DNA of 64,000 bases from assembly GCF_964194155.1 (NCBI RefSeq), contig NC_135901.1, positions 20,088,001 to 20,152,000 of the forward strand, read 5' to 3'. Both the position numbers and the translations under genes were made by a program. Each line of letters opens with the position of its first letter. Position 1 is the stretch's first letter. Of the stretch, positions 1 through 64,000 are shown piece after piece. The notes beneath the pieces were generated by a model. The model made no database searches. It saw only the letters and a program-made list of their open reading frames with translations, and was not told where the DNA came from. The stretch is from Cetorhinus maximus. Lineage: Eukaryota.

Positions 1-575
1 TTGGACAGGTTGTTAGTAAGACCACATCTAGAGCACTATGTACAGTTTTGGTCTCCATATTCAAGAAAGGGTATAAATGCATTAGAAGCAGTTCAGAAAA
101 GGTTCACTCGAATGATCCCTGGGATTGGGGGTTATCTTACGAGGAAAGGTTGGACAGGCTCGTCCAGTATACATAGGAGTTTAGAAGAATGAGAAGTGAT
201 CTTATTGAAACATATAAGATCCTGAAGGGCCTTGACAGGATGGATGCTGAAATGATGTTTCCCCTTGTGGGGGAGACGAGAAATAGGGGACACAGCTTAA
301 AACTAACAGGCCTCCTATTTGAGGCAGAGATGAGAATTTGTTTTCTCTCAAAGGGTCGTGAATCTTTGGAATTTGTTTCCCCAGAGAGTGGTGGAGACTG
401 GATCTATCAATATTTTTAAGGCAAAAGTTATATACACTCTTGACTAACAAGGGGGTGTAAGATTTCAGGGGAAGGCAGAATGTGAACTGGAGGTTACAGT
501 CAGATCAGCCATGATCTTATTGAATGGTGGAGCAGGCTCGAAGGGCCGAATGGCCTAGTCCTGCTCCTAATTCCC
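1..575 (+). mobile_element. CR1-clade LINE, 3' end (RT C-terminus and 3' UTR)
   Basis: Translates to LVRPHLEHYVQFWSP...LEAVQKRFTRMIPG and RSDLIETYKILKGLD, the typical CR1 ORF2 C-terminus; ends with a GGGCCGAATGGCCTA..CCTGCTCC 3' UTR. Confidence 0.9.
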
Positions 576-1060
576 GTTTACCGAACAATCCCCGCCCACT
601 CCCTCTTCCCTCACCAAGATGGTCGCCCATGTGCCTCGCTCCCTGAACAAGCCCCGCCTTCCTCTCTCAAGATGGCGGCCTGTTGCCTAAATAACCCGGC
701 CCGTCACCGGTGAGGAAGCTCCGCCTTCCCTGATCCGCCCTGGCTCGCAATATGGCGGCCAGTAAGCCCGCTACACGGCCTTGTAAACGTGGGGCCATTG
801 GCCTGTTATTCAGGGCCTAGGGCCTACCCCAGAAGTTGATCCAGTTCCCAGTCCAACCATGTTTTCCATTCCTACCCTGTGCTCACAATCTCCTCCCGCC
901 TCCCGAACCGTCCGCTCCTCCTCACTCTGTCACCATGACTGACACTGAGCATGCTCAGAGCGCAAACCCACACTGCACCTGCGCACTGGACTCCTATAGT
1001 CATTGATAGGGAACTTTCTGCAGGGCGGCGTGTTGTGGGTAAACAAAGCGCCATTAACAG
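575..1060 (-). promoter_or_regulatory. CpG-island promoter P1 of the ZNF-cluster type (gene probably lies left of the window)
   Basis: CpG-rich; YY1 motif CAAGATGGCGGC at 668-679; 940-1060 aligns by eye to 10385-10500. Confidence 0.6.
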
Positions 1061-1433
1061 CTTGAACCGCTGATTGAAAATCAATGTCTCGGTATCCCAA
1101 GCGAGATCGGGGCCAAAGGCGCAATACAACGTAAGCGCCCATAATATGTAGAAAATCGAAAGCCTGGACCTTCCATACCTGATACGAAGTCTGTGCAATG
1201 CACCCCACCTCCCTCACCAATATCAGATTGGAAAAGGGTCAAAAAAGGTGATCAGCAAGGACCAGTTCTCGTAGCACTGCTATTTGGACCTGAGAACAAC
1301 TAATTCAATGTCAAAATTTTCAGCTGATACCAAACTAGGGGCGTATATCTAAAACTGAGGAAAAATGTAACATACACATTACAAAACTTCTAGCCTGGGC
1401 AGTGAAGTGGCAAGTGAACATTAACATAGATAA

Positions 1434-3170
1434 AAGCAAAAAACTGCGGATGCTGGAAATCCAAAACAAAAACAAAAATACCTGGAAAAACTCAGCAGGT
1501 CTGGTAGCATCTGCGAAGAGGAGCACAGTTAACGTTTCGAGTCCTAATGACCCTTCAACAGAACTAAGTAAAAATAGAAGAGAGGTGAAATATAAGCTGG
1601 TTTAAGGTGGGGGCGGGGGTGGGACAAGTAGAGCTCGATAGAGGGCCAGTGATAGATAACCAAAAGATGTCACAGACAAAAGGACAAAGAGGTGTTGAAG
1701 ATGGTGATATTATCTAAGGAATGTGCTAATTAAGGGTAGAAAGCAGGACAAGCAAGGTACAGATAGCCCTAATAGGGGTGAGGTGGGGTGAAGGAATCAA
1801 AAAAGGCTAAAAGGTAGAGATAAAACAATGGATGGAAATACATTTAAAAATAATGGAAGTAGGTGGGAAAAGAAAAATCTATATAAGTTATTGGAAAAAG
1901 GGGGGGAACCGGAAAGGGGGTGGGGATGGAGGAGAGAGTTCATGATCTAAAATTGTTGAACTCAATATTCAGTCTGGAAGGCTGTAAAGTGCCTAGTTGG
2001 AAGATGAGGTGCTGTTCCTCCAGTTTGCATTGAGCTTCACTGGAACAATGCAGCAAGCCAAGGACGGACATGTGGGCATGGGAGCAGGGTGGAGTGTTGA
2101 AATGGCAAGCGACAGGGAGATCTGGGTAATGCTTGCGAACAGACCGAAGATGTTCTGCAAAGCGGTCACCCAGTCTGCGTTTGGTCTCTCCAATGTAGAG
2201 GAAACCGCATTGGGAGCAACGAATGCAGTAGACTAAATTGAGGGATGTGCAAGTGAAATACTGCTTCACTTGAAAGGAGTGTTTGGGCCCTTGGACGGTG
2301 AGGAGAGGGGAAGTAAAGGGGCAGGTGTTGCACCTTCTGTGGTTGCATGGGAAGGTGCCATGGGAGGGGGTTGTCTACTGCATTCTACTGCATTCGTTGC
2401 TCCCAATGTGGTTTCCTCTACATTGGAGAGACCAAGCGCAGACTGGGTGACCGCTTTGCAGAACACCTTCGGTCTGTCCGCAAGCATGACCCAGACCTCC
2501 CTGTCGCTTGACATTTCAACACTCCACTCTGCTCTCATGCCCACATGTCTGTCCTTAGCCTGCTGCATTGTTCCAGTGAAGCTCAACGCAAACTGGAGGA
2601 ACAGCACCTCGTCTTCCAACTAGGCACTTTACAGCCTTCCGGACTGAATATTGAGTTCAACAATTTTAGATCATAAACTCTCTCCTCCATCCCCACCGCC
2701 TTTCCGATTCACCCCCCCCCCCCCCACCTTTTTTTCCAATAATTTATATAGATTTTTCTTTTCCCATTTACTTCCATTATTTTTAAATGTATTTCCATCC
2801 ATTGTTTTATCCCTACCTTTTAGCCTTTTTTGATTCCTTCACCCCATCCCACCCCCACTAGGACTATCTGTACCTTGCTTGTCCTGCTTTCTACCCTTAA
2901 TTAGCACATTCCTTAGATAATATCACCACCTTCAACACCTCTTTGTCCATTTGTCTGTGACATCTTTTGGTTATCTCCACCTATCACTAGCCCTCTGTCC
3001 AGCTCTACTTGTCCCAACCCCCGCCCCTCCTTTAAACCAGCTTATATTTCACCTCTCTTCTATTTTTACTTAGTTCTGTTGAAGGGTCATTCGGACGCGA
3101 AACATTAACTGTGTTCCTCTCCGCAGATGCTGCCAGACCTGCTGAGTTTTTCCAGGCATTTTTGTTTTTG
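1434..3170. mobile_element. Penelope-like element (Neptune-type GIY-YIG), inverted two-arm structure
   Basis: ORF 1940-2269(-) NLVYCIRCSQCGFLYIGETKRRLGDRFAEH is a GIY-YIG endonuclease preceded by a C-x4-C-x2-C linker; inverted copy at ~2373-3170; 14-bp TSD ATTAACATAGATAA at 1420-1433 and 3171-3184. Confidence 0.9.
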
Positions 3171-3890
3171 ATTAACATAGATAAGTTGTAATGATGCACT
3201 TTGATGTGAAAAATACAAACATCACCTGCACCTGAGAAAATAAGAAAGTTACTGGTGCAGAAAGGCAAAGCAATCTCTGGATAGAAGTGAACAATTAATT
3301 AAAACCATCACTGCAAGTCAGCACATCAATTAAAAATGCTCATAAAGGAAGGGCATTTATTTCTAGAGGTACAGAATTCAGAAATAGTGAAATTATGTTC
3401 AATTCGTGTAAGATCCTGCGCACAGCTCTGGTTTCTGTTCTATAGAAAGGACAAAGAAGCACAGGTGAAAATGCAGACAGATATGCAAGGATAAATCTCA
3501 TAACTAAGATTTTGCAGTTTTTTGAAAGATTGAACAGGTTTGAGCTTTTATCTTTCGAAAAAAGAAGACTTTGAGGTGTTAGAGATCTTTTAAATTATTA
3601 ACTTGTGGGAGAATAAAATACTAGGGCCATATGTACAAGATGGTAACTAATAAATCCAACAGGCAAATAAGGATAAACGTCTTTACTCAGAGAATGGTTA
3701 GAATGTGAAATTCGCTACCACAGGAGGTGGTTGAGGTGAAATAGCTTAGATGTTTTCAAAAGGAAAGATGGTTACATGAGAGAAAAGAGAATAGAACGAT
3801 AAGCTGAAAGACTGAGATGAGGAAGATGGAATGGAAGGAGATTCATGTTGAAGATAACCACCCAAGCTAGTTGAAATAAATGGTCTGTTC
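3171..3890 (+). mobile_element. Old degenerate CR1 LINE 3' part (continues from ~1290-1433, split by the Penelope insertion)
   Basis: KWQVNINIDK..MHF RT-like motif reads across the insertion site; decayed CR1 3' motifs follow. Confidence 0.65.
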
Positions 3891-4977
3891 CTGGACCCAA
3901 TATTCCCTGTCCTCTCTGCCCAGCTTCTGATCAGCATGTTGCACATCCACCACTTGCACTGCATGTGCTGAGAGTACAATCCGGTGCTGAGGAATCACAT
4001 TGGGCTCCTGTAGTCATTGATGAGGCACATTCTCTCACATGGAAAATTATGGGTTGTAACAGCGTCATTGAAAACCCAATTGGTGAACAGTAATTTTCTC
4101 CAACACATTGAGATGGGACCGAATGGCTTGTAATCCAATGAGGCAGAATTGGATCAATTCTCTGGTCTATACAGTGTGGCCCAGGAGGTGGATTAATAGT
4201 CAGGCCCATGAAACCTCCCCCCACCATAAACTTTGTTACCCTCATTACCAGCTCCATCCCCCTCCCTGGCCACAGTCTGAGGCTGAACCAGGCCAATTGC
4301 AACCTTGGTTTCCTATTTGACCCTGAGGTGAGGGCTGAGCTACGGATGACATATCCTCTCCAACACTAAGATCACCTCCATCTATCCTTGTAATATCAGT
4401 TGTTTCCATCCTGCCTCAGCACATTTGCTGCTGAAATCCTCATCCATGACTTTGTTACATCCAGAATTGACAATTCCAATCTTCTCCTGATTGGTCCCCC
4501 ATCTTCCACCCTGCATAAACTTACCCTCCTTCAAAACTCTTCTGTGTGGTCAGCAGTTTAGTAGGAATAGGGTCAATCGAGGAGAAGGTGGATCCCATGG
4601 ACAAGAGGAGCTCTTGAGGGGATAAGGGGAGACAGGAGAGAAATTAAAGAAAGATGTGAGTTTAGGGCTACAACTGGGCCGATCTTGAGGTGCAGTTTTT
4701 CCTGGTGGGCTAGTAGAGGGAGGGAAGAGGAAGTGGCAGCTGTTCAGATTGTCTCAATCTTAGAGACAAAGAAGCACCATGAGCTCCTCACACTTGTTGT
4801 TGGTGAGGAGGAAGAGACAGGGGAGAGGGAGAGACCTTAACAAGGCACTAATTTGTGAGAGAGATAAAAATGACTCATCATACTATCTGTTAAAGCTGAT
4901 TTATTTGACTTTCATCCAGAGTATTAACACATATAACTGGGATAGAGTTTATTAACATCAGCAGAAACAGATCCCAA

Positions 4978-5716
4978 AGCTATTTTTGTTTTGAGACAAG
5001 TGATGGAGAAATACCGGGAAGGCCATACAACATGGAGATTGTTTTAAATAAAAGAAAAATACTATGAATGCTGGGAAACTGAAATAAAACCAGAAAATGC
5101 TGAAAAATCTCAGCAGGTCTAGCAGCATCAATGGAAATAGAAAAACTGAGTTAACATTTCGAGTCCATACAGATTTCCTTCCCTGAAGGACATTAGTGAA
5201 CCAAAGACCCAGTCTATGGACTGTTGGTTTGAGCCTAAGGAAGACAATCAGAGTGAAGGTGTAAAGATGATGGGTGAAGACTTGGACAACATGAGTAGCT
5301 TCAAATACCTGGGGTAACTTGGACAATATCAAGAAGAGAGGACAACGACTGGATACTAATGAGATACAGATGCTGAGATGGATGTGTGGAGTGACAAGAA
5401 AGGACAGGATTAGATACCAGGGGGTCAGTGAAGATTGTGGAAACATCAAAGAAAGTAGCTGAGAAGAGATTGAAATGGTCTGGTCGTTTGTTGTGGAGAG
5501 AGAGAGGAAATGAGGTGAGTGATGGACATGGGACTGTCAGGAAGAAGGAGAAGACGAAGGTCTACGACCAGATGGAAAAATGTGCTGGTCAGAGACAGAA
5601 ATGCAGTGGGATTGGAAGAGGAATGTGTGAGCGACAGGAGGAGATAGAGAAGGTGATCAAGCAGCATTGTGGTGACCCCAAGTAAAATGGGAGGAAGAGG
5701 AAGAAGAAGAAGAAAA
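4978..5716 (+). mobile_element. Composite insertion in the ZNF 3' UTR: RTE-clade LINE 3' fragment plus Penelope and SINE pieces
   Basis: FKYLG, EIQMLRWMCGVTRKDRIR and EKRLKWSG RTE-like motifs; (GAA)n tail at 5696-5716; flanking 13-bp repeat AAACA(G/T)ATCCCAA at 4965-4977 and 5717-5729. Confidence 0.7.
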
Positions 5717-5781
5717 AAACATATCCCAATGAACATGGTTCATTCCTGGATGTGGTTAACAGCAAAATCAAATCATGGTAG

Positions 5782-6903
5782 TTACTCATGAATTCGCTGG
5801 TGTCTCAGCAGGTTGGACAAGTCAGTGAATCCCTTCCCACACTCGGAGCAGGTGAATGGCCTCTCCCCAGTGTGAATCCGCTGGTGCCTCAGCAGGTTGG
5901 CTGACTGAGAGAATCCCTTCCCACACTCAGGGCAGGTGAATGGCCTCTCCCCAGTGTGCGCGCGCTGGTGTTTCAGAAGGGTGGATAAATCAGAGAATCC
6001 CTTCCCGCACTCAGAGCAGGTGAATGGTCTCTCCCCAGTGTGAATTCTTTGGTGTACAGTGAGGTTTGTTGATCGCCTGAACCCAGTCCCACAGTGAGAG
6101 CACTTGAACGGTCTCTCCTCAGTGTGAACACGTTGGTGGGATATCAATTGCCCGGAACTTTTATAGCACTTCCCACAATCTGGGCATTTAAAAGGTCTTT
6201 CATCAGTGTGAACTCGCTGGTGTATAAGCAAGTCAGATGACCGAGTGAATCCCTTCTCACACTCTGAGCAGGTGAATGGTCTCTCCCCAGTGTGAGTGAG
6301 CTTGTGTAAATGCAGGCTGCCGGATTGAGTGAATCCCTTCCCACACTCGGAGCAGGTGAACGGCCTCTCCCCAGTATGAACCTGCCGGTGAGCCAACAGG
6401 TTGGATAATTGAATGAATCCCTTCCCACATACAGAGCAGGTGAATGGTCTCTCTCCAGTGTGAACTCGCTGGTGTGTCATCAGGTGGGATGACCGAGTGA
6501 ATCCCTTCCCACACACAGAACAGGTGAATGGTCTCTCCCCAGTGTGATCACGCTGGTGTGTCAACAGGTGGGATGACTGGATGAATCCCTTCCCACACTC
6601 GGAGCAGGTGAATGGTCTCTCTCCAGTGTGAACTCGCCAATGATTCAGCAGGGTGGCTGACCGAGTGAATCCCTTCCCACACTCAGAGCAGGTGAATGGT
6701 CTCTCCCCTGTGTGAATTCGCTGGTGATTCTGCAGGGCGGATGAATGAGTGAATCTCTTCCCACAGTCCTCACATTTCCATGGTTTCTCCCTAGTGTGAC
6801 TGTGCTTGTGTCTCGACAGGCCAGATGATCGGCTGAAGCCTCGTCCACACACAGAACACATGTATGGTTTCTCTCCATTGTGGATGGTGCTTTTCCCTTC
6901 CAT
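5782..6903 (-). CDS. C2H2 zinc-finger protein, 13 tandem fingers, no effector domain (gene G1)
   Basis: Intact ORF from ATG 6903 (MEGKST...) to TAA 5782 with TGERP linkers; acceptor TTTCACAG ending at 7013; AATAAA at ~4900-4905 on the minus strand. Confidence 0.9.
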
Positions 6904-7208
6904 ATTCAAAATCCGATAATATTCACTTTAACATAAATTGGGCAACTCCATCAGATCCTGGTGTGATGTTTGGTTTCAGTTTCCCGAATGCAAATCCTCC
7001 CCTTCTAATACCCTGTGAAATTTAAAACAGAAAAAGAGTGACAGAGAACCCACAAAAACACAAAGACGGACTGTGAAATTGTGCTGAACAAATTTATGGG
7101 ATTTGCAATCGGGAAAAAGACCATGAAAGCTGAAGGGCTGTCATAAAAACCCAACTGGTTCATTAATGTCACCCAGTCTGGACCTAAAGGGGACTTTGGA
7201 CACTATAG

Positions 7209-7455
7209 GAGGAAAAAGAGAGAGAGCGCGAGAGAGAGAGCCAGCACGCGAGAGAGAGAGCGCGCGAGAGACAGAGAGAGCGCGAGCGAGAGAGAGAGCG
7301 CGAGTGAGAGAGAGAGAGCGCGAGCGAGTGCGAGAGCGAGGAATAGAGATATAGAAGGAGAGGTAGAGAGAGGGAGAAAGAGAAAGATAAAGAGAGGGGA
7401 AGAGAGAGAGAGAGAGGCAGCGGATGAAAAAGAGAGGCAGCGGATGAAAGAGAGT
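7209..7455. repeat. (GA)n / (GC)n mixed microsatellite
   Basis: Directly visible GAGAGA/GCGCGA array. Confidence 0.95.
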
Positions 7456-7596
7456 CCTTTTATAAATCTACAGTTTGGCCAAAAAGTGACAGAACCTCCC
7501 AAACTGTCAAGCTCAACCACCTGGAAGGACCAGGGTAGAAGGTGTATGTGAACATCATCGCCTGCAAGTTCCCCTTCAACTCAGACAACATCCTGA

Positions 7597-8230
7597 CTTG
7601 TCTAACATCCAATCCTGGGTGAACAGAAATTTCCTTCAACTAAATACTGGGAATATGATTGCCATTGTCTTCAGTCCCTGCTGCAAATTCCACTCCATAA
7701 CCACTGACTCCATCCCTCTCCCCAGAAACTGTATGAAGCTGAACCAGACTGTTCACAAGATCGCTGTCATCTTTTACCCCAAACTGAGCTTCTGACCACT
7801 GATCCGCATCATCACCAAGACCGCCTATTTCCACCTCAGTAACATTGCTCGGCTCTTTCCTAGTCTCAGCTCATCTGCTTCTGAAACTCTCCTCCATTCC
7901 TTTGTTACCTCTAGACTTACCCATCCGTATCTCTGTAATCTCCCCCAGTCACATAACCCTTTGAGATACCTGCGATGATCTAATTGCAGCATCATGAGCA
8001 TTCCACATTTTAATCACACCAGCAATGGTGGCTATTGCTTCAGTTGCCTAGGCCCAAGCTCTGGAATTTCCTCCTTTAATATCTCCACTTCTTTACCTCA
8101 TTGACTAAGCTTTTGGTCGCCTGCCCTAATATCATCTTATGTGACTCGGTGTCTAATGTTGCTTTGCAACATTTCAGTGAATGTCCTGGAAAGTTTTATT
8201 ATGTTAAAGACACAATATAAATGCAAATCA
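7597..8230 (+). mobile_element. L2-clade LINE 3' fragment
   Basis: LSNIQSWVNRNFLQLNTG motif (L2 RT WMxxNxLxLNxxK) and a CAATATAAATGCAA-type tail. Confidence 0.7.
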
Positions 8231-9240
8231 TTGTCATTGATTTGGACATATATCACCATTCCTTCATCACCACTGGGTGAATAACCTGTAACTCCTTATC
8301 TAACATCATTATGGGAGCACCTTCACCACATGGACTGCAGCAGTTCAAGAAGGTCAAACATTATCTTCCCCACAGGTAACTGGGGATTGACAATATCTGC
8401 TGCTGGTCTTGTTAGTGTCACCCAAATTCCACAAACTTTTAAAATATGTATATGTAAAATAGATTGAAGCATCTGAAGAAATGCTTGTTCCTAAATGTCC
8501 ATTTAGCAACCAGATCTCTCCTCGAATTTTCCTCCCTTGACAGTTTCACAACTAAAATTGTTGGTCCCAACTCACTTCCAAGGTCCTTGAGGTTAAACCC
8601 AGCAGCTTCTCCTTCATCTCCACTCCAGCTCAAACTGATGCAACAAAACAAAGGGAATTGGATAAGATCCTGGAGAGAAAAAAAAACTACTGGGCTATGA
8701 GGAAAGGGCAGGGGAGTGGGACTAACTGATCTGCTCTTGCAGAGAGCCAGCCAGATGGGCTAAATGGCCTCCTTCTGTATTGTAACCATTCAATGATTCT
8801 GTGAAAAAGGACCCATTCTGGGGGCCGGGAATCAACCTTTCCACCAACACCCAGCCCATTACCAATCAGTTCTTAATTGGTCTATCTGTGTTTCTAGACT
8901 CAGTTCTGAGGGAAACACTTGGAATAAAACAACAGCAAAATATTGCAGCTGCTGGAAAACTGAAATAAAAAGAGCAAATGCTGAAAGTACTCAGCAGGTC
9001 AGGCAGTAACTGCAGAAAGAACAGTAAAGTACCAAACATAGTTAAATTACAACCATTATTGCAGGCAGAGGAAGTTAGACCATGGCAGAAAGGTGATCAG
9101 GGAGGGCAGAGGTGAATCATAGCAATAGATGGACATGGATTCAGATCCACAGTAAAGGGGCCACACCAGCTCCAGAGTCATGGAGCCAGAGCACAGCACT
9201 AAAAGCTCTAAAGTGTAGATGAATGTTCAATAGTACTCAC

Positions 9241-9469
9241 CTCCGAAACAATTTCACTGTTTTCAAATTTAAAATCTCCTGCTGGAGCCTGCAGTTGGAA
9301 AGATATCAGAAGCACTGAATCAGGGAAAAATATCAGTTTTCAAATCTTTAGCTCCCTGTGAAAGGAGATTACAAGAGTCATAAGTGTCACTAGTGGTTAG
9401 AAATTCAGAATAAACAAACCTTTCTCTTGAGTTGAGCTTGCTGTGTGTAAATCCTCCCCTTCTAACCAC
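9241..9469 (-). other. Putative non-coding exon 2 of G1 (alternative acceptors giving exon starts at 9469 and 9355; donor GTGAGT at 9240)
   Basis: Splice sites conserved with the paralogous exon at 62509/62589-62707(+). Confidence 0.6.
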
Positions 9470-9569
9470 CTGTAAAAAGAGTTTCCAAAATTCATCACTG
9501 TTAGTCCAGGAAAGAAATTCACAACATTCCCTCCTTTTTCCAGTCCCAGAATACTTAAGGCTTATTATT

Positions 9570-9990
9570 TGCACAGGAGGCAGTTCAGTAAAGGTTCACT
9601 AGTCTGATTCTTGGGATGAGGGAGTTTGTCATTTGAAGCAAGGTTAGAGGTTGTACTCATTGGAGTTAATAAGAATGGGCAAGGATTTTATTGAAACATA
9701 TAAGATTCTGAGGGCTCTAGACAGATAGATGCTGAAAGGTGTTTCCCCTCATAGGGAGAATCTAGCACTAAGGGGCAGTGTTTAAAACTAAGAAGTCTCC
9801 CATTTAACACTGAGATGAGGAGAAATTTCTTCTCTCAGAAGGTCATTCGTCTGTGGAATCCAATGAGCTCAGTCTACAAGGGACTCAAGGATTATGAGGG
9901 CAGGAGGAACAATCAGATCAGCCATGAGTTTATTTCATCAGCGGAGCAGACTCGACGGGCCGAATGGCCTATTCCTGCTCCGAATTCTGG
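9570..9990 (+). mobile_element. CR1 LINE 3' fragment
   Basis: DFIETYKILRALD, MRRNFFSQKV and a CR1 3' UTR. Confidence 0.8.
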
Positions 9991-10004
9991 TGTCTTCCGT
10001 TCTT

Positions 10005-10500
10005 CGGATCGCCGCGCATGCGTCCTAAAGCACCTGGCTCCTGGAAAGATGGCGGCCGTTAACCCGGACCTGTCAATCTGCTGCTCACCGGGAACCTGGA
10101 GCCCCGCCCACACTCTGTTGCGTCACCAAGATTGTCGCGCACGCGCTCTGCTCAGCGCTGAACAAAGATGGTGGTCGTTAATCTGGGCCTGTTCCAGAGA
10201 AAAAGCCCCGGAATTACAAACGCCGGACCTGCAGGGTCTAATTCGGAGCTTGTGGCCTCCAGCGGTTGTTTATAAAATCTCCCCTCTCTCCACCCAGGAC
10301 TCCCGGCTCCGTTCCTCATTCCGCCCCGCCAGCTCTCACCCGCAGAAAAAAGCGTCCATTGCACTCACGGAGGTCTGATCAAAGTGACACTGCGCATGCC
10401 CGAGATCGAATCCAGCATTGTACCTGCGCACTGGGTTCCTGTACCGTTAATCGGGCACATTCACAGCCGTCGGGCATGTTGGGTAACAGTAGCGCCATTG
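10005..10500 (-). promoter_or_regulatory. CpG-island promoter / first exon P2 (likely drives G1)
   Basis: YY1 at 10045-10056; NRF1-like GCGCATGC at ~10014 and ~10392; Staf/ZNF143-like TTACCCAACATGCCCGACGG at 10467-10486(-); donor G|GTGAGA at ~10338. Confidence 0.7.
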
Positions 10501-10739
10501 ATTCTCCAAACACGGAATGGAAAATAATTTTGTTAAAAATTGGGATACGTTAACTTAAGAAATCACATACATGCTTTTGAACGGGTGCAATGCTATGTTC
10601 TATTTCTCAAAGTGATTCAAACCGTTGCTCTGCTGTGGAACTACGTAGAACTTATAAAGCTTTTCTTAATGGTTCCTCTCTCATTTATCTCCAGATACTG
10701 AATATTCTCTGCTTTACAGAATGATACAGCACAGATGGA

Positions 10740-11670
10740 AACCATTTGGCCCATCATGCCTGTGCTGGCTCTTTGCAAGATTTTAAAACTGATTTCAAAG
10801 CCCTGCTGGTGGAGTCAGAACAGTCTGCTGTCGTAATGCAAAAGGTGAATGGAGAAGATTTTCCAGTTGGACAGCTCTTAGACATACTCACCCTTGTGCA
10901 AAGATCGATTGCCCAGTGTACTAAGCAGATATGAAGAGTTCACTGGTTAATTAAGCACACAGAGTTACCTGGTAGAGTTTAATTCAATAATTCTACATAC
11001 CACACATATCACAGTGACATTTTTAATACAGAGTCAATTAAGGGAGTATCGCTGATGTAATAGAGTAGATGAATTAATATCCTGCAACCTCACAATTAAG
11101 AATTGGGTGGGATGTTGCAGTATGAAAGAACCTCACATACATGTCAGGTGAAAGAGGCCATGTATAATGAACCAGTAAAAGCCACATCATTGTTAGACTC
11201 CACTGTTCATCTGGATGGATCTTTGTTTTATAAACAAGGTCTGTGCCAGACTGGTTCTGTGTCTTTGATTCCTCATGACAGCTGTAATATCCTTATTAAA
11301 TAACCACCACAATATTCAGCCTAGAAAGCATCATCACAGCCCTTCAAACCATTCCTGAGAGAAGCACCACCATTCTGAAAGCTCTTATAGTTGTAATTCC
11401 CTCATGCAGAATCTTTTATCCTGGCAAAAAACATATGTCTTCTCGACAACAGAAAGGAAACCACTCAGTCACCACTACAAACTCTGAATGATCAGGGATG
11501 TTGCTGGTAAGTGTCCAGGACAAATTGCTGTTTGTAAGGTGAAGGTACGTCAGCAGCAGGAGTTAGTGAAGAGGGTGATGGTAATAACCAGGCAGACTGG
11601 CTCACCAGGAAAGCTGCCCCAGAGGGGATTCCATGGGATCCCCCAAATCACAATCATTGGCACCTGCACC
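10740..11670 (+). mobile_element. Degenerate LTR-retroelement/ERV pol remnant (RNase H region)
   Basis: VHLDGS and KVKV(R/H)...GNNQADWLTRKAA RNase H motifs; inverted paralog at 60500-61620 continues into integrase. Confidence 0.6.
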
Positions 11671-14600
11671 ACAGCCCACAGACTCCAGGGGGATGGGAAC
11701 CTGAGTGGGAGACACAGAAGAGGGAAACAAAGATAGACATGAAAGACAGGGAAGTAAAAAGCAAAAGTGGAAGGCAGAGGAAACGGGGGCTAGCAGCAAA
11801 TAGGGCAATAGTACAAAAGAAGATGTGAATAAAGACAAGTCTAAAGGCACTGTCCCTGAATGCATGGAGCATTCGCAATAAGGTAGATGAATTAATAGTG
11901 CAAATAGATGTAAACAGCTGTGATATGATTGCGATTACAAAGGCACAGCTGCAGGGTGACCAAGGCTGGGAACTGAATATCCAAGGGTATTCGATATAAA
12001 TATCCTAAAGGAAGGGCAGGCACAAAGAAAAATAAAGTGGAGTGGTATTGTTAGTTAAGGATGAAATCAGTGCAATAGTGAGAGAGGATATCGGCTGAGA
12101 AAATCTAGATGTAGAATCAGTCTGGGTGGAGCTAAGAAGCAACAAGGGGTGGAAAACATTAGTGGGAGTTGTGAACAGGCCTCCAAATGGTAGTAGTAAG
12201 GCAGGGGACAGTATTAAAAAGGAAATTAGAGACGCATATAACAAGGGTGCTACAGTAATCATGGATGACTTTAATCTAATATAGACTGGGCAAATCAAAT
12301 TATCAATAACACTGTGGTGGATAAATTCCTGGAGTCTGTACAGGATGGTTTTTTATACCAGTATGTCGAAGAACCAACTAGTGAACAGGCTATCTTGGAT
12401 TTGGTTTTGTGCAATGAGAAGGAGTTAATTAATAATCTTGTGGTGTGGGGTCCTTTAGGGAACAGTGACCATAACATGAGAGAATTCTTCCTTAGGTTGG
12501 AAAATAAAGTAGTTCAATTCAAAACTCGGGTCCTAAATCTAAACAAAGGGAACTCAAAGGTATAAGGCGTGAGTTGGCGAAGATAAATTGGAGAATTTCA
12601 TTAAAAGGCATGATGGTGCATAGGCAATGGCTAATATATAAGGAATGAATGTATGCATTGCAACAGTTATATATTCCTTTCTGGTGCAAAAACACAACAG
12701 GAAAAGTGGCCCAACCATGGCTAGCAAAACCAATGAAGTGTAGTATTAGATCCAAAGAGGAGTCATATAAAGTTGCTTGAAAAAATAGCAAGCCTGAGGA
12801 TTGGGAGCAGTTTAGAATTCAGCAAAGGAGGACCAAGAGATTGATTAAGAGGGGAAAATAGATTACGAGTGTAAACTTGCAAGGAACATAAAAGAGGACT
12901 GTAAAAGCTTCCACAAGCATGTAAAAAGAAAAAGATTAGTGAAGACAAATGTAGGTCACTTACAGTCCGAAATAGGAGAATTTATAATAGAGAACAAGGA
13001 TATGGTAGTGCAATTAAACAACAACATTAGTTCTGTCTTCATGGAGGAAGACACAAATAACTTCCAAGAAATACTAGGGAACCAAAGGTCTAATGAGAAG
13101 GAGGAATTGAAGGAAATTAATATTACTTAAAAAAACAGTGCTGGAGAAATTAATGGGACTGAAAGCTGATAAATCCCCAGGGCCTGATAATCTATATCCC
13201 AGGGTACTAAAGAAGGTGGCCATGGAAATAGTGGATGCATTGGTTGTCATCTTCCAAAATTCTGTAGATTCTGGAATAGTCCCAGCAGATTGGAAGGTGG
13301 CAAATGTAACCCCACGATTTAAAAAAGGAGGGAAGAACCGGAATTACAGACCGGTTAGCCTAACATCTGTGGTAGGGAAAATGCTAGAATCTATTATTAA
13401 AGGATGTGATAACAGGATACTTAGAAAATATCAACAGGATTAGACAAAGTCAACATGGATTTATGAAACGGTAATCATGTTTGACAAACCTCCTGGAGTT
13501 TTTTGAGGACATGACCAGCAGAATAGATAAGGGAGAACCAGTGGATGTGGCATATTTGGATTTTCAGAAAGGTTAAAGTCCCACATAAGAGGTTAGTGTG
13601 CAAAATTAAAGCACATGGGATTGGGGGTAATATATTGGTATGGATTGAGAACTGGTTAGCGGACAGAAAACAGAGAGTAGGAATAAATGGGTCTTTTTTG
13701 GAATAGCAGATGGTGACTAGTAGGGTACCGCAGGGATCAGTGCTTGGGCCCCAGCTATTCACCGTATATATCAATGATTTGGAGGAGGGAAACAAATGTA
13801 ATATTTCCAAGTTTGCTGCCCACAAAAAACTAAGTGGAAATGTGAGTGGTGAGGAGGATGTCAAGAGGCTTCAAGGTGATTTAGACAAGTCGAGTGAGTG
13901 GGCAAATACTTAGCAGATGCAGTATAACATGGATAAGTGTGAAGTTATTCACTTTGGTAGGAAAAACAGAATGGCAGAGTATTATTTAAATGGTGATACA
14001 TTGGGAAATGTTGATGTACAAAGGGACGTGGGTGTCCTTGTACACCAATCACTGAAAGCAAGCATGCAGGTGCAGCGAGCTGTTAAGGAAGATGGTATGC
14101 TGGCCTTCATTGCAAGAGGACGTGAGTACAGGAACAAGGATGTCTTACTGCAGCTATACAGGGCCTTGGTAAGATCACACCTGGAGTATTGTGTGAAGTT
14201 TTGTCTCCTTACCTAACAAAGGATATACTTGCCATAGAAGGGGAGTAGCGAAGGTTGACCAGACTGATTCCTGGGATGGCAGGATTGTCGTATGAGGACA
14301 GGTTGGGCCAACAAAGCCTGTATTTATTGGAGTTTAGAAGAATGAGAGGGGATCTCATTGAAACGTATAAAATTCTGACAGGGCTGGACAGACTGGATGC
14401 AGGAATGACGTTTCCTCTGCCTGGTTGGGGTCGGGGGGGCGGGTGGGTGGGGGGACGGCGGCGACGTGGGGGTTGGGGTGGGGTCTAGAACAAGAGGTCA
14501 CAATCTCAGGATACGGGGTAGGCCATTTAGAATTGAGATGAGGAGAAATTTTTTCTCTCAAAGGGTGGTCAACCTGTGGAGCTCCCTATCACAGGGGGCT

Positions 14601-14790
14601 GTGGTGGCAAAGTCACTGAATATATTTCAGAAGGAAACAGACAGATTTCTAGACTCTAGGGGCGTCAAGGAGTATGGGGAGAGAGTGGGAGTATGCCATT
14701 GAGATAGAAGATCAGCCATGATCATATTAAATGGCGGCGCAGGCTCGAAGAGCTTAATGACCTATTCCTGCTTCAATTTCCCATGTTTTT
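11670..14790 (+). mobile_element. CR1 LINE, near-complete but disrupted ORF2 (APE endonuclease and RT) with 3' UTR
   Basis: [65 protein letters not shown]; many stops and frameshifts. Confidence 0.93.
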
Positions 14791-14799
14791 ATTAACCGG

Positions 14800-15260
14800 C
14801 TCACGACGGTGACCTCTCACCTGACAGCTCACAATGCCCGGCTGATTGACGGCAGAGCCGGACCAATAGGAAAGGAGAGGGCGGGGCTGTAGGCGAGGCG
14901 AAGCGGCTGGTCGTCCAACCAATCGGAGTGAATAAGGGGCGGGGCAGGGCTGAGTGAAGCATGCGCGGTGTGATTAATGGCGATGGAGGGAAGCATTTTT
15001 CTCGGATTCGCATTCGGTAAAGGCGAAGAGGGTGGGATGGCGGAGTGGTGCGATGGCGGAATCTGGCCGGTGGTTGAATAGGTTTCGTAAATGTTATGTA
15101 AACCGTAAACCTCGAAAAACAACGAACCAATACCCGGGACCGTCCCCCTCCTTTGCACAGAGCAGGGCCGCAGCTTTCTCCCAGTTCCTGACCCGGATTA
15201 ACGGCCGCCATCTTTAATGGGGCCATTTGCAGCGAGGCGCATGCGCGACCTCCATCTTTG
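14800..15260 (+). promoter_or_regulatory. CpG-island promoter P3 (upstream of pseudogene G2)
   Basis: Two CCAAT boxes (~14863, ~14919), GC boxes, YY1 GCCGCCATCTTT at 15204-15215, NRF1 GCGCATGCGC at ~15237-15246. Confidence 0.7.
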
Positions 15261-15764
15261 AAGAGGGCAATGTTTTTGAAATTTTTCCAATGACAAAATG
15301 TGGACATTGTCCATCAAGTTGCTTCACACTTTGAGTTACAATGTCTTATTGATGAGGCAGAACAACGATATATGTCCAAGTCAGTGACAATCATTTGTAT
15401 TTATATTGTGCCTTAAACAGTATAAAACTTTCCAATGCATTTCACAGAAATGTTACAAAGTAACATTTGATACAGCCACATAAGGAGATATTAGGGCAGG
15501 TCACCAAAAGCTTTGTCAAAGAGGTAGGTTTTAAGGAATATCTTAAAGGAGGAAAATGACGTGGAGAGGCAGAGAGGTTTAAGGAGGAAATTCCTGAGCT
15601 TGTGGCCTAGGCAATTGAAGGAACAGTCACTGATGGCGATTAAAATCGGGAATTCTCAGGAGGCTGGAATTAGATGAGTGCAGAGATCTTGGAGATTGTG
15701 TGGCTGGTGGTGATTGTGGAGATAGGAATGATAACAACCATGGAGGAAAACAAGGATGAGAACC

Positions 15765-16000
15765 TTATCCTTTGTCCTTTTGTCTATGACATCTTTAGCA
15801 ATCTCTTCTTTGCCTCCACCTATCACTGGCCCTCTATCCAGCTCTACCTGTCCCACCCCCCTCAACCAGCTTGTATTTCACCTCATTTCTATTTCTCCTT
15901 AGTTCTGATGAAGAGTCATACAGACTCAAAACGTTAACTGTGTTCCTCTCCGCAGATGCTGTCAGACCGAGTTTTTCCAGCTATTTTTGTTTTTGTTTGA
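15765..16000 (+). mobile_element. Penelope-like element 3' fragment with hammerhead-like motif
   Basis: Similar to 2940-3170; AGTT-CTGATGA-AGAGTC-ATACA-GACTC-AAAA-CGTT-AACT at 15901-15939. Confidence 0.8.
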
Positions 16001-16925
16001 GAATTTTAAAAGTTGGTGCTTCTTAACTGGGAGCCTTTGTAAGTCAGCAAGCACAGTGGTACTGGGTGAACAAGACAGTACGACTAAACACACAAGCAAC
16101 AGAGCTTTGAATGACCTCAAGATTACGGGAGTTGGAGGGGGATGGTTTAATGTTGAAGGCCGACTGGGAGTGTGTTAGGATAGTTTAGCCTTGCAGTAAC
16201 AAAGGAATGGATAATGGTTTCTGCAGGAGATAAACTGAGACTAAGGTGGAGTCAGGCCATATTACTGAGGTAGAAATAGGCAGCCTTGGTGATGATGTGG
16301 ATATGTGGTTGGAAGCTCATCTGGGAGTCACATATGACACCATGGAAGTGAACAATCTGGTTCAGCTTCAGAGGAAACTTCTACACATCCCGTACTTGAC
16401 GTCAGACAAGTCAGGATGGTGCATGACTTGGGTGGGAACTTGGAGGTGCTGGTGTTCACATACCCTGGTCTGTCTAGGTGGTGGAATCTGAGGGTTTGGG
16501 TGATTCTGTCAACGTTCTTGTCAAATTATAGATATCAAATTTTTCTCCACCACCTGCCTCTCCCACCTCTCTCTCACACACACCCTCTCTCCACCCATAG
16601 AGCCAGAGTCTTGTTTAGGCCCAGACCAGATTCCCACCCTGAAGGACATCAGTGAACGAGTTGGGTTTTTACGACAATCCAGCAGTTTTCATGGTCACTT
16701 TTTCCTGGTGCCGGCCCCACAAATTACCAGATTCATTCAGCTCAATTTCACAACCTGCATTTGTGTCTTCTGGGTTCTGTCTCACGCTCTTTTTCTGTTT
16801 TATATCAATTTCACAGAATATTGGAAGGGAAGGATTTGCAGTCAGGAAGCTGAAACCAAACATCACATTGGGATCTGACAGAGTCACCCAATTTATCATA
16901 ACCAGAATATCATCGGAATTTGAAC

Positions 16926-18045
<1,120 letters not shown>

Positions 18046-18604
18046 GTATAGTGATTGGATTTTGCTGCTAATCACATCCAGGACTGAATTGGGCTCTTTT
18101 TCTGCTGATGTTAATAAACTCCAGCCTAGCTATAGGTGTTAATATTCTGGATATAATTAAAATAAATCAGCTTTGTGTTAAACACACAGTGTGCCGAGTC
18201 TTTTTAATATCTATAACACAAGTTAATTCCTTTGAAGTGCTCTCCCTTTCCTGTCTCCTCCGTTCTCAAACTCCAACTCACCAGGCTCTTTAGATAGCAC
18301 CTTCTGAACCCACGACCGTTACCATCTAGAAGGACAAGGCAAGCAGATAAATGGGAACATCGTCTCCTGGAAATTCCCCTCCAAGCCACTTACCATCCTG
18401 ACTTGGAAATATATCGCCGTTCCTCCACTGTCGCTGGGTCAAAATCCTGCAACTCCCTCCCTAACAGCACTGTGGGTGTATCTACACCACAGGGCTGTCT
18501 TAAAAAGGCAGCTCACCCTCACCTTCTCAAAGGAAATTAGGGATGAGCAATAAATGCTGGCCTCAACTGCGATGCCCACGTTCAATGATTGAATTAGAAA
18601 AAAA

Positions 18605-19300
18605 CAAGTGTGAGGAGCTAATGGATAACTATGATTAAGACAATCCTATCAACTGCCTCTGCTGCTTTTCTCCCTTCCACTAACACACCGGGCTGAACTG
18701 CCTCTCAAGCTGCTCCTTCTAGCCCTGAACTCTCATATTTCTTATGTTTATCTGCCATGTCTCCTCATGCCCATTCAGAGCTCATCTTGTCCATGAGAAC
18801 CACCTCCTGCTCCATTGACCCTATTCTCACTATTCTGCTGATCTTCCAACTTCCCCATTTTCACTGACATTGTTAATGGTTCTCTCGCTTCAGGTTCTGT
18901 CCTTCAAATCTGCAATCATCACCCCCTCCTCAATAAAACCAACCCTTGACCACAGCATATTTACAAACTCCCACCCCATCTCCAACCTCCCTTTTGCATC
19001 CAAAGTCCTTATCACTTCCCAAATCCATGCCCATCTTTCCAGGAATTCCATTTTTAAATCCCCCCAATATGATTGTTGCCCCTGTCACAGTGTTGAAGGA
19101 GCTCTTAGAATCACAACTTACGTTCCATGTCACCAAGATGAACTCTCCCTCCATGTCCTTCTCGGCCTCTGCAGTAATTGACACCATGAACCAAACCATC
19201 CTCCCCCAATGCCCCTCCACTGGGGCCCAGCTAGATGGGACATCACGCTCCTGATTCCTTTCTTATCAAATTGTAGCCAGAGAATCACCTGCAGTAGCTG
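18605..19300 (+). mobile_element. L2-clade LINE RT fragment
   Basis: PTLDHSIFTNSHPISNLPFASKVL motif; inverted paralog of 23050-23720. Confidence 0.75.
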
Positions 19301-19329
19301 TGATTATTTGAATAACACTGTCATAGGCT

Positions 19330-22130
19330 CACTCACTCAATAGGTGATCAGGTATCACTGCACTTTTATATAAAAATGTTCCATTATCACCCTCACTGGT
19401 CTGCACAGGAGGGCTGCTTTGGGCTGCATCAGAGTGCTTCAGCTAGAGTTTGATGAGAGAGGGACTTTTAAGGGTTAATTCTATCTAAAGTATAATCTTT
19501 CTTTAATTTAACAACTAACTAAAAGTTGTTCTTTGGGTTGGGAGAAGTTGAGTTTTAGTCCAGCTTTAAAACAGGGGTTATACAGGCTCTGCTTGCAGCT
19601 GCAGCTAGTTAATTAGTTAACTGGCTTGAACAGGTTTTCGGAAGCTAGATTCAGGCAGCATAAAAGCAAGCCATCGATAGTTATGCTTTTATCTTCACTG
19701 GAGTGTTGCTTTAGGTTGCATTTGAGTGCTTAAGTTGGCGTTTGGTAAGAGAGGGACTTTTAAGGATTAATTTCTTTCTAAAGTCTAACCATTCTTTAAA
19801 TTTTTTGTTCATTTATGGGATGTGGGAATCGCTGGCTAGGCCAGCATTTATTGCCTATCCCTAGTTGCCCTTGAGAAGGTGGCGGTGAACTGCCTTCTTG
19901 AACCACTGTCGTCCACATGGTGTAGGTACACCCACAGTGCTATTAGGGAGGAATTCCAGGATTTTTATCCAGCAACAGTGAAGGAATGGCAACATATTTC
20001 CAAGTTAAGATTGTGAGTGGCTTGGAGGGGAACTTCCAGGTGGTGGTGTTCCCCTCTGTCTGCTGCCCTTGTCCTTCTAAGTATTGCTAAAAGTTACTCT
20101 TTGGGTTGGGAGAAAGTGAGTTTTAGTCCAGCTTTAAAACCAAGATTATACAGGCTCTGCTTGCAGCTGCAGCTAGTCCATTAGTTAACTGGCTTATACA
20201 GTTAAGTCATGGCAGGGCAGCTCGGCCAAGTGGAATGCTCCTCCTGTGAGATGTGGGAAGTCAGGGACACTTCCAGTATCCAGGTGACCAAGTATGCATG
20301 AAATGTCTCCAGTTGCAGCTACTTAAAATCCACGTTTCAGAGCTGGAACTGTGGCTGGGGTCACTGTGGAGCAAAAGCAAAGGAGAGATCTTCGTGGATA
20401 TCACATACAGTAAGGTGGTCATACCACAGGTAAAGAGTAGTGATTGGGTGACTGCCAGACAGAGTAAAAGCATGAGGCAGGTAGTGCAGGGGTCCCTGGG
20501 TCCAAGCAAAGGGGATGCAATGGCGTAGTGGTATTGTCGCTGGACGAATAATCCAGACACCCAGGGTAATGCTCTGGGGTCCTGGGTTTGAATCCCACCA
20601 CAGAATTTGAATTTAATAAACAATATAGAATTTAAAAAGTCTAAAGACCATGAAACCATTGTCGATTGTTGTGAAAACCCATTTGGTTCACTAATGTCCC
20701 TTTAGGGAAGAAAATCTGTCATCCTTACCTGGTCTGGCCTACATGTGACTCCAGACCCACAGCAATGTGGTTGACTCTTAAATGCCCTCTGAAAAGGGCA
20801 ATTAGGGATGGGCAATAAATGCTGACCCAGCCAGCGACGCCCACATCCCATGAATGAATTTTAAAAAGTCTGTGGCATGACGAGTAGCTCGGCTGCACAA
20901 GGTGGGGAGAGCGCAAGTGAAATATTGACACGGGATTCAATCATAAGGGGAACAGATAGACGTTTCTGCGGCCGCAGAAGTGACACCAGGATGGTATGTT
21001 GTCTCCCTGGCGCCAGCATCAAGGATGTCACTGAGTGGCCGCAGGACATTCTGGAGCGATGAGTGAACAGCAAGAGGTCATTATCCATATAGGTACCGAT
21101 GATGTAGGGAAAAAGAGGGATGAGGTCCTGAAAGCAGAATATAGGGAGCTGGGAAATAAATTAAAAAGCAAGACCCCCAGGATTCCCCTGGAATCAGGAT
21201 TACTACAAGTGCTACGTGCTGGAAAGATCAGGAATAGGAGAATATACCAGATTAATTCATGGCTGAAAGATGGTGCAGGAGGGAGGGATCTAGATTGCTG
21301 AGACATTGGGACTGATTTTGGGGAAGATGGGACCTGTACAAGGTGGATGGTTGCACCCCAGTAGGACTGCAACCAATATCTTCACTGGGGTGTTTGCTAG
21401 TACTGTGGGGGAGGGTTTAAACTAGACTGACAGGGAGATGGGAAACTGAGCGGGGAGACACAAGAGAGGGAAACAAAGATTGGAATGAGAGACAGAAAAG
21501 TAGAAAGCAAAAGTGGAAGGCAGAGGAAACAAGGGCTAACAGTAAATAGCCACAGTACAAAAAAAATGTTAAAAAGTCTAAAGCACAGAACATTCGAAAT
21601 AAGGTAGATGGATTAACAGTGCAAGTAGATATAAACAGATACAATATGATTGTGATTAAAGAGACATGGCTGCAGGGTGACCAAGGCTGGGAACTGAATG
21701 TCCAAGCATACTCGATATTAGGGACAGACAGGAAAAATGGAAAAGGAGGTGGTGTGGCATTGTTAGTTAAGGACAAATTCAGTGTGATAATGAGAGAGGA
21801 AATTGGCTCAGAAAATCTAGATGTAGAATCAGGCTGGGTGGAGCTAAGAAGCAACAATGGGAAGAAAACATTATTGGGTGTTGTCTGTAGGCTTCCAAAC
21901 AGTAGTGATCAGGTGGGGGACAGTATTAAACAGGAAATTAGAGATGCATGTAACAAGGGTGCTATGGTATTCAGGGGTGATTTTAAGCTGCATATGAGTT
22001 GGGCAAACCAAATTAGCAATATTACTGTGGTGGATGAATTCCTGGAGTGTACAAGCTTTTTTTTAGACTCGAAAGTCGAGGAACCGACTAGGGAACAGGC
22101 TATTCTATATTTGGTATTGTGCAATGAAGG
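19330..22130 (+). mobile_element. CR1 LINE 5' half: repeated 5' UTR, ORF1 (Cys motif and SGNH esterase-like domain), ORF2 endonuclease
   Basis: CxxC..CMKCLQLQLL, DSIIRGTDRRFCG..MVCCLPGA, VIIHIGTDD, ETWL..GGGVALLVK; direct repeat 19460-19630 vs 19750-20200. Confidence 0.85.
20512..20867 (+). mobile_element. tRNA-derived SINE inserted in CR1 ORF1
   Basis: A box TGGCGTAGTGG at 20521-20531, B box GGTTTGAATCC at ~20585; 3' tail shared with LINE ends at 18530-18605 and 19800-19880(-). Confidence 0.85.
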
Positions 22131-22744
22131 AGAGTCATACACGGACTCAAAATGTTAACTCTGTTTCTCTCTCTCCACAGGCGCTGTCAGACCTGCTGAG
22201 TTTTTCCAGCATTTCCTGTTTTATTTCAGACAGCCAACATCTGCAGTATTTTGCTTTTATGCTAGCATCATGAGGAAATCTTTTCAGTAACAAGTGGTAA
22301 GAATTTGGAATTCACAATCGGATGGATACAGATTCAAGAGTGACCTTCAAATGGAATCGGATAAATTCTTGAAGGAGAAATGACGCTGGGATGCGGTAAA
22401 GAATGGGGGAGTGGGACTAACTGGGTCACTTGTTGAATTTGCCAGCACAGATTCGATTGGCCAAATGGCCTCCTTCTCTGCTGTGGTTTGATGACATTCT
22501 GTCATCTATAATAATGGAACGATTCATAATAAACATATGATAGAATCTCATAGAGCACGGATGGTGGCCATTCAGCCCATTGTGCCTGTCCTGTCTCTGA
22601 AAATGTTACCAATCTGTCGCACTCCCCTGCCCTTTTCCGATCGCCCTCGAAATCTTTACTTATTAAGTTGAAATTAAAATCACTTTTCAAAGTTACTACT
22701 GAATCTGCTTCTACCAGTCATTCAGACAATGACTTCAGTCTTCC

Positions 22745-23740
22745 CAATGTTTAATTTGAAGAAATTTCTGAACATCCACCACCAGATATCAAACAGTCTG
22801 ATAATTTACCAAGAGTGGAAAGGTTGAGAGAGGTGGTGGTGAGGCAGAGCTGGGAGCTGTCAATGTAAATGTGAGAACTGACAGTGTTTTCAGATGATGT
22901 CATTGTGTGGAGCAGGTTAATGAGAAATAAGAGACCACGGCTGGATCCTTTGGGGACACCAGAGGTAACTGTGGGATTGGAAAAGGAAGACATTACAAGT
23001 GAGTCTCTGGCTATGGTTAGATAGAGAAGAATGGAACCAGGAGAGAGCGGCCCCACCCAGCTGGACGACAGGGGAGAGGCGAAGGTGCAGAATGATGTGG
23101 TCAACATTGTCAAAGGCTGCAGACAGGTCGAGGATGAGAAGGAAGAGTTTATCTTTGTCACAGTCACATAGGGTGTCATTTGTGACTTTGATAAGAGCTG
23201 TTTCAGTGCTGTGGCAGGGGCGGAAACCTGATTGGAGGGATTCAAACATGGGGTTCTGGGAAAAATGGGCACAGATTTGGGAGGTGATATGTTCAAGCAC
23301 TTGAGAGGAAAGGGAGGCTGAGAGGAAAGGGAGGCTGGAGATGGGGCAATAGTTTGGAAAGACAGTAGGGTCAAGCATTTGTTTTTTGAGAAGGGTATAA
23401 TGATGGGAAATCTGAAGGAGAGAGGGACAATACCTGAGAGAGAAAACTATTAACATAATCAGTGGACATTGGGAAGTTGAGTGATCAGCAGTTTAGTGGG
23501 AGTAGGGTTGATGGAGCAGGAGGTGGGTTTCATGGACAAGATGAGCTCTGAGAGGGCAGGAGGGGAGATGGGAGGGAAACGACAGAAAGATGTGAGTTCA
23601 GGGCTCGGGTAAGGGGGAGCTTTAGGGAGGGCGAGTGGAAGGGAGGGAAGCAGCAGAGGCAGCTGATCGGATTGTCTCAATCTTAGTGACAAAGAAGCTC
23701 CATGAGCTCCTCACACTTGTTGGAGGTGAGGATGGAGGAG
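22745..23740 (-). mobile_element. L2-clade LINE RT fragment
   Basis: NYCPISSLPFLS, QSGFRPCHSTETALIKVTND, LLILDLSAAFDNVDH, SGVPKGS. Confidence 0.9.
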
Positions 23741-23957
23741 ACGGGGAGATGGAGAGCCCTTCAAAAGGAACTAACTTGTGTTAGTGATATTAAAAAGATT
23801 CAACACACTGTGTCTTTAACACAAAACTAATTTATTTGACTTTTCGCCAGATTAGACCCTGTAAGTGGGCTGTAGTTTATTAACATCAGCAGAAACTGAC
23901 CCCAATGAACATGATTCAGTCCTAGATGTGATGAACAGCAAAATCCCATCACTGTCG

Positions 23958-24911
23958 TTACTTGTGAATTCGCTGGTGTCTCAGCAGGTGGGGTGAATGA
24001 GTGAATCTCTTCCCACACTGGGTGCAGATGAATGGTCTCTCCTCAGTGTGAACTCGCTGGTGTGTCAGCAGGTTGGATGAGGTAGTGAATCTCTTCCCAC
24101 ACTGAGGGCAGGTGAATGGCCTCTCTCCAGTGTGAATTCGTTGGTGTGTCAGCAGGTTGGATGAGGTAGTGAATCTCTTCCCACACTGAGGGCAGGAAAA
24201 TGGCCTCTTTCCAGTGTGAATTTGCTGGTGTCTCAGCAGGCTAGATAACTGAGTGAATCCCTTCTGACACTGGGGGCAGCTAAATGGCCTCTCCCCAGTG
24301 TGAACTCGCTGGTGTGTCAGCAGGTGGGATGACCGAGTGAATCCCTTCCCACACTCAGAGCAGATGAACGGTCTCTCCCCCGTGTGAACTCGCTGATGTC
24401 TCAGCAGGTGGGGTGAATGAGTGAATCCCTTCCCACAAGTGGAGCAGGTGAATGGCCTCTCCCCAGTGTGAATTCGCTGGTGTACAATGAGTTGAGATGA
24501 TCGCCTGAACCCAGTCCTGCAGTGAGAGCATTTAAATGGTCTCTTGTCAGTGTGAACACACTGATGGTACATCAGCTCCCAGGAACTTTTAAAGCACTTC
24601 CCACAGTCTGGGCATTTAAAAGGTCTCACGTCAGTGTGAACTCGCTGGTGGCTCAGCAGGTTGGATGAAAGAGTAAATCCCTTCCCACACGTGGAGCAGG
24701 TGAACGGCCTCTCCCCAGTGTGACTGCGCCGATGAATTTCCAACTCAGACGGGAATCTGAATCCCTTCCCACAGTCCCCACATTTCCACGGTTTTTCCCT
24801 GGTGTGGCTGCGCTTGTGTCTTGACAGGCCAGATGATTGGTTGAAGCCTCGTCCACACACAGAGCACGTGTACGGTTTCTCCGCGATGTGAACGGTGCTT
24901 TTTCTTTCCAT
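23958..24911 (-). CDS. C2H2 zinc-finger protein, 11 tandem fingers, no effector domain (gene G3)
   Basis: Intact ORF MERKST...HQRIHK*; acceptor TTTCACAG at ~25019; AATAAA at 23831-23836 on the minus strand. Confidence 0.9.
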
Positions 24912-25634
24912 GTTCAAAATCAAATGATATTCAGGTTATGATAAATTGGGTGACTGTCAGATTCTGCTGTGATGTTTTGTTTCTGTTTCCTGACTGCAAA
25001 TCCTCTCCTTCTAATCCCCTGTGAAACTGATTTAAAACAGAAAAAAGGGAGTGAGAGAGAACCCACAAAAACAGGTTGTGAAACTGAGCTGAATGAATCT
25101 AGTAATTTGTGGGGCCGGCACTAGGAAAAAGTGACCATGAAAACTGCTGGATTGTCATAAAAACTCAACTGGTTCACTAATGTCCTTCAGAGAAGGGAAC
25201 CTGCCATCCAGTCTGGGCCTATACAAGATTCTGGCCTCCATGGGAGGAGAGAGAGAGGTGGGCGATTCAGTGGGTGAAGATGTGTTTAATACATCTTCAG
25301 CTCGACCAGAACTTTGGCAGAATCTCCCACACCCTCAACCTCCTCCACCTAGAAGGACGAAGGTAACAGGTGTCAATGAACACCATCACCTCCAACTCAC
25401 ACAACGTCCTAACTTGTCTGACATCCAGTACTGGATGAGCAGAAATTCCCTCCATTTAAACGTTGGGAAAATGAAAGCCATTGTCTCCACTCCCTAACCA
25501 GCTCTCTGAAGCTGAACCAGAATATTCGCAATCTTGTTGTCATATTTCAGCCCAAACTGAGCTTCTGACTACAGATCACTAAAACCACCCATTTCCACCT
25601 CAGTAACATCGCCCAGCTGTGCCCCTGCCTCAGA

Positions 25635-26880
25635 GCACAGCCCGGCCCTCATTCCGGCGCTATGGGTTCCTGTTCTCATTGACAGGGGACTTTCTGACCC
25701 ATGGGGATTCTGGGTAAACCAGCCGAGACCAATCTGTGAACGGGCATTTTTTTTTCCCCATTGGTAAAATGGAAGATCCATGGATGAGGGGGATATTGGA
25801 CTGGAAGCACAATGAGAGGTTCGGACACTTTATTAAATACTCACAGCAGAAGCACATTAATCTGGTTGGAGATCACTTCCTCACGAGCAGCCAGCGGAGT
25901 GGAGCCTCCAGAGATTCCGGTCCCTTTCCCGTCAGTATTTACAGGAGCTGGGACACGGAAAAGAATCTCAGTAAAATCAGGGATTTATTTGTTCACTGTT
26001 TTAAAATGGGTCTGGGCTCACACTTGAAGTTTGTGCAGCCTGTGATTCTCTGAGTTTATTAACTCTCCCCCTCCAGACCCTTTGGGCTCTCGATTGTTTC
26101 TCAATGTCCTACTGGCCCTTTGATTCCCCGGGTTTATTAACTCTCCCCCTCCAGACCCTTTGGGCTCTCTATTGTTGGACTCTCTATTGTTTTTCAAAGT
26201 CCTCCTGGCCTTGTACCTGATCCAATAAAAACCCTCCTTACATCACACAGGGAACAGCTTTAGACATGTTCTGACTTTTCACCTCAATCTTATTCTGCTG
26301 AATGATCTCACTGACCGTTCCCTTTCTCTCAATCAGTCCGTCCACCATCTCTTTTCTGGATTTCACTCCTTCTTGTTGTTCCAGGATTTCATCTCTCTGC
26401 CTTTTATTTCTTTTACTGAAGATTCCTGTCCATTGCTGCCTCAATGCCTCATCCTGTTCCCACATATTCTCCATGTCTAAGTGCTTCCCAGCGGCCGCGC
26501 CAGCCGTGGCCCCTATTCCAGCCCAGTCACTGATCCCTCTCTTCCCTCCACCCTTTTTACTGGTGTCACTATCACAGAGACGATCGCGGTGTTTTCCCAA
26601 AACTGCCTTAACACCGGGGTCTTGGCTACTGGGTGGTCATAGTCCACCCATCTCTCTCCCTGCATTCTGACTTATGAAATTCCTGGATAATTCCCTTATC
26701 ATCCAAACATCAAGGTCCTTGTAGATGGGATGACATAACCTTGGGGACGGGTGTGTGGTATTCAGGGCACATAGTACAGGAACTATTTTAAGTCTTGTAT
26801 CATTCTGTAGGCTTTGTGAGTACGAGTGATGATTAAACCATTTATGGAACCAATTTTGTGTGGCAGGACAGATTGAGGGG
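25635..26880 (-). other. Unclassified insertion with a charged/coiled-coil-like ORF remnant and an internal tandem duplication
   Basis: Abuts an L2 fragment at ~25635; 120-aa ORF 26238-26600(-); GTTTATTAACTCTCCCCCTCCAGACCCTTTGGGCTCTC repeated at ~26054 and ~26132. Confidence 0.35.
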
Positions 26881-27129
26881 GTATCAGTGAAGCATATGGG
26901 GTCTTGGGCTTCATAAATAGTGGTACTGAGTACAAATACAGGGAAGTGCACCAACAGAGAGTTGTTCTGATCGGGAACTCGCTCCCTGAAAAGGTGCTAG
27001 AACCTGATTCTATGTTTAGCCTCCACCCACTCATCCTAGATTCCCCAACCAGTGGAAATAGTTCCTCTCTATCTATCCTGTCAGTTCCAATTAATATCCC
27101 AAAAACTTTGATCAAATCAGCTCTTAATC

Positions 27130-27880
27130 TTATAAATTCCAAGGATTACAACTTTCACAGTGAGGTGATGTATTTTATCAGGAGGAATAGGGAGAGGGAA
27201 AATATTATTCATGGCACAGCTCTAAAGAGTGAGCAGGGACAGAGGGACCTGGGGCTTCATGGCTTTGATCTCTGAAGGTGACAGAATGTATTACGAGAGT
27301 GGTTAGCAAAGCTGATTGGATCTTGAGCTTTATAAATAGTGATATTGAGAACAAAAACAGGGAAGTTATGCTGACTTCTTTATAAAGCTCTGGTTAGGCC
27401 ACAATTTGAGAATTGCATCCAGTTCTGGTCACCTCACTTTAGGGAGGATGTGAAGGTCATTTAGAAGGTGCAGAGGAGATTTACCAGAATGGTTCCTGCA
27501 AAGGAGGATAAGGGGAGATTGGTAGAGGTGTACGAGATTATGACAGGTTTAGATATGGTGGACAAAGAAAAGCTATTCCCATCAGCTGATCGTACAAGGA
27601 CTCGAGGACAGAGGTTTAAAATTTTGGGTAAAAGGTGCGGGAGATGTGAGGAAGAATATTTTTACAGTGAGTGGTAATGACCTGGAGGTTACTGCCTATG
27701 AGGGGGTGAAAATGGACATGGTAGCGATTTCAAAAGGAAATTGGACAGAAGCATGAGGAAAATAAACTTGCAAGGATATGGGGATAGAGCAGGGGAATGG
27801 GACTGAATGGATTGCTCTACATAACTGGCATGGACTCAATAAGCCTAATGGCCTCCTCTGTGCCATAATGACTCTGTGAC
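27130..27880 (+). mobile_element. CR1 LINE 3' fragment
   Basis: VQRRFTRMVP, LVEVYEIMTGLD, RTRGQRFK and a CR1 3' UTR. Confidence 0.85.
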
Positions 27881-28615
27881 TTTCTTGTGTAATCTCATTC
27901 TGTAATTTAACCCTTGGAGCTCAGATCACTCAGGTAAATCTGTGCTACACTCCCTCCAAGGCCATTCTATCCTTCCTGATGTTTGTTGCCCAGAACTGAA
28001 CACTGTTCTTCAGGTGGGCTCTAACCAGGGTTTGTGTGTCTCAGCAGTTTTCCAGTCACACCTGAAATCTTCTCAGAATCACACAGTGCAGAAGAGGCCC
28101 TTCGGCCCATCGAGTCTGCACCAACACATGAGCAACACCTGACTTACCTACCTAATCCCATTTATAAGCACTTGGCCCATAGCCTTGAATGTTGGTCAAG
28201 ATGTCAAGGCCCATTGGTCCCTAATGGGCCCTACTCTTTCCCTGGTTATCCTCTTCCCATTGGCATTGAAAAAAAAATTTAGATCCCTGCAGTTAAATCT
28301 TTCAGACACTGAATTGTAGATTTTTCACCAAATATCAATTTACAATTGTAGTAAAAGTTCATAATTTTATTGTCAAGGGGTTCCTACTGAAAGTTTTTGA
28401 AATTAAGGGGAAGGATCACAGATGGTGCTTTTTAAAAGGGACACTGCAGTCCTGAAAATCAGTGACATCTCCATAATATTAAACTCCAGCCAGTTATAGG
28501 GTTGTTAACATCAGCAGAAACAAAATATTGCCAGACTATCAATACTAAACCAGCTTACAAGCGGCAAGAACAGCAGGATCCAACCCCTGCAGTCACTTAT
28601 GAACTTGCTGATGTC

Positions 28616-29350
28616 TCAGGAGGCATTGTGCCTGAGTGAATCCCTTCCCACACACCAAGAGTTGAATAACCTCTTCTCAGTGTGAGTGCGTTGGTGGGTC
28701 AGCAGGTTGAAAGACTTTGCAAATCCCTTCCCACACAGCGAGCAAGTGAACGGCCTCTCCCCAGTGTGAACTCGCTGGTGTGCGGTGAGGTTGGATGACC
28801 GACTGAATCCTTTCCCACATACAGAGCATGTGAACGGTTTCTCTGCAGTGTGAGTGTGTTGGTGAGCAGTGAGGTTGGATGACTGCCTGAAACTCTTCCC
28901 ACAGGAAGTGCAGCTAAATGGCTTCTCCTCAATGTGGATTTGCTGGTGTGACAGCAGGTGGAATGACCCAGTGAATCCTTTCCCACACACAGAGCAAGTG
29001 AACAGCCTCTCTCCAGTGTGAACTCTCTGGTGTGTCAGAAGGTGGAATGACTGAGTAAATCCCTTCCCACATTCGGAGCAGGTGAATGGCCTCTCCCCAG
29101 TGTGAGTGCGTTGGTGTACAGTGAGTGCTGAAGAGTGCCTGAACCTCTTTCCACAGGAAGTGCAGCTGAATAGCTTCTCCTCAGTGTGAATTCGTTGGTG
29201 TGACCAAAGGCCAGATGACTGAGTAAATCCCTTCCCACACACAGAGCAGGTGAATGGCCTTTCCCCTGTGTGACTGCGTCGATGGTTTTCCAGCAGGGAT
29301 GGGTAACTGAATCCTTTCCCACAGTCCTCACATTTCCACGGCTTCTCCAT
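28616..29350 (-). CDS. C2H2 zinc-finger protein G4, 8 intact fingers plus a frameshifted ninth (possibly an incipient pseudogene)
   Basis: [17 protein letters not shown]...; last finger out of frame near 28660; canonical upstream acceptor mutated (ACAG to CCCG at ~29710). Confidence 0.65.
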   Translation of the reverse strand: MEKPWKCEDCGKGFSYPSLLENHRRSHTGERPFTCSVCGKGFTQSSGLWSHQRIHTEEKLFSCTSCGKRFRHSSALTVHQRTHTGERPFTCSECGKGFTQSFHLLTHQRVHTGERLFTCSVCGKGFTGSFHLLSHQQIHIEEKPFSCTSCGKSFRQSSNLTAHQHTHTAEKPFTCSVCGKGFSRSSNLTAHQRVHTGERPFTCSLCGKGFAKSFNLLTHQRTHTEKRLFNSWCVGRDSLRHNAS

Positions 29351-30049
29351 AGCGTGGGTGTCCTTGTCTCTCTCCAGGTTGAATGATCAGTTGAAGCCTT
29401 GTCCAAACACAGAACACGTGTACAGTTTCTCCTTACTGTGAACGATGTGATGCTTTTTCAGGCTGTTTAACTGGTTAAAGCTCTTTCCACAGTCAGTTCA
29501 CTGAACACTCTCACTCAGGTGTGAGTGTGTGTCTCGGTGTTTTTCCAGTGACACTGAAGTTCAAAATCTTTCCCCACTGACAGAACAGACAAACATTTCT
29601 CCTTCCACATTCAAAGTCTGAGGATATTCAGGTTCTGGTGAATCGAGTGACTCTGTCAGAAGATGTTTGGTTTGAGTTTCACATCTGCAAATCCTTCCCT
29701 TCTAATACCCGGGAAAACGAGTTTATAAAAGTCATCACTGTCAGTCCAGGATGGAAATTCAGAACAGACAATTCTAATTTTAATGGAATATTGTTTTCTC
29801 TCTTGTTCCCCACAAAGCTGTAAATCCCCGTCCCACACACTCTCCCTCTTTCCTGGGCTGAAATCCAAACCCATCTCACCATCTCCACCATTTCTTTCCT
29901 CCACTCCCAGTTTTCTCCCTCCCTCTCCTCTGCCTGGGTTCAGTTCTCCAGCTCCTGTCTGCAGACTGACAATAAAATCAATGAATTAATCATTTTCCCT
30001 CCTGGTCACAGACACCCTCAAGCCCCATCCACTCTCTGTTGCATCATCA

Positions 30050-30230
30050 AGGTGGCCAAACATGCGTCTGCTCCCAGATGAACCAAGATGCCAGCCGTTA
30101 ACCTGGGCCTGCACCTGGGAAGAAGCCCCAGAGCTGCAAACGCAGGACCTGCAGGCTCTTACTGGGGGTTTGGGGTCTTCAATGGGTGTTTCTGAATCCT
30201 CCACGCCCACCTCCCAGGGTTTCCTTCCGT
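30050..30230 (-). promoter_or_regulatory. Decayed copy of the ZNF promoter-proximal cassette
   Basis: CAAGATGCCAGCCGTTAACCTGGGCC...GCAGGACCTGCAGG aligns with 10160-10240 but is CpG-depleted and the YY1 site is mutated. Confidence 0.55.
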
Positions 30231-30949
30231 CCCAGAGATCAGAGTCCTCACTGATTTCAATTGCTGAACCCTCTCCCTGGCTTGACTGTACTGAGTTTCC
30301 ATACATACGAACATTGGAATTAGGAGCAACAGTAGGCCATTCGGTCCTTCAAACCTGCTCCACCATTTGATAAGATCATGGCTGATCTGATTGTGGCCTC
30401 AACTCTATTTTCCTATTTATCCCCTATAACCTGCGACTCCTTTGTCAATCGACAATCGATATAGCTCAGCCTTGAATATATTCAATGACCCAGCCCCACT
30501 GGTCTCAGGGGAAGAGAATTCCACAGCCTATTGGCCCTCTGACAACGTGTGATAATGAGCTGGAACTTGCTGCCTATGAGGTGGGTGGCAATGAACGTGG
30601 TGATTGATCTCAAAAGGAAATTGGATAAACACTTGAGGGAAATAAATCTGCAAGAATACAGGGATAGAGCAGGGCAATGGGACTGACTGGATTGCTCTGG
30701 AGAGCTGGCATGGACTCAATGGGCCGAATGGCCTCCTCTATGTCATAATGTCTCTGACTCTTGTGTGCAATCTCGCCTTGTAATTTAACCCTTCGGGTTC
30801 GGATATTATTCAGGTAAATCTGTGCTACACTCCCTCCAAGGCCATTCTATCCTTCCTAAGCTTTGCTGCCCAGAACTGAACACAGTTCTCCAGGTGTGCT
30901 CTAACCAGGATTTGTGTGTGTCGGTGCTTTTCCAGTCACACTGCTTCAG

Positions 30950-33180
30950 GATCACAGAATAATTACAGCACAGAAGGAGGCCATTCGGCCCCTTGTGTCT
31001 ATTCTGGCTCCCTAAAGGAGATATCCATCTGTGCCACTCCCCTGCCTTCTCTCTGTAGCCCCTCATATCCTTCTTTTTCAAACAATACTATCATTTCCTC
31101 TCGAATGCCTCGATGGAATCTGCCTCCATCACACTCTCAGGCAGTGCATTCCAGAGTCTAAACACTGGCTGTGTGATAAAGTTTTTCTCATACGACCATT
31201 ACTTCTTTCCCCAATCCCCTTCAATCTGTGCCCTCTGAATCTTCATCCTCCCACCAATGACAGCAGCTTTTCCCTGTTCACTCTGTCCAGGCCCCTCATT
31301 ACTTTGAACACCTCTATCAAATCTCCTCTCAACCTTCTCTTCTCCAAGGAGAACAGTCCAGACTTCTCTAATTTATACTTGTAACTGGTTCCAGAGATGA
31401 GGGACTTCATTCTCATGAATCTTTTCTGCACTCTCTCTCATGCCTTCACATCCTTCCCAAAGTGTGGTGCCCAGAAATAGACACAATACCCCAGTTGAGG
31501 CCGAACCAGTCTTGTATCCAAGTTTAACATAACAACTTTGCTCTTGTACTCAACGTCCCCATTAATAAACCCCAGGATACTGTGTGCTTTACGAACTGCT
31601 TTCTCAACCTGCCCTGCCACCTTCAACATATACACATATACATCCAGGACCCTCTGCTCCTATACCCACTTTAGACTTGTATTCTTTCTTTTCTATTGTC
31701 TCCCAGCGTTCTTCTGACCAAAATGAATCACATCACACTTCTCTGCATTACATTTCATCTGCCACTTGTCCACCCTATCTACCAACCTGTCTACGTCCTT
31801 TTGAAGTTCCACACTATTGTCCTCACAGTTCACAATGCTTCCAAGTTTTGTAATGTTTGTGAATTTTGAAACTGAGCCCTGTATACCAAGGTGTAGATCA
31901 TTAATATTTTTTCAGGAATAGCAGAGCTCCTAATGCTGATCCCTTGGGAACTCCACTATAAATCTTCATCCAGTCCGAAAAAGAACCATTAACCACGACT
32001 CTTTGTTTCCAGGCACTCAGCCAATTCCGTATCCATGTTGTTACTGTCCCTTTGATCACATGAGCTATAACTTTTCTCACAAGTCTGTTGTGCGGCACTT
32101 TATCAAATGCCTTTTGGAAGTCCATCTACACCACATAAACAGAATTACCCTCATCACCCCTCTCTGATGCCTCATCAAAAAACTCAAGCAAGTTAGATAA
32201 GCCAGTTCTGAGAAAGAGTCATATCAGACTCGAAACATTAACTCTGTTTCTCTCTCTACAGATGCTGCCTGACTTGCAGAGTTTTTACAGAATTTTCTGT
32301 TTTTATTTTAGATAAACATGATTTGCCGTTATTAATTTTGTCCTGAATTATCGTTTCTAGAAGCTTCCACACCACAGAAGTTAAACTGATAGACCTGTAG
32401 TTGCTGAGCTTATCTTTAGACCCTTTCTGAACAAGGGTGGAACCTTTGGAATTCTCCAGTCCTCTGGCATCACCCGAGTATAAGGAATACTGAAAAGTTC
32501 TGGCCAGTGCCTTCGCACTTCCCACTCTCACTTCCCTCAGTATCCATGGATGCAAAACATCCTGGTACATTGTCCATTTGAAGTACAGACAGCCTATCCA
32601 ATATCTCATCAAATTTAAACCATTCAGGGGTCTCATCTACCTCCTCTTTCACCATGACCTGTGCAACGTCTTTTTCTTTAGTAAATACAGGTGCAAAGTA
32701 TAAATTTAATACCTCAGCCATACCCCCTGCCTCTATGTGTAAATCACTTTGTGGTTCCTAATCAGCCTCACCCATCCCTTTATCATCCTTTACCTATTTG
32801 TATGTCTATAGAAGACATTTTAATTTCTTCCTATGTTAGCCATCAATCTCTTTTCATACTCTCTCTTTGCTTCTCTTAATTGTTTTTCCAATTCTGTTCT
32901 GAACATTTCTTACTCATTTTGGTTCTATTTTACACCTGGCATCTGCAATAGAGCACACTTTTTCTTCTTCATCTTAATCTCTGTTGTTTTTGTCATCGCA
33001 AGAGCTCTGGATTTCTTTCCCCTATCTTTTGCCTCGTGGGAATGTACCTTGACTGTGTCCAAACTATCTCTTTTTTCAAGGTAGCCAATTTTTCAGTTTC
33101 AGTTTCACCTGCCAACCTTTGATTCCAACTTAACTGGGTCAGATCCATTCTTACCCCACTGAAGTTCATTATTCTCATGC
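30950..33180 (-). mobile_element. CR1 LINE (RT and 3' end) inserted into a ZNF exon leader
   Basis: [60 protein letters not shown]. Confidence 0.9.
32204..32243 (+). ncRNA. Degenerate minimal hammerhead-ribozyme-like motif in a ~107-bp Penelope-derived insert
   Basis: AGTT-CTGAGAA-AGAGTC..GACTC-GAAA-CATT-AACT; insert flanked by TTAGATAA at 32193-32200 and 32308-32315. Confidence 0.5.
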
Positions 33181-33184
33181 TTAC

Positions 33185-33490
33185 CTGAAATCTTTGCCTA
33201 CAGACAAGCTGTTTCACTTCTACATTCAAACTTTGGTGATATTCAGGTTCTGATGAATCGAATGACTGTCAGATGTTTGGTTTGAGTTTCCCGTCTGTCA
33301 ATCCTCCACTTCCAGTGTCCTGTAAGTTTACAATAACCATCACTATAAATCCAGGATGGAAACTGAGAAGGGACAAACATTTCTCTTGGTTTGAGTTTGC
33401 TGTGTGTAAATCCTCCCCTTCTAACCCCCTGTAAAAGGAGCTTCCAAAATCCATCCCTCTCAGTCCAGGATAGAAATTCATAACATTCTC
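33185..33490 (-). pseudogene. Truncated ZNF exon leader (two tandem acceptors); finger array lost
   Basis: Matches the leaders of G4 and G8; continuation found at ~30910-30945 beyond the CR1. Confidence 0.6.
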
Positions 33491-33499
33491 TCCTCCTGC

Positions 33500-33980
33500 T
33501 ACCAGGGACAGGGATGACCGCGCATGCGCCCTGCTGCACAAGATGGCGGCCGTTAATCCGGGCCTCTCACCGAGGGACGCGGATCGGGGCAACTGCCGCC
33601 CACAGATACCAGCGAGGAACCGATAGCTTGTTATTCTGGCTTCAGAATGTCTCAAGGTGTTTACGAAACCTGCCCGTCCACCCGCCGGCTGCATCTCTCC
33701 CTCAATTCCGCCCTTTATCTTACCGGCTGCGGACCTGACAAACAAGCAGCTTTCCTTCGTCCTCACTCACACTACGCATGCTCCAAACTCGAGCCGGGAT
33801 TGCATTTGCGTACTGATGTCTAGCTCCAGCAACTATTGCGTATGGTTCCGTCACAATGCCCGGGTGATTGACTGGACCAATAGGAAGAGGTGCAGAACCA
33901 AAGGGGTGCGGCTGGCTCTCCAACCAATCGAAGTGAATGAGGGGCGGGGCTGAACGAGGATCTCCCTCATTGGCTGAAAC
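33500..33980 (-). promoter_or_regulatory. CpG-island promoter P4
   Basis: NRF1 at ~33519-33528, YY1 at 33539-33550, donor CG|GTAAGA at ~33724; CCAAT/GC-box block 33850-33975 paralogous to 14828-14945. Confidence 0.7.
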
Positions 33981-34369
33981 TCTGCATCATTTTGAAAAAT
34001 GATTTGTCTCAAACTCCAGGAGAAAACTGGACCTTTCTGTTTGTGGCTTTGAACAGATGAAATCCTGTGGGTGTGTGGCAAATATTTCAACATTTGTCAC
34101 TGAAATGTGGGAACATGATGAAACAAGGCACAAACTTAAAGGAATAACTGGGCAGACAGGGAATGTCACCACAACAAGGGGAGTCCTTGGTTTCATTAAA
34201 TGAACCGGCAGGAGGGTTCGGACAGGTCAGGGAGAAGGTTAATATTCAGAACAACACAGAATGTAAAGGAAAAACTGGTCTCAAAGACAATTTGTTGTAA
34301 TGTGGAGGGGATGTGCTGAATCAGGTTGAAAGAGGTTAAACATGTTTTCTATATTGCACAATCACATCA

Positions 34370-34700
34370 AAGCTTCAAAGATGAGACATGAAAGCCTTCG
34401 ACATTAATCATGACAAGTGGGAAGCTAACTGATGATTGATGCAATTGCAAACACCAGCTGTGGGCAGGAGTTCACCACCACAGCGACATGTGGTTTCAGA
34501 AACTCCAACACAGACAAACAAGGTGTCAGCAGAGATCATCCCACAACACGAGTCAGGAATACCTTCATACGAGGCACTTTTGCCTTTATAGAATCGGCTT
34601 GTTCAGCCATCAGATGAAGTGTAGCAGATCATCTCATCTGATCTCACCAAAGTTCTGAGGCTGCATTCCCATCATCTCTCACAGATGGACAGATGCTAAA
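34370..34700 (+). mobile_element. Possible RTE-clade LINE 3' remnant
   Basis: KAFDINHDKWEA and a downstream LFSH-like motif resemble RTE C-termini; heavily decayed. Confidence 0.35.
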
Positions 34701-36889
34701 CATATGGGACAATCACATTAAAATCTGGAACTCAGATGGGGATAAGGATTGGTGGTAGGTGGGAAGGTCTGGATCAATGTCTTACTCCAGGAAGCTTTAA
34801 AATCAGAATGACAGCATGTCAGAAATTATTCCTGTGATATCAGTGATCCCATTCCTATCTGTTAGTAAGACCGATGGAAGTATTTAGTGGAGACAGTTGC
34901 ATGCTGGAGGATGATGTACACAAGGGTTTTCTGAACTGAGGATAATAGTGAGGGGAAAGGATGGGATCTTGAAAGAAAACAGACTCTCCATGTTGTTAGA
35001 AAGGAAGTGGGACCTTCCACTTGGTTTGACACAACACACACATACACAAACCCACATGGGTACACTTCCTATCGATCAGGTGGACCAGGTTTTGCCTCAC
35101 ACCGCCAACCCGAATACTGACTAAGACTGGCGATAAAGTATCAGTGTCTGTAAGGACTAAAAAGTTATAGAAATTCAAGTAAACATCACCCTCCAGGGAC
35201 TCAAAGCAGTTTTGACTATCTAATTCCAGCACTTTCTCTGAACCCTAATCTATAATGGACAACATCTTGAACAGACATAATGATAAAAAGCTAAGCCACC
35301 AATAGATATTAGGTGGTCTATGGCCACTCTGGTGATCAGCCCTGGTGGGAGATTTTAGACAATACAGAACATCTTTGCATAATTGCAGCCTCTACTTTCC
35401 TATTGGTATTACAGATAATTCCCCTTATATTGATGGTCTCGGTGAAGGTCAGGCCACAGAGCAGAATGGATGAAAAGATGGCTCCAAACTCCCTGTAAAT
35501 CTAATCCTCTGATTTCGGTTTTGTAGCCATCTTTCCATCCATCTGCTGCCTGGCCCTTCACTTCACACAGGCTGATCTTGGTCACCTTGTACACACTGTT
35601 ATGGATAACAAGCGGGTTACAAAACAGAAAACAGAGAGAAGAGGTTAAGAGTAGTGACTCAGACTGGTAAAAGGTGGGAATTGATGTTCCACAGGGAGCA
35701 ATGCTGGGACCACTGTTATTCAAATTTATATAAACGATTTGGACTCAGAAATCAGAAACCCAATTTTAAAATTTGGGAGCAGAATTACAGCAAATCACAG
35801 ATAAGAATTCCCAGTTAATAAAACTTTGTTGTACAGTTCATTAAATCTTTAATTCAGTAGCAGAGTGAACAATGACATGAGGAAGTGATGAACTGATTTA
35901 TTTATGAATTAATTGATTACCAAATTGGGAAGTACAGTTAATACGGAGGAAGACTGCAACAAAATCCTGGGATCTAACACAGACACATCAATATAGCAGG
36001 GAATTCTTGGAAACACAGTGCAGGTCCTTCTTTATCTGGAGATCAAATGTCTGTTGTATAATTGTCCCAGGAGTTAAAAGGATCCTGTGAATTCCTCCTT
36101 GTGTTATTTAATACAGACTTCACACTATTTATTTTTAGCTACATTTTACTATGTTAAAGGTGCTATGTCAATACAAGTTGTTGTTGACATTGGCTTAAAG
36201 TAGTGGACTCAGGACTGTCACCAATAAACCTTAAAAACTTCACAGAATAATCACCACAGTCATTTTTAAACTGGAGGCTTATTCCTGCCATTTCAGTTTC
36301 AGTCAGGAACAGAGCACAGTTTTACACCAATCTCTGACTTAACAGCACGTTTCCAGACTGCCTGACTCAGGTTGTACAACCACAGTTGTAAAGGAGCCTT
36401 CTGCTCTCTGCCTAGCAGCTCTGAAACACGATGGTTACAAAACAGAAATCAGAGGGTTAGATTTGCAGGGAGTTTGTATTTTTCCATCCATTTTTCTATG
36501 TGGCCTTGGACTCCACAGCCTGACCTTGGTCATCTTTAGGCTGTACGTACTGCATAGAAGTGGCTGTGACACATTTCTCACACACCTCAGGAGTAACCCA
36601 CATGTGGGTTTTGCTGTCACTGAAGAAATATGAGAAAGACCAAAGTGTCATTTGTCCCTTTCAGTATGACCCTAAAGGACTGCATCCAGGCTGAAGTTCT
36701 GTTCCTGCCGTATGATCCTCCCCCAGATTGTCCTTTCTGAGCTCCAGCCAGGTGATGTTAAACACTCAGATGGGAAAGACAAAAATCTACAACAATGTGT
36801 GAAAAACAAAGTTTGACATGCTATGTGACATTTATCCAGAATATTAAACAGCAGCCCATTGAAATGGTTTATTAACTTATATACAAACA

Positions 36890-38785
36890 TACGAATTAGG
36901 AGCAGGAGTAGGCCACTCAGCCCCTTGGGCTTGTTCCGCCATTCAATAAGATCATGGCTGATCTGATTGTAATCTCAACTACACATTCCTGCCAACCCCG
37001 ATAACCTTTCACCCCTTGCTTATCAAGAATCTATCTACCTCTGCCTTAAATATATTCAAAGACTCTGTCTCAACTGCCTTTTGAGGAAGAGAATTCCAAA
37101 GTCTCACAACCCTACAAGAGAAAATGGGCGACCCCTTAAACAGTGGCCCCTAGTTCAAGATTCTCTCAGAAGAGAAAACATCCTTTCCACATCCACCTTG
37201 ACAAGACCACTCAATATCTTATGTGTTTCAATCAAGTTGCCTCTTACCCTTCTAAACTCCAGTAGATACAAGCCTAGTCTGTCCAATCTTTCCTCATAAG
37301 ACAACCCACCCATTCCTGGTATTGATCAACTAAACCTTCGCTGAACTGCTTCCAATGCATTTACATCTTTCCTTAAATACTACACATAGTACTCCAGATG
37401 TGGGCTCACCAGTGCCCTGTATAACAGAAGAATAACCTCCCTACTCTTGTATTCAATTTCACTTGCAATGAACGATAACATTCTTTCAGCTTTGCTAATT
37501 ACTTGCTGTACCTGCACACTAACCTTTTGCACTAGGACACCCAGATCCCTCTGAATCTCAGAGCTCTGCAATCTCTCACCATTTAAATAATATGCCTCTT
37601 TTTTATTCGTCCTGCCAACATGGACAATGTCACATTTTCCCATATTATACTCCATTTGCCAGATTTTTGCCCACTCACCTAACCTATTTGTATCCTTTTG
37701 TAGCCTCCTTATGTCCTCTTCACAATTTATTTTCCTACCTATGTGTCATCAGAAAATTTAGCAATCACGCCATTGGTTCCTTCATCCAAATCATTTATAT
37801 AAATTAAAAAGAGTTGAGGTCCCAGCACTGATCCTTGTGGCACACCAATCGTCACATCCTGCTAATCAGAAAAATACCCATTTATGTCTACTGTCTGTTT
37901 CCTGTTAGCTAGCTAATTTTCTATTCATGTCAATATGTTACCCCCTACACCATGAGATTTCATTTTCCGCAATAACCTTTAATGAGGCACCTTATCAAAT
38001 GCCTTCTGGAAATATAGGTACAGTACATCCACCAGTTCTCCTTGATCCACAGCACATATTACTTCTTCAAAGAGCCCCAATAAATTGGTTCAGCATGATC
38101 TCCCTCTCACAAAACCTTGTTGACTCTGCCTGATTAAACTTGAAGTTATCTAACTACTCTGTAATAACGTTTCTAACATTTTCCCTATGACAGATGTTAA
38201 GCTAACTGGCCTATAGTTTCCTGCTCTCTGTCTCCCTCCCTTTTTGAATAAAGGAGTTACATTTCCTATTTTCCTATCTGATTTTCCTATCCTTCTCCGA
38301 ATCTAGCGGATTTTGGAAAATTAAAACCAATGCATCAACTATCTCACCAGCCACTTCTTTTAAGACCCAAGGATGAAATCCATCAGGACAGGGGGACTTG
38401 TCAGCCTGCAGCTCCAACAATTTGCTCAGTACCACTTCCCTGGTGATTGTAATTTTCTTGAGCTCCTCCCTCTTTTCCAATTCCTTATTCATAGCCATTC
38501 CTGGCATGTTACTTGTATCCTCTATCGTGAAGACGATGCAAAATATCTGTTCAATTCATCTGCCATCTCCTTATTTTCCATTATTAACTCCCCAGACTCA
38601 CTTTCTATAGGAGCAACCCTCACTTTGTTAACTCTTTTCATTTTTAAATATCAATATTTACTTTTACTATCTGTCTTTATATTTCTACCTCACTTTCTCT
38701 CATACTCTTTATTAATCTTTCAGTCATTCTTTTCTTTTTTTAAATTCTGTCCAGTCTTCTGAACTGCCACCCATCTTTGCACAAT
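36890..38785 (-). mobile_element. CR1 LINE inserted in the 3' UTR of G5
   Basis: DKSPCPDGFHPWVLKEVA, MEYNMGKCDIVH, LYRALVSPHLEY; ZNF 3' UTR sequence resumes on both sides. Confidence 0.9.
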
Positions 38786-38883
38786 TATATTTCAGCAGAA
38801 ACAAACTCCAGCTGTCAGAATGAAAGAATTCAATCCTGAACAGGATTAACAGCAACAGTAACCACAGATTTCAATCCCCATAG

Positions 38884-39753
38884 TCACTTGTGAACTCGCT
38901 GATGTGTCAGCAGGGTGGATGACTGAGTGAATCCCTTCCCACACACGGAGCAGGTGAATGGCCTCTCCCCAGTGTGAACTCGCTGGTGTGTAATCAGATC
39001 CTTTTTACTTTTAAAGGTCTTCTCACACTCAGAACATTTAAAAGGTCTCTGATCAGTATGAACAAGTTGATGTGTCAGAAGGTGGGATGACCGAATGAAT
39101 CCCTTTCCACACATGGAACATGTGAATGGCCTCTCGCCAGTGTGAACTCGCTGATGTGTCAACAGGTCAGATGAATTGGTGAATCCCTTCCCGCACATGG
39201 AGCAGGTGAATGGCCTCTCCCCAGTGTGAATTCGCTGGTGCGTCAGTAGTTTGGATGGTCGATTAAATCCCTTGCCACAGATAAAGCAGGTGTATGGACT
39301 TTCCCCAGTGTGAATTCTCTGGTGATTCAGAAGCCTGGATAATTGATTAAATCCTTCTCCACACAAGGAACAGATAAACAGACTCTCCCTCGTGTGAATG
39401 CGCTGGTGTGTCAGCAGGTAGGATGACTGAGTGAATCCTTTCCCGCACACGGAGCAGGTGAACAGCCTCTCTCCACTGTGAGTTTGCTGGTGCCTCTGAA
39501 AGTTTGATGAATGACCGATTGCCTTCCCACACACAGAGCAGATGACTGAACTCTGCTCAGTGTGAAATTGCTGGTGTCTCAGAAGGTTGGATGAATTAGT
39601 GAATCCCTTCCCACACACGGAGCAGGTGAACGGCCTCTCCCCAGTGTGACTGCGTTGATGAATTTCCAGCTTTGACGGGGAACCAAATCCCTTCCCACAG
39701 TCCCCACATTTCCATGGTTTCTCCATAGTGCCGGTGTCCTCGTGCCTGTCCAT
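38884..39753 (-). CDS. C2H2 zinc-finger protein, 10 tandem fingers (gene G5)
   Basis: Intact ORF; ATG at 39753 or the family-conserved ATG at 39726 (MEKPWKC); ends HQRVHK*. Confidence 0.9.
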
Positions 39754-40379
39754 GTTGGATGGTCAGACCAAACCTCGTACACAGTTTATCCCTGCTGTGA
39801 ATGATTAGATGTTTTTTCAGGCTGTGCAATTGGTTAAAACATTTCTCATTAAAGGTTCATTGATATCCAGCACCTGATGTATTGACTGAATCTGTCAGAT
39901 TTTGATGTGATTTTTGGTTTGAGTTTCCTGTGAGCAAATCTTCCTGTTCACTTCCTTGAACTGCTGTAGTCCATGTGGTGTCGGCGCTGTTAGGAAAGGA
40001 GTTCCAGGATTTCGACCCAGCGACAATGAAGGAACGACAATATATTCCCAAGTCTGACTTATGATGGAAGAAAGGTTATTGATAAAGCAGCTGAAGATGG
40101 TTTGGCCTAGGATACTGACCTGATATCCTCCAGCAGTGATGTCCTAGGATCGAGATAACAAAGAATAAAAAAAAATTAAACTGATAAATGTTAAATTGTG
40201 TTGTTGATAAAAGAGATACTCATTTAATTTTTCAGAGATGACTGATTTCCCAGGGGTTCACTCTGACTCCCCTGACTGACTGACTCAGGGTCCAGTACTC
40301 AATCCCCCCGATTGGTGACAACTCGCTGCTCCTTTGCTCCTCCGGCCTCTGAGCTCCTCTTGCTGTTGTTTCCCAGGAC

Positions 40380-40850
40380 AGTCAATGCCCGCTCTCCAAC
40401 ATGACCCTGTCAGATGGAGTTCAGGGGCTCAGAGGAAGAAAAGAAAATGAGGCGGTGAATCTGAGTTGGGAGAAACAAGGAGAGAAACAGGATTCAATGG
40501 AGAAACTGAGCCGGGGGCGAGCGCAGCCTCAGGAACAGCGAGTGCGGCTCTCAGAGGCCGAATGAGAGCGGCCGTGCCCGGCGGCCGTGCGGTGATCTCC
40601 CCGGGCTGGGGGACTGGGGGTCGGGGCTGCCCATTAAAGCGATGCTGCAGCGCCTCCCCCATCCTCGCCGCCGCTTCCCGGTTTCTTCTCCCGTTTCCAC
40701 CGAGTCCAACTCACAACAAAGGAACCGCCCAGAATGCCCCGCGGCTGGTCCTGGGGAGCATGCGCACTCTCAGCGCCTGGGGAAAGGAGCGAGTTGGATA
40801 GAGCGGTTTCTGGGACGCGGTGGATTGTGGGAACTGGGGCCGCCATTAGC
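40380..40850 (-). promoter_or_regulatory. CpG-island promoter / first exon P5 (likely drives G5)
   Basis: High CpG; Staf/ZNF143 consensus TTCCCACAATCCACCGCG at 40816-40833(-); NRF1-like GCATGCGCA at ~40758; donor GTGAGT at ~40713(-). Confidence 0.7.
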
Positions 40851-40964
40851 ATAAGAATCAAACAATGGTTCCAACAGAGGAGGACGACAATTGGCCCGTC
40901 TGATCTTCTAGCATCACTTAGTTGATCACACTCTCTCGCCTTTTCTCCATAACCCTGCAATTGA

Positions 40965-41770
40965 TTATTGATACAGGGTCTAGGTTAATATAAACTGAGA
41001 CAGGGTCTAGCGTAGGGATGACTGAGACAGGGCCCAAGTTAATCTCAACTGAGACAGGGTCCAGTGCAGTGATTACAAATCAGCAGGAGGAGTAAAATAA
41101 ACCAAGACCTGATCCAGTGCAGTAATGAAAAGGATGGTGCCTAATGGAATATTAAGCAAGACATGGTCTGACTCTAGTGCAATAATAACTAAGATATATT
41201 GTGATATGGCCCACTGTAATGTAACAGACAGAGGGCCCAAATTACAGTGGTACAGTCGACTGCAGTAGCTGCTTTGACAGGGCCTAGTGTAGTGCAAATA
41301 TTGGGCTGGTCTTATGTGGCAATAACTGAGCTATGCTCAAGGTAAGTTAAAAGCAAAACAGGGCCGAATGCATTATAAACAGAGACAGGGTCTAGTGCAG
41401 TAATCAGTACACCGGGTCTAGTGTACTATAAACCAGGACAGGGTCTAGTACAGTTCAAAATAATATTAAGAAATACTTGCATTTATATAGCTCATTTCAT
41501 GATCACCAAATGTGTCAAAACACTTTACACCTAATTAAGTACTTTCGAATTGTTAGTAATGTTACTAATACAGGGCCTCATGTAATACAGATAGATATAA
41601 TTAGAGACATGGTCAAATAACTGAGACAGGGTCTAATGAAACAGAAACAGAAACATGGTCTAGTTTGTAACTGAGACAGCATCAAGGGCACAAATAACAG
41701 GGTCATGTACAATATAAATAGAGACATGGTCAAGTCTGGTGATAATCAGAGAGGATCGACTGCAGTAATG
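40965..41770. repeat. Degenerate minisatellite, unit ~27-32 bp (AACTGAGACAGGGTCTAGTGCAGT-like)
   Basis: Recurrent ACAGGGTCTAG/ACATGGTC cores visible throughout. Confidence 0.8.
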
Positions 41771-42111
41771 TCTTGAATATAGCTTCAAAAAGATATCAAC
41801 ACCTATTCAGGCCCTAATCAGGCTTCAGGTGATTGATAGTTGACTGTCACACAGTCAGGTAAGTCAGCTACCTGAGCAACCTTTTAACTAGACTACTGAA
41901 CTCAGAGAAATTAAAGAGAAATACTTACCAGTTCAATTCCCACTGTGCAGCAAATTGCCAAGACCCACACTCACTCTGGCTGTGTCTCACTCAGGATGAG
42001 GTCTCTCCCCTGCTCGTGTGCTTCTAATAGTCCCTTTCTGAAATAGAGCTGAGGTGAGCTGAGATGACTCACACTAGTTAAGCTTCAAATAGTAATCAAC
42101 ACCTAATCAGG

Positions 42112-43198
42112 CAAGGTTTGATCAGGGACAGTCAGCATGGCTTTGTCAGAGGGAAGTCATGCCTAAAAAATTTGATTGAACTTATTGAGGAGATGACCAG
42201 ATGTGTAGATGAGGGTAGTGCAGTTTATGTCGTTTATATAGATTTCAGTAAAGCCTATGACAAGGCCCCACATGGGAGACTTATAAAGAAGGCAAATGCA
42301 CATCGGATACAGGGTAATTTGATAAGGTGGTTTCAGAATTGGCTTAGTTGTAGGAGACAGAGGATGATGACAGAAGGTTGCTTTCGTGACTGGAAGCCAG
42401 TGTCGTACCACAGGGATCTGTGCTGGGTCCCCTATTATTCGTCATTTATAGAAATGACATAGATGACTATGTGGGGGGTAGGATTAGTAAGTTTATGGAT
42501 GACACAAAGATGGGCCGGGTGATTAACAGTGAGGTTGAGTGTCTTGGGCTACAGGAAGATATAGACGGGATGGGCAGATAAGTAGCAGATGGAATTTAAC
42601 CCTGAAAAGTGTGAGGTGATACACTTTGGAAGGAGTAATTTAACAAGGAGGCCACAGGTGGAGTACTGTGTGCAGTTCTGGTCACCATATTATGCAAAGG
42701 ATGTGATTGCACTGGAGGGGATGCAGAGGAGATTCACCAGGATGTTGCCTGGGATGAAACATTTAAGTTATGAAGAGAGGTTGGATAGACTTGGGTTGTT
42801 TTCGTTGGAACAGAGAAGACTGAGAGGCAACCTGATCGAGGTGTACAAGATTATGAGGGGCATGGACAGGGTGGATAGGGAGCATCTGTTCCCCTTAGTT
42901 GAAGGGTCAGTCACAAGGGGGCATAAGTTCAAGGTGAGGGGCAGAAGGTTTAGGGGGAATGTAAAAGCTTTTTTACCCAGAGGGTGGTGACGGTCTGGAA
43001 TGCACTGCCTGGGAGGGTGGCGGAGGTGGGTTGGCTCGCATCCTTTAAAAAGTACCTGCATGAGCACTTGGTACATCATAACATTCAAGGCTATGGGCCA
43101 AGTGCTGGTAAATGGGATTAGGTAGGTAGGTCAGGTGTTTCTCATGTGTCGGTGCAGAGTCGATGGGCTGTAGGGCCTCTTTGCACTGTGATTCTGAT
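42112..43198 (+). mobile_element. Young CR1 LINE 3' part with an internal deletion
   Basis: IRDSQHGFVRGKSCL, EFNPEKCEVIHFG; highly similar to 53540-54675; GATTCT-type tail. Confidence 0.9.
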
Positions 43199-43887
43199 TT
43201 ATATGTATTTCAGTAATCATCCTCGTAAATCTTCTCTGCTCCCTCTCCAGTGTCTCTCCTTTTTTATAAAATGGTGACCAGATTGCACTCTTTATTCTCA
43301 GTGTGGTCTAACCAAGGTTCCTGACAGCTTTAGCAGAACCTCCCAACTTTCCGATTCCATTTCTTGCAAAATAAAACCTAGTACTTGGTTTTCTCTTTTT
43401 ATGGCCTTGCTCTGATTGCTGTATTTATACTCGGAGATCTCTTTGTTCCTCTACCCCACCCAGACTCAGACCTTCCAAGTAATAAGTGACCTGCTTATAC
43501 TTCTGACCAAAATCTGCTACCTCACATTTATCTGTGTTCAATTTCATTTGCCCCATTCTCCCCACCTCTGATCTAACAAGCTGCAGCTACACTGGAGATA
43601 TTTATATTTAACTTGTTCACTACATTCGTGATGACTCTGCTCAAACCGTAACCACAAGGATATCAGTGCATTGCTCTGAGTGTGAGCACAAGGCTGTGTC
43701 ACTATCACTCACAAATACCGTTTCCTTGGTTCACATCGCCATACAAAGACCAGCTCTTTATACATCCCCTTTCTACACAATTGCAGCAGGATGTGAGGCT
43801 CATTAATATTCACCAACATTTCATAACAGCAAAGGTTTCACTGGGACAAAGGTTCAAGCATTTTCCATTACAGGCAAAACACAGAGA

Positions 43888-44355
43888 AAAGAAAGACTTG
43901 CATTTATATAGCACCTTTCACCACCTCAGGGTGTCCCAAAGTGCTTTTCATCAGGGAAATCCTTTTGAAGTACAGTTACTGTTGTAATTTAGGAAACACA
44001 TCACAATCAATTTGCGCACAGCAAGCTCCCACACACAGCAACATGATAATGACCAGATCATCTGTGTTTGTCACATTGGCTGAGGGATGAATATTGGCTG
44101 GGGCATTAGGAATAACTCCCCTGCTCTTCTTCAAAACAAAGGCCTGTGGATCTTTTACATCCACCTGAGCAGCCAGGTGAGGGCCTTGGTGTAATATTCT
44201 CAGTTGAAAGACAGCATCTCTGACAGTGAGGCACTCCCTCAGTATTGCACTGGAAAGTCAACCTCAGTTTTTGTGCTGAGTGGCTGAAGTGGAACTTGAC
44301 CCCACAACCTTCTGCTTGAGAGATGAGAGTGTTACCCACTGAGCCACGGCTGACC
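43888..44355 (-). mobile_element. DeuSINE (SacSINE1/AmnSINE1-like) tRNA-derived SINE
   Basis: A box TGGCTCAGTGG; Deu-like core CAATACTGAGGGAGTGC..TGTCTTTC..TAAAAGATCC..GAAGAGCAGGGG; L2-type tail AAAGGTGCTATATAAATGCAAG. Family name from recall of consensus sequences. Confidence 0.75.
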
Positions 44356-44683
44356 CAGCGATACAGCCGTAAACTGGCACCTTAACATTGTCTCATCAGC
44401 CACAGTGTTTCATTAAATACACTTACTGAGTGGATTTCAATTTAAGCCAGGTTTGCAGACGTGATGCTCCATTCACACATCGAAGGTGAGAGAGATGCTG
44501 TGGGATACACACCAAGTTCAGGAGCTGAAATTGATTAGCAGGTTGAGTTTTGTGTTTAGTGATCCTGAGTGTCTTACAGATGCCTTCCCTGGATCCCAAG
44601 GCTAAGAAAGACACTCTGGAAGGTATGGGGAGCTGGGACTTTTCCATGAGAGTAACAGAAGGTAGGAGAACTGAAATACTCTA

Positions 44684-46490
<1,807 letters not shown>

Positions 46491-46959
46491 AATAAGTTTA
46501 CAAAGAATTAAATGGAACATCCATTACACAAACAGGCCATTCGGTCTATCTGGTCTGTCTTGGAGTTTCTACTCCACAGGAGTCTCCTCCCATTCTGCCG
46601 ACATCATCTCAGCCTTTCAGCTTATCTTTCTAATCCCTTTCTTCTCTTGTTCTCATCTAGTTTACTATTGAAAGCATCTAAGAGATTTGTCTCAACCACT
46701 TCCTGTAGTAGCGAGTTCCACAGTCTAACAACTGAGGAAAGAAATATCTCCCGTTTTCCTCTTGGATTTATTAGTTTCAAGAAGTGTAAACATTCTGTCC
46801 ACATCTATCTGTCCAACCCAATCAGAGTTTTAAAGACCTATATCAGAGGAGACAAATATGTTCTTGACTTGAGTTTGCTGTGTGTAAATCCTCCCTTTCT
46901 AATTCCCTGTAAAAGGAGTTTCCAAAATCCATCCCCTCCAGGGTAGAAATGCACAATAT

Positions 46960-47275
46960 TCTCTCCTCCTGTTGACAGGGGCCAGGATGACTGTACATGC
47001 GCCTTGTTGCACTTTGACCCTGTCAGGATGGCGGCCTGTGACTGAGAACCGCGGCCCGCAGCTGCTGCCCCGTTCGCAGAGAACTCGGGAGCTCTAGCTC
47101 CTTATTCAGGCGTTGAGGCCGCCAGTGAGTATTTATGAAGCCTCCCCACCCACCCTGCCGCCTCCAATCCTCCCCATCCACCGGCTTCATTTACTCGCCC
47201 TACTCGACATTTCTGTACAGCTTCGATCAGCTCCTGGTGTGGCCTCTACTGCGCATGCTCTACTCAGCGCCCTTT
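46960..47275 (-). promoter_or_regulatory. CpG-island promoter P6 (upstream of G6)
   Basis: CAGGATGGCGGC at 47024-47035, TGCGCATGC at ~47250; adjacent acceptor cassette at 46850-46975. Confidence 0.6.
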
Positions 47276-47452
47276 GTCATTCATGAAATATGTGAAAGGT
47301 CTCTCTGTACTGTGACTGTGTTGCTGTGTCAGTAAATGGGATGACCAACTGAATCCCTTTCCACTTTCAGCTGGTGATGATATTTTCATGCTGTGATTTT
47401 ACCCATCACTTTACGCTCAGATGGGAATCTCAAACCCTCCCTGAAATGATAA

Positions 47453-48310
47453 AGCAAAATACTGCAGATGCTGTAAATCTGCAACAAAAACAAAAAATGC
47501 TGGAAAAACTCAGCAAATCTAGCAGCATCTGTGGAGAGAGAAACAGAGTTAACTTTTTGAGCTCGTATGACACTTCTTCAGAGCTGACGAGAAGTGGAAA
47601 TGTGATGAAATTTATACTGTTAAAGGAGGTGGGGCAGATGGAGCCCTTCCCCTCTGTCAGCATTCCATAGGGACCGTTCCCTCCAGGACATCCTAGTCCA
47701 CTCCTCCATCATCCCCAAAACCTTATCCCCTTCCCATGGCACCTTCCCATGCAATCACAGAAGGTGCAACAACTGCCCCTTTACCTCCTCCCTACTCACC
47801 GTCCAAGGGCCCAAACACTCCTTTTAAATGAAGCAGCGCTTCACTTGCACCACCTTCAATTTCGTCTACTGCATCTGCTGTTCCCAATGTGGTCTCCTCT
47901 ACATCAGGGAGACCAAGCACAGATTGGGTGACCGCTTTGCAGAACACCTGTGGTCTGTCCACAAGCATGAACCAGAACTTCCGGTTGCTTGCCATTTCAA
48001 CACCCCATCCTGCTCTCATTCCCACATCTCTGTCCTTGGCCTGCTGCAATGTTCCAGTGAAGCCCAACGCGAACTGGAGGAACAGCACCTCATCTTCCGA
48101 TTAGGCACTTTACAGCCTTCTGTACTTAACATTGAGTTCAACAACTTCAGACCTCCATTCTCACCCTTTTTTCTAATCCCCTTTTCTCTACATTCAGTTT
48201 TTTCCACATTTTTATTTTCATTTTAATTCATTTATCCATTGTTTTATCCCCTTTTTTTAATCAACCCTTCTATCCAATTTTCTATCCTTTTTTCCAGTAT
48301 TTTCTGCTTT
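47453..48310 (+). mobile_element. Penelope-like element (GIY-YIG) with an inverted terminal fragment
   Basis: ORF 47828-48226 FVYCICCSQCGLLYIRETKHRLGDRFAEH; inverted 3'-end copy at 47453-47640. Confidence 0.88.
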
Positions 48311-49629
48311 CCTGCAATGAGTTCCTCATTCTCAGCCCTCTCCAGTTAAGGAAAAGCAAAAGCAAAATCTTGCCTATGTTGGAAATCAGAAATAAAAGCA
48401 GAAAATGCTGGAATTTTCAGCAGATCTGCTTGCGTCTGCGGAGAAAGAGACATAGTTTACATTTCAAGTCTGTGACCGTTCATCAGAACCACACTGTCCC
48501 TGTGCATCACTTTGTTCTTCAATCCACTGAAACTGCCAGTGAAAACTGCCCTCGACTTCACTGGAAGTGCAAGGGACAAGTTTGTAGGTGTAGCCTAATA
48601 TACAACGTATGATGACATTTTTAAAAAGAGCCCAAGTACCAATAGATATTTACATTAATTAACCAAACCCCTTAACCCTGAAGTCTGCTTAAATAATTCA
48701 CCCCTTTAACAAAGACTGGACAATACAGCTCACACACACTCTGTCTCCAGATTTCTGGCTAAACGAGCTCCCCTGCCATTTTATAGATCTCTCTCTCTCT
48801 TTCTCTCTCTCTCTCTTCTATTCTGATCATATTGAACAAACACGGACCAGCCTTTGAACTGTCATTTCTTGAGGTGTCCTGGCAATTTCTAAAGTCCAGA
48901 ATTTTAATAACCTTACTCTAACAATTTTAACCTTCCCCAAAGTAAAAATTACCTCTAAAATATTGATATGAACCATGAACAAGATGGTTATGAAAATATT
49001 TCTATGCTTTCATTGTTTCAGTGCTTCAAAATGGTGATTATTTTCTTCTGTGACTGTGTGTGTTTGTTCAATTAAATGATTGTAAAAGGTAACGGTGGAG
49101 AAAGATTGAGAGTTTTCAGTGTATGAAAGAAGTGAAATGGATCAACAAAGAAGGAACACATTTCCAACCAGAGTAGAAATAGATGACAGATACAGAATGG
49201 CTCTCCCACCTTTAGTTTCTTCACTAGTTCCATTACTCTCACTTTTGCCTTGCATCATCATCCTTTTGTTATTTAATCTCGCCTGCCTTACAACCGATCA
49301 CAAACCTTCTCTTCAGTTATTTACCCCTCCCCCTTTCTCTGACTGTGCATTTGTTTAAAACATCTATTGTGTGTCTTTTTTTTCCAGTTCTGATGGAAGT
49401 TCAGTGTCTTGAACCATTAACTGTTTCTCTCTCCACAGACTCAGTCTGACCTGCTCAGTATTCCCAGCATTTCCTTTTTGTGAATTGGAGTGAGAGATGA
49501 ATGGTCAGCTCCCCTTGGTCGGGGATGCTTGACACTAATTTCCATAGTGCAGTGGGCAGAATGTTTGCTTTACACGTGAAATCCCTGCTTAGAGCCAACG
49601 TGGAAACTTTGTGTTTCAATTGCTAAGGG

Positions 49630-50000
49630 CAAATGATCAGGTCACTGGGCTAATAATCCAGAAGTGCAAACACAGGTTCAAATCCCACCTTGGCAGTGGG
49701 TGGAATTTAAATTCAATTCATCAATAAGTCTGAAATTGAAAACTGGTCTCAGTAACTGTGACCATGAAGCTATCGTTGATTGTCATAAAAACACACCTGG
49801 TTCTCTAATTTCCTTTAGGGGATGAAATCTCCTGTCCTTACCTGGTCTGACCTACACGTGACTCCTGGCCCACGGTGATGTAGTTGACTTTTAACTGCCT
49901 TCTAAAATGGCCAATCAAGCCACTAAGTTCAATGGAAATTAGGCTTTGGTCATAACTGGTTTTGACAATGACCCCACATCCTATCAAGGTATATAAAAAA
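49630..50000 (+). mobile_element. tRNA-derived SINE, same family as 20512-20867
   Basis: B box GGTTCAAATCC at ~49675 and the shared core GTGACCATGAA..GGTTC.CTAAT..CTTTAGGG. Confidence 0.75.
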
Positions 50001-51158
50001 AAGATCAATTAACATTTTGTTCCATTTGTTTTCGAACAGGGTGACAATAACTGTTGCCTCATTCTTTAATAGCTCCTTCTTTAAACAGGTCACGTTAAGT
50101 GAGAGAAAACTGATCCACAGTCACCCAAAAACAAAATACTGCAGAGGCTGCAAATTTGAACTCAAACCAGATATTGTTGGAAACACTCAGCAGTCAAACA
50201 GCCTCTATGGAGAGGGCAACAGCATCAATGCTTAAGGTTAGTGAACCTTTATCAAAAGTTGAAGAACTTAGAGATTTAACAGTTCATAAACAAGTACAGA
50301 GTCAGGAAAAAGAGGTGAAGAGGAGGAATGAACATTGTTGATGGAAGGCAGGAGTAATTAAATGACAAAGAGGAGGATAATGCAAGACAAAATTTTGTGA
50401 TGAGACAATAAGCTAATGACACAAGTGAACAAATAGAAGACAGGCCCAGAGTAGGCATAAATATAATAGCAGGCAACCATTACCGGCACCTACTGCCTGA
50501 AATAATGGGAGTGGTGATTATGATCAGTGCAGGAGGCTGAGTACATAGAGGTCAGACCGGGCTTGGGGCAGAGAATTAAAATAGCAAATGACCAGATGCT
50601 CAGGAATATATTTGAAGATTGAATGGTGATGTTCCACAAAGCAGTTGCCCAATCTTGATTTAGTCACCTTAGTGTGGAGGGGATCACATCATAATCAGTG
50701 AATACATGTTCCTAAATTGAAAGAAGTACAAGTAATTTGCTGTATCACTTGGAATGTGTATTTGGGGCCCCAGAACCGAGGAGGTGAAAGGGTGGTTGCT
50801 GCATCTGCATTGGAATGCACTGGAATAATGCCAAAACTGCAAGGTTATACCTATCAAGAAAGATTGAACAAGCTGGAGATGTTTTCTCTAGTAAAGAGAG
50901 TGAGAGATGACCTGATCGAGCTTTTCAGATTATAAAAGGCGCTGACAGGGCAGACAAGTGGAAGATGTTTCCAGTTGCAAATGGATGAGAATGGAGAGAT
51001 GGATAAGTTCATCATCAATAAAACGAATGTGCAATTTGGGAGAAACGTCTTCAACAGGAGATAAAAACAGAAAATGCTTCAAATCCTCACCATGTCTGAC
51101 AGCATCTGTGGATTGGGAAACATAATGAACATTTCAGCTCTGAGCACTGACACAGTGC

Positions 51159-51195
51159 AGTTCTGATGAAAGGTTGCAGACCTGAAATGTAAATT
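51159..51195 (+). ncRNA. Minimal type I hammerhead-ribozyme-like motif (Penelope-associated)
   Basis: AGTT-CTGATGA-A-AGGT-TGCAG-ACCT-GAAA-T-GTA-AATT: intact CUGAUGA and GAAA boxes, 4-bp stem II, GUA triplet. Confidence 0.6.
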
Positions 51196-51354
51196 ATATT
51201 TCCCCTCTGCAGATGTTATCAGATCTGCAGAAAATTCCAGAACTGCCTGTTTTAATTTCCGATTTACAACATCTGCAGTATTTTTTACTGAGAACATGTT
51301 GAGAATCTGGAATTCATCACCAGAAGAGGTTGAGTTCCTCGTCTGAGCAGGAAA

Positions 51355-51720
51355 CTGATGGGTCAATTCACACCCATGAATGGATTGTTCACTAGGTGAA
51401 CGTGGAAATGGATTCACTCAGTTATTCCATTTGCTGACATAGCAACACAGTCACTCCGGAGAGAGACCACTCAGATGCTCCAAGCAGTCAATGGGATTTA
51501 TTCAGTTTGCCCGCCTGTTCACACCCCAGCTTTAAAAATTCAAAGGATTTTATCCACAATGGGTGCACTTACAGGCAAGACATGGTTTAAATATTCCATG
51601 TATGGGGAAGAAAAATCACTTGTTCATCCCCCAGCTGCTGAGGCTCCAGTGAGTTCACATTTAACTGTCATGGTTTGTTCTGTTGTTAATTACACCCAGA
51701 ATACAATTATGGTGGAGGGC
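51355..51720 (+). pseudogene. Heavily decayed ZNF remnant
   Basis: GGAAATGGATTCACTCAG..GGAGAGAGACCA and a GAGTTCAC..TGTTAATTACACCCAG 3'-end signature; related fragment at ~47290-47365(-). Confidence 0.55.
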
Positions 51721-51819
51721 CAATTTGTTTGCTGTATCAATTAATTTAATAGTTTTGTAGGTTGGGCCCATGGCTCCATTGTAATCCGATCACAAATCAT
51801 AATTTTCTATTCAACAATG

Positions 51820-52240
51820 TCATGTTTCAATGGTGCGGGTCTTACCCAGCATCCACGACGATACAGAATGTGCCCCATACTCACTATAGGAAACCCTGGC
51901 GCAAACGCAGTGGTGGGTTGTGAATGGCGCATGCACATTGTTCCGACTAGCGCATGCGCAATTCAGGTGCTGGAGCGACAGTGAGGCGGTCATCTCAACT
52001 CCGCAACCGGTGAACAACAGCTGATTATAGGACGGTAATGGAAGCGGCGGAATGGGTGGGGGAGCCTCATAAACACCGAGTGGAGGCCTGGGAACAAAAG
52101 TAAGAATGTACCAGTCTCGCATTTAGTCCAAGCGGGGCAGCAGCCGCAGAACTGATCCTGATGACAGGTCCGAGTTAACAGCCGCCATCTTGATCGGGGT
52201 CAATGTGCATCATGGCGCATGCGCGAACATCCCTGTCCCT
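51820..52240 (+). promoter_or_regulatory. CpG-island promoter P7
   Basis: Staf-like site at 51842-51860; NRF1 at ~51950 and ~52215; YY1 GCCGCCATCTTG at 52181-52192. Confidence 0.7.
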
Positions 52241-52499
52241 GTCAGCAGCAGGAGAGAATGCTGTGCATTTCTATCCTGGACTGACAGGGATGGATTTTGG
52301 AAACTCCTTTTACAGGGGGTTAGAAGGGGAGGATTTACTTTTAGGTGGTGGAGGTTGAGGATTTGTAAGATTTCGTCAAAGTTGTGATCAGGTTGAAGAT
52401 ACATAAAACCTCCGCCCCTTCTGCTCCCCCTCTTTCTGTCTCCCTCCTTCCATGGAGGCCAGGGTCTTGTAGGTCCAGACTGACCAGCAGGTTATCCTA

Positions 52500-52672
52500 A
52501 CCTGAATATCATAGAAATGTGAACATGGAAGGAAAAAGCAGTATTTACAACAGGGAGAAACCGTACACATGTGCTGTGTGTGGATGAGAATTTAGCCAAT
52601 CATCTAGCCTGTTGAGAAACAAGCATATTCATACCAGGGAGAAACTGTCTCAGTGTGGTGACTGTGGGAAAC
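52500..52672 (+). pseudogene. Truncated ZNF start (MEGKSS.., about 1.3 fingers, with a stop)
   Basis: Homologous to the G1/G2 N-terminus; TGA in finger 1; ends abruptly. Confidence 0.65.
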
Positions 52673-52966
52673 ATCTGGCTTAGTTGTATGGATGTAAAAT
52701 CCTTCTCCTTCACCACTTCCTTTCCCTCTTTCTCTCAATCTTCCCAGAGAGGCCAGAGTCATGTGTAGAGTGACTCGGTGGCAGGTTCCCTTCCCTGAAG
52801 GACATTAGTGAACCAGTTGGGTTTTTACGACAATCCAACAGTTTTCATGGTCACTTTTTCCAAGTGCTGGCCCCACAAATTACCAGATTCATTCAGCTCA
52901 ATTTCGCAACCTGCCTTTGTGGATTCTCTCGCACTCCTTTTTTTCTGTTTTAAATCAATTTTACAG

Positions 52967-55475
52967 GATATTGGAAGGGTAGGACTTGCAGTCACAAAAC
53001 TCAAACTGAATATCACATTAGGACCTGATGCAGTCGCCCAATTTATTGCAACCTGAATATCATTAGATTTTGAACACGGATGGAAGGACCAAGGGGGCAA
53101 TCTATGGGTGGAGCCAGAGGACATCGGTAGAGTGTTGAACGAATATTTCACATCTGTCTTCACTCCAGAGAATGAGCATGAAGGAATAAAACTCAGAGAG
53201 AGAGATTGCGAGGTTCTTGAGCAAATTGACATAGGGAATGACAAAGTATTGGAGGTGTTGGCCGGCTTAAAATTGGACAAATCTCCAGGTTCAGATGATT
53301 TGTGTCCCAGATTGCTGAGGGAGGCAAGGGAAGAGATTGCAGGGGCTCTGACCCAAATTTTTAATTTCTCTCTGGCCACTGGGGAGGTGCCAGAGGACTG
53401 GAGAACAGATAATGTGGTTCTGCTATTTAAGAAGGGTTGTAGAGATAAACCAGGGAACTACAGACCAGTGAGTCTCACGTGGTAGGGAAACTATTGGAGA
53501 AAATTCTGAAAGAGAGAATCTATCTCCACTTGTAGAGGCAAGGTTTGATCAGGGATAGTCAGCATAGCTTTGTCAGAGGGAGGTCATGCTGAACAAATTT
53601 GAATGAATTTTTTGAGGAGGTGACCAGGTGTGTAGATGAGGGTAGTGAAGTTGATGTAGTTTATATGGATTTCAGCAAAGCCTTTGACAAGGTCCCACAT
53701 AGGAGGCTTATAAAGAAGGCAAATGCATATGGGATACAGGGTAAGTTGATAAGGTGGATTCAAAATTGGCTTAGTTGTTGGAGACAGAGGGTGATGACAG
53801 AAAGCTGCTTTAGTGACTGGAAGCCAGTGTCCAGTGATGTACCACAGGGATCTGTGCTGGGTCCCCTATTATTTGTCATTTATATAAACGACATAGATGA
53901 CTATGTGGGGGGTAGGATTAGTAAGTTTGCAGATGACACAAAGATTGGCCGGGCGGTTAACAGTGAGGTTGAGTGTCTTGGGCTACAGGAAGATATAGAC
54001 GGGATGGTCAAATGGGCAGATAAGTAGCAGTTGGAATTTAACCCTGAAAAGTGTGAGGTGATACACTTTGGAAGGAGTAATTTGACAAGGAAGTACTCAA
54101 TGAATGGCATGACACTATGAAGTTCTGAGGAACAAAGGGACCTTGGCGTGTGTGTCCTTAGATCTCTGAAGGTGGAGGGGCATGTTAGTGGGGTGGTGAA
54201 AAAGGCATATGGGACGCTTGCCTTTATCAATCGAGGCATAGATTACAAAAGTAGGGAGGTCATGTTGGAGTTGTATAGAACCTTGGTGAGGCTACAGCTG
54301 GAGTACTGTGTGCAGTTCTGGTCGCCACATTATAGGAAGGATGTGATTGCAGTGGAGGGGGTGCAGAGGAGATTCACCAGGATGTTGCCTGGGATGAAAC
54401 ATTTAAGTTATAACGAGAGGTTGGATAGACTTGGGTTGTTTTCATTGGAGCAGAGAAGGCTGAGGGGCGACCTGATCGAGGTGTACAAGATTATGAGGCG
54501 GGTTGCCTCACATCCTTTTAAAAAGTACCTGGATGAGCACTTGGCACATCATAACATTCAAGGCTATGGGCCAAGTGGTGGTAAAAGGGGTTAGGTAGGT
54601 AGGTCAGGTGTTTCTCATGTGTTGGTGCATGCTCGATGGGCCGAAGGGCCTCTTCTGCAGTGTGTGATTCTGTGAGAAAGCACCGTTCACAGTTAAGAGG
54701 ACCCGTACATGTCTTCTGTGTGTGGACGAGGCTTCAGCCAATCATCTGACCTCTTGAACCACAAGTGCAGTCACAACGGGGAGAAGCCTTGGAAACGTGG
54801 GGACTGTGGGAAGGGATTCAATTATCCAGTTGAAACTCATCAGCACAGCCACACCAGGGAGAGGCCATTCACCTGCTCTGAGTGTGCAAAGGGATTCACT
54901 CTGTCATGCAACCTGTTGGATCACCAGTGAGTTCACAGTGACAAGAGACCTTTTAAATGCCCAGACTGCGGGAAGTGGTACAAAAGTTCTGGGGAACGAA
55001 TATGCCATCAACGTGTTCACTCTGATGAGAGACTGTTCAGGTGCTCTCACTGTGAAACAGGGTTCAAGCAATTGTCTGTACACCAGCAAGTTTACACTGG
55101 AAAGAGGCCGTTCACCTACACGGAGCAGAGAAGGCTGAGGGGTGACCTGATCAAGGTGTACAAGATTATGAGGGGCATGGACAGGATAGATAGAGAGCAG
55201 CTTTTCCCCTTAGTTGAAGGGTCAGTCACTAGGGGACATAAGTTCAAGGTGAGGGGCAGGAGGTTTAGGGAGGATGTGAGGAAAAACTTTTTTACCCAGA
55301 GGGTGGTGACGGTCTGAAATGTGCTGCCTGGGAGGGTGATGGAGGTGGGTTGCCTCACATCCTTTAAAAAGTACCTGGATGAGCACTTGGCATGTCATAA
55401 CATTCAAGGCTTTGGATTGTGGGAAGAAATCCACTCAGTCATCCAACCTGCTGAGACACCAGCGAGTTCACAAGT
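52967..55475 (+). pseudogene. C2H2 ZNF pseudogene G7 disrupted by two CR1 insertions
   Basis: Leader 52967-53087; fingers at 54676-55120 and 55415-55475; stop TGA at ~54928. Confidence 0.85.
53087..54675 (+). mobile_element. Young 5'-truncated CR1 LINE inserted at the G7 start codon region
   Basis: Long RT ORFs ([29 protein letters not shown]); internal deletion at ~54498. Confidence 0.93.
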
Positions 55476-55699
55476 AATTATTCTGATTAGATTTTGCCAT
55501 TAATCCATTTGTCCATTGGTGTCTGTTTCTGATGTTAATGGAATCCAGCCCAGTTACAGTGATTAATATTCTGGGCAAAAGTCAAACCAGCTTTGTGTTA
55601 AACACAGTGTGTTGGATCTTTTTAATATCTCTAATTCATGTTAGTTTCTTTTGAAGGGCCCGCCCTCTCTCCGTCTGCCTCATCCTCACCTTCAAAATG

Positions 55700-56945
55700 A
55701 CTGAGGAGCCTTGAGTTCTTTGAGGATGTAATAAACAGGGTGGATAAAGGGGAACCAGTAGATGGAGTGTCTTTGGATTCACAAAAGGCCTTCAATGAAC
55801 TGTCATATTAAAGGTTACTGCACAAGATAAGACCTCATGGTATTGGGGGTGATATATTAGCATGGATAGAGGACTGACTAACTAACAGGAAAGAGTGAGT
55901 TGGGATCAATGGATCATTTTCAGGTTGGCAAACTGTAACTAGTGGAGTGCCACAGGGATCAGTGTTGGGGCCTCAACTATTGACGATCTATACTGATGTC
56001 TTGGCTGAAGGGACCATTGTACTGTAGCTAAATTTGCTAATGATACAAAGATAGGTACGAAAGCAAGTTGTGAGGAGGATACAAAAAGTCTGCAAAGGGA
56101 TATAGATAGGTTAAGTGAGTAGGTAAAAAATTGGCAGATGGAGTATAATGTGGTAAATGTGAGGATGTCCAGTTTGGCAGGAAGAACAGAAAAGCAGAAT
56201 ATTATTGAAATAGGGAGAGACTGCAGAATGCTGCAGCATCGAGGAATCTGAGTGGCCTTGTACATGAGTTATGAAAGGTCAACATTCAGGTACTGCAAGT
56301 GATTAGGAAGGCAAATGGAGTGCTGGCCTTTATTGCAAAGAGGATGGAGTATAAAAGTACAACTGTACAGGGCATTGGTGAGACCACACCTGGAATACTG
56401 TGTACAGTTTTAGTCTCCATACTTAAGGATGGATATACTTGCACTGGAAGCAGTTCAGAGAAGGTTCACTCGGCTGATTCCAGGAATGAAGGTATTATCC
56501 TATGAGGAAAGGTTGGGCCTGTATCCATTGGAGTTCAGAAGAATGAGAGGTGATCTTATTGAAACATACAAGATTCTGAGGGGTCTTGACAGGGTAGATG
56601 CTGAGAATATGTTTCCTCTCGTGGGGTAATTGAAAATTAAGGAATACTGTTTAAAAGTGAGGAGTCTCCCATTTAAGATGGTGATGAGGAGGAATATTTT
56701 TCTCTCAGAGGGGCATTAGTCTTTGGAATTCTCTTCCACAGAGAGTGTGGAGGCTGTGTCATTGAATATTTCAAGGCTGAGTTAGACAGATATTTAACCT
56801 ACAAGGGAATCAAAGGTTAATGGGATTGGGGACAGACAGGAAAGTAGAGTTAAGACCACAATCTGATCAGCCATGGTCTTATTAATTGGAGGTGCAGCCT
56901 CAAAGGGTGAATGGCCTACTCCAGCTCCTATCTCTTACGATCTTG
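55700..56945 (+). mobile_element. CR1 LINE RT / 3' fragment
   Basis: [32 protein letters not shown] and a CR1 3' UTR. Confidence 0.88.
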
Positions 56946-57939
56946 CCTACCTGAGCAGTACATTGTTATCTTCCTGTAGTCTCCAGCTTTCTAACTCACT
57001 ACAAAGCGCACAGCAATTTTTGTATTATTATTCGTGTCCCTACATTTAAGTCTGAATCAATAATATAAACCATGAATAAAAGAGCCAGTACTGAGCCCTG
57101 TGAAAACCCATTGGAAACAGCCTTCCAATCACAAAAAACACCTATCGACCGTCATTCATCACTTCCTGCCATTGAGCCAATTTTTGATCCAACTTGTAAC
57201 TTGCTCTGGGATCTCATGAGGTTTTATTTTTCTGCCCAGTCTGCCATGTGAGACCTTGTAGATGCGGAGAGAATGTGGGAGAATCCAAAACTAGCGGCCA
57301 GAAATACAAGATAGTTACTGAAAAATCCAATAGGGAAATAAGGAGAAATGTGTTTACTCAGAGTGGTTAGAAAGTGGAACTCACTATCACAGGAAGTAGT
57401 TGTGGCAAAAAACTGAGATAATTTCAGAAGGAAACTAGATGAGTACATGAGAGAAAAAGGAATTGAAAGATAAAGTGAAAGACTGAGCTGAGGTAGATGG
57501 AATGGAATGAGAAGCATGTGGAGTATAAAGACCAGCAGATACTAGTTGGGCTGAATGGTCTGTGTCTATTCCATATATTCTGTGTAATTCTCTGTCAACT
57601 TTTTTTACAGCGTATTAGGAGGGGAAGATTTACAGATGGGAAACTAAAACCAATTATCAAGATCTGACAGAGTCACTTGATTCATCAGGGCCTGAATATC
57701 ATCAGCCTCTGAACATGGAAGGATAAATGTTTGTCCGTGGGAAGAGATTTCCAACATCAGCGTGACTGGGAAAGCACAGAGACACACAGACACCCGATTG
57801 TGAGTGTTCCAGTGTTTCAGTACACAGCCTGAAACAAAATCACACCATTCACAACGAGGAGAAAATGTACACATGTTCTGTGTGTGGACGAAGCTTCAAC
57901 TGATCTTCCAAGTTGGCGAGACAGAAGGGCACCAGCACC

Positions 57940-58866
57940 ATGGAGAAACCATGGAAATGTGGGGACTGTGGGAAGGGATTCAAATACCAGTCGCAGCTTG
58001 AAACTCATGGACACATTCACACTGGGGAGAGACCATTCCCCTGCTCCTTGTGTGGGAAGGGATTCACTCGGTCATCTGACCTTCTGAGACACCAACTCAC
58101 TCACACTGAGGAGAGACCGTTCACCTGCTCCATGTGTGGGAAGGGATTCATTAATTCATCAGATCTTCGGACACACCAGCGAGTTCACACTGGAGAGAGG
58201 CCGTTCACCTGCTCCGTCTGTGGGAAGGGATACACTCAGTCAGCCCACTTGCTGGCCCACCAGAGAGTTCACACTGGGGAGAGGCCATTCACCTGCTCTG
58301 AGTGTGGGAAGGGATTCTCTCGGTCATCCCACCTCACTGCACACCAAATAGTTCACACAGATGAGAGACCTTTCAAATGTTCTGACTGTGAGAAGAGCTT
58401 TAAACGCAGGTACCAGTTGCTGACACACCAACACATTCACACTGGGGAGAGGCCGTTCACCTGCTCCGAGTGTGGGAAGGGATTCATTCATTCATCTGAC
58501 TTTCTGATACACCAGCGAATTCATACTGGAGAGAGGCCGTTCACCTGCTCCATGTGTGAGAAGAAATTCTCCCGATTATCCCGCCTCACTGCACACCAAC
58601 TTGTTCACACTAATCAGAGACCTTTTAAATGTTCTGACTGTGAGAAGAGCTTTAAAAGCAGGCGTGAAGTTCTGGCACACCAACGTACACACACTGGGGA
58701 GAGGCCGTTCACTTGCTCCGAATGTGGGAAGGGATTCGTCCATTCGTCCAACCTGCTGAGACACCAGCGAATTCACACTGGGGAGAGGTTGTTTAGCTGC
58801 TCCGAGTGTGGGAAAGGGTTTACTCAGTCATCCCACCTGGTGAGACACCAGCGAGTACACAAGTGA
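57940..58866 (+). CDS. C2H2 zinc-finger protein, 11 tandem fingers (gene G8)
   Basis: Intact ORF from ATG 57940 (ACCATGG Kozak context, MEKPWKC) to TGA 58866; acceptor TTTTTTACAG ending at 57610; AATAAA at 59003-59008. Confidence 0.92.
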
Positions 58867-59399
58867 CAGCAGGGGTTGGATTCTGCTGTTATTGCTGCTG
58901 TTAATCACATCCAGGATTGAACCATGTTCATTCTGAAAGTTAGTGTTTCTTTCTGCTGATGTTAATAATTGAACTGAAGTTTAGTATTCTGGTTCTGTAT
59001 CAAATAAATCTGCTTTGTTTTAAACATATTGTGTAGATTTTTGTCTTTCCCACCTGAGTTTTTAACATCACCTGGCTGGAGCTCAGAAAGGACAATCTGG
59101 GGGAGGATCATACGGCAGGAACAGAACTTCAGCCTGGACACAGTCCAGGAGTATGATGACCATCCACATCTTGTCCCTGTTGGATAAAATCAAACACAGC
59201 ATTTATTTTCCATCTAGTTATCTGACCTTTTCATTTTGTACAGTTTACACTGATCTCCATGGTAACACAGACATTGTGTTTCCTTCTCTCGCTTCTGAAT
59301 ACTCAATCTAAGACTTGTTTCTCACAATTTATCCAGATCATCATATGGACCTTCCCAAGTAGCCCCCACCCAACCCCAAAAACACCTCCCCCCGCCCTC

Positions 59400-61620
59400 C
59401 CACCCACCAATTAAAAAATGTTTTTAACATGACTTCATCTCCCATTGAACAGTTAGTGTAACGGGTGGGGTGGTTCTCCCTGGAGGTGTTGAGATGGGCA
59501 TCACCATCTTCTCCACTGCCTGTAGCAAAGAGGGTGCTGAGGTTGGAGGTTCTAGAGAAACTGGTCTTGAGTCTGTTGAGTAGCAATGGAGAGTGGGACC
59601 CCGGGGGGATTCACAATCTGGATTGGCCGAACTGTCATGAGCTGAAATGGGCTGTGACTGAGGGAGGGAACAGGAGTGGAGCGAATGGTCATTAAGATAC
59701 CAAGCAAGGCAGTGACCCAGTCATTGGGCTCGACCAGATCATTATGTCCCTCCATGATAGCTTTCCTCGGTGTCGTTTCTCCAGGGTGATTAATGATCTT
59801 GAGCATCCCACTAGATTCTGGGTGGTTGTGGAGGTGGAAATGTTCCACACCCACAAGATGATAGAGCTGCTGCACTACTTCAGCTGTGAAATGAGAACCA
59901 TTATCACTCCCTATCCTTTTCAGAAAGCCCCTTCTGGTAAAGATCTGTTCCCACAAGATTTTAGCTGTTGCGACTGCATCATTTGTACAGAAAGGGAAAG
60001 CTTCAATCCACCATATAAACATCTCAATAGTTACCAACGGTCCCCTCCTTTTACTGTGAGTAGTGGGCCTGTATAATCAATCTGCAATGTTTCCCAAGGA
60101 ACATCATTCAGATGGGATGTGTCCACTGGGACCTTTCATTTCGCAGGGCTGGATTAATTTGGACACAGATGAGACACATGTTCAGGTGGTGATGGACATC
60201 CTGGTGCATCATTGGACACCAATAGCAATTATGTAACCTTTCGAGGACTTTTAAAAGAGAAACATGTCCCAAATTTCATCTATGAATAAAACTGATTCTT
60301 TTTAAAGGCATCAAAGTGAGATATAATTCAAATCAAAGGCATCCTTGTGAAAGAAAACCTCATCATGTAAGTTGAGTGAGTCCTTACTTGCTGCGAGGGA
60401 TGAGGGAAAGTCTTTCCTATGTTGTACAGACTCTTTGACCACAGTCACATCAGGGTCAGGGTCCTGACAAGTTTTTAAATCATGTTTAACTGGAATCTGT
60501 TGTATTGGTGTCAATGATTGTGTTTTGGGTGGATCCCATGGAATCCCTTCTGGAGCAGCTTTCCTGGTGAGTCAGTCTGCCTGGTTATTACCATCACCCT
60601 CTTCACTAACTCCTGCTGCTGATGTACCTTCACCTTACAAATAGCAATTTGTCCTGCACACTTACCAGCAATATCCCAAATCATTTGGAATGATGGGTGA
60701 GTGGTTTCCTTTCTGCTGTGGAGAAGTTGTGGTTTTTTTTTGCCAGGTTGGTAGGTTTTCTGTGAGGTAATTACAACCAAAGGAGCTTTGATAATAGACG
60801 GTGATTCTCTCAGTAACAGTTTGAAGGGCTGTGATGAAGCTGCCCTCAGCATTCTGGACTAAATATTGTGGTGGGTATTTAAAAAGGATACTATGGCTGT
60901 CACAGGGAAGAAAAGGCGCAGCACCCAGTCTGATATGGACCTTGTTCAGAAAACTCAGACCCATCCACATAACCCCTAGTTGAGACTGACAGTGCTCTGG
61001 CTTTAACAGGTCCATTGGACACGGCCTCTTTCACCTGACAAGTATGTGGGGTTTTTTCACACTGCAACATCCCAACCAATTGGTGATTGTGAAGTGCAGG
61101 ATATTAATACCTTTGCTTTGTAACTCTATAATTCATCTACTTTATCACACCAGCGATACTCTCTTAATTTGACATTTTTATTAATAATGCCATGGTGGTA
61201 TGTGGGATGTATAGAATTATTGAATAAACTCTACCAGTTACTCTGTGTGCTTAACTAACCAATGAACCCTTGATTGAAGCAAAATACTGTAGATGCTCAA
61301 AACGTGAAAGAAAAGCAGAAAATGCTGGAGAACCTCAGCAGGTCTGGCAGCATCTGTGGAGAGAAACACAGTTAATATTTCAAATCCATGTGACTCTTCT
61401 TCAGAGCTGAATGAACCCATGGTATCTGCTTAATACACTCAGCAATCAATATTTTCACATGGATGAGTGTGTCTGAGAAGTATCTAACTGGAAAGCCTTT
61501 TCCATTCATCTCACGGATTACCAGCTGATATACATTATCCTGACTCCGCCAGCAGAGCTGTGGAATTAACTGGATAGATATTCCAAAGAGCCAGCACAGG
61601 CATAATGGGCCAAATGACTT
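59400..61620 (-). mobile_element. Degenerate LTR-retroelement/ERV pol remnant (RNase H and integrase)
   Basis: GH..YW..CLIC zinc-binding region, PWETLQIDYTGPL, WIEAFP, SDNGSHF, HPESSG; upstream KVKVH..GNNQAD. Confidence 0.8.
61270..61409 (-). mobile_element. ~140-bp Penelope-derived insert with hammerhead-like motif
   Basis: 9-bp TSD AATGAACCC at 61261-61269 and 61410-61418; the paralogous site at ~10935 is empty. Confidence 0.8.
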
Positions 61621-61929
61621 CCATCTGTGCTGTATCATTCTATAAAACTGTAAATATTCAGTATCAGGGAATGGAGAGAGACGAACCAGTGGCTGTGGGA
61701 TTGAACCCAGCCAGTATCAACATCTTCACGGGAGGAGAGGGCGGGGGGGGGGGGGGGCGGAAATAGTGAGAAAAACTTTAAAAGTTCAGTGTTTTCCCAG
61801 AGGAGAGCAGTGATTTAAATCAATTCGAGAAGCGGAGCATGGCTGAGCACCCATCCAGTAGGATTTATCTGTGATTTTTAAAATTAATTTATCTTATTTG
61901 GGTAACAATTAATTGCTATTCCCGATTTG

Positions 61930-62420
61930 GTATTTCAATGGAGCTGCTATTACCCAACATTCCCTGCGGATGTGAATGCGCCCTATGTACTCTACAGGAG
62001 CCCACTGCGCAGGCGCAGTACTGGAGCATGCGCAGTGTCACTTCGATCAGAGCAGAACGAGTTTTAGTGACGCTTTTTTCAGCGGGTGAGAGTCGCGGGG
62101 CGGAGGGAGGAATGGACCTGGGAGTCGGGGTCAGGGGGCTTCATAAACACCTGGTGTAGGCCGCAAGACCGGAATAAGACCCTGCAGGACCCGCGTTTAC
62201 AGGTCCGGGGATTTTTCCCGGGAAACAGGCCCAGGTTAACGGCCGCCATGTTGGTTCAGCCGGGAGCCGAGCAAAGAGAGTGGGCGGGGCTTCAGGGTTC
62301 CGGTGACCAGGAGAGAAAATAATTGACTCATTGATTTAATTTTCACTCTGCACAGAGGAGCTGGCCTGGCCTTATGGTCACCATCTTTACAGGGGCAATG
62401 TGCTGCGGGTGCATGCGTGG
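61930..62420 (+). promoter_or_regulatory. CpG-island promoter / first exon P8 (ZNF exon probably right of the window)
   Basis: Staf-like site at 61950-61969, GCATGCGCA at ~62026, donor G|GTGAGA at ~62086, YY1 at 62242-62253; inverted paralog of P2. Confidence 0.72.
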
Positions 62421-62508
62421 CCATCCTGGATAAGGCAGCAGGAGGAGAGAATGTTGCGAATTTCTATCCTGGACTAATAGGGATGGATTTTGGAAACTCC
62501 TTTTACAG

Positions 62509-62707
62509 GGACTTGGAGGAGGGTTTGGATACAGAAAACTCAAATCAAGAGAAATATTTGTCTCTTCTGAATTTTTGTTCTTTTACAGAGTGTTAGAAGA
62601 TAGGAAGATTGCCAGATTTTTCTCTGACTCCAGTGCTCCTGATATCTTTCCAGCTGCAGGTTCCAGCAGGACATTTTAAATGTCAAAACAGTGAAATTGT
62701 TTCAAAG
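62509..62707 (+). other. Putative non-coding exon 2 (exon starts at 62509 or 62589; donor GTGAGT at 62708)
   Basis: Paralog of 9241-9469(-) with conserved splice sites. Confidence 0.6.
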
Positions 62708-63269
62708 GTGAGTATTTTTGAACATTGATTTACAATACAAAGATTTTAGTGCTATGCTGTGGTTCCATGGCTCTGGGGCTGGTGTGGTTCTTTACTGTGG
62801 ATCTGAATCCATGTCTATCCATTGCTCTGTTTGAGCATTGCCCTCCCTAATCACCTCACTGTCATTGTCAAACTTCCTCCACCTCTAATAATGGGTGTAT
62901 TTGAGCCATACTTGGTATTTGACTATGATATCCACCAATGTTTCTAAATGAGGTTTCCACTGCTGCCCATCCCCTGGCTATTCACTCCTGATTTACCAGC
63001 TTTATCTTTCCATTGTCAGTAATCATTTTTCTTGCATCATAGATAATTCCCCTTCCACTTCTGAGCTTATATTGACCACCAAATTCTGTCCTGTTTTCAT
63101 CCTGGGAGTTGCGGAGCTTGCAGCCTGGACAACTGATAGAGCAGCCATCAATGGCAGAATGATTAAAATTGAGAATCCTTTTAAATGCCCTCTGAATGAG
63201 GGCAGTTAGGGGTGGGTAATAAATGCTGGCCTAGCCAACGACACCCACATCTCATGAACAAATAAAAAC

Positions 63270-63860
63270 ACTGGAATTAAATGAGCGCAGAGCTCTCAGA
63301 GGGTTGTGTTGCTGGAGGAGATTACAGAGATAGGGATGATTCCAGCCATGGGAGGATTTGAAAACAAGGATGACAGCTTTAAAATTTTTGTGCTTCTTGA
63401 ACTGGAGCCTTTGTAGGTCAGTGAGCACAGGGGTGATGGGTGAACACAATTTGGTGTAAATGAGGACATGGGCAGCAGAGTGTTGATGACCTCAAAATTA
63501 CAGGGAGGTTGAATGTGGGAAGTTGGCCGGGGGTGTGTTAGGATAGTTAAGTCAAGAGGGAACAAAGGAATGGTTGAGAGTTTCAGCAGCAGAGGAGCTG
63601 AGACTGGGGTGGAGTTGGGCGATGTTCCTGAGGTGGAAATAGGCAGCTTTGGTGATGAAGCAGATATGTGGTTAGAAGCACATCTCGGGGTCAAATATTA
63701 CACCAAAGCTGTAAAAAGTCTGATTCAACTCCAGTAGTTAAGGAGAGGGATGGAGTGGGTTGCTAGGGAGTGGAGGTTGTGCGGGGACTGAAGAGTATGG
63801 CCTCCCTCTTCCCAATATTTAGCTAGAGGAAATTTCCATTCATCCAGTACTGGATGTCAG
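63270..63860 (-). mobile_element. L2-clade LINE 3' fragment
   Basis: SPITPVLTDLQRL..NFKAVILVFK..PYLCNLL, a typical L2 C-terminus. Confidence 0.8.
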
Positions 63861-64000
63861 CCAAGTCAGAGTGATGTGTGACTTAGAGGTGATGGTGTAT
63901 ACCTGCTACTCTGGTCCTTCTAGGTAGAGGAGTTTGGTGGTTTGGGATGTTCTGTTAAAGTTCTGGTTAAGTTGTAGGTAAATATAACCCCTCGACTTCA

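What the first reader, a model, noticed from the sequence alone, without database searches (positions are those of the whole stretch)
5782..58866. Effector-less (KRAB-free) tandem ZNF gene cluster in birth-and-death turnover
Seen: about 8 long finger arrays plus remnants in 64 kb. The intact ORFs are essentially pure fingers with at most ~14 N-terminal residues, stop right after the last His, and have diversified recognition helices. Known: tetrapod KRAB-ZNF and cyprinid FiNZ-ZNF clusters diversify this way against transposons but carry an N-terminal effector domain. Inference: this may be an independent cartilaginous-fish TE-recognition system that works by steric blocking or recruits cofactors through the fingers themselves.
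Basis: partly seen in the sequence, partly recalled or inferred. Interest (0 to 1): 0.7.

Follow-up and report, generated by a model that had tools for sequence, protein, structure and literature searches.

The report
Shark chromosome of finger-only zinc-finger genes
This window is a slice of a 65-megabase shark chromosome carrying an estimated thousand intact genes that encode DNA-gripping zinc fingers and nothing else, with stop codons blocking any silencing domain from being spliced on at the usual site, so if they police transposons, which is likely but untested, they would need a different way to silence them than mammals or zebrafish use.

Summary
Real, and larger than the window. It holds five open finger ORFs (8-13 fingers; one with a frameshifted tail) and three broken arrays. 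A bare ORF alone proves nothing, because KRAB and FiNZ sit on upstream exons. But in-frame stops lie between the conserved splice acceptor and the first finger in 89 of 89 paralogous loci and 26 of 26 intact arrays from unbiased tiles. Start codons have strong Kozak context (33 of 35). No KRAB, SCAN or BTB hit lies on this contig. The family spans contig C24 (about 3,400 arrays, about 1,000 intact, extrapolated) and spreads by duplicating multi-gene cassettes of about 50 kb. Selection is two-tiered: base-contact residues are purifying within recent clades (omega 0.43) but exceed the synonymous rate between subfamilies (pN/pS 1.5-1.9). Both N-terminus types occur in other shark orders, with a shark-specific first 'WKC...PS.LE' finger. 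TE binding, expression and cofactors are untested. This scan already reported the same family from other windows of this genome; I found no paper describing it. New variant of a known kind.

The parts
5782..6903 (-). Gene A, intact class I ORF (MEGKST...), 373 aa, 13 C2H2 fingers
   Evidence: 7 close paralogs at 94-96% leader identity, 7 of 8 clade members intact
6904..7012 (-). Non-coding leader of gene A's finger exon, from the conserved 3' splice acceptor to the Kozak ATG; two in-frame stops
9851..10550 (-). CpG island, likely promoter of A; two copies of the family motif (YY1-like GCCGCCATCTT plus NRF1-like GCGCATGCGC, names recalled) at 10182 and 10063; acceptor-like copy at 9468
14651..15300 (+). 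CpG island, likely promoter of B (motif at 15197)
16817..18045 (+). Gene B, broken class I copy (stop after first finger, frameshifts; 10 complete fingers, at most 5 in one frame)
23958..24911 (-). Gene C, intact class I ORF, 317 aa, 11 fingers; leader 24912-25018 with a frameshift and stop
28616..29350 (-). Gene D, class II ORF (MEKPWK...), 244 aa, 8 fingers, frameshifted last finger; leader 29351-29709 holds three dead fingers; acceptor AG changed to CG in this copy
33200..33950 (-). CpG island with family motif (33557), two acceptor-like copies (33427, 33318) and a leader stub; a degraded motif also at 30102
38884..39753 (-). Gene E, intact class II ORF, 289 aa, 10 fingers; usual acceptor replaced by a repeat piece; 25 of 30 clade members intact
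40401..40950 (-). CpG island upstream of E, likely promoter
44720..46484 (-). Array F, decayed pseudogene (13.7 copies of the 84-bp unit, 6 complete fingers); CpG island at 46901-47350
51801..55480 (+). Unit H: CpG island with motif (52174), leader stubs (52317, 52968) and a fragmented class I array (54675-55480) interrupted by LINE-like pieces
57611..57939 (+). Non-coding leader of G: acceptor, decayed linker and three dead fingers, 4 in-frame stops, 5 upstream ATGs
57940..58866 (+). Gene G, intact class II ORF, 308 aa, 11 fingers
61901..62350 (+). CpG island with motif (62235), likely promoter of the next gene, an intact 7-finger ORF just beyond the window end

Best explanation
These genes belong to a chromosome-scale shark family whose intact members encode tandem C2H2 fingers with only 6-15 residues in front and one behind, and they likely act as sequence-specific binders of transposons and other repeats that would silence or stabilise their targets without a fused effector. 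SHOWN: each unit is CpG island, then conserved splice acceptor, then a stop-containing leader, then a Kozak ATG and the finger array; units are copied in multi-gene cassettes, and individual genes then break or gain and lose fingers; intact copies are under purifying selection; contact residues diverge faster than synonymous sites between subfamilies but are conserved within them. INFERRED: the leader is 5' UTR; the family descends from a longer gene whose N-terminal linker and first fingers decayed (class I deleted two fingers and kept its ATG; class II gained a stop and restarts at an ATG in a finger linker); new specificities are selected when a subfamily is born and then held. INFERRED, WEAKER: the targets are repeats, and repression comes from a partner recruited by the fingers, the best candidate surface being the shark-specific WKC finger, or from occupancy alone.
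For: In-frame stops between acceptor and first finger: 89 of 89 loci with an acceptor (90 examined, chosen by similarity to window genes) and 26 of 26 intact arrays among 68 arrays in 1.05 Mb of tiles (21 with a clear acceptor match). Among the 150 best-scoring leader matches of 5,844 candidates the longest open frame is 200 aa, and the four longest break before the array. The class II stop: 57 exact genome matches with TGA against 4 without, those 4 being one dead clade with no array behind. Strong Kozak in 33 of 35 intact ORFs. Promoter-proximal sequence is non-coding: omega 0.9-1.2 in all frames, 71 of 93 indels frameshifting. KRAB: 1 genome hit (PRDM9/SSX-like by my reading, on C34; 150 of 152 candidates scored); SCAN 0 of 150 and BTB 0 of 147 listed hits on C24. 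N-terminal parts of 128 other ZNF proteins match nothing but fingers and one retroelement piece in the sampled family DNA, while 5 hit the KRAB control locus. Purifying selection in 7 recent clades: hydrophobic core omega 0.07, linker 0.37. Between 26 subfamily representatives contact pN/pS is 1.51 (1.28-1.89) for generic fingers and 1.92 (1.39-2.48) for the 'SHCGTGF' finger, against 0.4-0.6 at other positions; pS (0.23-0.32 for these finger types) is not below flanking divergence (0.16-0.23). The same N-termini occur in annotated proteins of catshark, zebra shark, sawshark and basking shark. Across 3,221 metazoan genomes ZNF and retroelement counts correlate, independent of accessory domains (PMC10547256); sharks there have 475-3,586 ZNF ORFs.
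Against: No binding, expression or cofactor evidence exists here. Contact residues are purifying within recent clades (omega 0.43, CI 0.31-0.58), unlike a fast arms race, and looser pairs give only 1.1 (0.73-1.43), with broken copies at 1.29. Two of six finger types have contact ratios whose intervals exclude 1; four do not. The WKC finger is degenerate in 6 of 23 intact subfamily representatives, including window genes A and G, and its -1/3/6 positions vary like a DNA-binding finger; its retention may only reflect its position at the array end. No PxDLS, PxVxL, WRPW, eh1 or NuRD-type motif in 70 distinct intact proteins (motifs recalled). Class II leaders carry upstream ATGs (5 in G, one with strong context) that could limit translation. 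One zebra shark model (P0114) reads the leader in frame behind an upstream piece of no known family.
Confidence: 0.5

Rival explanations
1. Finger-only proteins with non-TE targets: host promoters, satellites, their own gene exons, or RNA. They tune expression or guard the repeat-rich chromosome against ectopic recombination rather than chasing new transposons.
For: Contact residues conserved within recent clades; subfamily E keeps nearly one fingerprint string over 25 intact copies; housekeeping-type CpG promoters. PMC10547256 itself notes non-TE targets of KZNFs and proposes a genome-stabiliser role.
Against: Roughly a thousand copies with 183 fingerprints in 359 fingers and contact pN/pS above 1 between subfamilies fit a large, changing target set better than a few fixed targets.
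Confidence: 0.25
2. Largely passive expansion: a duplication-prone chromosome multiplies 50-kb cassettes, and a few ancestral finger genes are kept only by weak, shared selection while most copies are redundant.
For: The A-C-D-E-G cassette recurs at least five more times within 21.6-25.9 Mb; only 26 of 68 sampled arrays are intact; near-identical copies, including broken ones, are common.
Against: Omega 0.07 at core residues and 0.37 at linkers among recent intact paralogs, Kozak retention, and diversifying signal between subfamilies.
Confidence: 0.15
3. A hidden effector: a small, fast-evolving domain with no Pfam model is spliced on through an acceptor downstream of the leader stop, or behind an internal donor, as FiNZ is in cyprinids.
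For: FiNZ is only 28 aa, lies on a separate exon and resembles no known domain (PMC10547256). The class II leader reads as a long open frame in many copies, as if the exon once received a coding exon. Some automatic gene models add N- or C-terminal pieces (P0011, P0014, P0037, P0114).
Against: Class I has 8 codons between stop and ATG with no conserved AG; class II AGs there lack a pyrimidine tract and are not invariant. Promoter-proximal sequence shows no coding constraint. The added pieces in the models are unrelated to each other by inspection; the N-terminal pieces of P0114 and P0073 have no match in 1.05 Mb of sampled C24. 69 of 70 intact proteins with a short tail stop one residue after the last His (set selected for tails up to 5).
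Confidence: 0.07

Closest known systems
Cyprinid FiNZ-ZNF (FZNF) genes on zebrafish Chr 4q (Wells et al. 2023, PMC10547256)
   Same: Hundreds of tandem C2H2 genes on one chromosome region, fingers in one 3' exon behind a splice acceptor, recent duplicates, positive selection in some clades only (4 of 7 there).
   Different: FZNFs carry a 28-aa N-terminal FiNZ domain on an upstream coding exon; here the leader is closed by stops. TE repression was shown by knockdown in zebrafish; nothing is shown here.
KRAB zinc-finger (KZFP) clusters of coelacanth, lungfish and tetrapods
   Same: Clustered polydactyl C2H2 genes in birth-and-death turnover; fingerprints change by in-frame finger gain and loss (PMC3971581; here).
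   Different: No KRAB on C24; the only genome hit is a PRDM9/SSX-like exon on C34. KZFPs are reported only from sarcopterygians (PMC10380595), and KRAB families are enriched among those absent from cartilaginous fishes (PMC8455134).
'ZNF-only' polydactyl genes of tetrapods (212 human models; PMC3971581)
   Same: No KRAB, SCAN or BTB domain.
   Different: Those are mostly old, conserved genes (136 of 212 with tetrapod orthologs), not a lineage-specific family of about a thousand near-pure finger proteins.
Coleoid cephalopod C2H2 expansions (PMC12513265)
   Same: Large lineage-specific C2H2 expansions concentrated on few chromosomes, with a TE link left open.
   Different: Independent origin; the passages I read do not state whether an effector is present.

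Membership tests
KRAB-ZNF | KRAB-A domain on an upstream exon, in frame with the finger exon | tested here: not met
   PF01352: one genome hit, on C34; in-frame stops behind the acceptor in 89 of 89 loci
KRAB-ZNF | Tandem C2H2 array with TGE(K/R)P linkers in a single exon, genes clustered | tested here: met
KRAB-ZNF | Repression through TRIM28/SETDB1 | not testable with these tools
   no interaction data; TRIM28 was not searched in this genome
FiNZ-ZNF | 28-aa acidic FiNZ domain on an upstream coding exon | tested here: not met
   No FiNZ profile was on hand, so the domain itself was not searched; but no upstream exon can be in frame through the conserved acceptor and promoter-proximal sequence is non-coding
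FiNZ-ZNF | Concentration of hundreds of genes on one chromosome arm | tested here: met
   hits from 0.37 to 64.9 Mb of the 65.2-Mb contig C24; 48 arrays in 910 kb of tiles outside the window block
FiNZ-ZNF / KRAB-ZNF | Positive selection at base-contacting residues | tested here: inconclusive
   omega 0.43 within recent clades; pN/pS 1.5-1.9 between subfamilies for two of six finger types; counting methods only, no site-model likelihood test
FiNZ-ZNF / KRAB-ZNF | Binding to and repression of transposable elements | not testable with these tools
   no motif predictor, TE library or ChIP data
SCAN-ZNF | SCAN domain upstream of the array | tested here: not met
   0 of the 150 scored hits (4,987 candidates) on C24; stops behind the acceptor
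BTB-ZF (ZBTB) | BTB/POZ domain upstream of the fingers | tested here: not met
   0 of 147 hits on C24 (150 of 218 candidates scored)
Tandem C2H2 ZNF expansions of metazoans (broad kind) | Lineage-specific, clustered ORFs with five or more fingers in birth-and-death turnover | tested here: met
   shark counts in PMC10547256 supplement

The most novel reading that the evidence does not exclude
Sharks run a third, independent vertebrate zinc-finger defence against transposons: a whole chromosome of about a thousand finger-only proteins that lost an ancestral N-terminus before the major shark lineages split and recruit silencing machinery through a dedicated shark-specific finger ([15 protein letters not shown]), which would be a built-in effector hidden inside the DNA-binding array.
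Probability: 0.2. Interest if true: 0.85.

Novelty: new variant of a known kind. Interest (0 to 1): 0.55.

Why it matters
It is open how TE-tracking zinc-finger families work outside the KRAB/TRIM28 lineage; even FiNZ has no proven cofactor route (PMC10547256). A vertebrate family of about a thousand proteins that are 97% finger and linker makes that question directly testable: either fingers alone can nucleate silencing, or large ZNF expansions need no effector and do something else. It also shows a whole chromosome built by cassette duplication, and warns that automatic models for these genes add doubtful terminal pieces.

Tried and rejected
RNA: no RNA holder listed among 18 runs (nine guessed RNA with small shares); this says nothing on expression. 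An upstream coding exon in the promoter cassette: a half-conserved ATG about 130-140 nt before the motif looked like a KRAB-sized exon, but frames vary, stops are common and omega is about 1; rejected. An intact ancestor-type copy with open leader: none among 150 best matches, four longest checked, nor at the C36 and C37 copies. The 4 class II copies without the stop are dead. Loose paralog pairing mixed non-orthologous fingers and gave contact ratios near 1.1 in intact and 1.3 in broken copies; superseded. Protein searches were swamped by generic ZNFs and gave only 5 family members from 4 shark species. Linear corepressor motifs: none. Head-to-head bidirectional promoters as the rule: with my motif only 3 of 35 sites have an oppositely oriented array within 6 kb against 30 of 35 in sense, though several divergent pairs around a CpG island without that motif appear in the 30.0-30.1 Mb block. 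No structure or complex prediction was run: no candidate partner was in hand. TE-binding prediction was not attempted.
Full report
Observation. Six-frame translation and tandem-repeat search show eight C2H2 arrays between 5782 and 58866. Five are open from a Met: A (13 fingers), C (11), D (8), E (10), G (11). B, F and H are broken. A, C, E and G end one residue after the last His; D has a frameshifted last finger. Pfam lists only zinc-finger-type families among the 25 best per ORF. The window is G000:C24:20088001-20152000 in a 3.99-Gb genome; the closest named relatives of its proteins are shark proteins.

Why a bare ORF is not enough. In KRAB-ZNF and FiNZ-ZNF genes the effector sits on an upstream exon (PMC10547256 section 4), so their finger exons also look bare. 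The test is whether an upstream exon could be in frame. Each finger exon here starts at a conserved pyrimidine-rich acceptor about 110 nt (class I, MEGKST...) or 330-380 nt (class II, MEKPWK...) before the ATG. In-frame stops lie between acceptor and first finger in 89 of 89 paralogous loci with an acceptor (90 examined; they include the window's own three and were picked by similarity). In 1.05 Mb of tiles taken without regard to similarity, 26 of 68 arrays were intact and all 26 have their last stop downstream of the best acceptor match (21 with at most 7 mismatches in 22). A protein search with an open leader scored the 150 best of 5,844 candidates: the longest open frame was 200 aa, and the four longest all break before the array. 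For the class II stop, 57 exact genome matches have TGA and 4 do not; those 4 are one dead clade. The ATG is in strong Kozak context in 33 of 35 intact ORFs. Genome searches place no KRAB, SCAN or BTB hit on C24; the one KRAB hit is a PRDM9/SSX-like exon on C34 by my reading of its translation (only the best candidates are scored). N-terminal parts of 128 other ZNF proteins match only finger-like sequence and one retroelement piece in 1.74 Mb of sampled DNA, while 5 hit the KRAB control locus.

Gene unit and history. A CpG island with a GCCGCCATCTT plus GCGCATGCGC motif (YY1- and NRF1-like; names recalled) points to an array within 6 kb in 30 of 35 cases. The sequence before the motif shows no coding constraint (omega 0.9-1.2 in all frames; 71 of 93 indels frameshifting). 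The leader looks like decayed coding sequence: a linker-like frame followed, in class II, by three dead fingers. I infer one longer ancestor; class I lost two fingers and kept its ATG, class II gained a stop and restarts at an ATG in a finger linker. Annotated proteins show the class I start region in catshark and zebra shark, and the class II start in sawshark, so both predate the split of these lineages (a deep split, recalled). The zebra shark model P0114 reads the leader in frame behind an upstream piece; its own class I ATG is mutated and its tail frameshifted, so I take it as a model of a broken copy, but it is the one counter-example. RNA evidence is weak: in contigs of three runs guessed to be RNA, from a coded organism, a repeat-like piece is joined to the start of the acceptor-type exon (joint 9466 to 8300, depth 105-170), which fits splicing of a non-coding exon in some paralog.

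Scale and mode of birth. Matches run from 0.37 to 64.9 Mb of the 65.16-Mb contig, plus unplaced contigs and single copies on C36 and C37 that have the same class II build. Outside the window's own block, 910 kb of tiles held 48 arrays of three or more fingers, 15 intact, which extrapolates to about 3,400 arrays and about 1,000 intact ORFs; density is patchy (0 in 100 kb at 62 Mb), so the range is wide. The window's gene order A-C-D-E-G recurs whole or in part at 21.6, 22.4, 24.5, 25.0 and 25.9 Mb, and different genes are broken in different copies: C is intact in 2 of 6, E in 6 of 6, A in 4 of 5. Within clades the main change is gain and loss of whole fingers, for example 10-16 fingers in one C subclade.

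Selection. In 7 recent colinear clades (55 sequences, parsimony on trees, finger pairs at least 85% alike) omega is 0.07 at core hydrophobic residues, 0.37 at linkers, 0.61 at other positions and 0.43 (0.31-0.58) at contact residues; excluding CpG changes gives 0.46. Broken copies give 0.65 at contacts; Cys and His are fixed by how fingers were found. Between 26 subfamily representatives, contact pN/pS is 1.51 (1.28-1.89) for generic fingers and 1.92 (1.39-2.48) for the SHCGTGF finger; the other four finger types give 0.8-1.5 with intervals that include 1. Synonymous divergence is not below flanking non-coding divergence. Loose pairing gave 1.1. So specificity diversifies between subfamilies and is then held; these are counting estimates on related sequences, not likelihood tests.

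Mechanism. The proteins are a median 97% finger and linker and carry none of five recalled corepressor motifs (70 proteins). One finger stands out: [19 protein letters not shown]. It is first in class II and second in class I, strict in 17 of 23 subfamily representatives, rare elsewhere in arrays (Pro at +1 in 5 of 212 other fingers), and its pattern matches exactly the 5 shark family proteins among 140 stored ZNF proteins. It is a candidate partner-binding surface, but it is degenerate in 6 of 23, including A and G, and may persist only because end fingers escape shuffling. TE targeting rests on analogy and on the metazoan-wide ZNF-retroelement correlation; it was not tested.

Literature. PMC10547256 (Wells 2023): passages, sections 4 and 10, supplement rows and one part of the code file read; its main text never mentions sharks, but the supplement counts 475-3,586 ZNF ORFs in eight chondrichthyan assemblies; three supplementary files were not searched and could bear on prior description. 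Passages only: PMC11603059, PMC8455134, PMC11754734 (not used), PMC12513265, PMC10380595, PMC3971581. Nine full-text searches found no paper describing an effector-less shark ZNF chromosome; subscription papers are largely outside this library. The scan's own notes (8 of 38 shown) describe this same family from other windows of this genome; I had reached the effector-less, dead-finger and chromosome-scale reading before that look-up, and they are not independent support.

Verdict. New variant of a known kind; interest 0.55.

Noticed in passing
window 59555-60076 (-): Degraded integrase-core ORF (PF00665, E 1.7e-5, below the curated cut-off), likely a remnant of an LTR or retrovirus-like element; described only.
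   Followed up: no
window 22920-23492 (-), 11686-14418, 37171-38423, 54121-54594, 55709-56930: LINE-like fragments (RT PF00078, E 1.5e-6, just below cut-off); copies split array H and separate the promoters of A and B.
   Followed up: partly
window 1464-3173: About 790-bp inverted repeat at 92% identity (1464-2232 against 3173-2384), with a related copy at 47727-48151; perhaps a MITE or palindromic element.
   Followed up: no
L001 (G000:C34:9123034-9123144, -): The only KRAB hit in the genome search, a PRDM9/SSX-type ancestral KRAB exon by my reading.
   Followed up: partly
G000 genome-wide: 4,987 SCAN-like candidates spread over most large contigs, probably gag capsids of Gmr1-like LTR elements (label recalled); none of the best 150 on C24.
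   Followed up: no
window 39955-40150 (-): In most of the E clade a repeat piece replaced the usual acceptor, yet this clade is the best preserved (25 of 30 intact); a pyrimidine-rich AG at about 40145 may serve instead.
   Followed up: partly
L257 (G000:C24:34040500-34044500): A class II ORF with at least 31 fingers in one frame, far longer than the usual 5-16.
   Followed up: no
window 9468, 33427, 46905, 52317: A second, acceptor-like copy of the exon start sits about 130-600 nt behind many promoters, often duplicated in tandem at 114-nt spacing; it may be a small non-coding middle exon.
   Followed up: partly
window 7217-7416: 200-bp (AG)n/(CGAG) simple repeat in the intron of gene A that scores as a CpG island.
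   Followed up: no
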